DNA of 64,000 bases from positions 66,991-130,990 of the forward strand of contig DASYGV010000086.1 of assembly GCA_035999335.1 (NCBI GenBank). The letters run 5' to 3'. Source of the DNA: Thermoanaerobaculia bacterium. Lineage in GTDB: Bacteria; Acidobacteriota; Thermoanaerobaculia; Gp7-AA8. The position numbers were made by a program, and so were the translations under genes. How positions within the stretch are numbered: the first letter of the stretch is position 1; each line of letters opens with the position of its first letter. Below, one piece after another: positions 1 to 64,000 of the stretch. The notes under the pieces were generated by a model. It worked only from the letters and a program-made list of their open reading frames with translations, had not been told where the DNA came from and made no database searches.

Positions 1-623
1 ACGGCGCGGAAGTCATCGTCGAGTCGCCTCGTCACGAGGAGTCGTTCGCGACGATCGAGCACGCGGAGGATGTCGTGCGCATGTACGCCGATCGCTACCG
101 CGCGCATGCCGATGCGGTGTACGTGTCGATTTTCAAGAACGAAGGGACGCGAGCGGGCGCGTCGATCCCGCACGTCCACTCGCAGGTCGTGCCGCTGCCA
201 TTTGTGCCGCCGCGGATCGAGCGGGAGCTGGAGGGGTTCGCGAGAGGGTGTCCATTGTGTGAGTCGCCCCATTCCCTCATTCGCGAGACCGACTCCTTCC
301 TCTGGCTCGCGCCCTTCGCCTCCGCGTTCGCGTATCAGCAGTGGATCGTGCCGAAGCGGCACGTGCATGAGATCAGCGCACTCGATGAGCACGAGTTGCG
401 CGAGCTCGCATTGCTCCTGCGCGCGGCGTCGGCATCCACGCAAAAAATCACGAGCGCCTTCAACTGGATGTTGATGAACTTTCCGCGCGCGACTGCCGCG
501 CATTTTTACGTCGATCTCATCCCTCGCATGGCCGCGATTGCAGGATTCGAGCTGAACACGGGCACGTTTGTCGAGATCATCGATCCCGCCGCTGCCGCGC
601 GGCGCTTGCGCGAGATGGAATGA
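1..623 (+). CDS. galactose-1-phosphate uridylyltransferase-like / HIT-superfamily protein, 5' partial (continues upstream of the window)
   Basis: The frame is open from base 3. It carries an HVHSQVV motif (H-x-H-x-Q) and a CPLCE Cys pair, typical of the GalT/HIT nucleotidyl transferase fold. Confidence 0.5.
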   Translation, partial: GAEVIVESPRHEESFATIEHAEDVVRMYADRYRAHADAVYVSIFKNEGTRAGASIPHVHSQVVPLPFVPPRIERELEGFARGCPLCESPHSLIRETDSFLWLAPFASAFAYQQWIVPKRHVHEISALDEHELRELALLLRAASASTQKITSAFNWMLMNFPRATAAHFYVDLIPRMAAIAGFELNTGTFVEIIDPAAAARRLREME

Positions 624-629
624 TCGTGA

Positions 630-2120
630 TCACCGCCAGTGCTTGACCTTCGGCCACAGCTCCGGCAGCGGCGTCTTCAATCCGCGTCCGTGGAAGATCG
701 GCGAGTTCTCCCACGGCATTGCGTACGGGTGATCCCGCTCGTCCACCTTCACCAGCGAAGTCCATAACTCCTCGTCGGGATCGGGATCGTCGTCGAGCAG
801 GATTACGGACTCGCCGGTGTAGCCGCGCGGTCCCCAGAAGAAGTAGTTCTGATGACCGCTGATCGCCGGCGGCAGACCATACTTCGGTCCGTAGAAATCG
901 ATCGCCCCCGCCTCGCCGTAATTGCCGCAGAAGATCGCAGTCTTCGCGCGCTCTGCCGGCGGAAGCGAGTGGTAGTGGCGAGCGACCTTCGCGACCGTCT
1001 CTTCCCATCCGAACTGGTCCGCGAACAGTTGCGGCAACTCCGAGGTGTGCGAGACCTCGGTCGCCTGCGGCTTGATGCCGAGCGCGCGTTGATACGCGCG
1101 GTAGCGCGGCGGCGGGAGTATCGGCGTCGCGAGCGGGAGCGAGATCAATCCGCCGGCGACGACGAGCACGAAGACGCCGGCGTACACAACGCGGCGTAGC
1201 GACGCGAACCACACCGCGCCGGCAGCAAGCAGCACCGGATAGATCGGCGCGACGTAGTAATCCTTCCCCTCGAGGCGGATGAAGAGCGCGAGCACGACGA
1301 CGTACGTCCAGGCGAGCACGCGATACTCGCGTTTGCGGAACAGCCAGACCAGCCCCGCGATCCAGAGCGGCGCGAGGAACGGGTTGAGCATCATCGTTTG
1401 CTGGACCATGAACGCACCCGGTGCGAGGACGACGTTCTTCCCGGTTTCTTTCACGTTGCGCAGCAGCTCGAGCGTCGGGAAGTCGCGCTGGATCTGCCAG
1501 ATCAGATTCGGCAGGAAGATCAGGAGCGCGATTGCGCCGCCGATCCAGATCCACGGCCGCGCGAGCGAGCGGCGCATCGGCGTGAAGAGCATCGCGATCG
1601 CGAGCGCCGCGCCGAGGAAGACCATCGAGTGCTTGTTCTGCAATCCGAGGCCGGCGAACACGCCGAACGCGATCCACCATTTCTCGCTCGCGCCGTTCGC
1701 GATCTCGATCACGACGAGCAGACACGCGAGCCAGAAGAGATGCTCGAACGTATTCATGCTCAGGATCGAGTCGAGGCCGAGGTAAATCGGCGCAAGCAAA
1801 ACCGCCGTGCAAGCGAGAGCCTGCGCCGCGCGGCCGCCGCCAAGCCGCGCCGTGATGACGCCGGTGAGAATGACGCGCAGCGTGCCCGAAAGCGTCGCGA
1901 GAAAACGGAACCCGCGCAACGAGCCGCCGAGCTGCTCGCCTATCCACGCGTAGATCGCTACGAGCGGCGGATGATCGACGTATCCCCAGTCGAGATGCCG
2001 TCCACAGGCGATGAAGTACAGCTCATCGCGGAAGTAGTGGTAGAAGCCGGAAGCGTAGAGAGTGAACGCAAACTTGAGAGCGGCGATCGTGAGAATGACG
2101 AGCCACGCGGGTCTGCGCAT
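630..2120 (-). CDS. GT39-family membrane glycosyltransferase (ArnT/PMT-like)
   Basis: 496 aa with multiple TM helices. The N-terminal DE..YF/HPPL pattern and overall architecture match dolichyl-phosphate-mannose-type/ArnT-like glycosyltransferases. Confidence 0.65.
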   Translation of the reverse strand: MRRPAWLVILTIAALKFAFTLYASGFYHYFRDELYFIACGRHLDWGYVDHPPLVAIYAWIGEQLGGSLRGFRFLATLSGTLRVILTGVITARLGGGRAAQALACTAVLLAPIYLGLDSILSMNTFEHLFWLACLLVVIEIANGASEKWWIAFGVFAGLGLQNKHSMVFLGAALAIAMLFTPMRRSLARPWIWIGGAIALLIFLPNLIWQIQRDFPTLELLRNVKETGKNVVLAPGAFMVQQTMMLNPFLAPLWIAGLVWLFRKREYRVLAWTYVVVLALFIRLEGKDYYVAPIYPVLLAAGAVWFASLRRVVYAGVFVLVVAGGLISLPLATPILPPPRYRAYQRALGIKPQATEVSHTSELPQLFADQFGWEETVAKVARHYHSLPPAERAKTAIFCGNYGEAGAIDFYGPKYGLPPAISGHQNYFFWGPRGYTGESVILLDDDPDPDEELWTSLVKVDERDHPYAMPWENSPIFHGRGLKTPLPELWPKVKHWR

Positions 2121-2186
2121 GTCGGCTTCTACTGGGGCGCGGGCATCTTGCCCGCGCGCGGGCGGGCAGGATGCCCGCCCCCCTTA

Positions 2187-2948
2187 CTACTTGAGTCCCT
2201 GCTCCAGATGCTCGTACGCCTGCTGCAGGTTGTCGCTGCGCGACTTCACCTCGGCGAACGCATCGCGCCAGATCAGACCGACGCGCTGGATATTGCGCTC
2301 GCGGAGTCCGAACAGCACTTCGCGGAGCGCGTCGGCTTCGGCGCCCGAGAGGTCGGGACGCGCGACCTCGCGCTCGAGCAGCGACTGCGCGAGGCGGAGA
2401 TGCTCCTCATCACTCGGCGCTTGCGCGGTTGGCGCGGTCATGGCCGGGATCTTCATCGTCGTCGGACGGTCGGCCGTGATCTCACGCTGCAGGCCCGGCT
2501 GCGTGCCGCCCATGTCCACCGCGCCCGGGAGCTCCTTGAGCTGCGGACTGAACTTGCCCATCATGAAGAACAGCTCTTTCTCGTTGGCGAAGTTGCCGAC
2601 GAGACGCGCGCTCTTCGCGAGCTCGAGGTGCTCTGACTCCTGGAGCATGATGAACGCGCGGGCGCGGTCCTCGAGAGCGATGCGCTTGGCGTGGACCTTC
2701 CACGCGGTGAGCGTGCCCTGGATGAAGCACGCTTGGCCGGCGCGGATGCTCACCGCTTCGACCGTGACGTTCTCCTCGATGCGGATCGAGCCGTTGGTCG
2801 ACTCGATCTCGGAGTAAATCCCCGAGTTCTGGATGACGAGATTTCCTGGGGTTTTGATGGAGAGTTGTCCGTGCGCGTTGACCCGAATCTCGGTCCCGCG
2901 CGGGATGATCATCGTCGGGAAATTTGCCTGATCTGCGGCTGCACTCAT
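2187..2948 (-). CDS. bactofilin-like polymer-forming cytoskeletal protein with extended C-terminus
   Basis: The real start is MSAAADQ; the upstream Arg-rich part of the 619-aa ORF is discarded. Repetitive beta-helix-like segments (GTEIRVNAHGQLSIKT, GIYSEIESTNGSIRIEENVTVEA) are typical of the bactofilin DUF583 core. Its ATG overlaps the stop of the upstream M23 peptidase (ATGA). Confidence 0.5.
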   Translation of the reverse strand: MSAAADQANFPTMIIPRGTEIRVNAHGQLSIKTPGNLVIQNSGIYSEIESTNGSIRIEENVTVEAVSIRAGQACFIQGTLTAWKVHAKRIALEDRARAFIMLQESEHLELAKSARLVGNFANEKELFFMMGKFSPQLKELPGAVDMGGTQPGLQREITADRPTTMKIPAMTAPTAQAPSDEEHLRLAQSLLEREVARPDLSGAEADALREVLFGLRERNIQRVGLIWRDAFAEVKSRSDNLQQAYEHLEQGLK

Positions 2949-4000
2949 CACGACCTCCTCTTCCCACCCATAACACTCCCACCACTCGCAGCGCCCACGA
3001 AGGCCGACGGCAGCGGTTCGAAGTTCCTGTAGTCCTTGCTCGTGCGCGCGCGCATGAGCAGCAGGGCTTCGTTGCTCCACTGATAATTGAGGATGTAGAT
3101 GCGCGGATCGATCGGGACGTACGTCCCGGGCTGTTCGAGATCGCTGCGGATCTCGTAGTGCAGGTGAGCGTTCGTGCTCCAGCCGGTGTTGCCCACCGTG
3201 GCGATCACCTCGCCCTGCTGCACTCTCTGGCCAGCTCTGACTCGAACCGTGTCGCAGTGCGCGTAGATCGTGACGAAGCGGTCCGCGTGCTTGATCGTGA
3301 CGACGTTGCCGAAGCGCCACCAGGCGACGCTCTGCCGGATCGGATAGCGTCCCGCGAACGTGACCACGCCGTCGGCCGTCGCGTAGACCGCGGTGCCGGT
3401 CGGCGCGGAGAGGTCGAGTCCCTTGTGAAAGTCGGTCGCGCGCGTGAACGGCGAGACCCGATTGCCGAACGGCGAGGTCAGGACGAAGCGATCGTCGGGA
3501 ACCGGCAGGATCGACGGCGTGTGCCGGACGAGCTCGCGGTTCGCGGCCTCGTAGGCGGCCAGGACGTCGAGCTGCTGCTGCAGCCGGCGCATCGCGTTCT
3601 TCAGCGAGATTTCGCGGCGGCGGGCATCGTCGAGCGGCACGTCGGCGATGCGGTTGGGCGTGGAGAAACCGCCCTGGCCGAGGGTGCGGTCGAGACCGTA
3701 GACGGTGATGAGCTTCTCGACGCGGATGCGATGCTCTTCCAGGCTGCGCTCGAGGGAAGTCATCTGGACGACGTTCTCGCGCAATCGCTCGCGCTGGATG
3801 CCGCGCTCCTGGCGCTGCTGGTAGAGGTAGTTCGTCTTGTAAACGCGGCGGATGACCGTCGGCGCGGCGGCCATCGATCCGATCAAACCCGCGAGCACGA
3901 ACGACAGGACGATCAGTCCCACAACCACCCGGCGGCGGTCCAGAAAAAAGTACCGCACACGCCGGCGGATGTCGCTCGGATGGATCTGAATTTCGATCAT
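2948..4000 (-). CDS. M23-family metallopeptidase (LytM/peptidoglycan endopeptidase-like) with N-terminal TM and coiled-coil region
   Basis: HKGLDL...TIYAHCD...GNTGWSTNAHLHYEI are the canonical M23 Zn-binding motifs (HxxxD, HxH). An N-terminal TM helix is followed by a coiled coil. Confidence 0.85.
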   Translation of the reverse strand: MIEIQIHPSDIRRRVRYFFLDRRRVVVGLIVLSFVLAGLIGSMAAAPTVIRRVYKTNYLYQQRQERGIQRERLRENVVQMTSLERSLEEHRIRVEKLITVYGLDRTLGQGGFSTPNRIADVPLDDARRREISLKNAMRRLQQQLDVLAAYEAANRELVRHTPSILPVPDDRFVLTSPFGNRVSPFTRATDFHKGLDLSAPTGTAVYATADGVVTFAGRYPIRQSVAWWRFGNVVTIKHADRFVTIYAHCDTVRVRAGQRVQQGEVIATVGNTGWSTNAHLHYEIRSDLEQPGTYVPIDPRIYILNYQWSNEALLLMRARTSKDYRNFEPLPSAFVGAASGGSVMGGKRRS

Positions 4001-4074
4001 GGCACGAACCCGCGCGGGCCAACGCGCGGGTCAGGCAGTTTAGCACAGGGAAATGTGCACAGGAATCGGTGCAG

Positions 4075-4165
4075 CGGAGCGCCGGGCTTCCAGCCGGCCG
4101 CTACGCCGCCTTCCAGGCGGCCGGCAGGGATGCCGGCGGAGCGGCCGGCTGGAAGCCGGCGCGCC
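4075..4165. repeat. about 90-bp palindromic intergenic element (REP/MITE-like), copy 1
   Basis: Arms ggcttccagccggccgct ... agcggccggctggaagcc are reverse complements. A near-identical copy lies at 18680-18790. Confidence 0.7.
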
Positions 4166-4173
4166 TTTGTGCC

Positions 4174-4255
4174 TACTCGACAGGCACGGTGCGCTTGGTG
4201 AATCGCTTGACCACCAGCGGCAGCAGCGTGATCGCGAGCATCAGCGCGTTCATCG
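4174..4255 (-). pseudogene. orphan duplicate of a dedA-family gene 3' end (27 codons, MNALMLAITLLPLVVKRFTKRTVPVE*)
   Basis: About 85% nucleotide identity to 5445-5500, the true dedA 3' end (…CALMLAITLLPLAVKRFTKREAPVVE*). Its ATG overlaps the stop of the TIR gene (ATGA). Confidence 0.5.
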
Positions 4256-4912
4256 ATAGACCCTGGCCCTCTGTTCTTCGATCAACTGCAATTTGATGGC
4301 GGCGGCGTCGATTTCTGACGCAATCAGAGCGGCGATTGCCGGCTCAATGCCGGGTTCAACTACGCGTCGCCAGTATTTCTCGAGCCAGACTGGCGGCTCC
4401 ACCGGTTCCTCCAAGAGGACATACACCGACGCGTGCTGTGGATCGCCGTAATTGTGAATGACGGATGCGATGAACGCCTCTGCCTGGCAGATTGCGCTCC
4501 GCAGGCTATTCGATGAGATCAAGAACAGCACTGCTGAACATCGACGAATAGTGGCCTCGATTCGCTCACTGGCTCCTGGAAAATCGCGCTGGAAGCCTCG
4601 GATTTGATCGATGACGTCGGTGTCTCTGTTGTACGTGTGCTCCTCGGACTCGTCGTTGGGGGTGTAACGCCACGGTTCGAGGCCAGCCGCGCGAAACGCT
4701 TCTTCGAAGGCGCTCGCTCTCTCGAACGACTCACGAGGAAATGAGAGAAACACCCGTCGACCGAACTTCGGTCCCTCTAGGTAGTCGGCGCGTGCGGGGT
4801 CATCGGCTTTGTACAGGAATCCGTTGATCTTTCCGTCTGAATCTTTCCGTGTCGATGACCACACGAATCGGATTGCCTCGATCCAGCCCATAAGCCATCG
4901 TATTGGGTTCAC
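4252..4912 (-). CDS. TIR-domain protein
   Basis: RRVFLSFPRES (box1-like VFLSY), AVLFLISSNSLRSAICQAE and ASVYVLLEEP(V)E match the TIR / TIR-like flavodoxin-fold pattern. The gene lies in a lower-GC (about 55%) segment. Confidence 0.55.
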
Positions 4913-5016
4913 AACGGCAGCTTACGCGGGCCGCGTAGTTCCAAGCCACGTTCCTCCGCCTCGACGAAGCCAAACCCGGCGCCACGGAACCGAAATTGGC
5001 TGCAACCGAGCCAGAT

Positions 5017-5400
5017 TTAGCTCCGCAGATGCGATCGGCCGGGTCGAGAAAGCGATTGATCTCTTCGACCAAGAGAGCTTTCTCTTCGACCAAGAAAGCT
5101 TTCTCTTCGATCAAAGAGATCCTTCCCTTCGATCAAGAGATCTTTCTCTTCGACCAAGAGAGCCTTCCCTTCGACCAAGAGATCTTTCCCTTCGACCAAG
5201 AGATCTTTCCCTTCGATCAAGAGATCTTTCCCTTCGATCAAGAGATCTTTCTCTTCGGGCAAGAGATCTTTATCTTCGTCAAAGAGATCTTTCTCTTCGT
5301 CAAAGGGATCGATCTTTTCATCGAAGAGATCGATGGCTTCGTCTCGGACCCCGTTTTCTTCCTGAAAGAGGTAGGAAAGTTGATCTTTCTCTTCGGGCAC
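5017..5400 (-). CDS. acidic heptad-repeat protein (…LLIEGKD LLVEGKD… x about 10), hypothetical
   Basis: The minus-strand frame through the 21-bp array gives a clean (EGKDLLV)n heptad repeat. It is co-oriented with, and immediately upstream of, the TIR gene, and starts 22 bp after the dedA stop. The plus-strand frames (FDQEIFP / RDLSLRS repeats) are less protein-like. Coding status is uncertain. Confidence 0.3.
   Translation of the reverse strand: MPEEKDQLSYLFQEENGVRDEAIDLFDEKIDPFDEEKDLFDEDKDLLPEEKDLLIEGKDLLIEGKDLLVEGKDLLVEGKALLVEEKDLLIEGKDLFDRRESFLGRRESSLGRRDQSLSRPGRSHLRS
5067..5340. repeat. 21-bp tandem repeat array, about 13 copies (consensus ttcgaccaagagatctttccc)
   Basis: Directly visible head-to-tail units with point variants. 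The period is 21 bp, which equals 7 codons and about two helical turns. Confidence 0.9.
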
Positions 5401-5421
5401 GAGATCGACGAGGGTGGCCGC

Positions 5422-6111
5422 TTATTCGACGACGGGCGCTTCGCGTTTCGTGAATCGCTTGACGGCCAGCGGGAGAAGCGTAATCGCGAGCATGAGCGCG
5501 CACACGATCAGCAGCCGCTTCGCGGCGTCCCCCTCGGTCATCGAGCCATTGAACAGCGCGTCCGCGGAGTAAGCGAAGACGAAGATCGACGGGATCACGC
5601 CGACGAACGTCGACAAGAAGAAGTCGCGCACGCGCACGCCCGCGACACCCGCGCCGTAGTTGAGGACCGCGAACGGAATGCCGGGGATGAAGCGGAGCGC
5701 GAGGAGCGAGCCGAAGCTCGCGTGATCGACCTGCTTCGCGACCGCGCGGCCGACGCGGCCGAATTTCTCGAGCATCCCCTCCCCCACGAAACGCCCGAGG
5801 TAGAACGACGCGAGCGCGCCGAGGATGCCGCCGACGATCGAGTAGACGCTGCCGAGGAGCCATCCCCAGATGAAGCCCGCCGCCAGGATGAACAGCGACG
5901 CCGGCAAGGCGAACACGCACGCGAGCACGAACGCGCCGATGAAGATCGCCGGGCCGTACCAGACGCCGCGCAAATGCTCGACGAACAGGCGCACGTTTTC
6001 GCGCGTGATGTGCTCGCGCGCAGGCGAGAAATAGATCGCCACGACGGCTGCCGCGAGCAGCACGAAGATCGCGATCTTGACGAGCGTGCGGCGCGACAAC
6101 GTTCGCAACAT
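5422..6111 (-). CDS. DedA / SNARE-associated (TVP38/TMEM64) family membrane protein
   Basis: Start MLRTLS (upstream Arg-rich extension trimmed). It is multi-TM, with a GxxxG-rich G(I/V)PxxxxNYxAG DedA signature in ALRFIPGIPFAVLNYGAGVAGV. Confidence 0.8.
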   Translation of the reverse strand: MLRTLSRRTLVKIAIFVLLAAAVVAIYFSPAREHITRENVRLFVEHLRGVWYGPAIFIGAFVLACVFALPASLFILAAGFIWGWLLGSVYSIVGGILGALASFYLGRFVGEGMLEKFGRVGRAVAKQVDHASFGSLLALRFIPGIPFAVLNYGAGVAGVRVRDFFLSTFVGVIPSIFVFAYSADALFNGSMTEGDAAKRLLIVCALMLAITLLPLAVKRFTKREAPVVE

Positions 6112-6355
6112 CAGGGCAGCACCTGGACCTGCGTGCCGAGACCGTACGTCCGCAACACCACGCGGAAGGCGGTCTCGCACGGCACTTCGCGGAAGTAGAA
6201 CGTCGCCGCGGTTTTGGACTTGTCCACGTCCGGATCGAGGATCAGGTTTTTGATCCCGCACTGCTTCTGCATCTCCCGAAGCACGACGCGAGGCTCGGCG
6301 TCCTTGAGGTCGAGCGTCACCGTGCGCGCGGAGACCACGGCGGCGAGAATCAGCG
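6111..6355 (-). CDS. small exported protein with secretin-N0/STN-like motif
   Basis: GTG start 6 bp after the thiolase stop, with a hydrophobic N-terminus (ILSLILAAVVSA). LDLKDAEPRVVLREMQKQCGIKNLILDPDVDKSKTAATFYFREVPCETAFRVVLRTYGLG resembles the PilQ N0 / STN consensus (F.DADLRDVLR.LAE.SGLNIV..P.V.GKVTL.L.NVPWDQAL). Confidence 0.35.
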
Positions 6356-6361
6356 AAAGGA

Positions 6362-7540
<1,179 letters not shown>

Positions 7541-7595
7541 GTTTGTAGTGCTCCTTTTGCCGCGTCTCCAAACGCGGCGCGGGGGGATGATATTC

Positions 7596-7690
7596 GGGCT
7601 GAAGAGTCGCAAAGTCGCAAAGTCTCAAAGTCGCAAAGAGGGCGGGTCCGACGGCCTTTGCGACTTTGCGACTTTGAGACTTTGCGACTC
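7596..7690. repeat. 35-bp-stem palindrome built from tandem 8-mers (gtcgcaaa x4 / tttgcgac x4)
   Basis: gagtcgcaaagtcgcaaagtctcaaagtcgcaaag - loop - ctttgcgactttgcgactttgagactttgcgactc. It overlaps the last codons of the CPBP protease gene (…ESQSLKVAKSQRP…). Confidence 0.85.
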
Positions 7691-8452
7691 CGCCGGCTCC
7701 CAACGCCGCAGCCACAGGATGCCGGCGACCTCGGCCACCGTCATCCAGATGCTCCCTTCGATGCCGAACTCCCCTCCGGTCAACCACCACGGGCCTTGGC
7801 CGCGCTCGACGAAGACCGTGGCCATCGCGTCGTAGCCGCTGACCTCGTGTCCGAGGATCGGACCGGACATCACGTTCCACGCGAGATGCAGCCCGATCGG
7901 GAGCCACAGACGCCCGTACTTCTCGTACGCGAGCCCAAGCAGAACGCCGCCGAGGAACACGTTCGTGAGGCCGATCCACGACACGGCCGCGTTGCCCGCG
8001 TGAAGCGCCGCGAAGACGAGGGCGACGAACAACAGTGCGAAGCCGCGGTGCCAGCGATGGAGTTTCTGGAATGCATAGCCGCGGAACAACAACTCCTCGT
8101 GGACCGCCGCCGGGAGAAAGACCATGAAGATCTCGAGCCACGGGAATCCAGCGCCGCGCTCGTGCGAAAGGTCCGTCGAGAGGATGACTAGGGCCGCGCA
8201 CATGCTGATCAGGACGACTCCGAACGCGGTGCCGTAGAGAAACTCCGGCACGGCGAGACGTGGCGAGACGAAGAGGCCGAGCGGCCAACGTCCGCGATCC
8301 CAGATCGCGACGGTTGCCGCGGTGGCGACGCCGACGGAGAGGAGTGCCATCCAATGGACGAACGGAAAACGAAGCCACGACAAAACGATGAGTGTGGCAA
8401 CATAGAAACAAACGAACAATGCAAGCGGTGCCACAACGCGGTCGAGCGCGGC
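7625..8452 (-). CDS. CPBP-family intramembrane glutamic endopeptidase (CAAX protease-like)
   Basis: EELLFRG, FxxxH and HxxxN motifs in a multi-TM protein. The start is uncertain; a GTG near 8452 is proposed after trimming an Arg-rich extension. Confidence 0.7.
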   Translation of the reverse strand, partial: AALDRVVAPLALFVCFYVATLIVLSWLRFPFVHWMALLSVGVATAATVAIWDRGRWPLGLFVSPRLAVPEFLYGTAFGVVLISMCAALVILSTDLSHERGAGFPWLEIFMVFLPAAVHEELLFRGYAFQKLHRWHRGFALLFVALVFAALHAGNAAVSWIGLTNVFLGGVLLGLAYEKYGRLWLPIGLHLAWNVMSGPILGHEVSGYDAMATVFVERGQGPWWLTGGEFGIEGSIWMTVAEVAGILWLRRWEPAESQSLKVAKSQRPSDPPSLRL

Positions 8453-8476
8453 CACGCGCTGCTTGAAGGAGGCCGC

Positions 8477-8953
8477 ATGAACAGGATCGCCGCCGACGTC
8501 GCCGCGCTGCTGTTGCGCGTCGTCGCGGGATTGATCTTCCTTCCCCACGGCTGGTCGAAGATCGCCGGCGAGGGAGGCTCCACCGCGTTCGCCGCCGGAT
8601 TGGCCGAGGGCTACGGCATTCCGCTGTTCCTCGGACACCTCGCGGCGTACGTCGAGGTCATCGGCTCCGTCCTGCTCCTCCTCGGATTGCTCACCCGTCT
8701 CGATGCGCTCCTCCTGGCCGGCACGATGTTCGTGGCGGCCTTCGTGGTCCAGCTTCCCGATGCGTTGTTCGAGGTCCCGCCGAATGCTATCAAGGCTTTC
8801 GCGGTCATTCGCGGGATCGAGACCCCGCTCGCGATGTTCGCGATCTGCTGCGCGCTCGTGCTCACCGGCGGCGGGCGCTTCTCGCTCGATTCCGTGCTGC
8901 GGAATCGGTTCGGCAAAAAGAAAACGGCGGCCGAAGCCGCCGCTGTCACGTAG
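8477..8953 (+). CDS. DoxX-family membrane protein
   Basis: Start MNRIAADVAALLLRVVAGLIFLPHGWSKI. This is the typical DoxX pattern (LR..LG..F...G..K; E..G..LLLLGL.TR). Confidence 0.75.
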   Translation: MNRIAADVAALLLRVVAGLIFLPHGWSKIAGEGGSTAFAAGLAEGYGIPLFLGHLAAYVEVIGSVLLLLGLLTRLDALLLAGTMFVAAFVVQLPDALFEVPPNAIKAFAVIRGIETPLAMFAICCALVLTGGGRFSLDSVLRNRFGKKKTAAEAAAVT

Positions 8954-8975
8954 GACGGGCTTCAGCCCGTCTCCG

Positions 8976-9413
8976 TTACTGCCCGATCGCCGCGGCCGCG
9001 CCGCCCGCCATCGGGTCTTCGACGATGATGCCGATGTTCTTCGCGCCGCTGGCGCGGGCGAGATCGAGGAACTTCATCGTCGCCTCGTAGTCGACATCGC
9101 GTCCGCCCGAGAAGAACACCATCTTGGAAGAGTTCCCGCGAAGGATCTCGCGGATCCGGTTGGGGAACTGCTCCATCGTCATCTCTTCCTTGTTGATCAG
9201 CACACGCGGACCCGCGATGAGACGCAGGACGATCTGGTCCTGCACCGCGGACGGCGGGATGCCGGGCGGCGCTTTGGGCGGAACCTTCACGAGATAGCCC
9301 ATCTGAATGACCGGCGTGAGGACCATGAAGATGATCAGGAGCACGAGAACAACGTCCACCAACGGTGTGACGTTGATCTCCGACCGCATCGAACCACTGC
9401 CACCTACTTGCAT
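8976..9413 (-). CDS. exbD: biopolymer transport protein ExbD/TolR
   Basis: Diagnostic ExbD N-terminus (INVTPLVDVVLVLLIIFMV); about 145 aa. Confidence 0.85.
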   Translation of the reverse strand: MQVGGSGSMRSEINVTPLVDVVLVLLIIFMVLTPVIQMGYLVKVPPKAPPGIPPSAVQDQIVLRLIAGPRVLINKEEMTMEQFPNRIREILRGNSSKMVFFSGGRDVDYEATMKFLDLARASGAKNIGIIVEDPMAGGAAAAIGQ

Positions 9414-9417
9414 GGGA

Positions 9418-9873
9418 CTATGCTCCCTCTCCCGGGGATTTCTTCGGCTGCGAGATCAGCCCGACATCGTTGAAGCCAACTTCGCGGCAGGCCTTGAGCA
9501 CGTCGAGCACGTCGCCGTATTTCACTTGGCGGTCGCCCTTGACCGCGATCTCACGATCCGGCGTACGCTCGAAGATCTCCTTGAGCGACGATTCGACCTG
9601 GTCCTTGCGGACGACGTTCGGTCCAAGATAGACCGAGCCGTCCGCCTTCACCGAGATCTGAAGCTGCTTCTCGGTGTCCGGCGTCTTCTCCGGATCTTCC
9701 GTGACCGGAAGGTTCACGGGCACGCCCTTCTGCAGCATTGGCGTGACGACCATGAAGATGATCAGAAGCACCAGGCAGACGTCGACCAGCGGCGTGACGT
9801 TGATATCCGAAGTCAGCGCCGCGTGGCTCAGTTTCTGGAGCGAGCTACCCGGCAGCTTTTTCATCGCCGACAC
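9418..9873 (-). CDS. exbD: biopolymer transport protein ExbD/TolR (second copy)
   Basis: Diagnostic INVTPLVDVCLVLLIIFMV motif; about 151 aa. Confidence 0.85.
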   Translation of the reverse strand: MSAMKKLPGSSLQKLSHAALTSDINVTPLVDVCLVLLIIFMVVTPMLQKGVPVNLPVTEDPEKTPDTEKQLQISVKADGSVYLGPNVVRKDQVESSLKEIFERTPDREIAVKGDRQVKYGDVLDVLKACREVGFNDVGLISQPKKSPGEGA

Positions 9874-10531
9874 CCACTTCCTTCATGAAGTAGATCGCCA
9901 TCTCCGAACCGGAATTGGACATCTCGACGGTGAAGCGGTCGACGCGGTTCTGGAAATAGTTGTAAGCCCATACCGCGGGGATGGCCACGAGGAGGCCGCC
10001 GGCAGTCGTGAACAGCGCTTCGGCGATACCGGCGGAGACCGAGGCGATACCGCCGCCGCCCTTGGCCATGCCGGTGAAGGCGTTGATGATGCCGATGACC
10101 GTTCCGAACAGTCCGACGAATGGCGCGGTTGCACCGATGGTCGCGAGAACGCCGAGGTTTTCCTTCAACTCCGCTACCGTGATCATGGCCGTGCGGTCCA
10201 TGCCCTGGCGCGCGGCCTCGACGGCGAGCTCCATGTCCGTGATGCGCTTGTCGCGGCGCGAGGCCTCGAACTCGAGCAGACCGGCGGCGATGACCTTCGC
10301 CAGGTGGCTCTGCTTGTACTTCTTGGTGACTTCGATGGCCTGGGCATAGTCGCCCTTGGTCAGCAGGTTCGAGAGCGCGCCGAGCAGTTTCAGCGACTGG
10401 TTCTTCGCCTTCGAAAAGGTGAGGTACCGCTCGACCATGACCCACAGCGAGTAGATCGACATTACCGCCATGATGCCGATGACGATAAAGCCGGCGACCG
10501 TCATCTCTTTAAACATGTGTGCCAAATCCAT
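9845..10531 (-). CDS. exbB: MotA/TolQ/ExbB proton channel
   Basis: Three TM helices and the conserved GLLGTVIGIINAF/ASGIAEALFTTAGGL-type motifs. The 3' end overlaps the exbD start. Confidence 0.9.
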   Translation of the reverse strand: MDLAHMFKEMTVAGFIVIGIMAVMSIYSLWVMVERYLTFSKAKNQSLKLLGALSNLLTKGDYAQAIEVTKKYKQSHLAKVIAAGLLEFEASRRDKRITDMELAVEAARQGMDRTAMITVAELKENLGVLATIGATAPFVGLFGTVIGIINAFTGMAKGGGGIASVSAGIAEALFTTAGGLLVAIPAVWAYNYFQNRVDRFTVEMSNSGSEMAIYFMKEVGVGDEKAAG

Positions 10532-10578
10532 GACTCATCCTCCTCGTGCGACGCCGGCCAACCGGCACCGCCTATCTT

Positions 10579-11322
10579 TTAGTTCAATTTGAAGTTGACG
10601 GTAAGGTTGAAGATGACGTCCACCGGCTGCCCGTTGAGCGTACCCGGACGGAACTTCCACTTCTGAACCGCATCTGCAGCGGCCTGATCGAGGCCGAACG
10701 GAAGCGGCTTGAGGACGCGGACGTCGCGGACGTTGCCGTTCTTGTCGATGATGCACTCGACGATGACGATGCCGGCCACGCGGGCCTTGCGCGCCACCTC
10801 GGGATAGTGCGGCTCGACGCGGCTGATGACCACAGGCGCCTTGACGTCGCCACCGACTCGCAGCGGCGCCGTTTGTGCCGGCGGAGGCGCTTCGGTGACG
10901 ATGCCGCCGACGACTCCGCCAACCACACCGCCGAGGACACCGCCCTCGACACCGCCTTCGACGCCACCCTCGACTCCGACGTCCGTGGACGCCGATTCAA
11001 CCGGCTTCACAGTGTCGGGAACGACGGTGGGCGCCATGTTCTGGATGTCCTGCGGAACCTCGACCGGCCTCACTTCGACCGGCTTCACCGTCGCGGCTCT
11101 GGGCGGCGGCGGCGGGGGGGGTGGGGGTGGCGGCGGAGCGGCGGCCACCGAGTACTGCGCGACCTGGGCCGGCGAGTTCTCGGGGAAGTCGACGTTCCAC
11201 AGCGAGCCGAAGAGCGCGCCGACGCCGACCACCACGTGCAGCCCCAGCGACACCGGGAGCGTCAGGTACTTCTGGATCCCGACTTTCTGCTTTCTTGATT
11301 CGACGACTGTGGTTTCGAACAT
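10579..11322 (-). CDS. tonB: energy transducer TonB
   Basis: N-terminal TM helix, a P12 proline tract, a Gly/Val repeat spacer, and a C-terminal TonB domain (VIVECIIDKNGNVRDVRVLK…GQPV). Confidence 0.8.
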   Translation of the reverse strand: MFETTVVESRKQKVGIQKYLTLPVSLGLHVVVGVGALFGSLWNVDFPENSPAQVAQYSVAAAPPPPPPPPPPPPRAATVKPVEVRPVEVPQDIQNMAPTVVPDTVKPVESASTDVGVEGGVEGGVEGGVLGGVVGGVVGGIVTEAPPPAQTAPLRVGGDVKAPVVISRVEPHYPEVARKARVAGIVIVECIIDKNGNVRDVRVLKPLPFGLDQAAADAVQKWKFRPGTLNGQPVDVIFNLTVNFKLN

Positions 11323-11339
11323 GATGTGTGTCCCGTGTG

Positions 11340-12176
11340 TTAGCTCTTCTTGCCGGCGGCCGCGGCAGCGGCTTCGGCCTTCTTCTTCTTCACGATCGCA
11401 ATCGCTTCGTTGCGGATGCGATCTGCCTCGGCGACGAGCTGCTGTTGTTTGACAGGATCGCTCTCGAGCGGCGCCTGCTGACGGTAGAGGAGGCTGAGGT
11501 AAACCATCGCCTCGAAGTAATCGGCGCGCATGCGCGTCGCGCGCAGCAGCGCAGCCTTGCCCCTCTCGATGATCGCGAGGCGCTCGGGGATTTCCTGCGG
11601 CGGGTTCTTGGCGATCTTCTCGTAGCAGACCACGCCGAACGTGTAGAACGCCTCGGGATTCTTGGAGTCGAGGAGGGTGATCTTCTCGTACCAGTTCAGC
11701 GACTCGTTGAAGTCGCCCTGCTTCGCGTAGAGCGTGGCGATGGACCGGACGGCTTCGATGTCGGCCGGATGGTCCTTGAGCCAGTCTCGGAAGTAGTTGA
11801 TCGCCTCGGTGATGCGATCGGCGTTGAGGTAGAGATTGATGAGCGCCTCGCGGGCGATGCGATCGTCGGGGCGCTTCCGCAGATAACTGCGCAGCTCCAC
11901 GATCGCGGCGTCGGCGTTCTTCACGTTCGCCGGCGACTTGTCTTCCGGTACGTACAGACCGATTAGCGAGTACCCGATCATCCGGTCGAGGTCAGGAAAG
12001 CTCTCCGAGTCGATCTCGCGCGCTTTCTTGTAGTGCTGGAGGGCCGTCGCATAGTCTTCCTTCGCGTACGCGTCGTTCGCGTTGCGAATCTCTATGCGAG
12101 CCTGCACCTTCTGACAACCGACGAGAGACAATAGGGAAAGAGAAAGTGCCGCGATTAGGCACAGCTTCTTTTTCAT
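11340..12176 (-). CDS. TPR-repeat lipoprotein (lipobox LVGC)
   Basis: Signal peptide with Cys lipobox. Repeated A..Y....G.....A...Y TPR motifs. It is the first gene of the TonB-ExbBD operon. Confidence 0.7.
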   Translation of the reverse strand: MKKKLCLIAALSLSLLSLVGCQKVQARIEIRNANDAYAKEDYATALQHYKKAREIDSESFPDLDRMIGYSLIGLYVPEDKSPANVKNADAAIVELRSYLRKRPDDRIAREALINLYLNADRITEAINYFRDWLKDHPADIEAVRSIATLYAKQGDFNESLNWYEKITLLDSKNPEAFYTFGVVCYEKIAKNPPQEIPERLAIIERGKAALLRATRMRADYFEAMVYLSLLYRQQAPLESDPVKQQQLVAEADRIRNEAIAIVKKKKAEAAAAAAGKKS

Positions 12177-12345
12177 GTGATTCCGAACTCCCAGATGAGT
12201 GATCGCAGAACTGTGCAGGGGGCGCTGTCAGGCTGCATCCCGGCCCGCGTCAGGCAATGGCCAGCGAATATACAGATGGGTCGCATTACCGTCAACCTTC
12301 TAGTTAGTACCTGAAACCGAAAGTTTTAGCCGAAAACATCCATCT

Positions 12346-12381
12346 GAAAAAAACGCTTCTCCGGCCCTGCCGATGCCGGTT
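12346..12381 (-). terminator. rho-independent terminator after the TDO gene
   Basis: Read on the minus strand: ccggcatcggcagggccgg hairpin followed by agaagcgttttttt. Confidence 0.6.
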
Positions 12382-12461
12382 CGCGATCCTCTCGTCTGAT
12401 GCCATTCGACACCTTTTCCACGCCGAAAGAAACCATCGCGTGTGAAATCTTTCTCGTCGGG

Positions 12462-13163
12462 TCAATAAGTCGGCTTCCATTCCGCGGTCAGATCGCTGAT
12501 CGCGGACCACAACTCCGGAAACAACGGCTCGCGTGTTCCGGCCTCGAGCTGGGCTGCCGGCACCCCCTTCAGCGAATGAACACGGTCGCCGATGATCCGA
12601 AATGCAAGACGCATGTGCGTGAATCGCCACTTCATGAATGCCTCGTCGTAGTCCATCATCGCCTGCAGGAGCCGGAAGAGCGGGTAGTGCTCCTTCGGAT
12701 TGCGTTCCAGCTCGAGCACGGTGACCGATCGTTTTCGGAGCAGCGCCTCGAAATGCGGCCAGACGCGCTTGCCAACATCGAGCAGTCGGCGAAAGCCCGG
12801 CGACTCCTGGCCGCTGCCGCGTCCCAGAGACGTGGTGCGCAAGACGTGGTAGTCGACCGGAGCCATGGTCTCCAGGATGATGATCTGCTCGCGCAGAAGG
12901 TCGATGATCAGCCGCGAGCGGTGGAGGAGGTCGGCAGCGAGCTCGGGCTCGTCGCTCTCGAGATGCACGACGGTGCGGTCGATCTCGTAGTCGATGTGAT
13001 GCAGCCAAAGCTCGGCGGTCTGGTGCATGACCTGGAACAGCCGTTCTTCAGGATTGGAGAGCAGCTCGACCGGTTTCTGCAACTCGAGCAACTCGGGGAC
13101 GCGCACGTAGCGCTCGTAGTCGGTGTTGCCTCTTCCTTCGAGGATGGGACCGGTATGCGGCAT
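12462..13163 (-). CDS. kynA: tryptophan 2,3-dioxygenase family protein
   Basis: TDYERYVRVPELLELQKP and downstream helical motifs fit the bacterial TDO family; 233 aa. Confidence 0.55.
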   Translation of the reverse strand: MPHTGPILEGRGNTDYERYVRVPELLELQKPVELLSNPEERLFQVMHQTAELWLHHIDYEIDRTVVHLESDEPELAADLLHRSRLIIDLLREQIIILETMAPVDYHVLRTTSLGRGSGQESPGFRRLLDVGKRVWPHFEALLRKRSVTVLELERNPKEHYPLFRLLQAMMDYDEAFMKWRFTHMRLAFRIIGDRVHSLKGVPAAQLEAGTREPLFPELWSAISDLTAEWKPTY

Positions 13164-13180
13164 GGGCGCGGATCATACAG

Positions 13181-13235
13181 TTGCGAGTTGCGGGTTGCGA
13201 GTGCCCTCGCAACTCGGAACTCGAAACTCAGACCA
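13181..13235. repeat. heptamer-built palindrome (gttgcga units)
   Basis: gagttgcgggttgcgag tgccc tcgcaactcggaactc. Intergenic between two minus-strand genes. Confidence 0.8.
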
Positions 13236-14430
13236 GCTCGAGGATGTGCCCCAGCTTCGTCTTCTTCGCCTCGAGATACTTCCGCGTCGTCTGCGACGGC
13301 GCGATCTCGAGCGGGACGCGCTCGACGATCTGGAGGCCGAAGCCTTCGATCGCCACGAACTTGGCCGGGTTGTTGGTCATCAGGCGGATCTTGCGGACGC
13401 CGAGGTCGCGGAGGATCTGCGAGCCGGTGCCGTAGTCGCGAATGTCGGGGGCGAAGCCGAGCTTCGCGTTCGCCTCGATCGTGTCCGCGCCGGCGTCCTG
13501 CAGCTCGTACGCGCGCAGCTTGTTGATCAAACCGATGCCGCGGCCTTCCTGCAGAAGATAGAGGATGATCCCCTTCCCTTCCTGTTCGATCAGCGCGAAC
13601 GCGCGCTCGAGCTGATCGCCGCAGTCACAGCGGCTGGAATGGAAGACGTCGCCGGTGAGACACGACGAGTGCACGCGCACGAGCACTTCATCGTCCTCGG
13701 AGATCTCGCCCTTCACCAGCGCGACGTGCTCTTCACCGGTGATGTCGCTCTGGTAGGCGTGCACGCGGAACTCGCCGTGCTCGGTCGGAAGCACGGGCGC
13801 CGCGAGGCAGTGCACGTGCTTCTCGTTGTGCATCCTGTATTTGATGATGTCGGCGACGGAGATGATCTTCAGGCCGTGACGGACGGCGAACTCGCGCAAG
13901 TCCGGCAGGCGCGCCATCGTGCCGTCCTCGTTCATGATCTCGCAGATGACCGCCGCGGGCGTCATGCCCGCGATGAGCGCGAGATCGACCGAGGCCTCGG
14001 TCTGCCCCGCGCGCTTGAGCACTCCGCCCTTCTTCGCGCGCAACGGGAACACATGCCCCGGACGCGCGAGGTCGTGCGGCCGCGTCTTCGGATCGATCGC
14101 GACGCGCACGGTCTCGGAGCGATCGAACGCGGAGATGCCGGTGGTCACTCGGCCTCGCGCCTCGATCGACACCGTGAATGCCGTGCCGAAGTTCGTGGTG
14201 TTGTTCTCGACCATCAGCGGGAGGTCGAGCTCTTTGCACCGCTCCTCGGTGAGCGCGAGACAGATCAGTCCCCGCCCGAACTTCGCCATGAAGTTGATCG
14301 TCTCGGGCGTGACCCGCTCCGCCGCGATGCAGAGATCTCCCTCGTTCTCGCGGTCTTCGTCATCGACGATGATGACCAGCTCCCCGCGGCGATAGAGCTC
14401 GGCGGCTTCCTGAATGTTGGCGAACGGCAT
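13228..14430 (-). CDS. ribBA: bifunctional 3,4-dihydroxy-2-butanone-4-phosphate synthase / GTP cyclohydrolase II
   Basis: N-terminal DHBP synthase motifs ([11 protein letters not shown]) and the C-terminal GCH-II Zn site (CxxGxxxxSxRCDCG); 400 aa. Confidence 0.9.
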
Positions 14431-14449
14431 ATCGAACCGAGACTAAAGC

Positions 14450-16003
14450 TTACTCGACAACCTTGAATTTTTCGGAAAGCGTGTACGACGTCTTCTTGAT
14501 CGTGTCGATCACCTTCACGGTGAAGGTGTAGTCGCCCGGCTTGAACGACTCCAGCGGAATGGCATTGCCGACGCCGTAGTGGCCGGGAACGCCCTTCATC
14601 TCGATCGCGTCCGTTTCGCGCGGCGGCGCCGCCATCTTCACGGCCTTGCCGGTGTTGTCCGTGCCGGCGACGTCGAGCTTCACCTGCAGCTTCGGCAAGC
14701 GCGGTACGTCGGCGGTGTTCACCGCCACCGTTCCCTCGGGAAGCGCCGGCTCGGCGAGCCCGGGGTTGCGCAGCTCGAAGAAGTACCAGAGCTCATCCGA
14801 TGCACGGAAGGCGCGGTCCGCCTTCGGCACGACCCGCACACCGCCGAAGGCGAACGGATCGTCGGGCAACTGCGACTCGGTCAGCGGAAAGATGTTGTTC
14901 GAGAGGATGAGCTGTGAGATCGCGGTGGCGTCCTTGTCGAGCGCGCCCGCGAGCTCCATGTCCGCCGCCGTGAGCGCGACGACCGCGCCGTTCTTCGCGA
15001 GACCGAAGACCCCGCGATGCTTGCCCGCGGGAAGCGTGAGCGATTTGTCGATGTAAAAGTCGTCCTTCGACGCAGCCAGCGTGACCGGCTGCTCGAACGC
15101 GAGGACGTTCTTGCCCGTCGCATCTTCGACGACGCCGAAGAAGGTCACGTCGCCGCTGATGCCCGAGGCTTTCGGGACGTAGAGGCCGACGGGAACGAAG
15201 GTCTGTCCAAAGGAGGTCACGTACTCGCCCCAGGCGACGTAAGCCTTCTTGTCGTACGGATTCTTCGCGTTCTTCTGGTCCGCGACCGCGGTCTTGAATG
15301 TCGCGGTGGTCAGCTCCGTCTGGACGACGGGCGGCGCCTCGGCGACGGGCGGCGGCGTTGGAGCCGCGGCGGCCGTGAACGTCGGCGCGACCTTCAGGTC
15401 CGGCTGGGTGATCGACTTCGCGATCGCGCGCGCCTGCGACTCTTTGAGATCGACCGCGTTGCGGCCGAGCTTGTACGTGGACTGACCTACCGGCACGAAT
15501 TGAATCTGCGCACGCGCCACATGGAAAAGCTCCTTGGCGACGGCGGCATCGTAGACCCACGTGAGCGCCAGCCGGTCGGGCATCGGCTGGCCCATGCTTC
15601 CGGGCTCATCCGGGTTCATGCTCGGGACGTCGGCAGTGCGAGGCTGCACGATGCGCTGCGGTGGGCCGTACACGAGCAGGATCTTGCCGCGATCCGTCAT
15701 CGAGCCTTTCATCTTGCCTTCGGCGAATGTTTTATCGGCGGCCTGGATCCGTTCTTCGATCTGCGAGCGGTACTCGTTCGCGGGTGTCCCCGGCGTCGGA
15801 TCGCGGCGGGCCCAGAAGAGGTCGACGAATGCCTTCGCGTCCGCGTCGGACTTGAGCGTCTTCCAGCTCGCTGCTTCTTCTTTGGTCATCAGGAACTGGT
15901 ACGGTCCCTGTCCCCACTCGATGAACGCGGGGGAGAGATCGGCGATGGCGATCGCCGCGAGGCAGACCAAGGCGGCTGCCGTCACAAACATGCGCAATTT
16001 CAT
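14450..16003 (-). CDS. GWxTD-domain secreted protein
   Basis: Signal peptide. FWARRDPTPGTPANEYRSQIEERIQAADKTF…GSMTDRGKILLVYGPP matches the GWxTD domain consensus (R.DP.P.T..NE...R...A...F…GW.TDRG..Y..YGPP). Confidence 0.6.
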   Translation of the reverse strand: MKLRMFVTAAALVCLAAIAIADLSPAFIEWGQGPYQFLMTKEEAASWKTLKSDADAKAFVDLFWARRDPTPGTPANEYRSQIEERIQAADKTFAEGKMKGSMTDRGKILLVYGPPQRIVQPRTADVPSMNPDEPGSMGQPMPDRLALTWVYDAAVAKELFHVARAQIQFVPVGQSTYKLGRNAVDLKESQARAIAKSITQPDLKVAPTFTAAAAPTPPPVAEAPPVVQTELTTATFKTAVADQKNAKNPYDKKAYVAWGEYVTSFGQTFVPVGLYVPKASGISGDVTFFGVVEDATGKNVLAFEQPVTLAASKDDFYIDKSLTLPAGKHRGVFGLAKNGAVVALTAADMELAGALDKDATAISQLILSNNIFPLTESQLPDDPFAFGGVRVVPKADRAFRASDELWYFFELRNPGLAEPALPEGTVAVNTADVPRLPKLQVKLDVAGTDNTGKAVKMAAPPRETDAIEMKGVPGHYGVGNAIPLESFKPGDYTFTVKVIDTIKKTSYTLSEKFKVVE

Positions 16004-16046
16004 GGGCTCTCCAACTCGTGAAATGACTTGCCCGGTCGAAACAGGC

Positions 16047-16244
16047 CTATTGCTGCTCGAAATTCTCCATCTGGTCGTAGAGACGGTCCATCTCCGAATC
16101 GATCTCTTCCTGGGTCAACACTCCCTTGCGAACCAGCAGCGCCGCCAGGCTGTGCAGCAGGATGCCGTTCTCGATGATCATCTGCTCGATCTGCTCGTCG
16201 TCCTCGTCGTAGTCGGCCTCATTGCCGCGATCGATGTCGTCCAT
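16047..16244 (-). CDS. small acidic hypothetical protein (65 aa)
   Basis: ORF with coding-like composition (MDDIDRGNEADYDEDDEQIEQ…). No recognisable family. Confidence 0.3.
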   Translation of the reverse strand: MDDIDRGNEADYDEDDEQIEQMIIENGILLHSLAALLVRKGVLTQEEIDSEMDRLYDQMENFEQQ

Positions 16245-16261
16245 TTGTCGCTCCCTCCTTC

Positions 16262-16340
16262 AGGGCGCAGGGCGCAGGGCGCAGGGCGCAGAAGCTGACG
16301 GCTCTTCTGCGCCCTGCGCCCTGTCCCCTGTGCCCTGCTC
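16262..16340. repeat. heptamer-built palindrome (gggcgca units)
   Basis: cagggcgcagggcgcagggcgcagggcgcagaag - loop - cttctgcgccctgcgccctgtcccctgtgccctg. A related copy lies at 39985-40040. Confidence 0.85.
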
Positions 16341-16389
16341 CGTGTACCACTGGCCACCGCCAACTGGCAACCCGTAAAATCCGCGCACG

Positions 16390-17382
16390 ATGAAACGGGC
16401 TCTTCTTGCGATCACTCTGTTCGCCTTCACCTTCTGCCAGCAACGCGAGGCGCCGCCGCCCACGACGAACACTGCTCCCGCCGCGAAGCCGCTGCGCGTG
16501 GGACTGCTCACTCCCGGCTCGATCCACGACGGCGGATGGAACGCCATCGCCTACGAGGGTCTGCAGCGCGCCAAGTCGGAGCTCGGCGCAGAGGTCTCGA
16601 ATCAGGAGACGAAGTCGCCCGCGGAGAATCTCGAGGGCTTCCGCGCGTATGGCGCGAAGGGCTTCGACGTCGCGTTCGGCCACGGCTTCGAATATCAGGA
16701 TCCCGCGAAGGCCGCGGGCGCGGAGTATCCGAAGACGATCTTCATCACCACCTCGGGCACGACCATCGCGCCAAACGTAGCGCCGATGCGCTTCGAGCTC
16801 GAGGAAGCGACCTACCTCCTCGGCGTGATCGCCGCGCGCGAGTCGAAGACCGGCAAGGCCGGCCTCGTGGGCGGCATCAACTTCCCGTCGATCGCTTCGA
16901 CGTTTCTCGCGTTCAAGGCCGGCGCACAGTCGGTGAATCCGAACTTCGACGTACGCGAGATCTACACCGGCAACTTCGACGACCTCGCCGCGGCGAGGCT
17001 GGCCACGCTTTCACTCATCAACGCCGGCGCGGACTTCATCCTCCATCAGGCAAATGAAGCGGGACGCGGCGTGTTCCAGGCGTGCAGCGAGCGAAAGGTG
17101 CGCTGCTTCGGGTCGAACAAGAATCAAACCGACCTCGCGCCGGATGTGATCGTCGCGAACGCTGTGCTCGACGTCCCTGGCGCAATCCTGAAGATGGTGC
17201 GCACCGTTCGCGACGGCCAGTTCAAACCGGAGATCCAGTACTTCGGCATGAACGAAGGCGTGGTGACGCTGGAGTGGAACGAAGCGCTGAAGTCACAGAT
17301 CTCGCCGGAAACGGTCGCGGAAGTCGCGCGGCTCGAGCAGGAGATCAAGGCCGGCCGTCTGAAAGTACCGACCGGATTCTGA
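16390..17382 (+). CDS. BMP-family ABC transporter substrate-binding lipoprotein (nucleoside-binding PnrA-like)
   Basis: Signal peptide and lipobox (FTFC). LRVGLLTPGSIHDGGWN, GAKGFDVAFGHGF and FGSNKNQ are typical of the Bmp/PnrA family. Confidence 0.85.
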   Translation: MKRALLAITLFAFTFCQQREAPPPTTNTAPAAKPLRVGLLTPGSIHDGGWNAIAYEGLQRAKSELGAEVSNQETKSPAENLEGFRAYGAKGFDVAFGHGFEYQDPAKAAGAEYPKTIFITTSGTTIAPNVAPMRFELEEATYLLGVIAARESKTGKAGLVGGINFPSIASTFLAFKAGAQSVNPNFDVREIYTGNFDDLAAARLATLSLINAGADFILHQANEAGRGVFQACSERKVRCFGSNKNQTDLAPDVIVANAVLDVPGAILKMVRTVRDGQFKPEIQYFGMNEGVVTLEWNEALKSQISPETVAEVARLEQEIKAGRLKVPTGF

Positions 17383-17383
17383 C

Positions 17384-18670
17384 GTGCGCCTCTCGCGCAT
17401 CACGAAGTCTTTCGGGACGCACTCTAACGTTAGTCGCGCGGTCGACGACGTCTCGCTGACCATCGAGCGCGGCGAGATCCTCGCCGTCATCGGCGAGAAC
17501 GGCGCCGGCAAGACGACGCTGATGCGCATCGCCGCGGGGGAACTTTCTCCGGATGCGGGGGAGGTCCTTCGCTCCGCTCAGGATGACATCGGCTTCGTGC
17601 ACCAGCACTTCCTGCTCGTTCCCGAGCTGACGATCGCCGAGAACCTCGCGCTGATCGAACGGCGTTTCCGCTTCGCAACGCGAAAGACGCTCGAACGCGA
17701 AGCGGTGCGGATGATCGAGTCGAGCGGCATCGAGCTGCACGAGGTCTCCCGCCGCGTCGCGGATCTCTCCGTCGGCGAAAAGTCGAAGCTGGAGCTGATC
17801 AAAGCGATCGCGACGAAACCGTCGACGCTGATCCTCGATGAGCCGACGTCCGTCCTCACGCCGCACGAATCGGAGGAGTTGTTCCGCGTGATGCGCACCC
17901 TCGCAGCGAGCGGCACCGCGATCGTGTTCATCAGCCACAAGCTGCCCGAGGTGCTCGCGATTGCCGAACGCATCGTCGTGATGCGCACGGGAAAGGTCGT
18001 GATGGAAACGCGAGAGGCGACGGCGGAATCGCTCGCGCGCGCGATGACCCCCCAGCCGCCTCTCCCCGCGCACGGGGAGAGGGTCAGGGTGAGGGGCACT
18101 CTCGCGCTGAGTCACGGCAACGTCCAGATTCACCACCACGAGATCCTCGCGATCGTCGGCGTCGCCGGCAACGGCCAGTCCGAGCTCGCGGAGGAATTGC
18201 GCGCGCGCTTCCCGCACGCCGGACAAATCCCCGAGGACCGCACGCGGGACGGCGTGATCGCGCAGATGACGATCGCGGAGAACCTCGCCCTCCGCGGCGT
18301 GCGCGACGCCGAACGGATGATCGAGCTCTACTCGATCCGCGCGCTCGGTCCGCGGCAGCTCGCGGGCGATCTCTCCGGCGGCAATCAGCAGAAAGTCGTC
18401 CTCGCGCGCGAGCTCGATCGCCGTCCGCAAATCATCATCGCCGCCGAGCCGACGCGCGGCCTCGACATCGAGGCCACGAGCTTCGTTCACGAGCGCCTGC
18501 GCGTCGCCGCTGCCGCGGGCGCGGCGATCCTCCTGATCACCTCCGATCTCGACGAAGCGTTCGAGCTCGCGGACGCGATGCAGGTGATCTACCGCGGAAA
18601 ACTCTCGGCGCGTATGACGCCCGAGGAGGCGTCGTCGCGCGTGGCCAACCTGATGGCAGGTGTGGCGTGA
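17384..18670 (+). CDS. ABC transporter ATP-binding protein (duplicated ATPase domains, CUT2-like)
   Basis: GTG start directly after the BMP stop. Walker A GENGAGKTT, signature LSVGEKSKLE, and a second domain LSGGNQQKVVLAREL. Confidence 0.85.
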   Translation: MRLSRITKSFGTHSNVSRAVDDVSLTIERGEILAVIGENGAGKTTLMRIAAGELSPDAGEVLRSAQDDIGFVHQHFLLVPELTIAENLALIERRFRFATRKTLEREAVRMIESSGIELHEVSRRVADLSVGEKSKLELIKAIATKPSTLILDEPTSVLTPHESEELFRVMRTLAASGTAIVFISHKLPEVLAIAERIVVMRTGKVVMETREATAESLARAMTPQPPLPAHGERVRVRGTLALSHGNVQIHHHEILAIVGVAGNGQSELAEELRARFPHAGQIPEDRTRDGVIAQMTIAENLALRGVRDAERMIELYSIRALGPRQLAGDLSGGNQQKVVLARELDRRPQIIIAAEPTRGLDIEATSFVHERLRVAAAAGAAILLITSDLDEAFELADAMQVIYRGKLSARMTPEEASSRVANLMAGVA

Positions 18671-19746
18671 AGGCCCCGCGGAGCGCCGGCTTCCAGCCGG
18701 CCGCTCCGCCGCCTTCCAGGCGGCCCGGTTCTCGCGACAACCGCCGGCAAGATGCCGGCGTAGCGGCCGGCTGGAAGCCGGCGCTCCGCGGGGCTGCCGC
18801 GGTCCTGTTCACCATCCTTCTCCTCGCCCTCTCCGGCGCCGCGTTCGGCCACTCCCCTCGCGAGCTCCTCAGCATCCTCATCACCGGCTCGGTCGGAAGC
18901 ACGTTCGCGCTGCAGGGCACGCTCCTCAAGTCCGTGCCGCTGCTCCTCACGGGACTGAGCGTCGTCATCGCCTTCCGCGCTGGCGTGTGGAACATCGGCG
19001 GCGAGGGACAGTTCATCGTCGGCGCGCTCGCCGCGCTGCTCGCGTCGCGTTTCGGACTCGTCCCATCGCTTCTCGCGGCGATGCTCGCCGGCGCCGCGTG
19101 GGCGTCGATCGCATCGCTGATGCGTCTCTGGCGCAATGCGCCCGAGGTACTGACGACGATCCTTCTCAACTTCATTGCCATCCATCTCCTCGGGTGGTGC
19201 GTGAATGGCCCATTGCGCGAACGCACCGCGATGTATCCGCAAACCGATGTCGCGCTTGCGACGCTGCCGCGACTCGGCGGCCTGTTCAGCGGACTGCATA
19301 TGGGCATCCTTCTCGCCGTTCTTGCGAGTGTCGGCGCGTGGTGGCTGCTGTATCGAACGAACGAAGGACTGCGTCTCCGCGCGACCGGCTTCAACTCTTC
19401 CGCGGCGAAGTGGGCGGGTGTGAACGTGCGGGCGCAGCTCGTGCGGGCGATGGCAATTTCCGGCGCCGCCGCCGGACTCGCAGGGGGCATCGAGCTCCTC
19501 GGCGTCACGAATCGACTGTTCGAGCGCTTCGCCGCCGGCTACGGCTACTCCGGCATCGCAGTGGCACTGCTGGCGCAACTCCATCCGCTCGCAACGATCG
19601 GCTCGGCGTTCTTTTTCGGCGCGCTCGTCACCGGCGCGGGCGAGCTGCAACGCACCGCGAACATCTCCGCGGCGGTTGCGACGTTGGGCCAGGCTGTCGT
19701 GATTCTCGTGCTCATTGGGTTCGAATATGCTCGATCTCGTCGTTAG
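18667..19746 (+). CDS. ABC transporter permease (BMP-system)
   Basis: GTG at 18667 overlaps the ATPase stop (GTGA). The multi-TM permease region runs from about 18800. The first about 40 codons are encoded by the REP-like element, so the true start could be an internal non-ATG codon. Confidence 0.7.
   Translation: MKAPRSAGFQPAAPPPSRRPGSRDNRRQDAGVAAGWKPALRGAAAVLFTILLLALSGAAFGHSPRELLSILITGSVGSTFALQGTLLKSVPLLLTGLSVVIAFRAGVWNIGGEGQFIVGALAALLASRFGLVPSLLAAMLAGAAWASIASLMRLWRNAPEVLTTILLNFIAIHLLGWCVNGPLRERTAMYPQTDVALATLPRLGGLFSGLHMGILLAVLASVGAWWLLYRTNEGLRLRATGFNSSAAKWAGVNVRAQLVRAMAISGAAAGLAGGIELLGVTNRLFERFAAGYGYSGIAVALLAQLHPLATIGSAFFFGALVTGAGELQRTANISAAVATLGQAVVILVLIGFEYARSRR
18680..18790. repeat. 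about 90-110-bp palindromic element (REP/MITE-like), copy 2, lying inside the 5' coding region of the permease gene
   Basis: Same arms as 4075-4165 (cttccagccggccgc…gcggccggctggaag), with a 26-bp extra insert in the loop. Confidence 0.7.
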
Positions 19747-20581
19747 ATTGATAGGGGATTCGATCCCGCTGGCGATCCTCGCCGCGACGCCGCTGCTCCT
19801 CGCGGTGCAGGGCGAGCTCGTCGTGCAACGCAGCGGCATGATCAACCTCGGCATCGAAGGGATGATGCTCGTCGCCGCGATGACCGCCGTCCTCGCCGCG
19901 CAACTCACGAACAGCGTCGCCCTCGGCTTCCTCGGCGGCATCGCGGGCGCGTTGATCGTCGCGATCGTCTTCGGCTTCTTCGTCATCACGCTGAAGGCGG
20001 ACCAGATCGTCACCGGCACCGCGATCAACCTCCTCGCCGTCGGCGCGACGAGCTTCGTCTACCGCGAGCTGCAGCGTAGCGAGATCTTCGTGCAGTCGGT
20101 CCCGCGCATCGGCACCGACGTCGTGGTGCCGCTCGCGTGGATCGTTTTCCCGATCGTGCTCGCGATCGTCCTCTGGAACACGTCGTTCGGGTTGCGCCTC
20201 CGAGCCTGCGGCGAGAATCCCGACGTCATCGCGCCGCACGTCGCACGCCATCGCGCCGCCGCACTGGCGATCGAGGCTCTGCTCGCCGGCACCGCGGGCG
20301 CGTACCTCACGCTCGCCTTGTCGAGCGGCTTCGCGGAGAACATGACCGCGGGCCGCGGCTTCATCGCGCTGTCGATCGTGATCTTCGGTCGCTGGAAGCT
20401 GAAAGGCGCGATCCTCGGTACAGCGATCTTTGGTCTCGCCGCAGCGCTGCAGTACGCTGTGCAGGCGTCGGCGCGCGGCGTGCCGTATCATCTGCTTCTC
20501 GCGGTCCCATACATCGTTACGCTGCTGATCCTGTGCGGCATCGCCGGCAAGGTGCGTGCACCGGAATCACTGGGGAGGTAG
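19715..20581 (+). CDS. ABC transporter permease (second permease of the BMP system)
   Basis: Multi-TM protein with the typical branched-chain/ribose-type permease loop (GMINLGIEGMML). Confidence 0.8.
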   Translation: MGSNMLDLVVRLIGDSIPLAILAATPLLLAVQGELVVQRSGMINLGIEGMMLVAAMTAVLAAQLTNSVALGFLGGIAGALIVAIVFGFFVITLKADQIVTGTAINLLAVGATSFVYRELQRSEIFVQSVPRIGTDVVVPLAWIVFPIVLAIVLWNTSFGLRLRACGENPDVIAPHVARHRAAALAIEALLAGTAGAYLTLALSSGFAENMTAGRGFIALSIVIFGRWKLKGAILGTAIFGLAAALQYAVQASARGVPYHLLLAVPYIVTLLILCGIAGKVRAPESLGR

Positions 20582-20584
20582 ACA

Positions 20585-21201
20585 TGATCGACGCGGTCAT
20601 CGACGTCAGCCACTTCGACGGATCCCCCGACTGGGCAAAGGTCCGCGCCGCGGGCATCCTGGGCGTGATCCACAAAGCGACGCAGGGAAAGTCGTACGTC
20701 GATCCGACGTTCGCCACTGCAAAGAAAGACGTGCCCGCGGCCGGCTTCCTGTGGGGCGCGTATCACTTCGGCACGGGCGACGAGTCCGGCAAGGATCAGG
20801 CGCAGTTCTTCCTCGACACCGTCAAGCCCGACAAGCAAACCCTCTGCGCCATCGACTTCGAGACCAACCCCAGCGGCACGCAGATGACGCTCGCGGAGAT
20901 GCTCGACTGGATCGCCGCGGTCGAGCAAGCCACCGGGCGTCCGCCTGTGGTGTACGGCGGAAAATCGCTCCTGTTCCCCGACATCGCATCCACGCCAGAG
21001 CCCGCGCTCGCGAAATGCCCGCTGTGGCTCGCGCAGTACACCAGCGCGCCTGCCCCGTCGCCGATCCCGCAGCAGGTGTGGAAGACGTGGACGCTCTGGC
21101 AATACACGGAGACCGGCACGGTCGACGGCATCACGGTCAACGTAGATCGCGAGCGGTTCAACGGAACCGCCGACGAGTTGACGGCTTGGTGGAAGGGATG
21201 A
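20585..21201 (+). CDS. GH25-family muramidase (lysozyme)
   Basis: IDVSHFDGSPDWAKVRAAGILGVIHKATQG…YVDP…YHF matches the GH25 N-terminal catalytic motif (GIDVSHWQG.IDW…G..FV.IKATEG). GGAGG lies 6 nt upstream of the ATG. Confidence 0.65.
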
Positions 21202-21207
21202 GGTCTC

Positions 21208-21311
21208 TGTCATCCTGAGCCGGCGAAGCGCGGCGAAGGACCCCCTCATTCATTGCGCGAGTGTCGCCAACCGCAGGGGGTCCTTCGCCGTCTACGCGGC
21301 TCAGGATGACA
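21208..21311. repeat. compound palindromic element (gtcatcctgagcc…ggctcaggatgac with inner ggcgaaggaccccct/agggggtccttcgcc)
   Basis: Nested inverted repeats visible in the sequence. It lies between the convergent GH25 and DUF4388 genes. Confidence 0.8.
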
Positions 21312-21315
21312 ACCT

Positions 21316-23724
21316 TTACCCCGCCGGTTGCAGCGCGCCTTCTTCGAGCCAGCGCGCGACGAGGCGGCGGATGCGATAGCCGTCGGCCGCAACTTGCGTC
21401 TCCCAATCCGCGAGCGGCGCTCCGGATGATGCTTTCACCCAGATCTCGCGGATGATCGACGGGTCGTGCTCCTCCGGGTCCGGCGTCGGCTTCGTCGTCG
21501 TCGCGCGGAGCGTGAGGTCGTCGGGGACGAACAGCATCAACTGGCGATATTCGTCGTGGCGGCGGATGCCTTCGAAGAGGATTCCCATCACCTCGTGCAC
21601 GTCGCCCTTCGGTTTCACTGTGGGATTCGGCACGAACGCGAAGACGCCCGTCACGGGCCGCTCGAGGAGTTGATACAGCGCTTCCACACCGCGCAGGTGC
21701 GATACCTGCGCATCGGCGAACTTGCCGTTGATGAACAAGAGCTTCCCCGTGGTCTGTCCGGAGTGCCGGCCCGTCAGCGTGACGATGCCCGTCGCCTGCT
21801 GATCCGCGAGCGACTGCAGCAGCGACGGCAGCCCGAAGAAATCGAGATCGCCGGTGAGCGTCGCGGCCGTCGGTGTCTGACGCGCCGCCGCGGCCGCTGC
21901 ACCGGTGAGGTTGTACAGCGCCGCCTTGGCCGCGCGTCCGACGTCGTAGTCCGCGAACTTCTCCGCAATGTCGGTGAAGAGGGTTTCGACCTTCTCCGAC
22001 CGCGTGCTCGACAGCGCCTCGATCAGCCGCAGCGGCGGCGGATTGCGCGACGGCATCACGCGTCCGAGGATCTTCGTCGGCAGGTCTTCACGGATCGCAT
22101 TCACGAGGATGTCGACGGTCTGCTCGTCGAACGAAAGATCGTGCTGCGACAACGCAAGGAGCCGCGCGCGCGTGTCGCCCAGCAGTGGATTCGGCTTCAT
22201 CCCGTGCCGCGCGATCGTCAGCAGCGCCGCGGGTGTCGCGATGCGTCCCAGCGCGCTGGTGATGCGGTCGATCACTTTCTGCATCTCGTCCATCGGGTAG
22301 AGCGAGATGTCCTTCCGGACGAGCATCGCCTCGACTTCGGCCAGACGCATGGTCAGCAGCTTCGCCGGGGCCTCGGACTTCATGTGCCCGACCGGGATGA
22401 TCGCTTCCTTGATGACGTAGATGTTCTGCCCGCGCGCGGTGGCGCGCGTCAGCAGCTCCAGCTCCTTCTCCGACTCTTCGTCCGCCTCGCGCGGGATGCG
22501 ATGCAACAGATAGATGACGTTGCGGAGGTAATACGTGTCGATCTCGGCCTGCGGCCGGTTCAGCTCCGCCTCGAGCTCCGCGACCGCGGCGGCGCGCGCC
22601 TCGCGTCCGTACGCTTCGAGGAGGCCGAGGAGCGAACGGCGGCGCTCGGGACGCTCCTCGCCGCGCAGTTGCTCGAACAGGCTGGCCTTCGTGAGCGTCG
22701 GAAAATGATTGAGCGCACTGCGGAGCAACGCGTGCTTGGTCTTGTTCTCCGAATACTTCCTCAGCCGCTCGGAGCTGATCGACTCGACCGCGGCGGTGCG
22801 AATGCGCTCGACGGCGATCGGATCGAGCTTCTTCTCCACGACCACGCGCGCCGCGAGTGCGAGCATCGACACCGCCGGCCCGAGCGCGCCGCTGTTGAAC
22901 TGCTCGACGGCCTCGGTCATCAGTTCGCGGAAACGCTGCGAGCTTTCGAGGCTGCTCGAGGTGAGCGTGATGATCTTGTGCATCGCCTCGATCGCGGCGG
23001 GCTGCTTCGCGTCCGGAGGCATCGCCACTTCCCACTGCGGTACGTCCGAGGCGAGGACGCGGAAGAGCTTCGCGGGATCGCTCTCGCCGCCGGTGTAAGC
23101 CTTCAGCTCGCGCACGTACTCGTGCAGCTCGGCCTCGGACGTTGCACTCGCCGCGGCCATGCTGACGAGTTGCGCCGTCGCCGCGGGCTGCCGTTGCGCT
23201 TGCGGCTCGGGCGACGCGGCGCCGAACGGAAGATGCTTCGCAAGCCGCTCGATGACGAGCGATAGCCGCCGGGCACTGCGCGTGACGACGTCGGACACGG
23301 CGCTCGTCTTCGGAGCCGTTTCCGCCGCGCCGCCGCCGTCGCGCGAAATCTGCACGACCGGCGACGTGCTCGCGCCGAGGATCATCGCCTCGCGCATGCT
23401 GGCAACACTCGTGCGAAGCGCGTCCCGCTCGTCCGCGGGACAGACCTGCAGCGCGAGTGGAACTACGCGATCGAGATAGGCCTCGAGCACGCTGCCGTCG
23501 ATGAGCTTCAGAACGCTGAAGAGATGGACCTTCTTCAGCGCATGGAACAGAAAGTCCGACTGCGCCGCGGATTGATGCCGCGACTGCTCGATCGTCCAGG
23601 CGTGGATCTGCCGGATCAGCAACTCCGGCGGCTGCGCCATCAACGTCTCGACGGCGTCGCTTGCGGTCAGCGGCGGAATCTGGTCCAGCAGGTAACGCTG
23701 GAAATCAAAGAGTGCCGTTTGCAG
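21316..23724 (-). CDS. large hypothetical protein with C-terminal DUF4388 (PilZ-like) domain
   Basis: The C-terminal GDLDFFGLPSLLQSLADQQATGIVTLTG…GKLLFINGKFADAQV matches DUF4388. The long helical N-terminal region has no recognised domain. Start trimmed to a GTG near 23724, with a gagga upstream. Confidence 0.5.
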   Translation of the reverse strand: MQTALFDFQRYLLDQIPPLTASDAVETLMAQPPELLIRQIHAWTIEQSRHQSAAQSDFLFHALKKVHLFSVLKLIDGSVLEAYLDRVVPLALQVCPADERDALRTSVASMREAMILGASTSPVVQISRDGGGAAETAPKTSAVSDVVTRSARRLSLVIERLAKHLPFGAASPEPQAQRQPAATAQLVSMAAASATSEAELHEYVRELKAYTGGESDPAKLFRVLASDVPQWEVAMPPDAKQPAAIEAMHKIITLTSSSLESSQRFRELMTEAVEQFNSGALGPAVSMLALAARVVVEKKLDPIAVERIRTAAVESISSERLRKYSENKTKHALLRSALNHFPTLTKASLFEQLRGEERPERRRSLLGLLEAYGREARAAAVAELEAELNRPQAEIDTYYLRNVIYLLHRIPREADEESEKELELLTRATARGQNIYVIKEAIIPVGHMKSEAPAKLLTMRLAEVEAMLVRKDISLYPMDEMQKVIDRITSALGRIATPAALLTIARHGMKPNPLLGDTRARLLALSQHDLSFDEQTVDILVNAIREDLPTKILGRVMPSRNPPPLRLIEALSSTRSEKVETLFTDIAEKFADYDVGRAAKAALYNLTGAAAAAARQTPTAATLTGDLDFFGLPSLLQSLADQQATGIVTLTGRHSGQTTGKLLFINGKFADAQVSHLRGVEALYQLLERPVTGVFAFVPNPTVKPKGDVHEVMGILFEGIRRHDEYRQLMLFVPDDLTLRATTTKPTPDPEEHDPSIIREIWVKASSGAPLADWETQVAADGYRIRRLVARWLEEGALQPAG

Positions 23725-23777
23725 CTCGGCGTCCACGTGTCCTCGAGAGAGGGTTACATTGTAAGGCGCACACAGCC

Positions 23778-25460
23778 ATGTCCAGCCGTCGATTCCCGCA
23801 GAGCCGCGCGGAGCGGCTCGTCGCGATCGGTCGATTTGTCCTCGCCGTCGCGTCGTTCGGCGCGATCTACTTCGATCCGCACGAGCCGGGGCGGTTGCCC
23901 GCACTCACCTATTCGCTGCTGGCCGCGTACAGCGCCTACGCGCTCATCGCCCTCGTGCACAGCGTGACCGCTTCCAGTTCCACGCGGCGCGGCCAGATCC
24001 TCAGCCACGTGGTCGACCTCGCGTTCTTCGGGACGCTCAACGCGCTGACCTATGGGCCAACCAGCCCGTTCTTCACGTTCTTTGTCTTCAGCATCCTCTG
24101 CGCGATGCTGCGTTTCGGCCGCCGCGGGACGATCCTCACCGCGGCGATCGCGGTGGTGGTCTTCATCGCTTCCGGCGCCACGGCCGCCTTCACCGCGGAG
24201 CTCGAGCTGAATCGCTTCGTCATCCGGGTCACATATCTGTTGGTCCTCGCGTCGATGCTGATTTACCTCGCGAGCTATCAGGAGCGCATCCAGCACGACT
24301 TGCAGCGGATCGCCGGATGGCCGCGATCGTCCCGCAGGGACTACGAGTCGCTGCTCTCGCAGCTCCTGTCCGAGGCCGCGTCGATCTTCGGCGCGCGGCG
24401 CGTGCTCATCGCCTATCAATATCTCTCCGAGCGCGTGGCGTATCTCTACACCGGCGGCGACCGCGAGCTCCTCGAACCGCAACCGCGCGAAATCGCAGAC
24501 CTCCTGCTCGAGCGCGACGGCGGCACGTACTTCAGCAGCGCCGCCTACCCCGCCGCGCGACTCGATTCCGAGGACTCCGTTGCGCGTCCGCACTCCGGCA
24601 AAGAGAACCGGCATGGTCTCGGTGCGGAAATCGTCGCGCGGTACGGAATCGACGCGGTCATCACCACGTCGCTGAAAGGCGATTTCGTGCGCGGGAGCAT
24701 GCTCCTTCTCGACGGACCGTCGCCGCTGCTCGAGGAAGTGAACCTCGCGCGCATCGCCGGCGCGGTGGTCGCGGGCCGTCTCGATCACTTTCACGCGGCG
24801 CAACAGCTCCAGCGGGGAGCTGTAGCGGAGGAGCGCGTGCGCGTCGCGCGCGACCTGCACGATTCCGTGCTGCAATCGCTCACCGGCGTTGCATTGCAAC
24901 TCCGCACGCTGCCACGGCTCATGCTGCGGAATCCCGACGAGGCGGAGGGACGTCTCGGTCAGATCGAGCAGGTCATCGCGTCGGCGCAAAAGGAGCTGCG
25001 CTGGTTCATCGAGGAGCTCCGTCCCGAGCGCGCCAGACGCGACGACGACATCCTCGGCGAGCGCCTCACCACTCTCGCCAAACGGTTTCGCGAGCAGTGG
25101 GGACTGGAGGTCGAGAACGAGGTCGCACCGGTGGTGCACTTGCTGCCGATCGGTACGCGTTACGAGATCTACGCGATCGTGAACGAGGCGGTCGCAAACG
25201 CGGCGAAGCACGCGGCCGCAAAACGCGTCGCGGTGGCGGTGGACGTCACCGACACAACCGTGCAGATCGACATCGCCGACGACGGCAAGGGATTCCCCTT
25301 CCACGGCCGCTACGATCTCTCCTCGCTCATGGCCTCGAACATCGGTCCGGCCACGCTGAAGGAGCGCGTAAACTCGCTCGGGGGATCGATGATCATCGAT
25401 TCGTCCGACGGCGGCACGACGCTGGAGATCCGGATGCCGCTGCGCGAAGCAGGAGTGTGA
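23778..25460 (+). CDS. sensor histidine kinase, HisKA_3 (NarL-partner type) with N-terminal membrane domain
   Basis: Six predicted TM helices, then a GAF-like region, ARDLHDSVLQSLTGVALQL (HisKA_3 H-box) and HATPase_c motifs (NEAVANAAKH, DDGKGF, GGSM). Confidence 0.8.
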   Translation: MSSRRFPQSRAERLVAIGRFVLAVASFGAIYFDPHEPGRLPALTYSLLAAYSAYALIALVHSVTASSSTRRGQILSHVVDLAFFGTLNALTYGPTSPFFTFFVFSILCAMLRFGRRGTILTAAIAVVVFIASGATAAFTAELELNRFVIRVTYLLVLASMLIYLASYQERIQHDLQRIAGWPRSSRRDYESLLSQLLSEAASIFGARRVLIAYQYLSERVAYLYTGGDRELLEPQPREIADLLLERDGGTYFSSAAYPAARLDSEDSVARPHSGKENRHGLGAEIVARYGIDAVITTSLKGDFVRGSMLLLDGPSPLLEEVNLARIAGAVVAGRLDHFHAAQQLQRGAVAEERVRVARDLHDSVLQSLTGVALQLRTLPRLMLRNPDEAEGRLGQIEQVIASAQKELRWFIEELRPERARRDDDILGERLTTLAKRFREQWGLEVENEVAPVVHLLPIGTRYEIYAIVNEAVANAAKHAAAKRVAVAVDVTDTTVQIDIADDGKGFPFHGRYDLSSLMASNIGPATLKERVNSLGGSMIIDSSDGGTTLEIRMPLREAGV

Positions 25461-25463
25461 GCA

Positions 25464-26101
25464 TGCCGATCCGGATCATCATCGCGGACGATCATCCCGT
25501 CGTACGGCGCGGGTTGATGCAGTTCATCGCCGACGAGGACGAGCTCGAGGTCGTCGCCGAATGCGCGGACGGCGAGAGTGCGCTGGACGCGGTGACGCGA
25601 CACGCGCCGGACGTGCTGATCGTCGATTTGCAGATGCCGCGGCTCAACGGGATGGAGGTGCTGCGGCGGCTGAGCGAGATGCCCGCATCACCGGCGACCG
25701 TGCTTCTGGCCGGCAACATCAGCGACGACGAGGTCATGGAAGCGATGCGCATGGGCGCGAAGGGCGTGGTGCTGAAGGAGATGGCGCCGTCGCTGCTCGT
25801 GGCCTGCATCCGGAAAGTGGCCACGGGCGCAACGTGGCTGGAGAAGGAAGCGATCGGACGGGCGCTGGAGAAGATGCTCCGTCACGAGCAATCGCGGCAG
25901 AAGGTGCGCGAGGTCCTGACGCCGCGTGAGATCGACATCGTCCGCATGGTCGCCTCGGGGCTCGGCAACCGCGAGATCGGCGAGAAGCTCTTCATCAGCG
26001 AGGGAACGGTGAAGACGCACCTGCACAGCGTTTACGAGAAGCTCGGGCTGAAGGGACGCGTGCAGCTCGCGAACTACGCGCAGGAAAAAGGACTGACGTA
26101 G
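25464..26101 (+). CDS. NarL/LuxR-family response regulator
   Basis: Receiver domain (IIIADDHPVVRRG…DVLIVDLQMP) plus a C-terminal LuxR-type HTH (LTPREIDIVRMVASGLGNREIGEKLFISEGTVKTHLHSVYEKLG). Confidence 0.9.
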
Positions 26102-26125
26102 GGCGAGCCGGGAACTCGCCCTACG
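26099..26125 (+). terminator. hairpin directly after the response-regulator stop
   Basis: tagggcgagccgggaactcgccctacg: a 10-bp stem beginning with the stop codon. Confidence 0.45.
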
Positions 26126-26348
26126 TGCCGCCACCTCTACTCCGCTCTCTCTCGGCGCGGTGCATCTCGGTGAGCTCCGCGGAAAGGAGGGCCTCTCATT
26201 CCCGCGATCTGCACACCGTGGTCGCGATTCAAGATAGCGCCGCGCCGCGGCGGTGAACATCGGCGCAAGGGTGGATTTTCTTCTCTATCGAAAGGTAGAG
26301 GAACGCACTTTAGGCGAGAACAATCCCTCATCCGCCTTCGGCATTTCG

Positions 26349-27815
26349 CTATCGTCCCCAATTGCCGAGGGCGTTCCACACGGAGGCGCCCTCGCGAGAG
26401 CGTTTGCGCGGCGCCGCGGCGATGGCGGCTGCGATTTGCGATGCGACCTCCGATTTGCGCGGTGCGAGATCCTCTGTGTGATCGGCGATGAAACGCGTGC
26501 TCACGCGGCCGTCGCGAAACGCGGGATGAACGATGACGCGGCGCAGCCACGAGAGGTTCGTCTTCGTGCCGAGGATCACGTAATCGCGCAGCGCGCGCTG
26601 CACGCGCTCGATCGCGGCGTCGCGATCTTCCGAGAAGCAGATCAGCTTCGCGAGCATCGGATCGAACTTCACGCCGATCTCGCTGCCGCGCATCACGCCC
26701 GCATCGACCCGCACGCCCGGACCGCCGGGCTCGCGATACGCTGCGATCGTGCCGCTCTGCGGGAGAAAGCGATCATCGGGATCTTCGGCATAAACGCGCA
26801 CCTGAATCGCGTGGCCGCGCTGGCGCAACTGATCCTGCGTCCACGGCATCGCTTTTCCCGACGCGACGTCGATCTGCGCCCGCACGAGATCGACGCCGGT
26901 GACCAGCTCCGTCACCGGATGCTCGACCTGCAAACGCGTGTTCATCTCGAGGAAGTAGAACTCGCCTTCCGGCGTGACGATGAACTCGACGGTGCCGGCA
27001 TTGCGATAGTCGACGCCGCGAGCCGCCGCGATCGCCGCCGCCGCCATCCGCTGCCGTAACTCCTCGGAGTACCGCGGCGCGGGAGTTTCTTCGATCACTT
27101 TCTGATGGCGCCGCTGGATCGAGCAGTCGCGCTCGAATAGATGGACGATGTTCCCCCGGCCGTCGCCGAAGATCTGAAACTCGACGTGGCGCGGCTCTTC
27201 GATGTAGCGCTCGAGCAGCAGGCGGTCGTCGCCAAAGGCCTTCGTCGCCTCGCGCGCCGCGGACTCGATCGCAGGCTGAAGTTCGTCGCGTGTGCGGACG
27301 ATCTTCATCCCCTTCCCGCCCCCGCCCGCGGACGCCTTCACGATCAACGGGAAGCCGATGCGTTCGGCCTCGGCTGCCAGCGTCTCGCGCGACTGATCCT
27401 CGCCGTCGTAACCCGGAACGACCGGGACGCCGAGGGACTGCATGAGCCGGCGAGCCTGCGCCTTCGAGCCCATCGCCGCGATCGACGACGCCTTCGGTCC
27501 GACGAACGCGATCCCCGCGTCCTCGCACGCCGCTGAGAGCTCCGCTCGCTCGGACAGAAATCCGTAGCCGGGATGCAACGCATCCGCGCCGGACGCGCGC
27601 GCGGCGTCGATCACCTTCCCGACGTTCAGGTACGTGTCGCGCGCGTCGCCGGGTCCGAGGCAAATGGTCTTGTCGAAGAATCGGCGGGTGAAGCGGATGT
27701 CGTCGTCTTGCGCGTGTGCGAGCACGGAGACGATGTTCATCTCGCGGCATGTGCGGGCGATGCGCACCGCGATCTCGCCGCGGTTGGGGACTATTAGTTT
27801 TTCGATGTGACCCAC
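26349..27815 (-). CDS. biotin carboxylase (acyl-CoA carboxylase alpha-subunit catalytic domain; no BCCP domain present)
   Basis: GTG start VGHIEKLIVPNRGEIAVRIARTCREM. ATP-grasp motifs (GYGFLSE, KASAGGGGKGM, EMNTRLQVEHPVTE). Ends …NALGNWGR with no biotinyl-lysine (AMKM) domain. Confidence 0.8.
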   Translation of the reverse strand: MGHIEKLIVPNRGEIAVRIARTCREMNIVSVLAHAQDDDIRFTRRFFDKTICLGPGDARDTYLNVGKVIDAARASGADALHPGYGFLSERAELSAACEDAGIAFVGPKASSIAAMGSKAQARRLMQSLGVPVVPGYDGEDQSRETLAAEAERIGFPLIVKASAGGGGKGMKIVRTRDELQPAIESAAREATKAFGDDRLLLERYIEEPRHVEFQIFGDGRGNIVHLFERDCSIQRRHQKVIEETPAPRYSEELRQRMAAAAIAAARGVDYRNAGTVEFIVTPEGEFYFLEMNTRLQVEHPVTELVTGVDLVRAQIDVASGKAMPWTQDQLRQRGHAIQVRVYAEDPDDRFLPQSGTIAAYREPGGPGVRVDAGVMRGSEIGVKFDPMLAKLICFSEDRDAAIERVQRALRDYVILGTKTNLSWLRRVIVHPAFRDGRVSTRFIADHTEDLAPRKSEVASQIAAAIAAAPRKRSREGASVWNALGNWGR

Positions 27816-28585
27816 GTCGCCAGCCCTTTGTTCAAAAACGCCTTCATCCCTTCCTGCCCCTCCTCCGACACGCGCCGCGTGACGATGGCGTCGATGGTGT
27901 ATGGGATGGCGTCGGCGAGATCGTGCGACGCGACGTGCGCGATCAACTTTTTGCACTCGCGCACGGCTTCCGGTCCCGAGGTTTTGAGCTGCGTGACGGT
28001 CTCGTAGATCGCGGCGTCGAGCTCGGCCTCGCTCTCGACGGCGCGATGCACGAGTCCGATGCGCAGCGCGCGGTCGGCGTCGAAGCGCTCGCCGGTGAGG
28101 AAGAGCGCACGCGCGTGCGTCTCGCCGATCTTCGAGATCACGTACGGCGAGATGACCGCCGGCAGAATGCCGAGCTTCACTTCCGACAAACCGAACTGCG
28201 AATTCGTCAGCGCGATCGCGACGTCGCAGACGGCGACGAGTCCCACGCCTCCGCCGATGGCCGCGCCGTGGATGCGCCCGACGACCGGCAGCGGACATTC
28301 ATTGATGAGCGCGTACATCTTCGCGAGGAGCGCGGAGTCGCGTACGTTCTCCTCGCGCGTGTACGAGACCATCCGCGACATCCAGTTGAGGTCCGCGCCC
28401 GCGCAGAAGTTCTTGCCCGTGCCTTGGAGCACGACGACGCGCACGACGTCAGGATCGATGTTCGAGAAAAGGTCGATGGCCTCGGCGATCAGCTCGTCGT
28501 TGAACGCGTTGTGGACTTCGGGACGGTTGAGGCTGACGGTGAGAACGTCGTCGGAGTGCTCGACGTTGAGGGTGTTGTAGGCCAT
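27794..28585 (-). CDS. enoyl-CoA hydratase/isomerase family protein (methylglutaconyl-CoA hydratase-like)
   Basis: Start MAYNTLNVEH. Crotonase motifs VVVLQGTGKNFCAGADL and GGGVGLVAVCDVAIA. Confidence 0.85.
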   Translation of the reverse strand: MAYNTLNVEHSDDVLTVSLNRPEVHNAFNDELIAEAIDLFSNIDPDVVRVVVLQGTGKNFCAGADLNWMSRMVSYTREENVRDSALLAKMYALINECPLPVVGRIHGAAIGGGVGLVAVCDVAIALTNSQFGLSEVKLGILPAVISPYVISKIGETHARALFLTGERFDADRALRIGLVHRAVESEAELDAAIYETVTQLKTSGPEAVRECKKLIAHVASHDLADAIPYTIDAIVTRRVSEEGQEGMKAFLNKGLATWVTSKN

Positions 28586-28597
28586 AGGGGCGAGATT

Positions 28598-28712
28598 GTA
28601 TCTGTGGAGTGCGGCGGCAGGGCCGCCGCTTTCGAACAACGCGGCAAGAGCGCTGCCGTTCCGTTCCTGCCACGCATTCGAAAGCGGCGGCCTTGGCCGC
28701 CGCACTCCATAT
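28598..28712. repeat. palindromic element with about 30-bp arms (…ggccgccgctttcgaa … ttcgaaagcggcggcc…)
   Basis: Inverted repeat visible in the sequence. Intergenic between the crotonase start and the S8 peptidase stop. Confidence 0.75.
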
Positions 28713-31078
28713 CACCGCGCGGATCGCCGCTTCGGCTTGTGCGTCTCCGGGAACGTGGGCGTGAACGAATACTGTGGCTCGACGCCGAGCGCGCCCGCGG
28801 CCTCGATCTTCAGCGTCATCGGCCCCGGCTCGACATTTGCGGTCAACGTCGCCGACGAAAACGCGGGGATGGCCTGCGTCCCAAGGAGCGTCGCGCGCAG
28901 TGGCGTGTCGCCGGTCGTGATCGTGACGGTCACCGTGCCGCTGGCCGTCACGTCGAACTTGTAGAGATCGACGTCGCCTGGCGCGCAGAGACCGGCGGCG
29001 ACGAGTTGTCCGGACACGAGATTGCCGTACGCGCCATCCCTTTCCTGCACATCGGTGCACGGCCGCGCGTAACGCACGTTCGTCACGAGCACCGCAGTCT
29101 GCGGACCTTCCATCACGTTCGTGCCAGTGGCGATCACGCGATACACGCCCGGCGTGGCGTTCGCGATCTCCACCATCTCGGTGACATCGACCCCATTCAC
29201 GCCGCGCGTCGCGTTCGCGCTCACTTGGTCCTTGTTCAGCGTCCACGGGAGAATCGTGTTGCCCGCGGGGTCGATGATCTTCAGATCGAGATCGTTGATC
29301 AGCGACTTCGCCGCGACGTCGTCGCCGCCGAGGAACGGGATCGCGGGATCGGGCCAGTTCAGGACGACGCGCACGTTCTGCGGTTGATCGACGACGACAA
29401 GACTCTCGTGTGTCGCTCCCTGCGCGAGCGACAGCGTCCGGATGCGATCGTTCAGGATCAGATCGACCGACGCCTTGGCGTTCACGAGGCCGAAGCCGTA
29501 CGTGTAGTCGGGACCGGGATTGCCGAGATCGTCGGTACCGGCGATGAGCAACGCCTTCAACTGCGCGGGAGTGGGATTCGTGCCGGGATGTGAGCGGTGC
29601 CATTGCTCGGCGAGCAGAGCGGCGATGCCCGTCACGGCGGGCGCGGACATAGACGTGCCGCTCGACGTCCCATAACCGTTGCTCGGGATGCTCGACAGAA
29701 CGCCGACGCCGCGCGCGACGACTTCCGGCTTCACGCGCCCGTCCTTCGCGGGACCACGCGAGCTGAACGACGCGGGATTGAAGCTCGAGTCGATCGCGCC
29801 GACGGAGATCACGTTCTTCGCCGACGCGGTGGCGCCGATCGTGTCGAACGGCGTCTGCGGATGATGCGGAGTCACTTCGCACCCGGCGTTGCAGAACGAC
29901 ACGCAATCGCTGCCGCTGCCGTTGCGCGACACGCAGAACCTTTGTCCTGGGATCTCATCGCCGTTGTCGTCGACGTGGTAATGCATCTGCCACGGATCGA
30001 GGCGCAGCGACGGCGGCAGCGAGCCGTCGTTTCCGGCGGAGTGGACGAAGAGGATGCCGCGCTCGTTCGAGATCTCGTCGAGCGGCGCGGAGTAGAGCAG
30101 GTCGTACGCGCCCCAGTACGCGTCGCCCGCGTTCCACACCGGCTGCGCGCCGTCCTGCCAGCCGAGGATCCAGCCCCAGGAGTTGTTGTCGACGATGACG
30201 CCGAGAGGCGCGAGCCGCTCGTCTTTGAGTGTGAGCCAGTTCCCTTCGCACGCGTTGCTCGGATGATCGCGCACGCAGAACTGATGAATCGTCACTCCGG
30301 GTGCCATCCCTCGGGCGTCCGCGCGTACGCCCGACGCGCCGATCGTTCCGGCGACGTGCGTCGCATGTCTGCGGTCGCCGAGCGTGCCGCCGATCGTCGT
30401 TGGCGCGAGCTGCAGGCGTCCGCCGAACTCGACGTGCGAGGTCTGCGCCTCCGCGAGCTCGAAGAGCGAGACCGCGACTCCGGCTCCGGTGAGTCGGTGC
30501 GCGGCGTGGACGTCCTTCACGTGCGACAGCGTCGCGGTGGTGGCGTTTTCGGTGGCGATCCTGAAGCGGCGCGGACCGGCGACGGCGAGCACGCGCTCAT
30601 CGGATGCGAGCGCCTCGAGCGCGGTCGGCGGGACTCTCGCCTCGATGCGTCGCGAGGGGATAAAGCGCGAAGCGAAGATGTCCATCGAGCCGCCCGCGGC
30701 GAGAATCGCCGCGCGCGCCTCGTCGAAGGGGACGTCGCGATGGAAGATCACGTTGAGCTCCGCCAGTCCTCGGGCGTTGGCGGCTTCTCTCCAGGCTGAA
30801 GGGTGGATCTTCTTTTCGGCGGTGAGAGGCTCGATCTGTGCGTCGGTGGCGAATCCGCGTGCGAGGTAACGGCCTCCCGGGAGCGCGTGGCGGATCGTGA
30901 GTCCGCGAGCGGCGAGCTCCGCGCGATCGGCGTCGGTCAGCGCGCGCGGAACGTGGAGGATGACGTCAGCGTGGGCGATGCTCGTGAAGAGAAAGAGGGC
31001 AAGCACTCCCGCCGCCCACCCCGGGGGTGGCGGCGCGGGACGCCGCCACGACAGCCGGCGAGGACGCCAGCGCTCCAT
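28712..31078 (-). CDS. S8-family subtilisin-like serine peptidase with C-terminal PPC-like domain
   Basis: Catalytic triad motifs: D in LTGAGVAVSLFE, HATHVAGTIG, GTSMSAPAVTGIAALL. Signal peptide present. Confidence 0.8.
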   Translation of the reverse strand: MERWRPRRLSWRRPAPPPPGWAAGVLALFLFTSIAHADVILHVPRALTDADRAELAARGLTIRHALPGGRYLARGFATDAQIEPLTAEKKIHPSAWREAANARGLAELNVIFHRDVPFDEARAAILAAGGSMDIFASRFIPSRRIEARVPPTALEALASDERVLAVAGPRRFRIATENATTATLSHVKDVHAAHRLTGAGVAVSLFELAEAQTSHVEFGGRLQLAPTTIGGTLGDRRHATHVAGTIGASGVRADARGMAPGVTIHQFCVRDHPSNACEGNWLTLKDERLAPLGVIVDNNSWGWILGWQDGAQPVWNAGDAYWGAYDLLYSAPLDEISNERGILFVHSAGNDGSLPPSLRLDPWQMHYHVDDNGDEIPGQRFCVSRNGSGSDCVSFCNAGCEVTPHHPQTPFDTIGATASAKNVISVGAIDSSFNPASFSSRGPAKDGRVKPEVVARGVGVLSSIPSNGYGTSSGTSMSAPAVTGIAALLAEQWHRSHPGTNPTPAQLKALLIAGTDDLGNPGPDYTYGFGLVNAKASVDLILNDRIRTLSLAQGATHESLVVVDQPQNVRVVLNWPDPAIPFLGGDDVAAKSLINDLDLKIIDPAGNTILPWTLNKDQVSANATRGVNGVDVTEMVEIANATPGVYRVIATGTNVMEGPQTAVLVTNVRYARPCTDVQERDGAYGNLVSGQLVAAGLCAPGDVDLYKFDVTASGTVTVTITTGDTPLRATLLGTQAIPAFSSATLTANVEPGPMTLKIEAAGALGVEPQYSFTPTFPETHKPKRRSAR

Positions 31079-31079
31079 G

Positions 31080-33533
31080 TTACGGACGGACCGTGCGGCG
31101 TCTGGGCTGGTGAGTCTCGGAGAATGCCGGCACGAATGTGTACTGCGGCTCGACCCCGATCGCTCCCTCGCCCTCGATCTTCAGCGTCACTGCATTCGGG
31201 ACGGTGTTCGCGTCCGCGTTCAGCGTCGCCGTCGAGTTGGCGGCGATGACTTGCGTGCGCGAGATGCCGGTGCCGGTGAGTGTCGCGCGGAGCGCCGTGT
31301 CGCCGGTCGTGATCGTGACGCTGACCGGGCCGGTCTTGGTCACGTTGAACTTGTAGAAGTCGATGTCGCTCGCCGAGCAGAGGCCCGCGGCGACGAGCTG
31401 CCCCGCGACAAGGTTGCCGTACGCGGTCGCGGCGGTGTTGTTGCCGCTCACTTCCTGCACGTCCAGGCACGGACGCGCCGTGCGCGCGTTTGCGACGAAC
31501 ACCGCGTTCTGCGGTCCCTGCAGGACGCTCGTGCCGGTCGCGATGACGCGATAGACGCCCGGCGCCGCATTCGCGATCTCTACCATCTCTACGTTGTCGA
31601 CGTTGTTCACGCCTTTCGTGGCGTTCGCCTGGAAGTCTGCCTTGTCCAACTTCCACGGGAGCACCGTGGCGCCGGAAGGATCGATCACACGCAGGTCGAG
31701 GTTGTTGATCAGCGCCTCATCGGCAACATCGTCGCCGCCGAGGTACGGGATCGCGGGGTCGGACCAATTGAGGACGACGCGGAGGTTCTGCGTCGCGCTG
31801 ACGACGACGGCCATCTCGTGCTGCTGCCCCTGGCCCGCGGCGAAGGTCAGAGTCCGGATGCGCTCCTTCTTCCCCTGGTCCGCGAGAATGAGATCGACCG
31901 AATTCTTCACGTTGACGAGACCGAAGCCGTACGTGTAGTCGGGACCCGGATTGCCGAGATCCTCGGTGCCGGCGACGATCAGCGCCTTCACCGTCGACGC
32001 GGAAGGCTTCGTTAAGTTGGTGCGCTTCCACTGCTCGGTGATGAGCGCCGCCATGCCGGTGACGGCCGGCGCGGCCATCGACGTACCGCTGCTGTTGCCG
32101 TACGAGTCCGTCGGAACGGACGAGAACACACCTGCGCCACGCGCAACGACGTCCGGCTTCACGCGTCCGTCCTTCGCGGGGCCGCGCGAGCTGAAGCCGA
32201 CGATCTCACGGCTCGAATTGACCGCACCAACGGCGATGACGTTCTTCGCCGCGGCGGTCGTGCCGAGGGTGTCGAACGGCGTGATCGAGTGATGGAGCGT
32301 CAGCTCGCAACGATTGGTCGTCGCCGTGCAATGAGCCGGGCAATCCGTGCCGCTGCCATTCTGGGAAACGCAGTGCGCCTGCCCCTTGATCTCCTCGAAA
32401 TCGTTGTCGACGTGATGGTGGGCCTTCCATGGATCGCTGGAGATCGCGGACGGAGGCGTACCGTCGTTGCCGGCGGAGTGGACGAAAAGAATGTCCTTCT
32501 CGTTCGCGATCTTGTCGATCGGCGACGCGAGAATCAGATCGTACGCGCCCCAGTAAATGTCGGTCTGGCTCCAGACGGGAAGATCGCCGTCCCACCAGCC
32601 CCACACGTAGCCCCACGAGTTGTTGTCGATGGAGACGCCGAGGGGCGCGAGGTTGTCCTGCTTCAGATCCAGCCACTCACCGGTGCAGCTGTTGCTGTCG
32701 TACTGCACGCAGAACTGCTGAATTTTGACCTTCGGCGCCATCCCCTTCGCCCCCGGGTTGACGCCCGCGGCGCCGATGGTGCCGGCAACGTGTGTCGCGT
32801 GGCGGCGGTCGCCCCCGGTGCCGCCGGCGGTGCTCGCCGGAACGAGCATGCGTCCGCCGAACTCCACGTGACTCGCTTGCGCGGCGCCGAGCTCGAACAG
32901 CGAGACCGTGACGCCGTCGCCGGTGAGGCCGTACGGTGCGGCCTGAACTACATCGGCTTTCGAAAGGGCCGCGGAGGCGGCGTTGTCGGACGCGATCTTG
33001 TACTTGCGCGGTCCAACGATCGCCAGGACCGCGTCATCCGCCGCGAGCGCGGCCAGAGAGAACGACGGAACTTTCGCCTCGATCCGCTGCGCCGGGAGAA
33101 AGTCGAGGGCGAACACGTCCATCGCACCGCCGGCCGCGAGGATCGCTGCGCGTGCCTGCTCGAAATCGACGTCGCGGTGGAAGATGACGTTGACGGTCAC
33201 GAACGGCTTTCCGGAGGCGGCGGCGCGGAGCGCGGTCGGATGGAGCTTCTTCTCGGCCGTCAGCGGCTCGATCGAACGGATGCGCGCGTCGGTGGTGACG
33301 TCCGCGTTCGCGGCCAGGCGAGCGAGGTACCGTCCGCCGGTCAGGGCGTGCTGGACGACGAGTCCCGCCTGTGCGAGCTGCGCGCGGTCGAAATCGGTCA
33401 AGTCCTTCACAGGACTGACGATGACGGCGCGTCCGCGCGGCCCGATCCGCTCGATCTCGCGCGGCGCGGATTCCGAGGCTGCAAATGCGGACAACGACAC
33501 GACGAGAGACAGGACGGCAGAGAGACGGCGCAT
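31080..33533 (-). CDS. S8-family subtilisin-like serine peptidase (tandem paralog of the preceding gene)
   Basis: Start MRRLSAVLSLVVSLSAFA. HATHVAGTIG and GTSMAAPAVTGMAALI motifs. About 55% identical to its neighbour across the catalytic domain. Confidence 0.8.
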   Translation of the reverse strand: MRRLSAVLSLVVSLSAFAASESAPREIERIGPRGRAVIVSPVKDLTDFDRAQLAQAGLVVQHALTGGRYLARLAANADVTTDARIRSIEPLTAEKKLHPTALRAAASGKPFVTVNVIFHRDVDFEQARAAILAAGGAMDVFALDFLPAQRIEAKVPSFSLAALAADDAVLAIVGPRKYKIASDNAASAALSKADVVQAAPYGLTGDGVTVSLFELGAAQASHVEFGGRMLVPASTAGGTGGDRRHATHVAGTIGAAGVNPGAKGMAPKVKIQQFCVQYDSNSCTGEWLDLKQDNLAPLGVSIDNNSWGYVWGWWDGDLPVWSQTDIYWGAYDLILASPIDKIANEKDILFVHSAGNDGTPPSAISSDPWKAHHHVDNDFEEIKGQAHCVSQNGSGTDCPAHCTATTNRCELTLHHSITPFDTLGTTAAAKNVIAVGAVNSSREIVGFSSRGPAKDGRVKPDVVARGAGVFSSVPTDSYGNSSGTSMAAPAVTGMAALITEQWKRTNLTKPSASTVKALIVAGTEDLGNPGPDYTYGFGLVNVKNSVDLILADQGKKERIRTLTFAAGQGQQHEMAVVVSATQNLRVVLNWSDPAIPYLGGDDVADEALINNLDLRVIDPSGATVLPWKLDKADFQANATKGVNNVDNVEMVEIANAAPGVYRVIATGTSVLQGPQNAVFVANARTARPCLDVQEVSGNNTAATAYGNLVAGQLVAAGLCSASDIDFYKFNVTKTGPVSVTITTGDTALRATLTGTGISRTQVIAANSTATLNADANTVPNAVTLKIEGEGAIGVEPQYTFVPAFSETHQPRRRTVRP

Positions 33534-33578
33534 GATGGTTATTTTACGTTCCAGCGATGGAATGTGGATGTCACGATG

Positions 33579-33665
33579 TGGTGCCCGAGGTCGGACTCGA
33601 ACCGACATGAGGGTTTACCTCGGCAGATTTTGAGTCTGCTGCGTCTGCCATTTCGCCACTCGGGC
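33579..33665 (-). tRNA. tRNA-Leu (anticodon CAA), type II with long variable arm
   Basis: Reverse complement: GCCCGAG-U-GGCGAAAUGGCAGACGC-AGCAGA CUCAAAA UCUGC-…-TCGGTTCGAGTCCGACC-TCGGGC-ACCA. The CAA anticodon sits in a 7-nt loop, with T-arm GTTCGAGTC and encoded CCA. Confidence 0.8.
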
Positions 33666-33672
33666 CCAAGGA

Positions 33673-34941
33673 TCAGTTCTGAGTGCTGAGTGCTGAGTGC
33701 TGAGTTGTCTCCTGCCACTTTTGTACGCAATTGTGCAGTTCTTCGTCCGTCAAAACCCGAGTCGCCGACTTCGCGAGCTGAAAGATCTCCGTCGCCAGCG
33801 ACTCTTCCTGCGGGTATCCGTGTGCGTCGAGCCAGTAGATCACATTGGACAGGCCGCACATCGGGCCGACTTCGATGATCTGCTGGAGACCGAACATTCC
33901 CGCGGGAACTCCGGAGTAAACGCGGTCGGCGAGCCAGTCGCTTCCCTTCTTCCTCGCTTTGATGATCGCGGCGGCGTGAACGCCCGTGCCGGTGCGGAAC
34001 GCGTCGCGTCCGAACACGGGATACCGGTCGTCGAGCGGGACGTTCGTCACGCGCGACACGTGCTTCACGTAATCCGGCAACGCGGTGAGGTCGTTGTCGA
34101 TCCATCCCATGAGCTTGAGGTTGACCATGAGGATGTCCATCGGCGTGTTGCCGACGCGCTCGCCGATGCCCGCGGCTGACCCATGTACGCGGTCCGCGCC
34201 CGCCTCGATCGCGGCGATGCAGTTGATCACGCCCATGCCGCGGTCTTCGTGGCCATGCCAGTCGACCTTGACTTCGGGGTTGATGCGGTCGACGAGCGCG
34301 CGCACGAAGCGGACGACGTTGCGCGCGCCCCATGGCGTCGCGTGGCCGACGGTGTCGGCGATGCAGATCCGCGCGGCGCCAGCGTCGATGGCCGCGGTGT
34401 AGAGCTTCTCGATGTCTTCCGGCTTCGCGCGCGTCGTGTCCTCGGTGACGTACATGACCGGGATGCCGTTGCTCACGGCGAAGCGGACGGCCTTCGCCGA
34501 CTGCTCGATGATCCAGTCGAGGTCCCACTCTTCGGCGAATTGGCGGATGGGCGACGAGCCGATGAAGAGATCGGCCTCGATGGCGATGCCGACGCGCTGG
34601 GAGATGTCGATGATCGGCCGGATGTCGTTCTCGTGCGTGCGCCCGGCGGCGCTGGGATAGACGGAGAGTTTCTGCTCGACGATCTCGCGCGCGAGGCGCT
34701 CCACCGTCTTCTGCACGTGCGGCCCTGCGCCGGGCAGGCCGATGTCGGCGTTGTCGATGCCGATGGCGTGCATGTAGTGAAGGATGCGCAGCTTGTCCTC
34801 GATGGACGGATCGGTGACGGAGGGCGACTGGAGTCCGTCGCGCAGGGTCTCGTCGTCGAACTCGATCCGCCGCGACGGCCGGTTGGCCTGTTCGCCGTCG
34901 ACGTTCCAGTCGTGGATCAGGTGCTCGAGGTTGTCAGGCAT
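33673..34941 (-). CDS. 2-isopropylmalate synthase / homocitrate synthase family protein (short form without LeuA regulatory domain)
   Basis: HMGL-like TIM-barrel motifs (LRDGLQSP, HGHEDRGMG, ICIADTVGHATP). 422 aa with no C-terminal LeuA dimerisation domain. Confidence 0.75.
   Translation of the reverse strand: MPDNLEHLIHDWNVDGEQANRPSRRIEFDDETLRDGLQSPSVTDPSIEDKLRILHYMHAIGIDNADIGLPGAGPHVQKTVERLAREIVEQKLSVYPSAAGRTHENDIRPIIDISQRVGIAIEADLFIGSSPIRQFAEEWDLDWIIEQSAKAVRFAVSNGIPVMYVTEDTTRAKPEDIEKLYTAAIDAGAARICIADTVGHATPWGARNVVRFVRALVDRINPEVKVDWHGHEDRGMGVINCIAAIEAGADRVHGSAAGIGERVGNTPMDILMVNLKLMGWIDNDLTALPDYVKHVSRVTNVPLDDRYPVFGRDAFRTGTGVHAAAIIKARKKGSDWLADRVYSGVPAGMFGLQQIIEVGPMCGLSNVIYWLDAHGYPQEESLATEIFQLAKSATRVLTDEELHNCVQKWQETTQHSALSTQN
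33684..33712. repeat. tandem heptamer (gagtgct x4) forming the last codons of the leuA-like gene
   Basis: ctgagtgctgagtgctgagtgctgag encodes …STQHSALSTQN* on the minus strand. Confidence 0.7.
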
Positions 34942-35013
34942 CGGGAGCGCGCAGTTTAGCCGTGCAACAGGGCTGCGCGCCATGGTCATCCCGCGGACGC
35001 GTATCCTGAACGC

Positions 35014-35514
35014 ATGCAACGCCTCGCTCCCTTCGCGTTTCTGCTCGTTCTCTTTGCCTCTTCCGCCGGGGCTGAAGATCCGCCAGCGCCGACGCGCCTC
35101 CTGACGGACAACGTGGGAATCCTGAAATCGTCGGAGGTGAAGGAGCTGGAGCGCATGCTTTCAGCCATCGAGAAATACGAGCTGGCGAAGGCAATCGTCT
35201 ACATCGATCGCGCGGTTCCGCCGTCGGAGACCCTCGAGGCGTACACGCTCCGTCTCGCGAGCGCGTGGAAGGTGGGCGACGCCAACCGCGATGATGGCAT
35301 CGTGATCTTCGTCTTCGTCGACGACCGGCGCATGCGAATCGAAGTCGGCCTCGGGCTGGAGGAGGTCCTCACGAATGATGAAGCGAGGAACATCATCGAC
35401 AACAAGCTGAAGCCGGCCTTCCGTGATGGACGATTCGCGCAGGGCCTGGCGAGTGCGCTCCAATCGATGGCGCAGGTGCTCGATGTGGGGCGGGCTCGCG
35501 CCCGCCGCCCGTAA
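35014..35514 (+). CDS. TPM-domain (TLP18.3/Psb32-like) secreted protein
   Basis: Signal peptide. RDDGIVIFVFVDDRRMRIEVGLGLE matches the TPM-domain core (…DNGVLLLV.V.DR.VRIEVG.GLE). Confidence 0.7.
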   Translation: MQRLAPFAFLLVLFASSAGAEDPPAPTRLLTDNVGILKSSEVKELERMLSAIEKYELAKAIVYIDRAVPPSETLEAYTLRLASAWKVGDANRDDGIVIFVFVDDRRMRIEVGLGLEEVLTNDEARNIIDNKLKPAFRDGRFAQGLASALQSMAQVLDVGRARARRP

Positions 35515-35549
35515 CGCCTACTTCCCCTGAACGCGGCGATCATCGCTGT

Positions 35550-36155
35550 TCAGCGGACACTATGCCGTCGGTGATGTTGGAGTCGTGCCCATTGACGCAT
35601 CAGGCGCGGTGACCGCTCGGGGAGCTCGATTCTCAGCCTGAGATCGAGCGTGTTTCCGGCAATCGCCAGCACGACGGGAATGACCTCGAACCGTCCGCCG
35701 GTCCGTTGGCGCCGTTGATCCAGCTGCCGCTTGCTCTCCAGGATGGCCTTGAACGAAGAGATCGCACGGATAATCTTTCCGATCGCTTCGTTCGTCGTGA
35801 GGCGGCGCCGGTCGAAGGTGAGTGACGTCGCGAAGTTACGGAACATCCCGTCTGTGCGGACACCTGCCTCCACCAGCGGAAGAAGCGGGGCGTGCATGGC
35901 AAACGCCATTGCCATCTCTTCGCGCACCGACGCCGGCATCGCAAACTCTGTTTCCGACAGACGATCGCGGCATGTGGCAATGGCTATCACTCCATCGCTG
36001 TGACGCATGAGCTGTCGCGCCTCGGCGGGTGGGGCTGCGGCTGCCGCCGTATCGACCGTCACGCACTGCAAACCCAACCCCTGGCAGACGGTCCTGATCA
36101 ACTCGACGACGTCCGCGTCTTCCGACGAAAGCGAACAGGAGAGAAATACCTGCAT
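35550..36155 (-). CDS. TIR-like (flavodoxin-fold) domain protein, hypothetical
   Basis: MQVFLSCSLSSEDADVVELIRTVCQGLGLQCVTVD…SDGVIAIATCRD follows the box1/alphaA/betaB spacing of TIR and TIR-like (DUF1863-type) domains. Lower GC (about 60%) than its flanks. Confidence 0.4.
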   Translation of the reverse strand: MQVFLSCSLSSEDADVVELIRTVCQGLGLQCVTVDTAAAAAPPAEARQLMRHSDGVIAIATCRDRLSETEFAMPASVREEMAMAFAMHAPLLPLVEAGVRTDGMFRNFATSLTFDRRRLTTNEAIGKIIRAISSFKAILESKRQLDQRRQRTGGRFEVIPVVLAIAGNTLDLRLRIELPERSPRLMRQWARLQHHRRHSVR

Positions 36156-36181
36156 GGTTCCAGCGATCGTTTTTACAACAT

Positions 36182-36961
36182 TTACCTGCCGCTGAAGTTT
36201 GCCACACGCTTCTCCAGGAACGCGGCCATCCCTTCCTTCATGTCCTCCGTCGACGCGAGAAGGGCGAACAGCGTCGCCTCGAGGAACTGCCCTTCTTCCA
36301 TCGGCATCTCGCTGCCGCTCATCACCGCTTCGATCGCAGCGCGTACCGCGAGCGGGCCACGTTTCGCGATGGTCCGGCCCATCGCTTCGGCCGTGTTCAT
36401 GAGCTGATCGGCGGGAACGACTTTATTCACCAGGCCGATGCGCTCCGCTTCCACGGCGTCGACGCGGTCGCCGGTGAGGATCAGCTCGAGCGCTTTTCCT
36501 TTCCCGAGCAGACGCGCCATCCGCTGCGTCCCGCCGTAGCCGGGAATGATCCCCAGCGTGACCTCGGGGAGTCCGAGCTGTGCTCTCTCCGAGGCGATGC
36601 GGATGTGACACGCGAGCGCGAGCTCGCAGCCGCCGCCAAGGGCGAAGCCGTTGATCGCCGCGATCACGGGCTTCGGGAAGCGCTCGATCGAGCGGAACAC
36701 GCGCTGCCCTTTCTCCGCTACCGCCTTGCCGGTGATCGGCGTCATCTGCGCGAGCTCGTTTATGTCCGCGCCCGCGACGAACGCCTTCTCGCCGCTGCCG
36801 GTGAGGATGACGCAACGCACCGATTCGTCGTCGCGCGCAGCCGCAAATGCCTGCCCGATCTCCTCGACCGTCTGCGCATTGAGCGCGTTGAGGACCTTGG
36901 GGCGGTCGATGGTGATGATGAGGAGGTTGTCTTTGTTTTCTGTGCGAACGTTGTCCATCAT
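36182..36961 (-). CDS. enoyl-CoA hydratase (crotonase)
   Basis: LLIITIDRPKVLNALN…CVILTGSGEKAFVAGADI…GGGCELALACHIRIA. Confidence 0.85.
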   Translation of the reverse strand: MMDNVRTENKDNLLIITIDRPKVLNALNAQTVEEIGQAFAAARDDESVRCVILTGSGEKAFVAGADINELAQMTPITGKAVAEKGQRVFRSIERFPKPVIAAINGFALGGGCELALACHIRIASERAQLGLPEVTLGIIPGYGGTQRMARLLGKGKALELILTGDRVDAVEAERIGLVNKVVPADQLMNTAEAMGRTIAKRGPLAVRAAIEAVMSGSEMPMEEGQFLEATLFALLASTEDMKEGMAAFLEKRVANFSGR

Positions 36962-37845
36962 TTCACCCGATCGAACGGCACGGGCTTCTCGCCCGAATAG
37001 TCATAGAACCCCGTGCCGGTCTTGTTGCGGCCGAGGCGTCCCGCGAGGACCATCTTGCGGAGGAGCGGCGGGGCGGCGAAGCGTTTCTCCTGATACTCCT
37101 CGTACATCACGTGAGTGATGTAGTACGTCGTGTCGAGACCGACGAAGTCGAGGAGCTGGAACGGTCCCATCGGATAGCCGCAGCCGAGCATCATCGCCTT
37201 GTCGATGTCCTCGATCGAGCCGACGCCTTCCTCGTATGCGCGGATCGCGTCGAGGATGTACGGCACGAGCAGGCGGTTCACGATGAAGCCGGAGTTGTCG
37301 CGGCACGACACCGCTTCCTTGCCCAGCGATTTTGCGAACGCGAACGCGGTATCGAACGTTTCGTCCGTCGTGAGGATCGTACGCACGACCTCGACGAGCT
37401 TCATCAGCGGAACGGGGTTGAAGAAGTGCATGCCGACGAACTGCTTCGGCCGCGCGGTCGCCATCGACAGCTCGGTGATCGTCAGCGACGACGTGTTCGA
37501 AGCGAAGATCGCCGACGGCTTCACGAGCTTGTCGAGCTCCGCGTAGGTGTCCTTCTTGAGCTGCGCGTTCTCGATGATCGCCTCGATCACGATGTCGCAA
37601 TCGGCGAAGTCGTCGAGACTCGTCGTCCCTTTCAGGCGCCCCATGCAGGCGTCCATGTCCGCCTGCTGCATCTTTCCCTTCTCCACGAACTTCGACAGCG
37701 ACTTCCGGATCCCGGCCAGGCCCTTGTCGAGGAACTTCTGCTCGACCTCGCGGACGACGACGTCGTATCCCGCCTGGGCGGCCACCTGAGCGATGCCCGA
37801 GCCCATGAGGCCGCAGCCGAGCACGCCCACCTTCTTGATCTCCAT
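36958..37845 (-). CDS. 3-hydroxyacyl-CoA (3-hydroxybutyryl-CoA) dehydrogenase
   Basis: Start MEIKKVGVLGCGLMGSGIAQV (Rossmann GxGxxG), with an SD gaagga upstream. The C-terminal 3HCDH_C domain is present. Confidence 0.9.
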   Translation of the reverse strand: MEIKKVGVLGCGLMGSGIAQVAAQAGYDVVVREVEQKFLDKGLAGIRKSLSKFVEKGKMQQADMDACMGRLKGTTSLDDFADCDIVIEAIIENAQLKKDTYAELDKLVKPSAIFASNTSSLTITELSMATARPKQFVGMHFFNPVPLMKLVEVVRTILTTDETFDTAFAFAKSLGKEAVSCRDNSGFIVNRLLVPYILDAIRAYEEGVGSIEDIDKAMMLGCGYPMGPFQLLDFVGLDTTYYITHVMYEEYQEKRFAAPPLLRKMVLAGRLGRNKTGTGFYDYSGEKPVPFDRVK

Positions 37846-37912
37846 GTTGACTCCTTCAGTTTTTGGCGGGCGCATTCTATATGTCGGAGTCCGCCGCTTA
37901 GAATGCGCCTCC

Positions 37913-39073
37913 GTGAAGTTGAAACCGCAAGTCATCCTCCTCGGCGTCGCGGCGTTGCTGAACGACGCGGCGAGCGAGTTGATCTACCCGCTCCTCCCCG
38001 TTTTCCTCACCACGACCCTCGGCGCGACGCCGATGGTCATCGGGCTCATCGAAGGCGTCGCGGACTCCTTCGCGTCGATCCTCAAATACTTCTCCGGCGC
38101 GTGGTCCGACCGCGCGAAGCGGCGCAAGCCGATGATCCTCTCCGGCTATGCGCTGGCCGCGGGCGCGCGCGCTCTCATCGCCGCGGCGACGATGTGGCCG
38201 CTCGTCCTCACCGCGCGACTGGTCGACCGCGCCGGCAAAGGCATCCGCTCCGCGCCGCGCGACGCGATGATCTCCGACGTTACTCCGGCGGGCCAACGCG
38301 GACGCGCGTACGGCTTTCATCGCGCGCTCGATCACACCGGTGCGATCGTCGGACCTTTGCTTGCCGTACTTCTTTTGCAGGGACTCGGATTCTCACTCCG
38401 CGCGACGTTCTACTTCGCTGTCATCCCCGGCGCGATCGCTGTCGTGATGCTCGCGTTCCTCCTCAAAGAGGAAAAACCGCTCGAGCCCACGGAAGGCTCA
38501 CAATCCGCAACCCGCAACTCGCAACTCCCCACGACCTTCCGAAGCGCGATCTTCGCGATCGCGCTGTTCTCCCTCGCCAACTCCAGCGACGCGTTTCTTC
38601 TCCTGCAGGCGCACGCCGCCGGCGTTTCCACGGCGATGCTTCCCCTGCTCTGGGCCGCGCATCACGTGATCCGGTCGCTCTTCTCCACGCTCGCCGGTGC
38701 GTACTCCGATCGCGTCGATCGCCGCCGGCTCCTCGTCGCGGGCTGGTCCGTCTACGCGCTGATCTACATCCTCTTCCCGTTCGCGGGCTCACTCATCGCG
38801 TTCGTGGTCCTGTTCGTCCTCTACGCGATCCCGTTCACGCTCACCGAGGGCGCGGAGCGCGCGTGGATCGCGGACCTCGTCCCCGCCGAATCGCGCGGAC
38901 GCAGTTTCGGGATCTACTACCTCGCGAACGGAGTGTGCGTGCTCGCGGGAACCGCACTGTTCGGGGTGATCTACCAGGAGGTCTCGGCGCGAGCGGCGTT
39001 CTTCACGGGAGCGGGGTTGGCGATGCTGGCGGTTGTGGCGGTCAGTCAAGTGGGACGGCGACGGTCCAGGTAG
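37913..39073 (+). CDS. MFS transporter
   Basis: 12-TM architecture and the MFS loop motif DRAGKGIRSAPRDAMISD. GTG start. The central cytoplasmic loop contains a half-copy of the gttgcga-type palindrome (encodes SQSATRNSQLP). Confidence 0.75.
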   Translation: MKLKPQVILLGVAALLNDAASELIYPLLPVFLTTTLGATPMVIGLIEGVADSFASILKYFSGAWSDRAKRRKPMILSGYALAAGARALIAAATMWPLVLTARLVDRAGKGIRSAPRDAMISDVTPAGQRGRAYGFHRALDHTGAIVGPLLAVLLLQGLGFSLRATFYFAVIPGAIAVVMLAFLLKEEKPLEPTEGSQSATRNSQLPTTFRSAIFAIALFSLANSSDAFLLLQAHAAGVSTAMLPLLWAAHHVIRSLFSTLAGAYSDRVDRRRLLVAGWSVYALIYILFPFAGSLIAFVVLFVLYAIPFTLTEGAERAWIADLVPAESRGRSFGIYYLANGVCVLAGTALFGVIYQEVSARAAFFTGAGLAMLAVVAVSQVGRRRSR

Positions 39074-39963
39074 TCCAAAAACAGCGGCACGACGGAGCGC
39101 ACCACCACGCCACGCACATCGAGCCCTCTCGCATTGCGATGGCTGTTCGTGACGCCGATCGCCTCGAACAATCCGGACGCCTTGATCCGCTCGAGAGCCC
39201 CCTCGGGGAACACGCCATGCGTCGCGATCGCGAACATCTTCCCCGCGCCGGCGTCGCGATACGCGCGAGCGGCGTTGATGAGCGAGCTGCCGGTGCGGAT
39301 CATGTCGTCGTAGATCACGACCGTCTCGCCCGACAGCGCCGTGCTCACCGCCGTCACCTCGGTCGTCTCCGCGCTGAGGCGACGCTTGTACGCGAACGCC
39401 GCGGGAACGCCGAGGTCGTTCGCGAGGGAGACCACCCACTTCGCGCGGCCCGCGTCCGTCGAGCCGAGAATGAAACGCTCGCCCGCGAGGTCGCGCGCGA
39501 GCTGCTGGATCACCGGCTTCGCGTACACGTGAAACGGACGGATCGTTCCTTCGAAATAGTGCGCGATGCCTTCGCTGTGCAGATCGAGCAGCAGGATCTG
39601 ATTGCCGAGTTTCGCGCGCGGAATCGACGAGAGCAGGCGCGCGCGGTTCTTCGCCATCACCGACTCGCCTTGCATCACCGCGCGCTCCATCGTCGAGTAG
39701 CCGAAGTACGGCACGACCAGCGTCAGCGTCGACACGCCGGACTCCACGAGCGCGCAGGCGAGGTCGTAGAGCTCGAGCGTTCCCTCGTGATCGCACGTCC
39801 CGCCGACCAGCACCGCATCGTGGTCGTTCACCTCGTCTTCGACGCGCAGGTAATGTTCGCCGTCGGGAAAGAGGTCCCGCGCGATCGTCCCCATCGGTGC
39901 GCCCGCGAGCCGTGCGAGCTCGGACGCGAACGCTTCGTAGTCGACGATCGAGTAGACGATCAT
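39046..39963 (-). CDS. prs: ribose-phosphate pyrophosphokinase (PRPP synthetase)
   Basis: PRPP-binding loop VIYDDMIRTGSSL and N-terminal Prs motifs; 305 aa. Confidence 0.85.
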   Translation of the reverse strand: MIVYSIVDYEAFASELARLAGAPMGTIARDLFPDGEHYLRVEDEVNDHDAVLVGGTCDHEGTLELYDLACALVESGVSTLTLVVPYFGYSTMERAVMQGESVMAKNRARLLSSIPRAKLGNQILLLDLHSEGIAHYFEGTIRPFHVYAKPVIQQLARDLAGERFILGSTDAGRAKWVVSLANDLGVPAAFAYKRRLSAETTEVTAVSTALSGETVVIYDDMIRTGSSLINAARAYRDAGAGKMFAIATHGVFPEGALERIKASGLFEAIGVTNSHRNARGLDVRGVVVRSVVPLFLDYLDRRRPT

Positions 39964-39984
39964 GATCAGAGCGCGGAGGGCAAG

Positions 39985-40040
39985 GCGCAGGGCGCAGGAG
40001 AAAACGCTTCTGCGCCCTGTCCCCTGCGCCCTGCGCCCAG
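39985..40040. repeat. heptamer-built palindrome (ggcgcag units), relative of 16262-16340
   Basis: ggcaaggcgcagggcgcaggagaaaacgcttctgcgccctgtcccctgcgccctgcgccc. Confidence 0.8.
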
Positions 40041-40042
40041 CA

Positions 40043-40789
<747 letters not shown>

Positions 40790-40841
40790 GGGAACTCCTC
40801 ATGGTTTTGAATATCGTGACGAGAGTTGTATAGGTTAATGC

Positions 40842-41054
40842 ATGGCGCCCGAATTCCCCATCCGCATCATCTCGGACGACGGCGGCTGCGAGGTCGTCGA
40901 GTCCCCCGAGGAGTTGATGACGCGCGTCGACTCCCTCGACTCGACCGATCCCGCCGCGCGGATCTGGGTGCGGGACGCGTACGACCGGACGGTCAGGATC
41001 CGCGTGCGGGGCGGGGTGGTGGAGGAGTTGGAAGTCCTGAGTGCTGAATCCTGA
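40842..41054 (+). CDS. small hypothetical protein (70 aa)
   Basis: ORF with balanced composition. The C-terminal codons run into a heptamer hairpin (tcctgagtgctgaatcctga). Confidence 0.3.
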   Translation: MAPEFPIRIISDDGGCEVVESPEELMTRVDSLDSTDPAARIWVRDAYDRTVRIRVRGGVVEELEVLSAES

Positions 41055-41099
41055 GTCATGAGGGGTGCCAGGATTCACGACGTGAAGTGAGGTTTTCTC

Positions 41100-41215
41100 C
41101 GCGAAGCCTCTGTGTCCTCTGTGTCCCGGTGGTGAATCGGTCTCTTCATCCCGCGAGGGACATAGGAACTCACCACAGAGCCACCGAGCACACAGAGGCT
41201 TCGCGGAGAAAAGCT
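41100..41215. repeat. long imperfect palindrome (gcgaagcctctgtgtcctctgtgtcccggtggtga … tcaccacagagccaccgagcacacagaggcttcgc)
   Basis: About 35-bp arms with ctctgtgt units. It marks the left edge of the accessory segment. Confidence 0.8.
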
Positions 41216-41299
41216 CTTTCGCGTCCGGGGTAACCGCTGCGTTAGCCGGCCGGATCGCGAAGCGTAGCAATGTTGCGCCGACCGCCTGACAACCGCGGG

Positions 41300-41695
41300 C
41301 TACGCTCCGCGGGGTTCCCGCGAAAAATCGTAGAAAACGCGAAACAGGTTGCCATCCAGATCTGCGACCGTGAACTCATGCAACTTCCACGGCTTGGACT
41401 CGGGACGAGAAACGATTCGCGCCTGGGAGTTACTCCACGCCTCGTACAAGTCGTCTACTTCTTGCTTGCTATCGAGGTTGAGCCAGATCAATACGGGCGC
41501 TGCATTCCCGTAAGGTGCTCGAAAAACGCGGTTTGTCAGGAACATTCTGCAGCTTCCCTTCGAGATTCCTGCGATCCCACCGTCCTCACCACCCCAATCG
41601 ATGCTGAAGCCCAGTTGGTTCTTGTAATACGCCGCAGCCAGATCGACGTCATTGACAGGGATTTCAGGAACGGCACCTGGGAATTCGTTTTCCAT
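41300..41695 (-). CDS. VOC (glyoxalase/bleomycin-resistance) family protein
   Basis: Start MENEF. Two beta-alpha-beta-beta-beta modules (EIPVNDVDLAAAYYKNQLGF; KLHEFTVADLDGNLFRVFYD). Confidence 0.6.
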   Translation of the reverse strand: MENEFPGAVPEIPVNDVDLAAAYYKNQLGFSIDWGGEDGGIAGISKGSCRMFLTNRVFRAPYGNAAPVLIWLNLDSKQEVDDLYEAWSNSQARIVSRPESKPWKLHEFTVADLDGNLFRVFYDFSREPRGA

Positions 41696-41716
41696 TCTGG
41701 CCCCCAAACGACCATC

Positions 41717-42166
41717 TCACTTCGGCGTCAGCTTGCGTTCTACGTTGGCGGGCTCCAACTGCCACATCGCGCCACTCATGGCGTCGACGCCGAACCCGAC
41801 TCCACCGATCAGTGCACCGAGAAGGAAATCGATGAACGCCTGATCCGAGTGCCGGGTCGCACCACTCACTCCGCCGACGATCGGGGCGCCGAAGTTTCCC
41901 CAAAACCAGGCGCTCGGACTCGAATCGAACACCACAGTCTCGGACTGATAGCCGGGCCGCGTCAGAATGAGCGAACACGTCTCGACGCGGCGCGGTAGAC
42001 GAACCGTCGTCGGCGTCACCGCCGCCGGCTGCACCTTCCCGCAGCGAACGTCCACGGTGGCGCCGGCGGGATCGGTGACGACGCTGATCTCCTGATGACG
42101 CCCGTTGTGCACAGTCGCACAACCCTGCGTGAGAATGACTACCGCCACGAGGATCTTGAGGTTCAT
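41717..42166 (-). CDS. lipoprotein, hypothetical (C-terminal Gly-zipper segment)
   Basis: MNLKILVAVVILTQGC lipobox. C-terminal GNFGAPIVGGVSGA…GALIGGVGFG. Confidence 0.45.
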   Translation of the reverse strand: MNLKILVAVVILTQGCATVHNGRHQEISVVTDPAGATVDVRCGKVQPAAVTPTTVRLPRRVETCSLILTRPGYQSETVVFDSSPSAWFWGNFGAPIVGGVSGATRHSDQAFIDFLLGALIGGVGFGVDAMSGAMWQLEPANVERKLTPK

Positions 42167-42180
42167 GTGACTGGCTCCTT

Positions 42181-42555
42181 TCACTCGAGCTCACGAACTC
42201 GTAGCGATCCCTTCTCCAGCACTTCTTCGATGGCAGAACCACCGAAGCGATCGTGAACCTCGAGCGCGGTCAATTCCTCGACCGGCACACCGTTGCTGTG
42301 CGAACCTCGGAGATAGCCGTCGCGAAAGAGGCGAAATGTCATTGCGGACTTGGCAGCAACAGCACGAGACAGTTCGGTGGGGACTGGGGAATCCAGAACG
42401 TCGCGCCGCTGCTCGGAGACAAGACGCGCTCCTTCCTGTAGCCACTTTGCGTATGGGTCAGACCACCGCGGGTGCGAGAGCACGCTTTCAAGATTGCGAC
42501 CTTCTGAGCGGAAGGCCGAGAGCAGTTCCCAGAACTTCATCGCTGGAGGCGTCAT
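42181..42555 (-). CDS. hypothetical protein
   Basis: ORF with protein-like composition and lower GC (about 58%). Confidence 0.35.
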   Translation of the reverse strand: MTPPAMKFWELLSAFRSEGRNLESVLSHPRWSDPYAKWLQEGARLVSEQRRDVLDSPVPTELSRAVAAKSAMTFRLFRDGYLRGSHSNGVPVEELTALEVHDRFGGSAIEEVLEKGSLRVRELE

Positions 42556-42627
42556 CTTGCTCGTCGCCCAACGGCCTGGCGCTCAGCCGCGCCAACCGCA
42601 CGCGAAAGAGTAGCGCACTTGGAGGAG

Positions 42628-43698
42628 CTATCTCCGATCGCTGACCGAGTCTTCGTCTTCCGACGCGGCAAGCACCTGTGCCGCAAAATGCCGCACGGCG
42701 TCGTTGTCGTCGCGTTCCGTGACCGAGCGGAGCACGGGCAGGGCGGGCGCACAGTAGTCTCTGAGGCCGTGCTTGCTCCAGAGCGAGAAGGCGAAGGCGG
42801 CGCTGCGGCGGACGGTGGGCTCGGCGTCGGTGAGCAACTCGATCATCCGCGGGACCAGGGAGGTGGCATCGACGCCTTTCCGCGGCAGGGTCGCCACGGC
42901 GATCGCCGCAATCTTGCGCACCTCGGCCTCGGCGTCCTGAAGGAGCGTCCCCAGCGAGCTCGTGAGCGAGGCCTCGGCGCGCTCGACGCTGATGAGGGCT
43001 TCGCAGGCGGCTGCGCGTACACGCATGTCTCCGGAGGCAAGCAGAGTCTGGACGCCCGGCCAATCACCGGTGCGGCCGTGCTGGTAAGTGAGGGCTCCGC
43101 TCGCGAGCGCGCGGACGTCGGGGTCGCTCTCGGAGAGTAGAGCGGCAAGCGCTGTAGCCGCCGAGGCCAGATCGATCCCTCGCTTTCCCGCTTCGGCCAT
43201 GCCTCTGACGGCGTTCTTGCGCACCGCCTCATCGCTCGACGACAGGAGGGGAATAGCCTCCGGCAGGTCCTGTCTCAGCCGCTGCGTGACGAAGAACTCC
43301 TGTGCCTGTTTCCAGGCGGCAACTCCTTCCTCGGTGACCATGCCGCGTTCCGCGTTCTCCGCGAAGATGTTGACCTTGGTCTGGAGCACCGAGAGCAGGT
43401 CGTCCGTCACCCGAGCCCCGCGATCGACGAGGAATTGCGCGAGGTCGAAATGGCCGTGGCTGGCCGCGTTCGCGAGCGGCGTGAGCCCGCCGCCGCTGCC
43501 TTTGTTCTCGATGTCGGCACCCGCCTCGAGCAGACGCTTCACGACCTCCAAGTGGCCGAACAGCGCCGCCCCGTTCAAGGACGTATTGTTGTATTCGTCC
43601 TTGACGTCCACGTTCGCTCCCGCCTCGAGAGCCCGCGAAACGGCGTCCAGGTTGCCCTCGGAGGCGGCCTTCAGCAGATCAGCATCGGCGGTTGTCAT
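42628..43698 (-). CDS. ankyrin-repeat + HEAT/PBS-lyase-repeat protein
   Basis: Three ANK repeats (GNLDAVSRALEAGANVDVKD…G.TPL..A…GH…V..LL..GA) are followed by HEAT-like repeats (VRRSAAFAF, VRAAACEAL, VRKNAVRGM). Confidence 0.75.
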   Translation of the reverse strand: MTTADADLLKAASEGNLDAVSRALEAGANVDVKDEYNNTSLNGAALFGHLEVVKRLLEAGADIENKGSGGGLTPLANAASHGHFDLAQFLVDRGARVTDDLLSVLQTKVNIFAENAERGMVTEEGVAAWKQAQEFFVTQRLRQDLPEAIPLLSSSDEAVRKNAVRGMAEAGKRGIDLASAATALAALLSESDPDVRALASGALTYQHGRTGDWPGVQTLLASGDMRVRAAACEALISVERAEASLTSSLGTLLQDAEAEVRKIAAIAVATLPRKGVDATSLVPRMIELLTDAEPTVRRSAAFAFSLWSKHGLRDYCAPALPVLRSVTERDDNDAVRHFAAQVLAASEDEDSVSDRR

Positions 43699-43706
43699 CG
43701 TTCACC

Positions 43707-44108
43707 TCATGAGCTCACGGTTGGTCCAGTGTCACGATGCGTCAAGGTCAAGATGAGTGCTACGAGGAAGACTAGTCCGCCGAAGACCTTGATCGCAAAG
43801 ACCCACGTTGTGGGAATTGGAGCAGGGTCCGACTGGCCAGTACGCATGGCGTACCAATGGTACGAAATGCTGCTATACGCCATGCCGCAGGCGAAACCCC
43901 ATGCCGCGGCGAGCACGGACCGAGGGCCGCTGCTGGAGGTCTTTCGCGTCACCCATGCGCCAGCGACCAAGAACCCTCCTATGAGGAAGTCGTCGAGGAA
44001 CGCGGGAGGATTGACCCACCAGGTGCCCCAACGACGAACGATCTCGGCGAGCGGCGTGAGCACGCCGAAGAGATAGGCCAGTCTGCGGCTAATGGCGAGC
44101 TGATACAT
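43707..44108 (-). CDS. hypothetical 4-TM membrane protein
   Basis: Four hydrophobic helices, Trp-rich; no recognised family. Confidence 0.4.
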   Translation of the reverse strand: MYQLAISRRLAYLFGVLTPLAEIVRRWGTWWVNPPAFLDDFLIGGFLVAGAWVTRKTSSSGPRSVLAAAWGFACGMAYSSISYHWYAMRTGQSDPAPIPTTWVFAIKVFGGLVFLVALILTLTHRDTGPTVSS

Positions 44109-44127
44109 TCTTTAGATCCTAAACGAC

Positions 44128-44484
44128 TCATTGCCGGAGAATCTTCTCGATCGCTTTTCCTTTTGCGAGCTCATCGATCAACTTGTCTAAATAGCGTAGT
44201 TTTTGCATCAGCGGATCTTCGATTTTTTCCACGCGAATACCACACACTACGCCTTTGATCAGAGAACTATTTGGATGAATGGCTGGTGCTTGCGCAAAAA
44301 AGGTCTCGAGATCGTTTTCCTGTTCGATTTGCTGCTGTAATCCCGCTCGGTCATAGCCAGTCAACCAGCAAATGATTCGGTCGACTTCTTCTTTCGTACG
44401 ATTCTTGTTTTCCGCTTTCTGAACATAGAGCGGATAGACCCTTGCAAACTTCATCGCGAAAATGTGATGTCTAGGCATCGTCAT
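44128..44484 (-). CDS. DUF2200-family protein
   Basis: [43 protein letters not shown] matches the conserved DUF2200 N-terminus. GC about 48%, far below the background. Confidence 0.6.
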
Positions 44485-44518
44485 TCCTCCGGTGGGTCGA
44501 GGTCCGACACGCATGGAC

Positions 44519-44911
44519 TCAATCAGCCCAATGATCGAACGGCCGATCCGTGAGCGGATCTGAACCGAAACGCAAGATGTGCCCGTCCGGATCTTCAACG
44601 TGGATTTCCAGCGCCCACGGATAATTGCGCGGCGGCTGCCGGACGCGGGCGCCCGACTGCAGATACTCCCGATAAAGGTCGTCTACGTCCTCGACTCCGA
44701 TCCACGCCCACGTCCCCGGCTGTCCCTGAGCACCTCGGCAGAGATAAATGGAGGCGCCGTCGCGTGACACCGAAGTGAAGTCGTCTGAGCCCCATTCCGC
44801 GTTCACGAACCCAAGGACTCGAGTGTAGTAGAGAACGCTGGCACCCATATCGGACACGCGCAGAATGGGCTCAGCGTGTTCAAATCTCGTTCGTCCGTGA
44901 TCGGTTGCCAT
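44519..44911 (-). CDS. VOC (glyoxalase/bleomycin-resistance) family protein
   Basis: Start [26 protein letters not shown] and [16 protein letters not shown] modules. Confidence 0.6.
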
Positions 44912-44949
44912 GCCAAACCTCCAACAAAAGGTGTTGAGCCGTCGCGACT

Positions 44950-45060
44950 GTGGCCTAACGTCCCGCGGTTCACCGGCGCGAACCGCGCGCCGAGACCGTG
45001 GCTCTTGGAACACAGTAAAGCAGCGGTTCGCGTCCGGTGCAACCGCTTAGTTGAGCGCGC
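44950..45060. repeat. about 100-bp two-hairpin element, copy A (cgcggttcaccggcgcgaaccgcg … gcagcggttcgcgtccggtgcaaccgct)
   Basis: A near-identical copy B lies at 45480-45590. The two bracket the LRR gene as direct repeats. Confidence 0.75.
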
Positions 45061-45065
45061 ACTCG

Positions 45066-45473
45066 CTAGACGATCACCACCACACCAGGAATCGCCTTGC
45101 TTAGCGCGTGAACACCAGACTCGGTGACAGCTGTATACGCGAGTGACACAAATCGCAGACTCACAGCACCAGCAAGGGCTCGCAGGCCAGCGTCCGTGAC
45201 GGCGGTGTCTTCCAGCCACAGCTCCTCGAGCGCGGGCAGAGCCGCAACCTTCAGGAGGGAACGATCTGTGATCGACGTGCTATCCAGGTCGAGGCATCGC
45301 AGCACCATCAGCTGCGGAAGCGCGGCGAGTTCGTCATCCCCAACGTTAGAGCCTTCGAGACTCAACGCCTGGGTATCAGGAGGAATCGCGGAGAGGCTGT
45401 CCGACGACACGCTCTCATGGCGGACGAAGTACGGAGTGTCTTTCAGCGTGAAGATGAGACGACTGTCGTGCAT
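45066..45473 (-). CDS. leucine-rich-repeat (LRR) protein
   Basis: Repeated L..L.L..T.ITD..L units (LRCLDLDSTSITDRSLLKVAALPALEELWLEDTAVTDAGLRAL). Confidence 0.55.
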   Translation of the reverse strand: MHDSRLIFTLKDTPYFVRHESVSSDSLSAIPPDTQALSLEGSNVGDDELAALPQLMVLRCLDLDSTSITDRSLLKVAALPALEELWLEDTAVTDAGLRALAGAVSLRFVSLAYTAVTESGVHALSKAIPGVVVIV

Positions 45474-45479
45474 GCGCGC

Positions 45480-45590
45480 CCAACGTTCCTGCGGTTCATC
45501 CGCGCGAACCGCGCGGAAGAAGTGTAAACCTTGCGACGCATGAAGGCAGCGGTTCGCGTCGGGTGCAACCGCTCAGTTAGACGGCGACGG
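45480..45590. repeat. about 100-bp two-hairpin element, copy B
   Basis: gcggttcatccgcgcgaaccgcgcgg … gcagcggttcgcgtcgggtgcaaccgct; a direct repeat of copy A. Confidence 0.75.
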
Positions 45591-45921
45591 CCGGAAGCCA
45601 CCCCATGCCGCCGCACTCGCACTGCACGTTCGCGGGCGCGGGCTTACCAGCGATCAATGGGCGACCCGTTCCATCACACGTTGAACAAGTCGCACAGTCC
45701 GACGTTCGAACTGGAGCAAGCCAGTGCAGTTGGGGATATCGCCGATGACCGGCGGCGAACGCGAGATGGCGGATTCCTGCCCTCCAGCGGCCGGCTTCCG
45801 CGTGGTGAACATTCCGTGGAATATCACCTGGGCGTATGCCTGCACGATCAAAGATCCCGCCCGGGACGACGTTCACGATGAAGAGCAACTTGCTGCCCGG
45901 AAACGCTGGATGCGCGCCCAC
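45577..45921 (-). CDS. hypothetical Cys-rich protein (PDZ-like N-terminus; CxxCxxC…CxC zinc-ribbon-like C-terminus)
   Basis: VVPGGIFDRAGIRPGDI followed by CATCSTCDGTG…CECGG. Overlapping alternative ORFs exist, so this is a weak call. Confidence 0.25.
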   Translation of the reverse strand: MGAHPAFPGSKLLFIVNVVPGGIFDRAGIRPGDIPRNVHHAEAGRWRAGIRHLAFAAGHRRYPQLHWLAPVRTSDCATCSTCDGTGRPLIAGKPAPANVQCECGGMGWLPAVAV

Positions 45922-46119
45922 TTCTGCATGGAGCCGAGATCCCGTTCAAGTGCCGGCGCGATTGTCTTGACGAATGCCAATCCATGACCGTCGGCATGAA
46001 GGTCAATAGGAGTACGAGTGGAAAGATCACTCCGAAGAAGCTTCCGACGATCACCCACTGCGCTCGTGAAAGACGTATGAGGCCGTTCATTCCGCCGTCC
46101 AATGGCCACGTGGACGGCG

Positions 46120-46725
46120 CTACAACCCGGCTTCGCAAACCGTTACAGCCTCTTCGTCGGTCATTTGCCGAGGATCCCTACCGTCACAGATATTGGCGCG
46201 AGTCTTCGGAGGCAAGGAGCGTAGTGTGCTGATTGTCCGTGCCGAATCCTCTTCAAGCAACCAGTCGAACGCCGGCCACGCCACCTCTCCAAGTTCGCCG
46301 TCGGTGAGCAGACACAGTTCGATGAATTCACGGTGGTAGCGTCCATGACGTTGAACGAGACGGGCAGCGGTGTCAAACATGTCATATATGGTTTCGGAGA
46401 CCGCGCGATGCTCGCAGACATCACGCGCATACGTGAGTTCGTAGATACGTTGCAACTCGATTCGTGTACGAGGAAGCGACCGAAGGTATCTCAACTCTTC
46501 GCGCCATGTCGGATTCAAGGACAAGCGTTGGTGTCGATAAAGCGCAACGATCCCGGGATTCATCGCCCAAATCCGGTTGAACGCGGCATCAAGCGCAGCG
46601 ACCGTCGATGCGTCACCGAGCGCCAAGATGGCTTCGTGAGGGATCGACGAGCCTGGACAGTCCGCCGCGATTGGCGAGGCAATGACAAGAGTAACGAAGA
46701 GCGAACAGGCCAGTCGATGTGTCAT
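46120..46725 (-). CDS. secreted hypothetical protein
   Basis: Start MTHRLACSLFVTLVIASPIAA (signal peptide). Lower GC (about 55%). Confidence 0.45.
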   Translation of the reverse strand: MTHRLACSLFVTLVIASPIAADCPGSSIPHEAILALGDASTVAALDAAFNRIWAMNPGIVALYRHQRLSLNPTWREELRYLRSLPRTRIELQRIYELTYARDVCEHRAVSETIYDMFDTAARLVQRHGRYHREFIELCLLTDGELGEVAWPAFDWLLEEDSARTISTLRSLPPKTRANICDGRDPRQMTDEEAVTVCEAGL

Positions 46726-46878
46726 GGAATCCTTGATTGCGCCTGCGCCGCCCAACTCCGTCATGAGCCGATTAGACGTACCGCTTGAAATCGCTAAACA
46801 CGGAACGCGATTGCTGCGCTTCGTACGTGCTCAACTGACGGCACACGCTCATCTTACCTCCGGTGATGGCTCTCCGCG

Positions 46879-48426
46879 TCACCCCCGGCTGAAGCCGAGG
46901 CTGAAGCCGGGGGCTAGGAGAACTTCTTCCGCGGCGCGCACGCCGTGGTGGAGCGCTTCCTCGAACAGCGCGACTCCGCTGAGGTCCGTGTTTGCGAAGT
47001 GAATTGCGCCGTGCGGTTCGGACGCGCGGCGGCGCGCGTCGCTCCAGATGAAGCCAGGGCGCGGGCGGATCATCGCGTGGCCCCAGCGCATGACGTCGAC
47101 GCGTTCGGTGAGCGCGCGGATGTCGGGATGCGCGCGCGACAGGTCCGCGAGCGCGACCTCCGCCCATGCGTCGCGGCCCGCGGCGAGGAGCCGCTCGCGC
47201 TCGCGGCGCACGTCGCTGCCGCAGAGCGCGTAGTAATACGTCAGCACCGTCGGTCCGCGGTCGATGCCGCGCTGGTGCGTCGAGACGACGTAGCCGAGGG
47301 AGGGGCTGTCGTAGAGGACGTTGTCCCACGCGAGCGGAAATCCGTGCGACACCGGACGATCGCGCAACGCGAGATTCGCCACCATCCACGAGCCGTAGGT
47401 GAAGTCATTCGACGTCTCGCGTGTCGGAATCGCGTGCCGCGCAACGAACTGCGGTCCCGCGAAGATCACCTGTCTGGCGTGCACACCCACTGCCTCGTCG
47501 CCATGCACCGCGATCACGTCGCCGTTCGGAGCGATGTTCGTGACGAGCCAACCCGTGCGCGATTGTGCGAATTGGGCGAGATGCGCGACCACGCGCCCGT
47601 TCCCTTCTGGCCAGGTGATGAAAGCACGCTGCTCGCGTGAGGCGAAGTAGAAGACCGCCGCCCAGGCGCTCGTGTCGCCGAGGAGCGCGCCGTAGTCGTC
47701 GCGCGTCGCGTATTCGACGAGCCAGCGCAATCGCGGTGAGGTGAAGCCGCGCGCGTCCATCCATTCGTTCATGGAGATGCGATCGAGCGCCGTCACCTCC
47801 GCGTCGTCCGAACAGAGCGCGACCGGGATGTCGAACGCGCGGCGTCCGCGCGCATCGCGCCACGCCGACCATCGCGCGATCTCGGCCTCGAACGCACGCA
47901 GCTGGCGCAGGTCTTCGTGCGACGCGCCCGCGTTCAGGTAGAGACCCTCGTACCAGCGCCCGCGATAGAACACGCGCTCCTGAGGATCGCGGCAGAGGAA
48001 CTGCTCGGCGATCTCGCCGTTCTCGAGCACGCCCATTTCATCGAGCAACCGGATCAGCACGCGATTCTCGGGCGATGGCGCGACGATGTAGTGAGCGCCC
48101 CACGGGTACGACGTACCGCTGCGCGAAGTGCCTCCCAGTGCGGGCTCGAGCTCGAAGAGCACGACGTCGCGAACGCCCGCGTGGTGGAGATGCCACGCAG
48201 CGGCGAGTCCGGCGATGCCGCCACCGGCGATGACGACGTCGTGCGTCTCCCACCGCGACGGTTGCGGAATCACGCCGCCGCGCAGGCGATGTCCGATGCG
48301 ATCCGAAGCGCCGACCAACTCGCCCGGCGGCAGCGCGATCTCGCGCTCGCGACATGCCAGCGCCGCGAACGGCGCGCCGAGGAACGCCGTCAGCACGTCG
48401 CGGCGGCTCAGCTCCACTTGCGCCAC
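46879..48426 (-). CDS. FAD-dependent oxidoreductase (amine-oxidase/protoporphyrinogen-oxidase-like) with Tat-type signal
   Basis: [18 protein letters not shown] twin-Arg signal. [18 protein letters not shown]-binding GxGxxG. Confidence 0.75.
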
Positions 48427-49904
48427 TCGTCTTCGTAATACCGCACGAGCATCTGGTTATCGAGGCGGTTGATCTCGACGGGCACCGGCAACATGTCGCG
48501 CGGAAAGACGAACATCGCCGCGAGCGTCGACTCGTCGAGAAAACGCGACGGCACGGTGACGCGCGACGGCGCGTCGAACGGCCGCGGCGCCGCGAGCGCG
48601 AAGCCCCACACGCCGAACGACGGCACGGTCGTGTGATACGGACGCACGTGCCATCCCGCGGCTTCCATCGTCCGCACGATGCACCAGTACGAGCGCCGCG
48701 CGTACAACGGCGACGTCGACTGCACGGACACCGCGCCGTCCGGCGCGAGACGCGCGCGCAACAGGCGATAAAAGCGCGTCGAGTAGAGCTTGCCGAGGGA
48801 GAACGAGCTCGGGTCGGGGAAATCGACGATCGCGACGTCAAACGTGTCCCGCACGCCCTCGATCCAGATCATCGCGTCCTGGTTCACGACGCGCACGCGC
48901 GGATCGCGGAACGCGTGACCGTTCAGCGCGCCGAGCGGCAGGAAGCGTTCCGACAGCGCGGTCATCTTCGGATCGAGATCGACCAGCGTCACGTGCTCGA
49001 CGGCGCGATACTTCAGCACCTCTCGCAACGCGAGCCCGTCTCCGCCGCCAAGGACCAGCACGCGCCGCGGCGATCGCGCTGCCGACATCGCCGGATGCAC
49101 GAGCGCCTCGTGATAGCGGTATTCGTCCGCGGAGCTGAACTGCAGGTTCCCGTTCAGGAAGAGCTGGAACCCCGCGGCGTTGTTCGTGACGAGGATGCGC
49201 TGATACGGAGAGCTCGTCGAATACACGATGTCGTCGGCGTACAGCTCGTCTTCGGCGAGAGAGGTGAGCTTGTCGGATTGGACGAATGCGACCAATAGGA
49301 CGGATAGGACCAATAGGGCGCGTATACGCAGAACCATCACGCCGCGCAGCAATGGACGCAGGAGCCACGTGCCGTACAGCCCTACCACGGCGTTGAGCAG
49401 TCCGAAGACGATCGACGTCCGCACCAGTCCGAGGCGCGGCATGAAGAACATCGGGAAGAGCACCGCCGCGAAGAGCGAGCCGATGTAGTCGAAGCTCAGC
49501 ACGCGCGACACGAGCTCCTTGAAGTCGAGATGCTCTTTGAGGATGCGCATCAGGATCGGGAGCTCGAGCCCGACCAGCACGCCGATCGCGAAGACGACGA
49601 GGAAGAGAAAAAGCCGGAACCACTCCAGCCGCGAGAAGCCGAGGAAGAGCATCGGCGCGGAGAGCCCGCCGATCAGCGCGACCGCGAGCTCGACGTCGAC
49701 GAACCGCGCCGCGAGATCGCGCTCGAGAAATCGCGACAGCCAAGCGCCCACGCCCAACGCCGACAGATACAACCCGATGATGAGCGAGAACTGCGTGACC
49801 GAATCGCCGAGGACATAACTCGCCACCGTCCCCGCAAGCAACTCGTAGATCAGGCCGCAGGCGGCGATCACGAGGACGTTGAGGAAGAGGATGGGAGTGC
49901 GGTT
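48408..49904 (-). CDS. speE: membrane-anchored polyamine aminopropyltransferase (SpeE-like, N-terminal about 7-TM domain)
   Basis: C-terminal spermidine-synthase fold ([18 protein letters not shown]…[10 protein letters not shown]…[11 protein letters not shown]) after a about 200-aa polytopic N-terminal domain. A GTG start at 49904 is preferred over the ATG at 49958, which would read through the palindrome. Confidence 0.8.
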
Positions 49905-49980
49905 CACAGTGATGAGTGATGAGTGATGAGTGATGAGTGGCAGAGCGCCGTTCAGCACTCATCACTCATCACTCATCACT
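49905..49980. repeat. heptamer-built palindrome (gtgatga x4 / tcatcac x4)
   Basis: cagtgatgagtgatgagtgatgagtgatgagtgg - loop - cactcatcactcatcactcatcac. Confidence 0.85.
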
Positions 49981-49988
49981 ACTTCACG

Positions 49989-50207
49989 TTACCCGTGCAG
50001 CGCCGCCGCGATGATGATCGCCAGGCCGAGGATCACCGAGGCCATCAGGATCGCGAGCGCCGTGTTGTGGTCGGCCTCGATCTCCTTGGTGATCGAGAAC
50101 GGCGAGATCTTCACCATCGCCCAATACGCCACGGCGAAGACGATCACGCCGAAAACCGTGTAGCCCACCGTGCTGAGAAACGTCCGCAGAGCTGGAACGA
50201 GATCCAT
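49989..50207 (-). CDS. DUF350-family small membrane protein
   Basis: 72 aa with two TM helices. ITKEIEADHNTALAILMASVILGLAIIIAAAL matches the DUF350 core (N.A.AI…G..LG.AI). Confidence 0.6.
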   Translation of the reverse strand: MDLVPALRTFLSTVGYTVFGVIVFAVAYWAMVKISPFSITKEIEADHNTALAILMASVILGLAIIIAAALHG

Positions 50208-50380
50208 CACTTGCCTCCTCGATATCCGCCGTACCAGAACACACCCGTGTGCGCGCCGCGCACGCCCCCGGGCGCGATTCGCGTCTTCGCCCGCGACATC
50301 TCCAGGCCGCGCACGCCCGCGTACGCGTACCCGCCGATGATCAGCAGCCCGACCAGAACGTAGAGCGCTCTCGCCATTTG

Positions 50381-52311
50381 CTACTCCTCTTCCTCGTCTT
50401 CGTCTTCCGAGTGCGCGGCGCCGGCCGGCGAGAACGAGCTCTCCGCCCAACGACGCGATTCGAACACCGCCTGCCGGATCACCGCAAAGAACGGAATGAT
50501 GCTGATCGCGATCAGCGCCAGCACGAAATGCAGTCCGCGGAACACGCCTTCGCGCACACGGATGTGCACCTGCGAGGGCGGACTCTTTCCGCCTTCCCAG
50601 TGCGCTTCGACGCGCAGCACGTGCGGTCCCTTCTTCGGAGCGGAGAGGAACATCCTCCGCGTGTGCTTTCCTTCACTCCAGCTCTCGCCGCCATCCACTC
50701 CGCTGTAGTACTCCAGCGGGATCTCGAACGACTTCAACCGCCCGTCGCTCTCATCGACGAGGTCGACGCCGAGATGGAGCCAGTTGTTTTGGAGAGGCGA
50801 GCTCGCGCGCACTTCGACGTTGTGTCTGCCCGTGAGCTCGAACGGTTGCGTGAAAAACACGCGCGCGGCCTCGACGTTCCAGTCGGGCGCGGCGACAGCG
50901 CCGAGATCGAACATCTGATCGACGAGCAGGCGCTGGGGCCGCGTCATCGAAATGAAAACCGCCGCCACGAACAGCAGCGCCAGCATCGCCAGCCACGCGA
51001 GGCCGAGTCGCGCGCCCGAATACGGCTGGATCGGTCCGACTCCCGAGGGGCGGACGAGCTTCTCGATGCCGAACGCCTGCTCGACCTCGCGAGGCTCCAT
51101 GTAACGCGCGTGCGAGTAGCTGATCTCCTGCGCGCCTTCGCGCGTCAGCTCCTTCGAGATCCCGAACGGCGGGGCAACGTAGTCGACCGTGTCGACCTGC
51201 TCCCCCACCGCCACCTTCCAGTAGAACTCTCCGAGGACGTGCGTCACGCGCGCGAGCGCGGTCTGGAAGACTTTGTACGTGCGGCCGTCGTACTTCACCG
51301 TCTTCGCCGCGCCGCGCGGACTCACGTCGTCGACGTCGCCCGGACGCAGCGGCGTCACGAAGCTCCAGTGATCGTCGCTGTGCACGAGCCAGCGATAACT
51401 CTTCTCGCGGTTGTAGAGGAGATATTCGGTCCAGAAGTAATCGCGGTCGAAGCGCACCGCGCGCTCCATGAAACCCGCGACGACGTATGCGTCGCCGTCG
51501 ATGGTGCCAGTGGAACCGAGAGGGATCACCGGTTGCGTCTTCGACGGCTTCAGCTTCTGGAAGAACTGCAGCTTCCCGTCCGCGATGTCGTGACCCGCGC
51601 CGCAGTACGGACACCAGATGCGCTCCGCCCGATCGGGCGCGCGCAGCTCGAGCGCGCCGCCGCACTGCGAGCAGTTGAGGGTGGTCAGCTTCGCGCGCGC
51701 TTCACGCCGCGCCTCGCCGCCCTCGATCTGCAGCGCGTCGAGCGGGACTTCCTCTCCCTTGAAAACGACCGCGGGCTCTTCGCTGTAGTCGATGGTCGCG
51801 AACTTCCGTTCGGCCCCGCTGAGGTCCGCGTACTCGTAGCGCGCGCCGGCGTTCGGCGTCCAGGGCAGTTCGCCTTCGGCGGAGATCAGCGCGGCTTCGC
51901 CGATCTCGGCGACGACGAGGCTGTCGAGCACGCGGTCGCCGACGCGCAACGCGTCGAACGGAGGCGCCTCCTGCGCAACCTTGAACGTGACGTAGAACCT
52001 CCCCTGCGCCTCGGCCAGCCACGCCCAACGTCCGTCATCGAGCGCCGCGTACCACTCGTCCCACACGCCGCCGGCCTGATGGCGGAGCTGCGTTCTTCCG
52101 GTGATCCGGAAGGACTGGCGGCGGTACTTCCCGCTTGCGCCGACGCGCAGCGGCGAGCCGGTGTCGATGAGCGCCGCGACCTTGCCGTGGTCTTCGATAC
52201 CGCGATCGGTGCGCGCCACGATCGAGCGGCAGGACGAGCACACCACGACCTCGGACGATCCGATCGCAAACTCGATCTGCGCACCGCAGGACGGGCAGTT
52301 CGCCGTCGTCA
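50381..52311 (-). CDS. DUF4178-domain protein (two tandem zinc-ribbon + DUF4178 modules, a TM helix, and an acidic C-terminal tail)
   Basis: CPSCGAQIEF…CSSC…GRTQLRHQAGGVWDEWY…DGRWAWL, repeated as CSQCGGALE…CPYCGA…W.EY.L…YRWL. Start trimmed to a GTG near 52311. Confidence 0.6.
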
Positions 52312-52653
52312 CCGTCCGCGCTCCACCTTGCGCACGCGCACGTCCCGCGCGCCGAGGAGCGCGGCCAGACGCTCCTCCCACGGCCAGTCGGGACGCGGGC
52401 GACAGCAATAGAGATTGATGGTGGCGATCCCGTGCTCGGGATAGGTGTGACACGCGAGGTGCGACTCCGTGAGCATCACGAAGCCGGTGACGCCGGCGTG
52501 CCCCGGAAAGACGTGCCACGCGGGCGCGTGCAGCGGCTGCAGGTTCAGCTCGCCGATGACGCTGGCGAAGAGGCCGCCGAGGACTTCGACGTCCCGCAAC
52601 GAGTCCGCATCACACCCGCCAGCCTCGACCAGCCACTCTGCACCGATTTCCAT
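52309..52653 (-). CDS. speH: S-adenosylmethionine decarboxylase proenzyme (small, SpeH-type)
   Basis: AGVTGFVMLTESHLACHTYPEHGIATINLYCC contains the ES (serine) autoprocessing site and the PE..G/TCG-like motifs of class-1 AdoMetDC. Confidence 0.8.
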   Translation of the reverse strand: MEIGAEWLVEAGGCDADSLRDVEVLGGLFASVIGELNLQPLHAPAWHVFPGHAGVTGFVMLTESHLACHTYPEHGIATINLYCCRPRPDWPWEERLAALLGARDVRVRKVERGR

Positions 52654-52686
52654 GGGCGGGGGAAAGGATACAAGATTCATTCAGTT

Positions 52687-52793
52687 TATCCCGCGCGTAG
52701 ACGCGGGATCTCCGGTCATCCCGGCAGAGACTGCTGCCATGGCACGGATCGTCGCGAGGGCACCGGAGATCCCGCGTCTACGCGCGGGATAAA
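52687..52793. repeat. 31-bp perfect inverted repeat pair with 44-bp spacer in divergent promoter region
   Basis: ttatcccgcgcgtagacgcgggatctccggt … accggagatcccgcgtctacgcgcgggataa. Confidence 0.85.
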
Positions 52794-52847
52794 CTACAGG
52801 TCGATTTCCACGTACTATTGCTCGTCACACGGAGGTCACATACAGCC

Positions 52848-53972
52848 ATGGGACTTTGGGACGCAATCAAGAACGAGTTCATCCAGATCATCGAGTGGCT
52901 CGATGACAGCAACAACACCCTGGTCTACCGGTTCCCGGTGCACGAGCAGGAGATCAAGATGGGCGCGCAGCTCACCGTGCGCGAGAACCAGGTCGCCATC
53001 TTCATCAACGAAGGGCAGGTGGCGGACCTCTTCAAGCCCGGCCGCTACGAGCTCTCCACGCAGAACATGCCCATCATGACGACGCTGCGGAGCTGGAAGT
53101 ACGGCTTCGACTCGCCGTTCAAGGCCGAGGTCTACTTCTTCAACACGCGGCTGTTCACGGATCTGAAGTGGGGCACGTCGAACCCGGTGATGATGCGCGA
53201 CGCCGAGTTCGGGATGATCCGCATGCGGGCGTTCGGAACATACGCGATCCGCATCGCCGACGCGAAGGAGTTCTTCAAAACCGTCGTCGGCACGCAGGGT
53301 CTCACGACCACCGAAGACATCCTCGTGCAGCTCCGCTCGACGATCATCAGCCATCTGTCCGACATCATCGCGGAGTCGAAGATCGCGGCGCTGGATCTCG
53401 CGTCCAGCTACCGCGAGCTGTCGACTCTCGCGCAAAAGGAGCTCGCGCCGTCGTTCACCACATTCGGGCTCGAGCTCGCGCGCTTCAACATCGACAACGT
53501 CTCGCTCCCCGAGGAAGTGGAAGCCGCGATCGACCAGCGCACGAAGCTCGGCGTCCTCGGCGACCGCATGAGTCAGTACACGCAGATGCAGGCCGCGGAC
53601 TCGATCAAGATCGCGGCGGCGAACGAAGGCGGTATCGCCGGCGCGGGCGTCGGCCTCGGCGCGGGCGTGGCGATGGGTCAAGCGATGAGTGGAGCGTTCA
53701 ACGCGCCTCCGCCGCCGCAGGGCGCGTCCGCGCCTCCGCCTCCTCCGGGTGGTGCGGCGAACGCGCCACGCTGGTCGATCGCGATCGACGGCAAGACGTA
53801 CGGCCCCTACACGGATGACGCGCTGAAGACGATGGTCCAAAGCGGACAGGTCGCCGCTTCGACACAGGCCTGGCGCCCTGGCGCCAGCGGCTGGGCGTCG
53901 CTCGACACGTATTCGGAGCTGGGCCTCGGCGGCGGAAGCGCGATGCCGCCACCACCGCCACCACCGAAGTAG
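52848..53972 (+). CDS. SPFH/Band-7 family protein (Band_7_1, YdjI-like) with C-terminal DUF4339 (GYF-like) domain and poly-Pro linker
   Basis: The N-terminal 260 aa match the virion-core-like SPFH family. The C-terminus WSIAIDGKTYGPYTDDALKTMVQSGQVAASTQAWRPGASGWASL is DUF4339-like. Confidence 0.75.
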   Translation: MGLWDAIKNEFIQIIEWLDDSNNTLVYRFPVHEQEIKMGAQLTVRENQVAIFINEGQVADLFKPGRYELSTQNMPIMTTLRSWKYGFDSPFKAEVYFFNTRLFTDLKWGTSNPVMMRDAEFGMIRMRAFGTYAIRIADAKEFFKTVVGTQGLTTTEDILVQLRSTIISHLSDIIAESKIAALDLASSYRELSTLAQKELAPSFTTFGLELARFNIDNVSLPEEVEAAIDQRTKLGVLGDRMSQYTQMQAADSIKIAAANEGGIAGAGVGLGAGVAMGQAMSGAFNAPPPPQGASAPPPPPGGAANAPRWSIAIDGKTYGPYTDDALKTMVQSGQVAASTQAWRPGASGWASLDTYSELGLGGGSAMPPPPPPPK

Positions 53973-53974
53973 TT

Positions 53975-54050
53975 CGACGTTGCGAGTTGCGAGTTGCGAG
54001 CGCCTCTTGGCGTTTCGCGCTCGCAACTCGTAACCCGCAACTCGCAAGAT
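53975..54050. repeat. heptamer-built palindrome (gttgcga units)
   Basis: gttgcgagttgcgagttgcgagcgcctcttggcgtttcgcgctcgcaactcgtaacccgcaactcgcaa. Confidence 0.85.
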
Positions 54051-55128
54051 GTCTGCAGAAGCCATCCAGTCCAAGGTCCGCAAGTTCCCCTGCGAAGGCT
54101 GCGGTGCGGACCTCGCGTGGGAGCCAGGCATCACCGCGCTCAAGTGCCCGTGGTGCGGCATGTCGAAAGACGTCGCACCGGCCGGCGGTACCGTCGACGA
54201 GAAATCCGTCGATGCCGGTCTCCGCGCGCCGCGCAACCTCGGATGGGGCGCGGAGCGCAAGGTCATCGCCTGCAAGCGCTGCGGCGCGCACACGACACTC
54301 GATCCTCACGTGGCCGCGAGCGCGTGCGCGTTCTGCGGCACGAACGCGGTCGTCGAAGCGCCGCCGGACAAGACCATCGCGCGTCCCGAGGGACTCCTGC
54401 CGTTCCGCATCACTCGCGAGTCGGCGCTGCAATCGTTCCGCGCCTGGCTGCACAAGCTGTGGCTCCGTCCCAATGACCTCAAACGCTCCGCGCGGATGAA
54501 CGTCATCCAGGGCGCGTACATCCCCTTCTGGACCTTCGATGCCGCAACGCATTCGAGTTGGACCGCCGAAGCGGGTTACTACTACTACGTCGACGTGAAT
54601 TCCGGAGGACAACGGCGGCGCGAACGCCGCATCCGATGGGAGCCCGCCTCCGGATCGCTGGAGCATTTCTTCGACGACGTGCCCATCCCAGCATCGCGCG
54701 GCATCGACTCGTCGCTCACCCGCGGGATCGAGCCGTTTCCCACCGCCGAGCTCACGCCTTACCAGCCGTCGTACCTTTCGGGATTCCTCGCCGAAGAGAA
54801 CGCGGTCGACTTGCCGGAGGCGCTCGAGAGCGCGAAGGACCGGATGCGCGACGAGCTTCGCTACATGTGCTCGCGGCGCGTCCCCGGCGACACGCAGCGC
54901 AACCTCGTCGTGCACACCGTCTTCTCCGCCCTCGCGTACAAAAACTGCCTCCTCCCGATCTGGGTCGCCGCCTACGACTACCACGGCAAGCCCTACCGCT
55001 TCCTCGTGAACGGCGTCACCGGCAAATGCCACGGCACCGCGCCCTGGTCGTGGGTGAAGATCACGCTGCTGGTGATGACGATCCTGACGATCGCGATGGT
55101 CGTGCTGTGGGCGATGGGACAGGCGTGA
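54049..55128 (+). CDS. zinc-ribbon membrane-anchored protein (YdjG-like partner of the SPFH protein)
   Basis: CEGCGA…CPWCG and CKRCGA…CAFCG double zinc ribbons; a C-terminal TM helix (ITLLVMTILTIAMVVLWAM). Confidence 0.5.
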   Translation: MSAEAIQSKVRKFPCEGCGADLAWEPGITALKCPWCGMSKDVAPAGGTVDEKSVDAGLRAPRNLGWGAERKVIACKRCGAHTTLDPHVAASACAFCGTNAVVEAPPDKTIARPEGLLPFRITRESALQSFRAWLHKLWLRPNDLKRSARMNVIQGAYIPFWTFDAATHSSWTAEAGYYYYVDVNSGGQRRRERRIRWEPASGSLEHFFDDVPIPASRGIDSSLTRGIEPFPTAELTPYQPSYLSGFLAEENAVDLPEALESAKDRMRDELRYMCSRRVPGDTQRNLVVHTVFSALAYKNCLLPIWVAAYDYHGKPYRFLVNGVTGKCHGTAPWSWVKITLLVMTILTIAMVVLWAMGQA

Positions 55129-55835
55129 AGAAGTTGCAACTCGCATCCGTCCGCAAAGACCTCCGTACCGCCGCCAACCCCGAACACGCCAAAGTCGCAC
55201 AATCCTTCTTCAAAACCGCCCCCGGCCAATATGGCGAAGGCGATCGCTTTCTCGGCATTCGCGTTCCTGTATTACGAACGTTCGTGCGAAAACACGAAAC
55301 GCTTTCATTGCAAGACATTGAGACCCTTCTCGACTCTCCATGGCACGAGGAGCGGATCGTCGCGTTGCTGATTCTCGTCCGACGCTATGAGCGCGGCGAC
55401 GATACCGATCGCGCTGCCATTTACGACCTCTATCTGCGCAAGACGGAACGCATCAATAACTGGGATCTGGTCGACTGCTCCGCGCCGCAGATCGTCGGCG
55501 CGCATCTGCGCGATCGCGACCGCGCCCCTCTGTACGCTCTCGCCAAATCGAGCTCATTGTGGGAACGGCGGATTGCGATGATCGCGACGCAGCACTTCAT
55601 CCGCCGAGGCGATTTCCGCGACGCGCTGGCCATCGCCGCGCTCCTGCTCGACGACCGCCACGACCTCATTCACAAAGCGGCCGGCTGGATGCTCCGCGAG
55701 GTCGGGAATCGGGATCGAGAAGCCGAGGAGAGGTTCCTGCGGAAACACGCCGCGCGCATGCCGCGCACCATGCTCCGTTACGCAATCGAGAAATTTCCCG
55801 CCACATTGCGCAGGACGTATCTCGAAATACGTTGA
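55127..55835 (+). CDS. DNA alkylation repair enzyme (AlkD/AlkC-like HEAT-repeat glycosylase family)
   Basis: GTG start overlapping the previous stop (GTGA). …WHEERIVALLIL…NNWDLVD…LWERRIAMIATQHFIRRG matches the AlkD-family HEAT-like repeats. Confidence 0.65.
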
Positions 55836-55911
55836 CGCCGCTTCGGGGCCGCGCTACCTTCACTCCGTCCCGACTACTCGAGTCCACTGTTGTTCTGAGG
55901 AGGAAGCTTCC

Positions 55912-58332
55912 ATGGCGTCACGCCAGACCGTCCGTTCCCTGTTCCTCGGAGTCCTCATCTCTCTATTCGCGGTGAACCTTTTCGCCGCGGATGGCCACAT
56001 CGCCGGCCGGATCAGCCGCACCAACGGCGCCGGCATCGGCGGCGTCATCGTCCAGGTCGTCGAGACCGGAGAAGTCCAGCTTTCCGACGCCAACGGCGAC
56101 TTCCGTTTCGCGCTCCCGGCGGGCACCTATTCGCTGCAGTTTGTTGCCGGCGAAAACGTGACCACCGAGAGCAACGTCGTCGTCACCGGCGGCGCGACGA
56201 CGCGCGTCGACAAGCAGGTCGACTGGAACCTGAGCGTCGCCGAGACGATCACCGTCTATTCGGCGTCGCGGCGCGTGGAGCGCGTCGTGGAAGCGCCGTC
56301 CGCGGTCACGGTCATCGCGCCCGAGGAAATCGCGGCGGTGGCTCCATCCGGACAGGCGCCGCGCCTCGTCGAGTCGGCGCCCGGCGTCGACTACACGGCC
56401 AGCGGTCTTTATGACACGAACTTCAACGCCCGCGGCTTCAACAGCTCTCTCAACCGCCGCATCCTGACGCTCGTCGACGGCCGCGATCCCGCGGTCGCGT
56501 TCCTCGGCTCGCAGGAATGGGCCGCGCTGTCCTACCCGCTCGACGAGCTGGCCAGCGTGGAGCTCGTCCGCGGTCCCGGATCCGCTCTTTACGGCGCGAA
56601 CGCGTTCAGCGGCGTCCTGAACATGACCACTAAGCAGCCGAAGCTCAGCCCGGGCGGACGGCTCCTTCTCTCCGGCGGCGATCTCGATACCCGCCGCGGC
56701 GACATCCGTCATGCAGGCGGCCTCGGGACCAGCGAGTTCTATTACCGCCTCGTCGGCGGCTATCAGCAGAGCGGCGATTTCGCGCGCTCGCGCAACGCGA
56801 CGGTCGAATACACGACGCCGTGCGCATCAGCGGCGGCAACCAATTGCCTCCGCCGCGAGGCGGTCCCGCTGCAGATGGATGAAGTGAACATCCGCTTCGG
56901 CGGCTTGCGCCTCGACAAGCACTTCGCGAATACGAACGTGCTCACCGCGGAAGGCGGATACTCGACGATCGAGGGCCCGGTGTTCCAGACCGGCATCGGC
57001 CGCGTGCAGGTCACCGACGTGGAGCGCCCGTGGTTCCGCCTGAACTACAACATGGCCCGCTGGAACATCGGCGGATACTACGACGCCCGCAAAGCGGAGA
57101 ACCAGGTCGCCCTCGCTTCGAATGCGCGTCTGTTCGAGGACTCGCACAACATCCACGGCGAAGTGATGACCAACTGGGACTTCATGGGCGGCAAGACGCG
57201 CGTGATCGGCGGCGTCTCCTGGAACAAGCAGGAAGTCGACACCGCCAACGCCGCCGGCGTTCAGACGCTGATGTCCGAAGCGAAAGAAGAGACCCAGCAG
57301 TCAGCGTTCGGGCAGCTCGAAATCGACGTCACTGGCAACCTGAAAATCGTCGGCGCGGCGCGTTGGGACGACTCGACGCTGCACGAGTCGCAGTTCTCGC
57401 CGAAGGCCGCGATCGTCTTCTCGCCGAGCACGAACCACACGCTGCGCTATAGCTACAACGAAGCCTTCCAGCGACCGAATTACTCAGAGCTCTTCCTCTC
57501 CGCGCCTGCGGGCGCTCCCGTCAACCTCGCGGCGGCGGCGGCGGCGAATCCGGCATCCGCGCCGCTCGCGCCGCTGCTGACGCAACTCGGCTTCAACTCG
57601 CTCCCGCTCCTCGCCCGCGGCAACAACGGGCTCGTCGTGGAGCAGGTCAAGAGCCACGAGATCGGCTATGCCGGCATTTACGCCGGGAAGCTGTTCGTCA
57701 CCGTCGATGTGTATCAGAGCAATCTCAGTGACTTCGTCACGGACCTGCTGCCGGGCGTGAATCCGGCATTTGCGGCTTATCAGATTCCAGCGACTGTGCC
57801 CGCTCCGTTCGTGCCGGGTCTCACGGGATTCCTCGCTGCCGCGCTGGCCACGAATCGCGTCGGCCTGACGACCGTCAACGGCGCGCCCGCCCTGGTGTTC
57901 TCGTACACGAACGCCGGCGAGGTGGACACGAAGGGCGGCGAGATCGCGCTCAATTACTACGTGACGAACAACTGGCTGATCGATTTCAATTACTCGCGCT
58001 TCGACTTCGACGTGAAGAGCTCTCAGGTCGGCGACCGGCTTCTGCCCAATGCCCCTGAGAACAAGTTTAATCTCGGCGTCGGCTGGCGCAGCGACCGGTT
58101 CGACGCGAAGGCCACGTACCGCTGGGTCGAGGAATTCGACTGGGCCGCGGGCGTCTTCGTCGGCCACATTCCGGACTACGAGGTCGTGAACGTCAGCGCG
58201 AACTTCAAGATCAACGACTTCCTCGGCATCGGTGCCGACATCAGCAACGCGATCGACAACGAGCATTTTGAATCGTTCGGCGGCGACCTGATGTCCCGCC
58301 GCGCCCTCGGCTTCGTGTCCGTGAACTGGTAG
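55912..58332 (+). CDS. TonB-dependent receptor (CarboxypepD_reg-like N-domain + plug + beta-barrel)
   Basis: Signal peptide; GRISRTNGAGIGGVIVQVVETGEVQLSDANGDFRF (carboxypeptidase-regulatory-like); plug ITVYSASRR…VEAPSAVTVI; the C-terminal barrel ends …RALGFVSVNW with a terminal aromatic. Confidence 0.8.
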   Translation: MASRQTVRSLFLGVLISLFAVNLFAADGHIAGRISRTNGAGIGGVIVQVVETGEVQLSDANGDFRFALPAGTYSLQFVAGENVTTESNVVVTGGATTRVDKQVDWNLSVAETITVYSASRRVERVVEAPSAVTVIAPEEIAAVAPSGQAPRLVESAPGVDYTASGLYDTNFNARGFNSSLNRRILTLVDGRDPAVAFLGSQEWAALSYPLDELASVELVRGPGSALYGANAFSGVLNMTTKQPKLSPGGRLLLSGGDLDTRRGDIRHAGGLGTSEFYYRLVGGYQQSGDFARSRNATVEYTTPCASAAATNCLRREAVPLQMDEVNIRFGGLRLDKHFANTNVLTAEGGYSTIEGPVFQTGIGRVQVTDVERPWFRLNYNMARWNIGGYYDARKAENQVALASNARLFEDSHNIHGEVMTNWDFMGGKTRVIGGVSWNKQEVDTANAAGVQTLMSEAKEETQQSAFGQLEIDVTGNLKIVGAARWDDSTLHESQFSPKAAIVFSPSTNHTLRYSYNEAFQRPNYSELFLSAPAGAPVNLAAAAAANPASAPLAPLLTQLGFNSLPLLARGNNGLVVEQVKSHEIGYAGIYAGKLFVTVDVYQSNLSDFVTDLLPGVNPAFAAYQIPATVPAPFVPGLTGFLAAALATNRVGLTTVNGAPALVFSYTNAGEVDTKGGEIALNYYVTNNWLIDFNYSRFDFDVKSSQVGDRLLPNAPENKFNLGVGWRSDRFDAKATYRWVEEFDWAAGVFVGHIPDYEVVNVSANFKINDFLGIGADISNAIDNEHFESFGGDLMSRRALGFVSVNW

Positions 58333-58342
58333 CTCTCCATCG

Positions 58343-58376
58343 CATGGGTCACTCTCCCCGGAGAGTGACCCATCGT
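58343..58376 (+). terminator. perfect 14-bp-stem hairpin after the TonB-dependent receptor gene
   Basis: atgggtcactctcc ccg gagagtgacccat. Confidence 0.55.
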
Positions 58377-58390
58377 TCCCCGAGGACACA

Positions 58391-58675
58391 ATGAGCGAAA
58401 TCACCGTCATCGCCCGCGCGAAAGCCAAACCCGGCAATGAAGAGGAAATGGAGCGCGCGCTCCGAGAGAACGCCGAGGCGACGCGCAGCGAGGCCGGCTG
58501 CATCTCCTACTCCATCCTCCGCGGCGACGACGGCGTGTTCATGGCGGTCGAGCGCTGGAGCTCCCGCTCCGATCTCGACGCCCACATGACCACCCCGCAC
58601 GTACAGACGCTCATGCAGACGATCACACCCCTGCTCGCCGCCCCGCCGGAGATCAGCGTGATGCGCGAGGTGTAG
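58391..58675 (+). CDS. antibiotic-biosynthesis-monooxygenase (ABM) family protein
   Basis: 94-aa ferredoxin-like ABM fold pattern (ITVIARAKAKPGNEEEMERAL…GCISYSILRGDDGVFMAVERWSSRSDLDAHM). Confidence 0.7.
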   Translation: MSEITVIARAKAKPGNEEEMERALRENAEATRSEAGCISYSILRGDDGVFMAVERWSSRSDLDAHMTTPHVQTLMQTITPLLAAPPEISVMREV

Positions 58676-58701
58676 GCGCGGCGAACGTCGCGTGCCGCGC
58701 A

Positions 58702-59130
58702 ATGCCTCGTCTGCTGACGGCGTATCTCATGAAGGTGATCGTGGCGGGGTGCGTCGCGGTCACGGTGTTTGACGTCGGCGGTGCTCTCATCTCGAAGGCT
58801 ACTGGATTTGCATACGAATTCTTCGGCATCGGTTGCTTGTCGACCTTTTGCGCGATTGGCGTCTTTGCGGCGCGTCGAGGCACTCTTGCGTCCGCGGCGG
58901 CGGCCGGACTGATCGTCGCCTTGTACGATGCAACGGTTTGTTGGTGGATTGCGTGGCAAATCGGACCCGGTCGAATCGACGTCTCCGAGGGAACGACTGC
59001 AGCGGTCGCCGTGCCGCTCACTGCAATGTTCGCTGTTTCCGTCAACACCGCGATGTCGATCGGCGCCGCGGCAGTCTGGCAGAAACTCCGCGAACGTCGT
59101 CAAGCGGGCAGCGGGCAAGGTAGCGATTGA
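58702..59130 (+). CDS. hypothetical 4-TM membrane protein
   Basis: Hydrophobic helices only; no recognised family. Confidence 0.4.
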   Translation: MPRLLTAYLMKVIVAGCVAVTVFDVGGALISKATGFAYEFFGIGCLSTFCAIGVFAARRGTLASAAAAGLIVALYDATVCWWIAWQIGPGRIDVSEGTTAAVAVPLTAMFAVSVNTAMSIGAAAVWQKLRERRQAGSGQGSD

Positions 59131-59133
59131 CCC

Positions 59134-60063
59134 ATGAACGTTCTCGACGCAATCGGCAACACTTCGATGGTCCGCCTGCGCAAGGTCGTACCGACCAACT
59201 GCGCGGACATCTTCGTAAAGCTCGAGTGGGAGAACCCGACCGGCAGCGTCAAAGACCGGATGGCCCATGCCGTGATCTCGCGTGCGGAGGAGGACGGGCG
59301 GCTGAAGCCCGGTGACACCGTCGTCGAGTACACGGGCGGGAGCACGGGTGCATCGCTGGCTTTGGTATGCGCCGCAAAAGGGTATCGGATCAAGATCGTC
59401 AGCTCGGATGCGTTCAGTCCGGAAAAGCTCAATCAAATGGCGGCGCTCGGCGCGGAACTCACACTCGTCCCGAGCGAAGGCGGTCTGACCACGAAGAAGT
59501 TGATCCTCGACATGATCGAGGCCGCACGTGAGTTGAGCCGCGAACCGAACACGTACTGGACGGATCAGCTCAACAACCACGACAGCATCGCCGGCTACTA
59601 TCCGCTGGCCGAGGAGATCTGGAGCCAGACCAACGGACAGGTCGACGCCTTCGTTCATTGCGTCGGTACCGCGGCTTCTTCGCGCGGAGTCGCGACCGTA
59701 CTGAAGCGATACAAGCCGAGTGTGAGGATAGTCGTCGTCGAGCCGGGGGAATCGTCGGTGTTACTCGGCGGTCAGGCGGGGCCTCACAAGATCGAGGGCG
59801 TGGGCATCGGCTACACGCCCCCGCTTTGGGATCCGACGCTCGTGGACGAGATCGTTTCCGTCAAGACAGAAGACGCGAAAGAGATGGCGAGGCGCCTTGC
59901 GCGCGAGGAGGGTCTATTCGCCGGGACGTCTTCCGGTGCGAACGTCGTCGCCGCGATTCAGGTCGCGGAGCGGTTGGGACCACAAGCAAAAGTCGTCACG
60001 CTGATGGCCGACTCCGGACTGAAATATCTGAACACCGATGTGTACAGGAAGGTCAACACGTGA
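59134..60063 (+). CDS. cysteine synthase family PLP enzyme (CysK/CysM-like)
   Basis: PTGSVKDRMA (PLP-lysine) and the GTSSGAN glycine loop; 309 aa. Confidence 0.85.
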   Translation: MNVLDAIGNTSMVRLRKVVPTNCADIFVKLEWENPTGSVKDRMAHAVISRAEEDGRLKPGDTVVEYTGGSTGASLALVCAAKGYRIKIVSSDAFSPEKLNQMAALGAELTLVPSEGGLTTKKLILDMIEAARELSREPNTYWTDQLNNHDSIAGYYPLAEEIWSQTNGQVDAFVHCVGTAASSRGVATVLKRYKPSVRIVVVEPGESSVLLGGQAGPHKIEGVGIGYTPPLWDPTLVDEIVSVKTEDAKEMARRLAREEGLFAGTSSGANVVAAIQVAERLGPQAKVVTLMADSGLKYLNTDVYRKVNT

Positions 60064-60113
60064 GCTGAGGAACCTCCGTCGACGCTGCGCGTCTCATGTG
60101 CAGACAACCAATC

Positions 60114-60737
60114 ATGAGACGAATCCTTTTTCTCACTGCTCTTCTCCTTTGCTGCAGTTCGGTGTGGGCCGACGACGTCTTAGACGACCGCTGGCGCATC
60201 AGCATTCTTGCTGCCGGGATTTCAACCGAAGCGAACGAGTTCGCCGGTCAGCGAGTGCAAGACGCCCACGCCGGCATCGCCGTCGGAGTCGCTTATGCAC
60301 CGGCACCACAATGGGACGTCGAAATGACCGTCGCTTCGCAGACCCACCGGTCGCCGTACACTCGCTATTTCTATCTTCCAGGGCCCGACGGCACGCCGGG
60401 ACAAGTCTTTCCGGGGACGGAATTTCGCGAGTATCGCGTGATGCCCGTCGATCTATCGGTCACGCGCCACTTCCTGGTCGATCGGCCGATTGCACCGTAT
60501 GTGCGTGCCGGCGTGCGGTACGTCAATGCGCCCGACGATCCGTCTCCGACGCTGTGCTGCGTGCATGAAGGATTCGGCGTCGACGACCGCACGAGCGCAC
60601 AAGCCGGCGCGGGCGTTCGCGTGCGACTGACACCGCGCACCGCGCTGCGGGCCGAAGCGACCCGCTTGCTCCGCTCGGAAGGGATCGATTTCGATCCGCT
60701 CACGCGTTACGCAATCGGCGTGAGCTGGCTGTTCTGA
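60114..60737 (+). CDS. outer-membrane beta-barrel protein (OmpW/OmpA-barrel-like)
   Basis: Signal peptide MRRILFLTALLLCCSSVWA. Alternating hydrophobic beta-strands; the C-terminal …YAIGVSWLF ends with an aromatic. Confidence 0.55.
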   Translation: MRRILFLTALLLCCSSVWADDVLDDRWRISILAAGISTEANEFAGQRVQDAHAGIAVGVAYAPAPQWDVEMTVASQTHRSPYTRYFYLPGPDGTPGQVFPGTEFREYRVMPVDLSVTRHFLVDRPIAPYVRAGVRYVNAPDDPSPTLCCVHEGFGVDDRTSAQAGAGVRVRLTPRTALRAEATRLLRSEGIDFDPLTRYAIGVSWLF

Positions 60738-60776
60738 GATGGAAGAGGACCGGCGCACGCGTGCGCCGGTCCCGGA

Positions 60777-61100
60777 TCACTCCGACTTTTTCTCAGCCGT
60801 GATCGATTCGACCGTGATGGTCTCTTCCTCGAGAGTTCCGACCACTTTCACCTTCTCGCCGAGGTGCGCCTTGGCGGCGGCCTGGTCGCTCAGCTTGTAG
60901 ACCTTCTCGTCCGCCGGGTTGTAGAACACGAGCGCGGCGCCATCCTCGGCGCACTTGAGCGCGCAGCTCTTGTGGCCCGACGACGCTCCCTTGGCGCCGC
61001 AGTGCTCGTCGGTGATCCAACCGGTCCACTCAGCCGCCTGCAGCGGCAACCCGACGACGATGACGACGGCGATCAGCGTGATGGTGAATTTACGAAGCAT
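60777..61100 (-). CDS. small secreted Cys/His-containing protein, hypothetical (possible metal-binding)
   Basis: Start MLRKFTITLIAVVIVVGLPLQA (signal peptide). HCGAKG…HKSCALKCAEDG. Confidence 0.45.
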   Translation of the reverse strand: MLRKFTITLIAVVIVVGLPLQAAEWTGWITDEHCGAKGASSGHKSCALKCAEDGAALVFYNPADEKVYKLSDQAAAKAHLGEKVKVVGTLEEETITVESITAEKKSE

Positions 61101-61174
61101 TGTCTTCCTCCGTGCTCGCGGTTCGTGCGGTTTTGGAAGACGGTAGTATACGCTTCGCCTCAGGAGCAATCGTC

Positions 61175-61726
61175 ATGAGCGAGATCCTTCTTCCCGAGCA
61201 ACAGCGTGCGATGGACTACCTCGCAAAGAAAGGGACGAACGCGCCCGCGGACAAATTGCGTCAGCAATTGGCAGACGCGTTCGCCGCCGTCGAACGCGCA
61301 TTCGATGACGTGCCGGACGAAAGGAGGAAGTCGGCTCCGACCGCTGGCAAGTGGTCCCCGCACGAGATCCTCGATCATCTCGTGTTGAGTCATGGTCCCG
61401 CCATCGAGCAGTTCGCGAGTCTTCTCGAGGGTGTCAGCCCGGGCGGGGTCGCCATCCCTGCCGACTTGCACAGGGACGAGCGTCCCGAGTGGAGCGAACT
61501 ACGCACGCAACTCGGCGACATCCATCGCCAGTTCCTGCGATTGATGGAATCCGCTTCCGACGATGTGCCGCTGGAAGCGAAAGCGGTCATCGAGATCGTC
61601 GTGAAGGTGGATTCGAAGCCGACGCACTGGTTCGAACGCATCGACTGGAAGGCGTTCATTCAAGGGATTCGCGTGCACACGGTCGAGCATCAGAAGCAGC
61701 TCGAGCGAACGATCGAGGCACTGTAA
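61175..61726 (+). CDS. DinB_2/YfiT-like superfamily protein
   Basis: WSPHEILDHLVLSH… and the C-terminal HTVEHQKQL histidines fit the DinB/YfiT four-helix-bundle metal-binding pattern. Confidence 0.55.
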   Translation: MSEILLPEQQRAMDYLAKKGTNAPADKLRQQLADAFAAVERAFDDVPDERRKSAPTAGKWSPHEILDHLVLSHGPAIEQFASLLEGVSPGGVAIPADLHRDERPEWSELRTQLGDIHRQFLRLMESASDDVPLEAKAVIEIVVKVDSKPTHWFERIDWKAFIQGIRVHTVEHQKQLERTIEAL

Positions 61727-63070
61727 TCAAGGCGGGCCGGCCGGTCCGTAGCAGGTCTGCTTGACACCGTTGCTACACGCACCCGTGGGACCGCTGAACT
61801 CGACGAGACTGCCGGCGAGGCTCACGTCGAAGAAGTCGCAGCGCCCCAGCGCCTGTCCCTGCCAGTTGTTTGGCGCGACCCATTCGAGGATCCACCGTTC
61901 GGACTTGGGTCCGATCTGCTTCGAATACCACAGTCGATAGTAGTGCGTTGCCGCTTTGTCGACGACGGTATAGAGCAGGTGCCCCTGCGGATTCTGACCG
62001 CGATACGTCCAGGTCCCGAAGTTGTCGACTTCCGGCCCGCCGTCCCGAGTGAACTTGCATTGATACTGATACGGTGCTCCGTTTTCCTCCGGCGTGACGG
62101 GCCGGGACTGGCGGCTGAACTCTTCCTGGTCGAGTTTTCCTTCCAGGCTACCCGTGCAGGATGAGCACGGAATGCCGGGCAGGCATCGCCAGCCGCAGAA
62201 ATCGCGCCTCGGCATCCAATACTCGCGAACGGTGTTCCGGAGGGTGTACACCTCCGAGCCGGAGACGGTCAGGTGCGGAGTTCCGGTCCGCCATCGTTCC
62301 GGTCCACGCTGACGTCCAAGGCTCGGCCCGCCGATGTTGTGGAGAATGGCCGGCCGGGAGGACCTCGAATATCGAGCCTGGTCCTTGTCGAAACAATCGC
62401 GAATATCGGATCCGGAGAAAGAGCATGCGGATGAATATGCGGAAAAACCCTCCCACGAACCATGACCGTTCTGGTCCGACGCGACGATGGGCGGGACGTT
62501 GACCGCCTGACCGACGACGCCCTTGATGTCTGTGGCGATGTTGTTGATGTGGATTCCAGTGACGTCCTTGTTCCCAGAGTGCCGCCAATAGATCCCGTGG
62601 TCGAGCGTCCAGGTCTTCAGGTCCAGACTGGAGAGGAAAAAGCGGACGTGTTCGCTGTCGCCATTATGACCGGCGAAGCCGACGTAGCTCTGACAGTCCT
62701 CCTCATACAAATAGAAATACGTGACGTTCACTCGCTTAACGCGTCCGTCGACGCGCCAGACATCGACGCCGTGTCCCACCGGCCGGACCTGCGCGTATAC
62801 GTACATGCGCGAGCAGCTTTCGTCTTCGTCGAGGAAATAGCTGGGATTCACTTTCTGAATGAGCTCATTCTCGACGGCGTCGTCCAGACAATCGCCGTCC
62901 GCGTCGCCGGAACAGACGCCGTTGAACGACGTGTGCGGAGCTACGGGGCCGTGGTTCTTCGCGAGCTCACTGCTCAGCAGAAACTGCAGATAGCCGGCGG
63001 ATGCTGAGCGAACGGTGAGCAGAAACAACACCACAGCGATGGTCCGAAGGACGCGCTTGCACGTCATGGC
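61727..63070 (-). CDS. secreted hypothetical protein (about 447 aa), lower GC
   Basis: Signal peptide MTCKRVLRTIAVVLFLLTVRSASA. GDADGDCLDDAVENE acidic Cys motif; many Trp/Tyr/Cys; GC about 58-60% against about 70% flanks. Confidence 0.5.
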   Translation of the reverse strand, partial: AMTCKRVLRTIAVVLFLLTVRSASAGYLQFLLSSELAKNHGPVAPHTSFNGVCSGDADGDCLDDAVENELIQKVNPSYFLDEDESCSRMYVYAQVRPVGHGVDVWRVDGRVKRVNVTYFYLYEEDCQSYVGFAGHNGDSEHVRFFLSSLDLKTWTLDHGIYWRHSGNKDVTGIHINNIATDIKGVVGQAVNVPPIVASDQNGHGSWEGFSAYSSACSFSGSDIRDCFDKDQARYSRSSRPAILHNIGGPSLGRQRGPERWRTGTPHLTVSGSEVYTLRNTVREYWMPRRDFCGWRCLPGIPCSSCTGSLEGKLDQEEFSRQSRPVTPEENGAPYQYQCKFTRDGGPEVDNFGTWTYRGQNPQGHLLYTVVDKAATHYYRLWYSKQIGPKSERWILEWVAPNNWQGQALGRCDFFDVSLAGSLVEFSGPTGACSNGVKQTCYGPAGPP

Positions 63071-63137
63071 GATCTCCTGTTGTACGGATGTCAGGAAGGA
63101 TACGCGGAATGACGGACGCAATCCAAATGCGGAACGC

Positions 63138-64000
63138 TCAGAGCCGCTTCACCACCGCTTCGCCCGCCGCCCGCGTCCCGAGGCTTCCTCCCAGATCGTG
63201 CGTCGTTTCGCCGGCCTGGATCGTCTCCGTCACCGCGCGCTCGATCAGCGCGGCTTCCGGCGCGAGCCCGAGGTACTCCAGCATCATCGCGGCGGTGAGG
63301 ATCGCGCCGAGAGGGTTCGCGACGTCCTTCCCCGCGTACTTCGGCGCGCTTCCGTGGATCGGCTCGAACAGCGACACGCGTCCCGGATGGATGTTGCCCG
63401 ACGCGGCGACGCCGAGGCCTCCCTGCAGCGCCGCACCGAGGTCGGTGACGATGTCGCCGAACATGTTGTTCGTCACGATCACGTCGAACATCTCCGGTGC
63501 GCGCACCATCTGCATCGTCAGCGCGTCGACGAACATGTGGAAGTGCTCGATCTCGGGATACCCCTTCCCCACGTCCTCGAACGCCCGCACCCACAGATCG
63601 CCGCCGAAACGCATGACGTTGTTCTTGTCCGACATGCACACCGACTTGCGCCCGTTCTTCTTCGCGAACTCGAACGCGTAGCGGATGATCCGCTCGACGC
63701 CGCGGCGCGTGGAGACGTCCTCCTGCACCGCGATCTCGTCCTGCGTCCCCTTCTTGAAGTTGCCGCCCATGCCGACGTACGCGCCTTCCGTGTTCTCGCG
63801 GAAGATCACGAAGTCGATCTCTTTCGTCCCCTTGCTCTTCAGCGGCGAGAGGCTGTCGTCGAGCAGCTTCACCGGGCGGTAGTTGACGAAGAGGTCGAGC
63901 TGGAAGCGCATGCCGAGGAGGATGTCGGCCGCGTGCTTCATGTCCGGCACGCGCGGATCGCCGAACGCGCCGAGGTAGACGGCGTCGTAGTTCACGCGGA
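63138..64000 (-). CDS. leuB: 3-isopropylmalate dehydrogenase, 5' partial (the N-terminus lies beyond the window end)
   Basis: C-terminal IMDH/IDH family motifs (NLFGDILSD-like MFGDIVTDLGAAL, GSAPKYAGKDVANPLGAILTAAMML). The ORF is still open at base 64000. Confidence 0.85.
   Translation of the reverse strand, partial: RVNYDAVYLGAFGDPRVPDMKHAADILLGMRFQLDLFVNYRPVKLLDDSLSPLKSKGTKEIDFVIFRENTEGAYVGMGGNFKKGTQDEIAVQEDVSTRRGVERIIRYAFEFAKKNGRKSVCMSDKNNVMRFGGDLWVRAFEDVGKGYPEIEHFHMFVDALTMQMVRAPEMFDVIVTNNMFGDIVTDLGAALQGGLGVAASGNIHPGRVSLFEPIHGSAPKYAGKDVANPLGAILTAAMMLEYLGLAPEAALIERAVTETIQAGETTHDLGGSLGTRAAGEAVVKRL

Follow-up and report, generated by a model that had tools for sequence, protein, structure and literature searches.

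The locus consists of two co-oriented genes on the minus strand, recognised from the open reading frames of the window (the whole 64-kb stretch of DNA that was analysed): a gene for an M23 peptidase, followed by a 253-residue ORF referred to here as X. The principal features, from the upstream region to the end of X, are as follows.

4008–4073, minus strand: conserved upstream block (alignment of 50 loci)
4056–4073, minus strand: palindrome TGCAC-N8-GTGCA (alignment of 50 loci)
4037–4047, minus strand: extended -10-like element TGTGCTAAACT (alignment of 50 loci)
4008–4031, minus strand: leader hairpin (5' hairpin in 39 of 43 leaders folded separately)
2948–4000, minus strand: M23 (LytM-type) metallo-endopeptidase gene, 350 aa (ORF; PF01551 match)
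3929–4000, minus strand: predicted cytoplasmic tail MIEIQIHPSDIRRRVRYFFLDRRR, codons 1–24, proposed docking peptide for X
3860–3928, minus strand: predicted single transmembrane helix VVVGLIVLSFVLAGLIGSMAAAP, codons 25–47 (read from sequence)
3140–3430, minus strand: catalytic M23 domain, residues 191–287, with intact HxxxD, His248 and HxH
2946–2959, minus strand: coupling junction AGGAGGtcgTGATG, with a Shine-Dalgarno sequence inside the M23 gene and a 1-nt stop/start overlap
2187–2948, minus strand: gene X, 253 aa, bactofilin-like (ORF; stop codon TAG at 2187–2189)

The flanking genes encode a PMT_2 glycosyltransferase, downstream of X, and HIT/GalT-like, TIR-domain and DedA/VTT proteins. 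There is no second M23 gene or X paralogue within the 64-kb window, and a search for a canonical bactofilin elsewhere in it found none.

The minus-strand sequence at the junction of the two genes is AGGAGGTCGTGATGAGT. The peptidase stop codon, TGA at 2950–2948, shares one base with the X start codon, ATG at 2948–2946, so that the overlap is TGATG at 2946–2950 and not the 4-nt ATGA at 2946–2949 given in the initial annotation. The translational coupling which that annotation had deduced is itself upheld by the 1-nt overlap and by the retention of this type of junction across Thermoanaerobaculia. The Shine-Dalgarno sequence AGGAGG, at 2954–2959, lies within the peptidase coding sequence. Among 82 Thermoanaerobaculia loci scored, the genes overlap by 1 nt in 49 and by 4 nt, which does give an ATGA, in 9; they abut with a gap of 0 nt in 6 and are separated by 1 nt in 14. 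Most of the 82 thus have a junction of -4 to +1 nt, with the Shine-Dalgarno sequence kept. A stop–start overlap of this kind implies stoichiometric co-expression of the peptidase and X.

The peptidase has a clear match to Pfam Peptidase_M23 (PF01551) over residues 191–287 (E = 7.4e-32), and the motifs HKGLD (H192/D196), H248 and HLH (H279/H281) are invariant among divergent orthologues. It is therefore predicted to be an active Zn-dependent hydrolase rather than a LytM factor. A hydrophobic helix spans residues 25–47, in agreement with the initial annotation, which had described an M23 endopeptidase with HxxxD and HxH motifs and an N-terminal transmembrane segment. Because seven arginines precede this helix, the positive-inside rule points to an N-in topology, and the protein would be bitopic, with an Arg-rich cytoplasmic tail, one transmembrane helix and a periplasmic catalytic domain. 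Residues I4, H7, R13 and V15 of the tail, which form part of a motif I-x-I-H-P-x-D/E-...-R-x-V, are invariant even in partners that are just 35–46% identical overall. The closest relatives of solved structure include Csd1/Csd2 of Helicobacter pylori (5j1l, E = 9e-20), the match covering the M23 domain only.

Upstream of the peptidase gene, the conserved block has the character of a putative promoter-like feature only. A sigma-70 scan of this region found no site, and RNAalifold gave no consensus structure on the leader alignment because the stems are misaligned.

Predicted structure of X and its relation to bactofilins

An initial AlphaFold model of X, based on a shallow alignment, had a pLDDT of 69, and Foldseek matched only its C-terminal helices, non-significantly. 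A second model, limited to the N-terminal domain and computed from a diverse alignment (pLDDT 88, pTM 0.77), was used in its place. Together with the pattern of conservation, the models divide the protein as follows.

2583–2924, minus strand: N-terminal motif FPTMIIPRGT and predicted beta-solenoid, residues 9–122 (AlphaFold, Foldseek, conservation)
2532–2582, minus strand: conserved helix EKELFFMMGKFSPQLKEL, residues 123–139, after the invariant G118-N-F120
2415–2528, minus strand: disordered linker, residues 141–178 (about 40 aa; pLDDT below 50; length and sequence vary widely)
2193–2411, minus strand: C-terminal four-helix bundle, residues 180–252 (pLDDT 85–92; kept in both subfamilies)

In the N-terminal domain model, strands recur every 17–19 residues between residues 20 and 120, with the long strands beginning at residues 43, 62, 79, 97 and 115 and glycines recurring between them. 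The predicted fold is a solenoid of some 100 residues with about six windings of roughly 17–18 residues each. Autocorrelation of hydrophobicity along X gave no clear peak for a 17–18-residue period and was uninformative. When the model was compared with 350,542 PDB chains using Foldseek, the top two matches were bactofilins, 2n3d (BacA) and 6rib (TtBac), with probabilities of 0.97–0.98, although these matches are weak, with E = 0.035 and 0.085 and an rmsd of 6–8 Å.

G118 and F120 are invariant in both subfamilies of X, and E125 and L126 nearly so; helix 123–139 follows immediately on the last strand, where it could form a cap over the C-terminal polymerisation face. Matches to the four-helix bundle were limited to generic, non-significant helical bundles (3kav, 2qzg; E about 0.2). 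The initial annotation had noted a helical tail of about 150 residues and called it atypical. A helical extension is indeed present, shorter at about 130 residues and divided into the helix 123–139, a disordered linker and the four-helix bundle, and it is atypical in that canonical bactofilins lack the bundle. At its other end, X begins with MSAAADQANF and continues into an invariant PTMIIPRGT; neither a signal peptide nor a transmembrane segment is present.

None of the sequence-based searches assigns X to the bactofilins. Against PF04519 it scores 13.6 bits (E = 0.081), the gathering score being 27.9; of 55 members of the X family, the highest-scoring one attains 23.6 bits (E = 6.1e-5), and all stay below the cut-off. 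Sub-threshold matches to PF04519 (E ≤ 0.1) occur in 18 of these 55 members, and matches to any other family in at most 4. A search of NCBIfam with X returned zero matches, and sequence and profile searches of the PDB with X and with alignments A2 and A6 gave none that was significant, TtBac appearing merely at E = 0.29. For profile–profile comparison, we assembled 34 PF04519 proteins at least 56% identical to a bactofilin probe; the probe was an approximate sequence, at most 67% identical to any match, and served just to fetch real PF04519 proteins. Against this narrow, BacA-type set, hhalign gave a probability of 31.8% for alignment A2 (E = 4.9e-4 over 65 columns) and of 4% for the long subfamily of X. 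The short hydrophobic/basic N-terminal membrane-targeting motif described for bactofilins (bioRxiv 10.1101/617639), which has the consensus MFSKxK in our alignment A4 of canonical members, is absent from X. The beta-helical bactofilin core proposed in the initial annotation is thus supported at the level of the predicted fold and of the best PDB matches, and not by the Pfam profile.

Distribution and conservation of the gene pair

At least 2288 proteins are close homologues of X; every one of them is annotated as hypothetical, and no Pfam domain is assigned to any. A relative is encoded in at least 267 species-level genomes. The family is small, with just 115 clusters at 50% identity among 1.84 billion proteins, and it is restricted to Acidobacteriota (Thermoanaerobaculia and Aminicenantes). 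The long subfamily, from Aminicenantes, carries an insertion of exactly 51 residues (3 × 17) inside the solenoid. A third homologue search, in which a profile of this subfamily was used to reach annotated bactofilins, produced 14 matches, none with PF04519. One apparent fusion of X to an M23 domain (P0181) was treated as an assembly chimera because its domain order reverses the gene order, and it was not taken as Rosetta-stone evidence.

The M23 gene lies directly upstream of X in 79 of 80 species-level GTDB loci, the remaining one (L016) being cut at the contig end. It is likewise upstream in five of six distant relatives with usable upstream sequence, which comprise the distant members P0152, P0142 and P0165 and the long-subfamily members P0235 and P0220 (loci L086, L092, L089, L091 and L083). 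The pairing persists to about 23–40% identity, in two classes. A beta-helix is predicted for X and the pair is conserved in relatives, the two points on which the initial annotation had staked its reading.

The individual segments are conserved to very different extents. Over 75 loci, mean identity is 93.6% for the X solenoid and 91.6% for the cytoplasmic tail of the peptidase, as against 81.8% for the catalytic domain. The predicted transmembrane helix and coil of the peptidase stand at 76%, the C-terminal domain of X at 66% and its linker at 42%. Since the tail and the solenoid exceed all other segments, the two elements predicted to be cytoplasmic are the most constrained parts of the pair. 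That the tail is under tighter constraint than the catalytic domain argues that the peptidase needs a cytoplasmic partner.

Relation to known peptidase–bactofilin systems

The closest parallel is the LmdC–BacA module, studied in Hyphomonas neptunium and Rhodospirillum rubrum, in which a beta-hairpin on the cytoplasmic side of LmdC mediates its binding to BacA. This pairing is conserved across 226 species; Acidobacteriota are unmentioned in the main text of that work (PMC10945521). The gene order, peptidase then bactofilin or bactofilin-like protein with overlapping stop and start codons, is the same, the overlap being 14 nt in a genuine LmdC locus retrieved here (L094, next to a PF04519 bactofilin). 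Both peptidases have the appearance of bitopic proteins in which a short cytoplasmic N-terminal tail and one transmembrane helix precede a periplasmic spacer, and in both the catalytic residues of the M23 domain are intact. The tail is strongly conserved in each, and that of the window peptidase resembles the hairpin region RQIYIRSDGRVQFFTFS of L094, with a pattern I-x-I-[HR]...R-V-x-[FY]-F like that of the LmdC hairpin. There are also differences. X falls below the PF04519 threshold, lacks an MFSK-type motif and has the extra helix and four-helix bundle. The L094 peptidase contains DUF5930 (E = 1.3e-17), whereas this domain (PF19353) is absent from the window peptidase and three orthologues, even at E ≤ 10; the two peptidases share just 35% identity, in the M23 domain alone. 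Finally, the host lineage of the X pair is Acidobacteriota.

The initial annotation had likened the locus to Csd1–CcmA of H. pylori. The adjacency of an M23 gene to a gene for a bactofilin or bactofilin-like protein is common to both, and this part of the analogy holds. The Helicobacter shape locus is, however, defined by Csd-type partners (a Csd2 paralogue, Csd5/Csd7), and neither a Csd2-like M23 paralogue nor any other Csd-type partner is found near X. Similarity of Csd1/Csd2 to the window peptidase is confined to the catalytic domain, and the conserved cytoplasmic tail matches LmdC and is not known from Csd1. With its predicted bitopic peptidase and a tail more conserved than the catalytic domain, the pair is better described by comparison with LmdC–BacA.

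Comparison with canonical bactofilins as a class (2n3d, BacA of Caulobacter crescentus; 6ria/6rib, TtBac of Thermus thermophilus; PF04519) reveals a similar predicted solenoid, of about 100 residues in some six windings of roughly 17–18 residues, with recurrent glycines. Canonical bactofilins polymerise into non-polar filaments independently of nucleotides. X differs in lacking any significant sequence or profile match to them, in its invariant PTMIIPxGT N-terminal motif and in having structured flanks in place of disordered tails. Halofilins offer a further point of reference. They are described as divergent archaeal bactofilin families that act in cell-shape control, and so provide a precedent for bactofilin-like divergence far from the bacterial family (PMC11459167). 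They differ from X in belonging to another domain of life and in having another architecture, and they are not known to have an M23 partner.

Proposed role of the pair and alternative readings

We consider it reasonably probable, by analogy with BacA–LmdC, that the peptidase and X constitute a bicistronic, translationally coupled morphogenetic module. The peptidase would span the membrane, with its 24-residue Arg-rich tail in the cytoplasm, followed by the transmembrane helix, a long helical periplasmic spacer and the M23 domain. X would be cytoplasmic, its N-terminal 120 residues forming the bactofilin-like solenoid, and would most likely self-associate beneath the membrane and bind the cytoplasmic tail of the peptidase. 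Such binding would fix the sites at which peptidoglycan cross-links are cut, and hence may shape local wall growth and influence cell shape. The four-helix bundle, on its flexible linker of about 40 residues, would serve as an additional adaptor or bundling domain, one that is missing from canonical bactofilins. The dedicated morphogenetic module envisaged in the initial annotation gains from the pairing kept at 79 of 80 loci and from the bactofilins among the best PDB matches, even though X is undetectable as a bactofilin by sequence.

The same synteny and conservation would equally be expected if X were a non-polymerising cytoplasmic regulator, stabiliser or anchor, which we regard as possible but doubtful. 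The solenoid would then be only a platform for the tail, helix 123–139 would cap its end so that no filaments form, and the bundle would sense or relay a cytoplasmic signal controlling the stability or activity of the peptidase across the membrane. The missing membrane-targeting motif, the structured elements where bactofilins carry disordered tails, and the marginal sequence similarity to polymerising bactofilins are consistent with this proposal. Against it, the whole surface of the solenoid is near-invariant (93.6% identity; the majority of residues 9–141 do not vary in alignment A1), as is more typical of self-assembling proteins than of a simple adaptor, and the best structural matches are to filament-forming bactofilins.

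A more speculative proposal, to which we attach rather little weight, is that X founds a distinct, Acidobacteriota-specific cytoskeleton-like family and is not a mere diverged bactofilin. The PTMIIPxGT strand and the post-solenoid helix would control the two ends, and the putative hairpin of the peptidase tail, added as a beta-strand, would trigger or template assembly. The bundle would bring in another factor, for wall synthesis or regulation. On this view the client nucleates a scaffold that is regulated, in contrast to the constitutive filaments of canonical bactofilins.

It is unlikely that the adjacency reflects operonic convenience, with X acting elsewhere, on the downstream PMT_2 protein or in an unrelated cytoplasmic process, and with a convergent solenoid of no cytoskeletal role. 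PMT_2 does follow X in the window and in about half of its close relatives; the long-subfamily member P0218 (L087/L088) has no adjacent M23 gene and lies beside type IV pilus/T2SS genes; and the bactofilin homology of X is unproven, as the hhalign probabilities of 32% and 4% indicate. Over half of the 80 loci, however, lack PMT_2 in the neighbourhood, whereas the M23 gene is never lost, and the pairing survives to the low identities noted above in two classes. The implied stoichiometric co-expression and the tighter constraint on the tail than on the catalytic domain also count against mere convenience. That ORF 2187–2948 is no real gene and stays open only by chance, the DNA here being GC-rich and long spurious ORFs being numerous on either strand, is extremely improbable and is refuted by the conservation data, given the domain-wise conservation among its homologues, the relatives in 267 species genomes, the conserved start codon and Shine-Dalgarno sequence, and the confident fold prediction.

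Overall, we conclude that a known cell-shape module probably exists in soil Acidobacteriota in a divergent form of its own. Bactofilin–M23 modules are emerging as a general principle for siting peptidoglycan hydrolysis, and to survey them one has to be able to recognise the bactofilin domain; the X family, with more than 2000 sequences from soil and sediment Acidobacteriota, is invisible to Pfam and NCBIfam. The near-invariant 24-residue tail of the peptidase is an immediately testable candidate for the interaction determinant. As a natural variant with no targeting motif, an extra helix and a bundle, X may serve to probe which features of bactofilins are needed for scaffolding and for peptidase recruitment. 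Its recognition would give hypothetical genes a testable function and would add a major phylum, poorly represented in culture, to the range of the bactofilin–M23 module.

Gene pair and its surroundings

The M23 peptidase and X are encoded by adjacent genes, and a conserved promoter-like block (4008–4073, minus strand) lies upstream of the M23 start.

Features of the locus
2187–2948, minus strand: X gene, ORF of 253 aa, downstream gene of the pair
2948–4000, minus strand: M23 peptidase gene, ORF of 350 aa, upstream gene of the pair
4008–4031, minus strand: GC hairpin in the leader, presumed mRNA 5′ end (conserved block)
4037–4047, minus strand: extended −10-like element TGTGCTAAACT, invariant (conserved block)
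4056–4073, minus strand: palindrome TGCAC-N8-GTGCA (conserved block)

The genes meet at AGGAGGTCGTGATGAGT, where the TGA stop (2950–2948) and the ATG start of X (2948–2946) share one nucleotide, and the Shine-Dalgarno sequence for X is located within the peptidase gene. The translational coupling proposed in the initial annotation is thus upheld by the stop/start overlap, but the junction is a 1-nt overlap at 2950–2946 and not an ATGA at 2946–2949. Of the 82 Thermoanaerobaculia loci scored, 49 have a junction distance of −1 nt, 9 of −4 nt, 6 of 0 nt and 14 of +1 nt, and the Shine-Dalgarno sequence is conserved. No Shine-Dalgarno sequence precedes the M23 ATG. The leader hairpin is kept in 39 of 43 relatives with differing stem sequences; RNAalifold on the leader did not recover it, and Rfam gave no match in window 1–9000.

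An X relative is encoded in 267 GTDB species genomes, and the best 80 belong without exception to Thermoanaerobaculia or Acidobacteriota. In 79 of these 80 species loci the gene directly upstream is an M23 orthologue, the lone exception being cut by a contig end. The pairing extends to the distant members P0152, P0142 and P0165 (∼38–51% identity in the N-domain) and to P0235 and P0220 (∼23–27%) of a long subfamily found in Candidatus Aminicenantes and candidate division B38. For the long-subfamily protein P0218 (L087:5347–7416 and L088), no adjacent M23 gene was found; its neighbours are type IV pilus/T2SS ATPase and platform genes, with a small zf-HC2 (anti-sigma-like) gene next after it. A small gene also immediately follows P0223 (locus L090). 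A PMT_2 glycosyltransferase gene follows X in fewer than half of the 80 loci, and no conservation 3′ of X was seen among the relatives' loci compared; the conserved unit is therefore the M23–X pair. We conclude that the two genes form a real and strongly conserved module.

Several other elements were observed nearby. Two adjoining perfect GC hairpins (GCGGGCA-NNN-TGCCCGC; 2134–2183, minus strand; ΔG −47.6 kcal/mol, z −4.5, no U-tract) occupy the 66-nt gap between the X stop and the PMT_2 start; among the relatives' loci compared, only L019 and L024 have similar hairpins, and a copy with one mismatch lies at 13955–13971. The interval between the DedA/VTT and M23 genes carries cargo that varies by genome: a TIR_2-domain protein in the window (4250–4912, minus strand) and, in the relative's locus L001 (465–8794), ∼8.5 kb with CHAT-TPR, S8 peptidase, SIR2, TIR/ThsA-macro, DUF1810 and Uma2 genes. 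This interval resembles a variable defence-gene spot. Between the TIR and DedA/VTT genes is a 21-bp tandem repeat (5060–5331; 12.9 copies; consensus TCTCTTCGACCAAGAGATCTT), partly palindromic, unique within the window and yielding heptad-repeat ORFs in several frames. Very long overlapping ORFs on both strands of 2187–4046 and its neighbours, including a 619-aa frame that crosses that of X and reaches the M23 region and antisense ORFs of 412–425 aa, were rejected as genes and taken as by-products of high G+C. A metagenomic protein of 215 aa (P0181), joining X residues 1–84 to the C-terminal half of an M23 peptidase, is probably an assembly artefact and not a true fusion because its domain order reverses the gene order.

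Predicted fold of X and its relation to bactofilins

Structure prediction for the N-terminal 145 residues of X from a diverse alignment (pLDDT 88, pTM 0.77) gave strands spaced 17–19 residues apart over residues 20 to 120, followed by helices at 123–139.

Architecture of X
9–19: PTMIIPxGT motif, family-wide, P16 and G18 invariant (alignment)
∼20–120: predicted solenoid closing with invariant G118-N-F120 (model and alignment)
123–139: conserved helix (model)
∼141–178: disordered linker, variable in length and sequence (model and alignment)
180–252: four-helix bundle, pLDDT 85–92 (model)

Comparison of the model with 350,542 PDB chains using Foldseek returned two bactofilins as the best matches, with weak E-values: 2n3d, Caulobacter crescentus BacA (E=0.035, probability 0.97), and 6rib from Thermus thermophilus (E=0.085, probability 0.98, target-normalised TM-score 0.58). 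Scores for left-handed β-helix proteins were far poorer. The long subfamily differs from the short by an insertion of exactly 51 residues (3×17) within the β region, which independently supports a solenoid of 17-residue pitch. X is thus predicted to be bactofilin-like in structure. Bactofilins are described (10.1101/617639) as right-handed β-helices with six windings of ∼17 residues, flanked by disordered tails and carrying a membrane-targeting motif at the N-terminus; X agrees with this in its core but not in its tails. Fold matches to the four-helix bundle were generic and non-significant. X has neither a signal peptide nor a transmembrane segment and is therefore predicted to be cytoplasmic.

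The 'bactofilin core' of the initial annotation is accordingly matched by the predicted β-solenoid and its nearest PDB structures, but not by the PF04519 HMM, against which X scores 13.6 bits (E=0.081; gathering score 27.9). NCBIfam gave no match, and PDB sequence and profile searches nothing significant. Scanning 1.84 billion representative proteins with an X-family profile (HMMER) found only 115 clusters, with no ordinary bactofilin among the members checked. PF04519 nevertheless appears at E≤0.1 in 18 of 55 family members (best 6.1e-5), whereas every other Pfam family matches at most 4 of the 55. Profile–profile alignment (hhalign) used 34 aligned proteins from 120 genuine PF04519 proteins retrieved with an approximate BacA probe; the X family gave a probability of 31.8% (E=4.9e-4, 65 columns) and the long subfamily 4%. 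The recurrent PF04519 hits amount to a persistent weak signal across the family; by sequence, X is not recognisable as a bactofilin. The X sequence of the window is identical to that of a protein from a Thermoanaerobaculia MAG, and all 2288 close homologues are named 'hypothetical' and lack a Pfam domain.

The peptidase and the pattern of constraint

Pfam PF01551 matches peptidase residues 191–287 (E=7.4e-32); NCBIfam matches are domain-level only (DipM, ShyC, MepM and similar), all far under cut-offs. The zinc-binding and catalytic residues H192-x3-D196, H248 and H279-x-H281 are all present and invariant in orthologues of only 35–46% identity, and the protein is therefore read as an active hydrolase. 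Its N-terminus, MIEIQIHPSDIRRRVRYFFLDRRR, precedes a single hydrophobic helix (residues 25–47), and the positive-inside rule would place this tail in the cytoplasm and the remainder in the periplasm.

Mean identity to the window proteins (75 loci)
X solenoid: 93.6%
M23 cytoplasmic tail: 91.6%
M23 catalytic domain: 81.8%
M23 transmembrane helix: 76%
M23 periplasmic spacer: 76%
X C-terminal bundle: 66%
X linker: 42%

Constraint is thus strongest in the two segments predicted to share the cytoplasm, and the tail motif (I4, H7, R13 and V15 invariant) is kept in partners of only 35–46% identity.

Known modules and a proposed role

Pöhl et al. (PMC10945521) found bactofilin genes next to M23 genes in 226 species and showed that LmdC, a bitopic DD-endopeptidase, binds BacA through its cytoplasmic β-hairpin, the two together controlling morphogenesis. 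In a genuine example (locus L094), a PF04519 bactofilin gene overlaps by 14 nt that of a 497-aa M23 protein. The tail ...RQIYIRSDGRVQFFTFS and transmembrane helix of the latter resemble IEIQIHPSDIRRRVRYFFLD and the transmembrane helix of the window peptidase. The L094 protein also carries a DUF5930 region, which the window peptidase lacks, and the two peptidases are 35% identical within the M23 domain only. By analogy, the window system appears similar to LmdC–BacA in every feature tested, while, judged by sequence, neither of the two proteins is a family member. The Helicobacter Csd1–CcmA parallel drawn initially is a looser fit: Csd1/Csd2 chains are among the closest solved M23 domains, but no other Csd-type partners lie near the pair.

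We consider it rather probable that X, presumably by self-association, builds a scaffold beneath the membrane that docks the peptidase tail and so would determine where cross-links are cut in the periplasm; the four-helix bundle on its tether would contribute a function that canonical bactofilins lack, e.g. in recruitment, bundling or regulation. A less likely reading, and the main rival, is that X binds the tail without polymerising; it is plausible because X has a post-solenoid helix and no membrane-targeting motif. That the two genes function independently fits the conservation pattern poorly and is improbable, and X as a chance ORF is excluded.

The M23–X pair is, on these comparisons, a new, sequence-divergent, architecturally distinct and Acidobacteriota-specific form of the known bactofilin/M23 morphogenetic module. 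Such a module is unsurprising in principle, yet it gives a large unannotated family a testable role and constitutes an informative natural variant.

Follow-up and report, generated by a model that had tools for sequence, protein, structure and literature searches.

A low-GC insert with a stand-alone TIR-domain gene and a duplicated dedA tail at a variable site of a soil Acidobacteriota genome

The window analysed here is a stretch of 64,000 nucleotides from a Thermoanaerobaculia bacterium (Acidobacteriota; contig DASYGV010000086.1, positions 66,991 to 130,990). The locus of interest extends from a dedA-family gene to a gene for an M23 peptidase and comprises the following features, with coordinates referring to the window:

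5422-6111, minus strand: gene of 229 aa for a dedA/VTT-family membrane protein, the insertion target (Pfam VTT_dom, E 1.2e-24)
5422-5499, minus strand: in-gene dedA tail, the last 25 codons and the stop; probably an imported replacement copy (direct repeat of 4173-4248; codon endings)
5017-5400, minus strand: 21-nt tandem array read as a 127-aa acidic (E/G)KDLL(V/I)E repeat ORF, putatively coding (TRF)
4913-5016, minus strand: spacer from the repeat ORF to the TIR gene (direct reading)
4250-4912, minus strand: gene of a stand-alone TIR-domain protein of 220 aa with a GTG start (Pfam TIR_2)
4173-4253, minus strand: orphan dedA tail, a 26-codon ORF; probably the native 3' end, which the insert has displaced (direct repeat; codon endings)
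4073-4165, no strand assigned: REP-like palindromic element that separates the orphan tail from the M23 upstream block (inverted repeat)
2948-4072, minus strand: M23 peptidase gene (2948-4000) and conserved upstream block, the right-hand core flank (Pfam Peptidase_M23, E 7e-32)

The two minus-strand ORFs that a first-pass annotation had placed between the dedA copies were confirmed (a repeat ORF at 5017-5400 and a 220-aa ORF at 4250-4912), and no other ORFs were found in the 1.17 kb. The JGI gene call assigns dedA the same length of 229 aa and the same family. Its orthologues share 45-80% identity across 31 Thermoanaerobaculia/Acidobacteriota loci, with the thiolase-dedA-M23 synteny kept. The block upstream of M23 reads CTGCACCGATTCCTGTGCAC...TGTGCTAAACT...GACCCGCGCG and is kept in all relatives regardless of the content of the gap between dedA and M23. 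Within the window, the locus is surrounded by housekeeping genes (thiolase, Rce1-like, DoxX and PMT_2). On the minus strand, the spacer contains two weak hairpins that resemble terminators (5013-4997 and 4994-4975), and a scan of positions 3900-5700 for sigma-70 promoters returned no match.

The locus was recovered at 99.5-100% identity in independent assemblies from other samples, namely two JGI metagenomes and two Logan runs. One JGI contig (L048) covers dedA, the cassette, the orphan tail and M23 with zero mismatches and one gap, and the Logan contigs end within the tandem array. All four independent assemblies are concordant at both junctions, which rules out an assembly artefact, a concern that the first-pass annotation had itself raised.

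Comparison with related genomes bore out the view that low-GC DNA has been inserted at the dedA 3' end. In 13 of the 23 related loci in which both flanks are visible, the distance from the dedA stop to the M23 ATG is only 40-100 nt, whereas the window has at this position 1.17 kb plus the orphan tail and the REP element. These 13 Thermoanaerobaculia relatives with an empty site identify the window arrangement as an insertion. The GC content of 300-nt windows across 4200-5550 is 0.45-0.59, as opposed to 0.64-0.70 in the flanks; the contrast claimed beforehand therefore stands, but the earlier figure of about 70% for the flanks was slightly high, since these are at about 65%. The GC3 values point in the same direction, being 0.65 for the TIR gene and 0.48 for the repeat ORF, against 0.87-0.91 for dedA, M23 and thiolase. 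The TIR homologues have a GC of 0.51-0.55 and lie within loci of GC 0.52-0.65. The 1.17 kb between the copies of the dedA tail are foreign DNA inserted at the dedA 3' end.

The gap between dedA and M23 is also occupied in 14 other relatives, by differing cargo, from 0.2 kb to over 6 kb in size, that includes MgtE, amidohydrolase, alpha/beta hydrolase, a CHRD/SpaA surface protein, a response regulator and VapBC. No integrase or mobile-element genes were found among 20 Pfam-scanned cargo ORFs from the occupied sites in these relatives. Variable hotspots between conserved core genes gather accessory and defence genes. The dedA-M23 interval is like known hotspots in that core genes bound it and in that it is empty or differently filled among relatives. 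Unlike usual hotspots, it has mostly non-defence cargo and neither an integrase nor a tRNA at the site and, unlike hotspots in general, it shows a duplicated tail of the flanking gene in three genomes. The interval is a general variable hotspot and not a defence island.

The duplication of the dedA 3' end was confirmed with small coordinate corrections, the segment at 5422-5499 (about 78 nt) recurring at 4173-4253. The direct repeat aligns over 71 nt without gaps at 82% identity (4178-4248 versus 5430-5500), and a blastn-short search within the locus returned 88% over 51 nt (E 9e-12); the longest identical stretch shared by the two tails is 14 nt. The orphan tail translates as MNALMLAITLLPLVVKRFTKRTVPVE and the in-gene tail as ...ALMLAITLLPLAVKRFTKREAPVVE. 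The ATG of the orphan tail arises at the insertion junction and, as had been noted earlier, overlaps the stop of the TIR gene (TGA at 4250-4252 over ATG at 4251-4253). Seven of the 8 differing sites in the first 57 nt fall on codon position 3 (p-value of 0.0026), and the differences amount to 6 synonymous codon changes and 1 non-synonymous change. It follows that each tail was functional as a dedA end while it evolved, the two having done so in different lineages.

We therefore asked which of the two tails is foreign. Codons ending in A or T make up 6 of 25 in the in-gene tail versus 14 of 204 in the remainder of dedA (Fisher p-value of 0.012), and 2 of 24 in the orphan tail, which is host-like in this respect. 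This bias is the only usable signal for the question, and it is modest. Past the REP-like element, the orphan tail runs into the M23 promoter block, the sequence found after the stop of dedA in relatives with an empty site. The closest relatives, L001 and L006, share with the in-gene tail its final residues KREAPVVE, which would fit just as well with this tail being native or derived from a close relative. Similarity over the last 84 nt to 30 relatives gave no discrimination (identities of 0.51-0.77 with the in-gene tail, 0.51-0.74 with the orphan), and no breakpoint emerged when identity to 7 relatives was scanned in sliding windows along the entire dedA gene. Taken together, the third-position differences, the atypical codon endings of the in-gene tail and the host-like ones of the orphan suggest that the cassette probably arrived with its own dedA tail, in a manner comparable to prophage e14 at icd/icdC.

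The orphan tail adjoins a palindrome at 4085-4157, the 30-nt arms of which (4085-4114 and 4128-4157) are 90% complementary. It has a second full copy at 18688-18779, which indicates that it behaves as a REP-like dispersed element, and a partial copy near 55677. A 17-mer of the palindrome occurs 5 times in the window, 0.05 occurrences being expected. The proposal of a REP-like palindrome beside the orphan fragment was thus correct, with dispersed copies in the window. The palindrome is absent from the empty-site intergenic regions of the relatives and is a separate small REP-like insertion. A known RNA at the palindrome or the repeat was considered and rejected, as the Rfam miRNA-hairpin matches were sub-threshold and due to chance.

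In the case of e14, an end of the element restores icd and the displaced end constitutes icdC; this element is 15 kb long and has its own site-specific recombination (PMC13626634). The dedA locus is like e14 and phage 21 at the icd 3' end in three respects: the gene probably owes its intact state to a replacement 3' end contributed by the insert, the displaced native end persists at the opposite junction as an orphaned direct repeat, and most of the differences separating the ends are conservative or synonymous. However, the dedA insert measures only 1.2 kb and is without a recombinase, and, unlike in e14 and phage 21, there is no integrase or excisionase beside an att site with an identical core, and the duplicate boundaries vary among genomes. 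Indeed, tail duplicates were also found in two relatives. In L025, which has other cargo, the duplicate spans about 57 nt of the dedA tail and about 30 nt of the gene that follows, with 8 of 10 differences at third positions, and L002 has a shorter dedA-tail duplicate. The duplicated segments start at about -78, -57 and -24 nt from the dedA stop in the window, L025 and L002, respectively, and end at +0, +30 and +18 nt.

The reading that we favour, and consider reasonably likely, is that a foreign TIR insert brought its own dedA tail and left the native tail stranded, the TIR gene being a single-gene module for a protein that we infer to cleave NAD+. Foreign DNA of about 1.25 kb would have recombined into the last 80 nt of dedA. 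The foreign dedA-like tail (5422-5499) would thereby complete dedA, and the native tail would remain as an 81-nt fragment (4173-4253) by the M23 promoter. For this insert, neither a recombinase nor an excision product nor a donor sequence was found.

Alternatively, the insert could be the remnant of an integrative element, such as a prophage, an ICE or an island, for which the dedA tail served as attB and a dedA-like sequence as attP, and which later lost its integrase by deletion. The surviving ends would then be the array by attL and a TIR 'moron' by attR. This alternative is possible, if on the doubtful side. The mostly synonymous divergence of the tails and the foreign-looking in-gene tail are the signature of e14-type elements (PMC13626634), and the GC of the insert is foreign. 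In addition, the ends of mobile elements often carry defence genes, and SpbK is carried on ICEBs1 (PMC11984713). However, neither an integrase nor any other mobile-element gene is present in the 1.17 kb, and the scanned cargo ORFs from the relatives likewise lack an integrase. The differing duplicate boundaries in the window, L025 and L002 argue against one conserved att core. The longest identical run between the window copies is only 14 nt. Moreover, the TIR stop lies 3 nt or less from the junction and the array starts 22 nt past the dedA stop, which is very tidy for a random internal deletion, and no relative of the TIR gene was found in collections of phages, plasmids and viral contigs (IMG/VR). 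Integron-cassette and Tn7-like readings were dropped, because there is no attC-like cassette end, transposase or short target-site duplication, and because what is duplicated belongs to the coding sequence of dedA itself.

That the 220-aa protein has a true TIR domain was confirmed, and the conserved Glu is present. As had been predicted, it matches Pfam TIR_2 (PF13676) at residues 54-173, if marginally (28.9 bits at a cut-off of 28, E 1.7e-6); four of its relatives (P0018, P0019, P0022 and P0027) score 29.8-35.1 bits. Two longer proteins of the family, P0022 and P0024, showed no fused domain, only TIR_2. Both NCBI and JGI call the gene as 213 aa, starting from M8. The protein consists of a conserved N-terminal segment of about 50 aa, a core at about residues 52-185 and a long C-terminal helix at 189-219. 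The predicted fold is flavodoxin-like alpha/beta and superposes on solved TIR domains, the best Foldseek match being the RUN1 TIR; the model is moderately confident, with pLDDT below 50 for the N-terminal 37 residues. For the N-terminal segment, a single helix (3-21) is predicted, also at pLDDT below 50. Five residues, S57, S133, S139, C142 and E145, do not vary among 13 family members, even at identities as low as 28%. E145, a candidate for the catalytic Glu that the first-pass annotation had suggested looking for, is aligned to the conserved TIR alphaC Glu, the profile setting 'aiCeleaf' against the TLR 'WCQYELY'. In TIR NADases, this alphaC Glu is established as the catalytic residue. The NADase motif is present, with a Glu in the alphaC 'C/W-x-x-E' and a Ser after betaA.

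The TIR lineage is small, with about 20 clusters in a set of 1.84 billion representative proteins, and a further metagenome scan added two loci, one of them previously known. Searches of NCBIfam and of PDB sequences gave no match for the protein, and neither did the PADLOC Thoeris models or Pfam ThsB_TIR. The only PADLOC match was a weak one to SAVED_TIR (17.4 bits over 30 residues of the TIR part), so that the view of the protein as no obvious member of a named system is upheld by both PADLOC and NCBIfam. Several homologues have suggestive neighbours: the one in L035 adjoins a Peptidase_C14 gene, the one in L045 adjoins patatin, TPR-S and a 545-aa TIR protein, and the one in L046 is found two genes away from a ThsB_TIR/TIR_2 protein, without ThsA. 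In L035 and L044, the same glyoxalase gene follows the TIR homologue, in L035 succeeded by the core genes CoaE and Rho.

The locus differs from Thoeris, in which ThsB is the TIR protein, in that no ThsA (SIR2 or Macro/SLOG) is present among the JGI gene calls of the 8.6-kb L048 locus. It also differs from CBASS and type III CRISPR TIR-SAVED, TIR-STING and SPARTA, as the TIR domain stands alone with no SAVED, STING or APAZ/Argonaute partner adjoining. A closer functional parallel is the single-gene TIR NADase SpbK of Bacillus subtilis ICEBs1, which becomes active on being clustered by a phage portal protein, its 94-residue N-terminal 4-helix bundle docking on the portal (PMC12847820). With SpbK there is no detectable sequence kinship beyond the generic TIR fold, and in place of the 4-helix bundle the present protein has a low-confidence N-terminus of about 50 residues and a 30-residue C-terminal helix, such that the analogy is functional only. 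Under the favoured reading, the TIR protein would be an inactive NAD+-cleaving enzyme until a trigger drives self-association of the TIR domains, perhaps via the conserved N-terminal segment and the C-terminal helix. Once triggered, it would deplete NAD+ or yield an ADPR-derived product, and thus act as an abortive-infection or toxin module of the SpbK kind. The protein is a probable NAD-degrading immune or toxin protein, and a role in defence or abortive infection is plausible by analogy with the family and with the neighbourhoods of the homologues.

Many TIR domains are scaffolds and not enzymes. The protein could be non-immune, that is a silent scaffold or adaptor, or a housekeeping or inter-bacterial enzyme processing NAD or nucleotides, and the cassette a neutral passenger of the hotspot. 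This view is consistent with the miscellaneous cargo at the same site in relatives, the housekeeping neighbours in the window, the ordinary chromosomal contexts of the homologues in L035 and L044, and the failure of PADLOC to provide a convincing model. Nevertheless, we consider it unlikely, because invariance of the candidate catalytic Glu and Ser residues down to 28% identity would be expected of an enzyme rather than of a pure scaffold. Furthermore, several homologues adjoin caspase-like, patatin or other TIR genes, and the patchy distribution, foreign composition and tiny size of the family fit an accessory conflict gene.

The array starts 22 nt past the dedA stop and contains 12.9 copies of the 21-nt unit at 5060-5331 according to TRF, with degenerate units up to 5406. 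Samples differ in its length, three alleles having 1, 3 or 4 copies of the unit GGGAAAGATCTCTTGATCGAA. The 21-nt period holds the frame of the ORF through 13 units, including the degenerate N-terminal ones, but one extra T near 5113 shifts the last three units out of frame in all assemblies. JGI gene callers accept the ORF at 141 and 148 aa. It is also open in two plus-strand frames, so that its openness stems from the repeat itself, and the unit-to-unit differences are not third-position-biased (E/G and D/A at position 2, V/I at position 1). A single-sequence AF2 model shows a long helix at 48-117 with a pLDDT of about 90. The RNA of the array is self-complementary and folds better than shuffled sequences (z -4.1). 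This can be attributed to purine-rich codons for charged residues (GAA, GAG, AAA) beside pyrimidine-rich Leu codons (CTC, TTG), and the z-score therefore does not decide between coding and non-coding.

The first-pass annotation had paired the TIR gene with the repeat protein, and such a two-gene defence system would have the acidic protein as sensor, inhibitor or antitoxin of the TIR protein, with repeat number as a switch or specificity determinant. We regard this as distinctly unlikely. To be sure, the ORF lies directly upstream of the TIR gene on the same strand and in the same foreign insert, it is accepted by gene callers, keeps its frame over 13 units and is modelled as a confident helix, and the copy number varies among samples. 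The layout is also like that of type II toxin-antitoxin systems, where an acidic small protein is encoded upstream of the toxin. However, the pairing was not borne out. No homologues of the ORF were found at E ≤ 1e-3 among 5.8 billion proteins, and Pfam, PADLOC and NCBIfam gave no match. Neither an array nor a shared upstream gene is present at the homologous TIR loci (six distinct proteins on 11 contigs), the upstream neighbours being mutually unrelated. The repeat was absent from the 38 loci examined, a two-unit pattern was not found in JGI metagenome contigs, and IMG/VR yielded three single non-tandem chance matches and no array. The frameshift, the open plus-strand frames, the lack of third-position concentration and the GC3 of 0.48 as compared to 0.65 in the TIR gene likewise speak against a conserved partner. 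The array is a hypervariable repeat carried in by the insert and not a conserved TIR partner; its translation may yield an acidic helical peptide, or it may represent leader or promoter DNA.

A broader and very unlikely proposal is that the window, L025 and L002 all bear witness to an undescribed mode of transfer, in which single-gene cassettes move between related genomes with no recombinase and carry a 45-90-nt patch of the recipient gene boundary, the TIR gene and the hypervariable array being a two-part immune module. Such a cassette could be a circle integrating in the Campbell manner or a linear fragment anchored by homology; both flanking genes would stay intact and a diverged duplicate would remain. 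The 21-nt repeat, with 1, 3 or 4 extra units, would tune expression or encode a variable helical partner of the TIR protein. Lastly, an in-situ tandem duplication, an ancestral arrangement or an artefact, all without acquisition, is scarcely credible: short-read MAGs may be mis-joined at repeats and the Logan contigs break in the array, but the four assemblies agree at both junctions, 13 relatives have an empty site, the synonymous bias is not expected of an unselected in-situ orphan, and the GC3 of the insert is far from that of the host.

The acquisition of a gene at a variable site in this soil Acidobacteriota genome is neat but rather commonplace, and neither the TIR lineage nor the tail-replacing insertion overturns current understanding. 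If the TIR protein is active and its NADase trigger-dependent, a compact stand-alone lineage of 220 aa from soil Acidobacteriota would join the single-gene TIR defences, and its distinctive N- and C-terminal segments could uncover a new mode of activation. The locus further offers a clean natural example, outside the model organisms, of an insertion that mends its target with a substitute tail. The occurrence of tail duplication three times at one hotspot, with different cargo and no recombinase, provides material on how accessory genes come to lodge at core-gene boundaries in uncultured bacteria.

A foreign cassette lies in the tail of the dedA gene, which has been kept intact by a substitute gene end. 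The locus is organised as follows.

Features of the dedA locus in the window
6362-7612, minus strand: thiolase gene; a small ORF adjoins in the row before dedA
5422-6111, minus strand: dedA/VTT gene, 229 aa (Pfam VTT_dom, E 1.2e-24)
5017-5400, minus strand: 21-nt tandem array read as a 127-aa ORF (TRF, 12.9 copies at 5060-5331)
4250-4912, minus strand: TIR gene, 220-aa ORF (Pfam TIR_2, 28.9 bits against a cut-off of 28)
4173-4253, minus strand: orphan dedA-tail fragment, 81 nt, repeating the dedA end
4085-4114 and 4128-4157: arms of a palindrome between the orphan and the M23 gene
2948-4000, minus strand: M23 peptidase gene

The first-pass annotation had claimed that the dedA 3' end is duplicated, that the DNA between the copies is poorer in GC, and that the TIR stop codon overlaps the ATG of the orphan (ATGA). 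These claims all proved correct: the direct repeat shows 82% identity over 71 nt without gaps (E 9e-12 within the locus), and the GC content is 0.45-0.59 between the tail copies versus about 0.65 outside. The possibility of an assembly artefact, which had also been raised, can be ruled out because four contigs assembled from other samples, two of them from JGI metagenomes and two from Logan, match the locus, including both junctions, at 99.5-100% identity. The ATG made by the junction turns the orphan (window:4173-4253) into a 26-codon ORF, MNALMLAITLLPLVVKRFTKRTVPVE, which would yield a small hydrophobic peptide if translationally coupled to the TIR gene; such coupling is probably fortuitous. 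The palindrome that had been described as REP-like is indeed present in at least two copies in the window (4073-4165 and 18688-18779, about 95-125 nt), with terminal arms CGCGGAGCGCCGGCTTCCAGCCGGCCGC / GCGGCCGGCTGGAAGCCGGCGCTCCGCG and a central loop of differing length, and a degenerate arm lies near 55677.

Species-representative genomes were scanned with the dedA protein. This yielded 31 loci, all from Thermoanaerobaculia/Acidobacteriota metagenome-assembled genomes and all sharing the thiolase-dedA-M23 synteny. The uninserted dedA 3' end that the annotation had proposed to look for was found in 13 of them, where M23 starts 40-100 nt after the dedA stop. The spacer of these empty sites is a conserved block, CTGCACCGATTCCTGTGCA...TGTGCTAMACT...GACCCGCGCG, and in the window this block upstream of M23 comes only after both the orphan fragment and the palindrome. 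The arrangement in the window arose by insertion at a site whose content varies. Four relatives carry inserts of 230-440 nt, those of L022 and L016 being visibly palindromic or repetitive, and larger cargo was found as follows.

Cargo of the dedA-M23 gap in related loci
L006: VapBC-type MazE/PIN pair
L025: Trypsin_2 protease and alpha/beta hydrolase
L002: amidohydrolase, secreted protein and SpoIIAA-like protein
L013: MgtE
L014: 955-aa CHRD/SpaA/IPTL-CTERM surface protein
L019: response regulator and GWxTD protein
L001: 1059-aa TPR-CHAT protein and an ORF reading like a subtilisin-type protease
L010: DAO-Rieske oxidoreductase and RecD2
L020: M4 peptidase and amidase

The TIR gene was absent from the loci of these relatives, and no integrase was detected among the cargo ORFs scanned from their gaps. 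Since the relatives hold such differing cargo, the gap is a general variable hotspot across Thermoanaerobaculia. The relatives' inserts have GC contents of 0.61-0.68, and the window cargo is therefore the only one that is compositionally foreign.

Which of the two tails came in can be judged from their differences. Seven of the 8 differences in the first 57 aligned nt are at third codon positions (p 0.0026), and at the codon level six changes are synonymous and one exchanges Ala and Val. This bias implies that each copy served as a functional dedA end while evolving in a separate lineage, and that one was imported; it rules out an orphan that merely decayed in place. Codons ending in A or T make up 6/25 of the in-gene tail versus 14/204 of the rest of dedA (Fisher p 0.012), and 2/24 of the orphan, which matches the host. 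Because of these codon endings, and because native downstream sequence adjoins the orphan, we conclude, with only moderate confidence in this direction of replacement, that the in-gene tail belongs to the insert and that the orphan is the native end, now displaced. Similarity to relatives does not discriminate between the two copies; in the closest relatives, L001 and L006, dedA finishes with KREAPVVE, the ending that the in-gene tail has too. The dedA gene itself shows no breakpoint.

Comparable duplications were observed in two relatives. One is L025, where a Trypsin_2 protease gene (535 aa, opposite strand) has a duplicated segment on either side (6640-6725 and 8405-8490). The segment consists of ~57 nt from the end of dedA and ~30 nt from the start of the next gene, an alpha/beta hydrolase with the signal-peptide start MNRWLAAL. 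Neither dedA nor the hydrolase gene is disrupted, a truncated start (MKRWLASLALR*) is left over, and 8 of the 10 differences are at third codon positions of the respective frames. The 3-kb insert of L002 contains shorter duplicates, namely two fragments of the dedA 3' region, one of 26 nt at 96% identity and one comprising the last 24 nt plus ~18 nt past the stop (8027-8052 and 9339-9380), which may mark successive insertions at the same site. The same arrangement is known for prophage e14 at icd, where an icdC fragment is left behind (PMC13626634): the insert supplies a substitute gene end and the native end remains as a fragment. The window insert differs from e14 in having no recombinase. 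Descent from an e14-like element that was later deleted is possible, but the duplicates have different boundaries in three genomes and no recombinase goes with them. For the same reasons, as the start and end points vary among the window, L025 and L002, a single site-specific system is less likely than recombination via a homologous patch carried on the incoming DNA. In such an event, either a circle may have integrated in Campbell fashion, or a linear fragment may have undergone homology-anchored illegitimate recombination.

Two other parts of the window may be mentioned here. At window:7606-7689, inverted 8-mer arrays, (AGTCGCAA)x4 at 7605-7638 and (TTGCGACT)x4 at 7656-7689, enclose an 18-nt GC-rich loop, giving a long and seemingly perfect hairpin immediately upstream of thiolase; it may act as a terminator or represent a further type of REP. 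A second stretch of lower GC (0.55-0.61 versus ~0.65), at window:44000-47000, may be another acquired patch.

Genes in or beside the second low-GC stretch
42628-43698: ankyrin/HEAT-repeat protein, adjoining the stretch
44128-44598: DUF2200 protein
44519-45013: glyoxalase-family protein
46120-46764: 214-aa ORF without Pfam match

The cassette encodes a protein of TIR fold whose active-site-type motif is invariant. Its family is very small: a search of 5.8 billion proteins returned only 14 relatives, all of about 220 aa and, the identical protein itself aside, 41-57% identical, and a profile searched against 1.84 billion cluster representatives matched 32 of them at E <= 0.001, of which 19 reached E <= 1e-10. 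No relatives were found in phage, plasmid and IMG/VR collections, and the protein had no convincing match in PADLOC or NCBIfam and no sequence match in the PDB. The AlphaFold model (14-sequence alignment; mean pLDDT 71, core 82-93) shows TIR-type strand-helix alternation and a C-terminal helix of 30 residues; confidence is low over residues 1-37. The best Foldseek match of the model is the RUN1 TIR domain. S57, S133, S139, C142 and E145 are invariant in the family down to 28% identity. In the profile alignment, 'aiCeleaf' lies opposite the TLR motif 'WCQYELY', and E145 is therefore the counterpart of the glutamate established as catalytic in TIR NADases. The TIR assignment of the first-pass annotation is thus upheld by profile match, fold and candidate glutamate.

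Homologues of the TIR gene keep, judging by their neighbours, the company of conflict genes.

Neighbourhoods of TIR homologues
L035:1209-2641: directly 3' of a Peptidase_C14 (caspase-like) gene
L045:71-5506: following a gene row TIR(545 aa)-unknown-TPR-S-patatin
L046:124-2926: two genes past a ThsB_TIR/TIR_2 protein
L037: adjoining HTH/TPR and trypsin-endonuclease genes
L032: adjoining a GGACT-like gene

The first three could be multi-gene conflict loci not yet characterised. The upstream neighbours are mutually unrelated, and no partner is conserved.

The repeat unit of the 21-nt array, G(A/G)GAAAGATCTCTTG(A/G)TCGAA on the coding strand, encodes (E/G)KDLL(I/V)E, and degenerate units extend to 22 nt past the dedA stop. 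An extra T at about 5113, found in every assembly, frameshifts the last three units. One identical unit occurs in 1, 3 or 4 copies, depending on the assembly, giving ORFs of 127, 141 and 148 aa (window:5017-5400 and the JGI contigs L048:3450-3875 and L049:3429-3875) between flanks of 99.5-100% identity; both Logan contigs stop inside the array. Since the assemblies differ by whole units, the array represents a variable-number repeat in the population. Whether it is translated is evenly balanced. The frame is held through 13 units, gene callers predict the ORF, and its product is modelled as a confident helix; on the other hand, no homologues were found among the 5.8 billion proteins, each strand of the array offers open frames, several in all, GC3 is 0.48, and the units do not vary preferentially at third codon positions. 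Of the original interpretation, the foreign insertion and the TIR-fold protein stand; the repeat ORF as TIR partner is not supported, and it is improbable that its product is required by the TIR protein.

By analogy, the TIR protein would be a self-associating NADase that stays inactive until a trigger clusters it, upon which NAD+ depletion or an ADPR-derived signal would halt growth. Candidate parts for sensing or assembly are the C-terminal helix and the N-terminus, where the segment RKD-x-GK-x-GFLY-x-DDP is conserved. In SpbK, the N-terminal domain docks on the phage portal protein, leading to TIR filament formation (PMC12847820); the window protein may likewise be clustered by a trigger, but its different N-terminus excludes identity with SpbK. 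Thoeris was rejected as ThsA is absent, and a SAVED, STING or APAZ fusion was likewise rejected. The locus is worth a bench test, yet lies within known kinds: it joins a rare, new, defence-like TIR-domain member with an e14-like, recombinase-free insertion, and such tail-replacing insertion recurs at the same hotspot.

Follow-up and report, generated by a model that had tools for sequence, protein, structure and literature searches.

Palindromes of tandem heptamer and octamer units occupy gene junctions in a Thermoanaerobaculia genome and appear to turn over quickly among relatives

Paired arrays of short tandem units have been described in Geobacter metallireducens as "putative global regulator binding sites" of classes 1–3 (Aklujkar et al. 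2009; PMC2700814). Their units (GTTGCTYN in four copies, TCTCCGTS[Y] in three, and MTYCTGA in five) are found in opposite-strand pairs at 8–24 intergenic locations, one of them between the adjacent operon genes proB and proA, and a heptamer family, (GGACCGG)x4, lies both within genes and between them; no function was demonstrated for the sites, which were interpreted as IHF/HU sites (PMC2700814). Heptamer arrays are also known from Xanthomonas and Nostoc (GGGAATC; PMC4692102) and from Beggiatoaceae (TAACTGA), for which an RNA-binding protein (S1, Csp, or CsrA) was guessed (PMC4679880). REPs, on the other hand, are fixed-sequence units of 20–40 nt with a GTAG or CGTC head recognized by RAYT transposases (PMC3733652; PMC3116915).

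We analyzed a 64-kb stretch of the genome of an uncultured acidobacterium (Acidobacteriota; Thermoanaerobaculia), hereafter the window, together with roughly 200 kb from close relatives. The window has six palindromes, E1–E6, each composed of 3–5 tandem units of 7–8 nt followed by their reverse complement, with no strand assigned. E1 (7604–7690), consisting of (AGTCGCAA)x4, a 17-nt loop, and (TTGCGACT)x4, has 35-nt arms that are 94% complementary and lies between a CPBP/Rce1-like gene and a thiolase gene, both on the minus strand. E2 (13179–13229) is built of AGTTGCG-type units; one foot overlaps the RibBA stop codon (13228–13230), and the Trp-dioxygenase start (13163) lies 15 nt past the other. 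E3 (53979–54047), with (GTTGCGA)x3, a loop, and (TCGCAAC)x4, fills the 76-nt gap between a Band7/SPFH stop (53972) and the ATG of the next gene (54049), both on the plus strand. E4 (16261–16338), with (CAGGGCG)x4, a 9–15-nt loop, and (CTGCGCC)x5, has decaying outer units and separates divergent genes, a 65-aa small gene starting at 16244 (minus strand) and Bmp starting at 16390 (plus strand); it adjoins the Shine-Dalgarno sequence of the small gene, a 5' leader position. E5 (39971–40041), built of the same CAGGGCG unit, separates YebC (stop at 40043) from Prs (start at 39963). E6 (49908–49980) consists of (AGTGATG)x4.6, a loop, and (CATCACT)x4 and separates DUF350 (stop at 49989) from SpeE, whose true start is a GTG at 49907; all four genes are on the minus strand. 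At the five palindromes other than E4, the flanking genes are co-directional, the stop codon lies within the element or no more than 8 nt from one foot, and the next start is 1–63 nt past the other foot; the hairpin end is 1 nt from the next start codon at E3, 7–17 nt at E5, and 0 nt at E6. The original prediction of seven intergenic loci with one architecture therefore holds for six of them, all at gene junctions.

A detector scan found nine tandem 7/8-mer runs in the window, seven of them with a complementary arm, versus a mean of 0.23 runs and no palindromic ones in 40 dinucleotide-preserving shuffles. Hairpin free energies, a check proposed with the original prediction, indicated very stable predicted RNA folds for E1–E6 (−28 to −75 kcal/mol, z −3.4 to −10), namely −57.8 kcal/mol for E1 (z −8.0), −28 for E2 (z −3.4), −46.8 for E3, −72 to −75 for E4, −52.6 for E5, and −54.3 for E6 (z −9.3), and no shuffled sequence folded as stably. 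Three independent metagenome assemblies, near-clonal and from one population, carry the elements without any difference, which rules out an assembly artifact and indicates that slippage is not rapid over the time separating them.

The seventh proposed locus, assigned to ctctgtgt units at 41100–41215, is a real hairpin but differently built. This long imperfect hairpin (41089–41216, no strand assigned; 47-nt arms, −78 kcal/mol) was rejected as a family member, being a singleton with merely 2.2 copies of a 9-mer: no further copy was present in any locus compared (loci are numbered with the prefix L), the corresponding junction is 1 nt in L083, and L209 and L210 carry other long palindromes at this site. 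Palindromes outnumber one-armed arrays in the window by six to three. The array (CAGCACT)x4 (33675–33705, minus strand) encodes the last residues of a LeuA-family gene, QHSALSTQN followed by the stop; it has no complementary arm within 70 nt and lies upstream of, and directly beside, a tRNA-Leu(CAA) gene (33579–33665). The array CCGCAAC-CCGCAAC-TCGCAAC (38501–38527, plus strand) lies in the central loop of an MFS transporter, where it encodes the peptide SATRNSQLP. A degenerate array of AGTCCTG, AGTGCTG, AATCCTG, and AGTCATG (41033–41062, plus strand), missing from the original list, is located at the 3' end of a 70-aa gene and supplies its C-terminal ...EVLSAES.

The proposed contributions to coding sequence fared unequally. 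The CPBP (Rce1-like) stop codon (7625–7627) does lie inside E1, with the last ∼21 residues derived from the element, and the LeuA-like tail TTQHSALSTQN does come from its array; in both cases the C-terminal residues supplied are lineage-specific. The supposed N-terminal extension of SpeE (ITHHSSLIT) was instead an artifact of choosing the longest ORF. Given that nearly all of the 120 homologues listed have 498–500 aa, versus 516 aa for the extended ORF, we placed the start at GTG 49907, immediately following the E6 hairpin. The half-element claimed for the MFS gene is present as an array, but not as a length-changing insertion, as the loop is equally long in L083, a 94%-class relative without the array. 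Tolerance of elements in coding sequence was borne out by many MFS orthologues, whose central loop contains a full heptamer palindrome that is translated in frame. The two arms of these palindromes change together: GAACGAT..ATCGTTC and GAAGGAT..ATCCTTC were verified at the DNA level, and the same coordination appears at the peptide level (R/V 9, G/L 8, mixed 2; Fisher p = 7e-4).

Orthologous junctions in Thermoanaerobaculia relatives were empty or held either a palindrome of another unit or one of the common REP-like type, which indicates rapid gain, loss, and replacement of the elements; the expectation that they are dynamic is supported by the empty sites. At the E1 site, L003 (93% RibBA identity) has the unit of E1, and L004 and L005 have a TGCAGAA palindrome. 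The E2 element is absent in L003–L006, with other elements in L007 and L008, and neither L003 nor L004 has an element at the E4 site. At the E3 site, L083 has a GTTGCCM palindrome, and L087 and L209 have non-unit palindromes. The E5 site has no element in L083/L085, L208, and L210, and L209 carries a (GGTTGGC)x4 palindrome there. At the E6 site, L087 has just stop-1nt-start, L083 an AGTTKGC palindrome, L209 one of GGTTGGC units, and L210 a REP-like palindrome. Unit families differ lineage by lineage, and the two arms change in concert: at the E1 site, the variable position over four units reads G,T,G,G in the window versus T,G,T,T in L003, mirrored by A,A,C on the other arm. Similar tandem-unit palindromes were present in loci of Geobacter, Nitrospiraceae, Deltaproteobacteria, and Vicinamibacterales, and were not found in most loci of about 1 Mb from other phyla. 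Metagenome contigs of 31–73% GC contained at least 128 GTTGCGA arrays, 25 of them palindromic, always arranged as (GTTGCGA)n..(TCGCAAC)n (16:0 and 11:0).

The explanation we favor, with somewhat better than even confidence, is that these are STRR-like tandem repeats, mainly palindromic, that persist as REP-like intergenic passengers at gene junctions and in tolerant coding loops and termini. Slipped-strand mispairing of units would lengthen and shorten the arrays, arm complementarity would be upheld by intra-element template switching and/or selection for pairing, and copies would spread within the genome via some copying route. Most copies, lying between tight co-directional genes, would be transcribed within polycistronic mRNAs and, according to predicted folding, would form highly stable stem-loops between cistrons, with no U-tract, acting at most as a 3'-exonuclease barrier or insulator for the upstream cistron. 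Coupled stop/start junctions may tolerate an element because its perfect stem would keep the flanking stop and start adjacent in space, and an element that falls in frame within a flexible part of a protein would simply be translated.

It seems rather unlikely that the elements are local mutational by-products, generated in place when a heptamer duplicated by chance undergoes slippage and fold-back or template-switch copying, with neither dispersal nor function. The excess of heptamer repeats in bacteria has been ascribed to polymerase slippage (in a passage of PMC4692102 citing Mrazek 2007), and such an origin is consistent with unequal unit numbers between arms (four versus five in E4, four versus two in the L083 palindrome at the E3 site), with the several slipped pairing registers possible between arms, and with the unrelated loops of copies that share a unit, which fit simple copy-and-paste poorly unless loops drift freely. 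Also in its favor, the genes of the window region have no transposase in their precomputed Pfam hits, no mobilizing enzyme was identified, and there was no consistent target-site duplication, with flanking direct repeats at E5 (CATGAT) and E6 (GTGAA) only. However, unit and inner stem recur together at separate junctions of one genome, with CAGAAG/CTTCTG in both E4 and E5 and CGGGAG/CTCCCG in both L209 palindromes (E5 and E6 sites), and the 3.2-kb locus L114 has three copies of one unit family. E2, E3, and the MFS array also share the order CCGCAAC-TCGCAAC, although this alternation is frequent elsewhere and is weak evidence of kinship.

The original prediction held that the palindromes probably act as terminators; we regard it as quite unlikely that E1–E6 are Rho-independent terminators or attenuators at gene 3' ends. 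Very stable GC-containing stems directly follow stop codons at five of the six sites, the Band7 junction retains some large hairpin in every lineage compared, whatever its sequence, and conserved −10-like TATCAT/TATGAT boxes right after E1 and E2, in the window and in relatives, are compatible with a terminator-then-promoter layout at those two sites. However, none of E1–E6 has a T-run (U-tract in RNA) or was flagged by a consensus terminator scan, which did find a canonical terminator (stem plus TTTCTTTTT) at 8923–8944. E3, E5, and E6 end 0–17 nt before the next start, leaving a promoter no room, E4 sits between divergent genes in the 5' leader of the small one, and complete palindromes occur in frame within MFS genes. 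Furthermore, the same genes abut within 1–19 nt in relatives with empty sites, which suggests operons, whose downstream genes would be silenced by efficient termination. Given the lack of a U-tract and the proximity of these starts, classical termination by E1–E6 appears unlikely from sequence.

That the tandem units are recognition elements for a sequence-specific protein, such as an IHF/HU-type or other global regulator or the RNA-binding S1, Csp, or CsrA, is highly improbable: cooperative binding sites are typically tandem short units, such proteins were proposed for the closest analogues (PMC2700814; PMC4679880), and thermodynamics alone does not explain the single topology of GTTGCGA across so wide a GC range, but at least five unrelated units coexist within the window, the unit at a junction varies among close relatives while the hairpin architecture persists, and two-sided changes conserve arm complementarity rather than unit sequence.

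Among known systems, intrinsic terminators likewise have a GC-containing stem-loop directly after the stop codon, but the stems in the window have 20–35 pairs versus 5–12, loops often of 9–19 nt, no U-tract, and the start codon of the next gene immediately past the stem. Rickettsia palindromic elements reportedly lie in frame in protein-coding genes and are translated in tolerant regions as extra peptide, as seen here; they are 100–150-nt elements of conserved sequence without tandem heptamers, whereas the coding parts in the window are only C-terminal tails and a one-armed array, with full in-frame palindromes in orthologues. REP/BIME/REPIN elements resemble E1–E6 as dispersed intergenic imperfect palindromes, with stable stem-loops between co-directional genes, strain-variable presence, and proposed mRNA stabilization (PMC3733652; PMC3116915). 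Unlike REPs, the arms are tandem short units, a GTAG/CGTC tag occurs at only two of the six palindromes (chance level), and no RAYT transposase was seen. A conventional REP-like family (GCCGGCTTCCAGCCGGC) is also present in the window and takes E-type junctions in relatives. Calling the construction unusual for REP elements was fair; unprecedented it is not, given the Geobacter pairs and the heptamer arrays of cyanobacteria, Xanthomonas, and Beggiatoaceae. Cyanobacterial STRR and other heptamer arrays share tandem 7-nt units, mostly intergenic and near start or stop codons, unit numbers that vary among related strains, some inverted pairs able to form stem-loops, and an AGT/ACT core (in several STRR-type units and five of the window's seven); these families are mainly one-armed with one dominant unit per genome, whereas in the window palindromes dominate and several units coexist. 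The G. metallireducens sites likewise have 3–5 tandem hepta-, octa-, or nonamer units paired on opposite strands, but in another phylum, with other units and an inter-site distance described as variable. By analogy of build, the closest precedent is these paired sites together with cyanobacterial STRR arrays, a little-studied kind of repeat. To the description from G. metallireducens, our analysis adds turnover among relatives, arm covariation, and in-frame translation.

Six palindromes in the window, E1–E6, share one architecture, in which an array of tandem 7–8-nt units is followed, after a loop, by the reverse complement of that array. E1 (7604–7690) consists of (AGTCGCAA)x4, a 17-nt loop, and (TTGCGACT)x4; E2 (13179–13229) has units of the AGTTGCG type; E3 (53979–54047) reads (GTTGCGA)x3 ... 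(TCGCAAC)x4; E4 (16261–16338) and E5 (39971–40041) are built of CAGGGCG units; and E6 (49908–49980) reads (AGTGATG)x4.6 ... (CATCACT)x4. Their arms comprise 3–5 units each and lie 5–19 nt apart, an architecture on which reading of the sequence, Tandem Repeats Finder, and an inverted-repeat search were all concordant. Tandem Repeats Finder assigned 3.1–4.6 copies with 80–100% matches to the period-7/8 arrays of the window (64% G+C), and our own detector identified nine tandem 7/8-mer runs, seven of them with a complementary arm, whereas 40 dinucleotide-preserving shuffles averaged 0.23 runs and yielded no run that had one. Hairpin free energies, which the original prediction had proposed as a check, are predicted at −28 to −75 kcal/mol (z-scores −3.4 to −10). 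That prediction had listed seven loci of shared architecture, which sequence and repeat searches confirmed for E1–E6; the seventh, a long hairpin with 47-nt arms at 41089–41216, was left out of the family because it contains only a 9-mer duplicated 2.2 times and other copies of the hairpin were absent from all loci fetched. E1–E6 all occupy intergenic gaps, and three one-armed arrays, at 33675–33705 (− strand, CAGCACT), 38501–38527 (CCGCAAC/TCGCAAC), and 41033–41062 (degenerate), are located at or in gene ends or loops. In an Rfam 15 search of the whole window, the sole match at the gathering threshold was a tRNA-Leu at 33582–33665, and known RNA families covered none of the elements. Positions 38408–59907 were 100% identical to JGI metagenome contig Ga0373492_0000012 and 99.9–100% identical to contigs of two sister samples; hypervariability was ruled out, given that the elements are identical across three near-clonal assemblies.

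The closest named relatives of the window are Thermoanaerobaculia (Acidobacteriota) MAGs, in which the same junctions are empty, filled, or differently filled. We compared syntenic MAG loci at 86–93% RibBA identity (L003–L008) and further loci retrieved via SpeE, LeuA, and MFS homologues (L083–L087 and L208–L210), for a census of 64 kb of this genome and about 200 kb of close relatives. The E4 site was empty in L003 and L004 (14–20 unrelated nt), and the spacers of L005, L007, and L008 had other tandem-unit elements elsewhere within them. The E5 site was empty in L083, L208, and L210, with stop-start gaps of 4–19 nt, and held a (GGTTGGC)x4 palindrome in L209. At E6, stop and start were separated by 1 nt in L087, and the site was occupied by an AGTTTGC/AGTTGGC palindrome in L083, by (GGTTGGC)x4 in L209, and by a conventional REP-like palindrome in L210. 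At the E1 site, L003 had the same AGTCKCAA unit as the window, L004 had (TGCAGAA)x4 with the complementary array, and L005 had a decayed form of the L004 element. The E3 site was occupied in L083 by a palindrome of GTTGCCM units; those of L087 and L209 were perfect palindromes and unrelated. Elements have therefore been gained, lost, and replaced at ∼5–15% protein divergence, and units are genome-specific among the compared relatives. Short direct repeats were observed beside E5 (CATGAT; 39963–40050) and E6 (GTGAA; 49900–49995), the left GTGAA copy keeping the ancestral start-codon context of the empty L087 site and resembling a target duplication; as a defining trait, target-site duplication was rejected, given that it was seen only at E5 and E6 and not at other copies or metagenome palindromes. 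L008, a more distant relative, had much larger palindromes (7780–8110 and 11200–11480) in the same intergenic regions as the window, with arms of tandem ∼23-nt units containing GTTGTCG/CAACCGA heptamers.

With moderate confidence, we consider the likeliest account to be that these are hairpins grown by slippage, homogenized between arms, spread within a genome, and transcribed through. Slipped-strand mispairing, which we infer from unequal unit numbers between arms and several visible slipped pairing registers, would expand and contract the arrays, template switching within an element and/or selection for pairing would keep the arms alike, and copies would spread inside one genome. Families of copies do occur within genomes, with two AGTTGCG-type and two CAGGGCG elements in 64 kb and two GGTTGGC elements in 21 kb of L209. 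The inner stem CAGAAG/CTTCTG is common to E4 and E5, as is CGGGAG/CTCCCG to both L209 copies, and copies of a given unit have loops unrelated to one another; we regard it as possible, and rather unlikely, that the elements are purely local by-products with no dispersal.

Co-directional gene pairs flank five of the six palindromes: CPBP/Rce1-like to thiolase (E1), RibBA to tryptophan dioxygenase (E2), Band7/SPFH to a zinc-ribbon protein (E3), YebC to Prs (E5), and DUF350 to SpeE (E6). At these five sites, the stop codon of the upstream gene falls within the stem or at most 8 nt from it, and the distance from stem to next start is 0–17 nt at E2, E3, E5, and E6 and 63 nt at E1. E4, between divergent genes, is flanked by a conserved block (…TGGTACACGGAG) and the Shine-Dalgarno of a 65-aa gene, and thus lies in the leader of that gene. 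The original prediction interpreted the elements as terminators, a role that their placement and sequence argue against. None of E1–E6 had a T-run after the stem on the transcribed strand; a terminator scan of 1–20000 flagged none of the elements it covered, and those in 33000–53000 were checked by eye. The same scan recovered a canonical intrinsic terminator at 8923–8944 (− strand; AGCGGCGGC-TTCG-GCCGCCGTT followed by TTCTTTTT), with a 9-bp GC stem, a TTCG loop, and TTTCTTTTT, which shows that the organism uses ordinary terminators. Moreover, the next gene follows E3, E5, and E6 too closely for a promoter to fit in between, and the same gene pairs are 1–19 nt apart in empty-site relatives, where they look like operons with coupled translation. 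Given that SpeE, Prs, and the zinc-ribbon gene would be silenced if termination were efficient, we think that transcription continues through the hairpins. TATCAT/TATGAT boxes conserved directly after E1 and E2 leave room for a terminator-then-promoter layout at these two sites only, and we consider classical terminators an unlikely explanation for the family. Under the transcribed-through hairpin account, the RNA structures would act at most as 3′-end barriers or insulators, and coupled junctions may tolerate them because stop and start codons would stay adjacent across a perfect stem.

The −10-like boxes stand right after the hairpins and are conserved in L003 and L004, with CGAATATCATCCCC after E1 and GTATGATCC after E2 (window 7545–7600 and 13163–13178). 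The tryptophan dioxygenase start is ∼10 nt or less past its box and a Shine-Dalgarno is absent, which suggests that its mRNA may be leaderless. TTGCGA in the arms was considered as a −35 partner of the TATCAT box and rejected at spacings of 14 or 22 nt.

The elements also reach into coding sequence, as the original prediction proposed for several genes. The CPBP ORF ends at 7625–7627, inside the E1 hairpin, and the tail past its last conserved helix is lineage-specific and tracks the local element: ESQSLKVAKSQRPSDPPSLRL in the window, SLKVAKSQSLKEGGKNPL in L003, and AECRMQNAE, from TGCAGAA units, in L004. Likewise, the LeuA-like C-terminus derives from an array, its tail TTQHSALSTQN being CAGCACT in its three frames; only the closest homologues (89–96%) share this tail, and others end in different short tails, so that the proposed comparison of orthologous C-terminal extensions revealed differences between lineages for both proteins. 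The CAGCACT array is directly upstream of tRNA-Leu(CAA) (33579–33665, − strand), a link absent from the original prediction, and given that this tRNA directly follows the LeuA-family gene, the next gene is over-extended when taken as its longest ORF (start 33608). A larger palindrome at 33.6 kb with the tRNA as its loop was rejected, since the complementary arm is absent downstream of the tRNA. An ARAGORN tRNA-Met at 15580–15656, inside the GWxTD gene and without Rfam support, is probably false. The N-terminal extension proposed for SpeE did not hold: the homologues listed are almost all 498–500 aa, and the proteins identical to it in JGI and NCBI have 499 aa, which places the start at GTG 49907, the base after the E6 hairpin. 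Gene callers are misled by elements of this kind, which give rise to spurious N-terminal extensions and to C-terminal tails that vary. Finally, the half-element reported in the MFS transporter is present as an array, but it is not a plain insertion, given that the loop has the same length in L083, where the DNA at that spot is merely divergent.

The general idea that such repeats live in coding sequence was strongly supported by MFS orthologues at 74–82% identity, many of which had central-loop peptides with a 7-residue period (P0246–P0360; for example, NDERGTMNDE…SSFIVHRSSF and KDEGGRMKDE…SSFILHPSSF). At the DNA level, these peptides are complete in-frame heptamer palindromes, as in L208 (10568–10635; GAACGAT..ATCGTTC), L209 (within 10001–11254; GGATGAA..TTCATCC), and L210 (within 10001–11227; GAGGAAG..CTTCCTC). 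Among 99 orthologues, 39 had the right-arm signature (7-aa period) and 17 had both arms; in the window, only the tails and a one-armed array are coding, and both in-frame arms were seen in orthologues. Changes on the two arms are coordinated. The four units at the E1 site share one variable position, occupied by G,T,G,G in the window and by T,G,T,T in L003, where the other arm mirrors them as A,A,C, and the C/G difference between two MFS-loop flavors is offset on the opposite arm: R (CGA) occurred with V (GTT) in nine cases, G (GGA) with L (CTT) in eight, and mixed pairs in two (Fisher p = 7e-4, ignoring kinship between orthologues). Selection at the protein level cannot explain this complementarity, which must stem from selection for pairing or from mutual templating of the two arms. 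Because arms co-change even in a protein-coding loop and close relatives provide the same junctions in empty, filled, and differently filled states, this lineage is a clean comparative system in which selected versus merely templated pairing becomes testable, as do effects of the hairpins on operon expression and a directional mechanism.

Most RibBA-anchored loci of other phyla (∼1 Mb) had no such arrays, and tandem-unit palindromes were present at those of a Geobacter MAG, a Deltaproteobacteria MAG, Nitrospiraceae, and a Vicinamibacterales MAG. In metagenome data, a scan for GTTGCGAGTTGCGRGTTGCG yielded at least 120 stretches, on contigs of 31–73% G+C, with at least 128 arrays, at least 25 of which had a complementary arm within 120 nt. 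A high-copy AGTTGCG family occurs elsewhere, for example in a 3.2-kb contig of 61% GC (L114:199–2771) in which three palindromes each fill a pre-start gap. Viral contigs held one-armed arrays only, and phage carriage of the palindromes was rejected. AGT/ACT is present in five of seven window unit types (AGTTGCG, AGTGATG, AGTGCTG, AGTCCTG, and AGTCGCAA), as well as in cyanobacterial STRR1/STRR3 and the Beggiatoaceae TAACTGA repeat, and missing from CAGGGCG, GGTTGGC, and TGCAGAA.

An (X)n-loop-(rcX)n element and an (rcX)n-loop-(X)n element are distinct objects, each identical on both strands. Among the matches listed (L088–L207), GTTGCGA palindromes had (GTTGCGA)n first and (TCGCAAC)n second in all 16 cases (16:0; strict pattern, 11:0), and E2 and E3 have the same order. 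Among elements with other units, from the window and the protein-anchored loci, G exceeded C in the 5′ arm in 14 cases, fell below it in three, and equalled it in two, and this arm was rich in purines in 18 of the 19; palindromes of other units in the scan loci (n = 13) split only 7:5 among the matches listed. One-armed GTTGCGA arrays showed weak, non-significant trends in orientation relative to ORF ends. Polarity is thus a tendency, and a rule for the GTTGCGA unit only; pairing energy cannot explain it, and a directional origin or a constraint at the RNA level might. Fixed polarity, the occurrence of GTTGCGA across 31–73% GC, and junctions refilled by different families together fit poorly with random slippage. 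A dedicated directional process, in which a widespread polymerase/primase-, reverse-transcriptase-, or transposase-like enzyme would build a short-unit array at a gene junction and append the inverted version of it, seems to us distinctly improbable; if real, it would define a templated or mobile element of a new class.

Many bacteria have an excess of heptamer repeats. Conventional palindromes coexist with the tandem-unit elements: a REP-like family (core GCCGGCTTCCAGCCGGC) is present at window 4074–4162 and 18673–18794, L208:637–752, L208:7220–7335, and L209:8222–8254, and related GGCTTCAGCC-type palindromes fill the E3 and E6 junctions in L087 and L210. A REPIN-like doublet at 52683–52795 lies upstream of the Band7 gene, in a divergent region whose counterpart in L083 is a gap of only ∼50 nt; the arms of the doublet, 34 nt long and 45 nt apart, complement each other perfectly, and each contains a small hairpin (ATCCCGCG-CGTAGA-CGCGGGAT). 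Inside a called 148-aa gene, a 21-nt tandem repeat (TCTCTTCGACCAAGAGATCTT; 12.9 copies at 5060–5331), whose unit carries an internal TCTCTT/AAGAGA inverted repeat, is the sole difference by indels between the window and sister assembly L001. Unlike REPs and REPINs, the tandem-unit elements have terminal GTAG/CGTC only near the feet of E3 (GACG) and E6 (CTAC), about the number expected by chance. REPs are associated with a RAYT (Y1 transposase) gene in the genome; the Pfam hits for genes of the window and its surroundings include no transposase. The tandem-unit elements also differ from MITEs, which have terminal inverted repeats, target-site duplications of fixed length, and copies near-identical including the interior, in their unrelated loops and in having flanking direct repeats at E5 and E6 only, with none consistent elsewhere, and from intrinsic terminators in lacking a U-tract after E1–E6. 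They resemble RPE in-frame insertions in that the MFS genes of L208, L209, and L210 translate both arms in frame, and heptamer/octamer STRR-like arrays in having at least three head-to-tail, non-random copies of 7–8 nt, mainly intergenic and near gene starts or stops. Published examples include the heptamer excess in bacteria, with GGGAATC arrays that occasionally form inverted pairs (PMC4692102), and TAACTGA arrays beside start codons (PMC4679880). Geobacter metallireducens has paired sites of 3–5 tandem octa-, nona-, or heptanucleotides on opposite strands, one of them between proB and proA, in families of 8–24 pairs per class, as well as a heptamer family inside genes (PMC2700814). These were taken, as a guess, for putative IHF/HU sites (PMC2700814), and we find it very improbable that the elements described here are protein-binding arrays. 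We found no literature on such repeats in Acidobacteriota, and the Thermoanaerobaculia elements represent a new instance of a described repeat type, for which the G. metallireducens paired sites, with arms that are likewise 3–5 tandem units on opposite strands (5–19 nt apart in the window), are the closest precedent.
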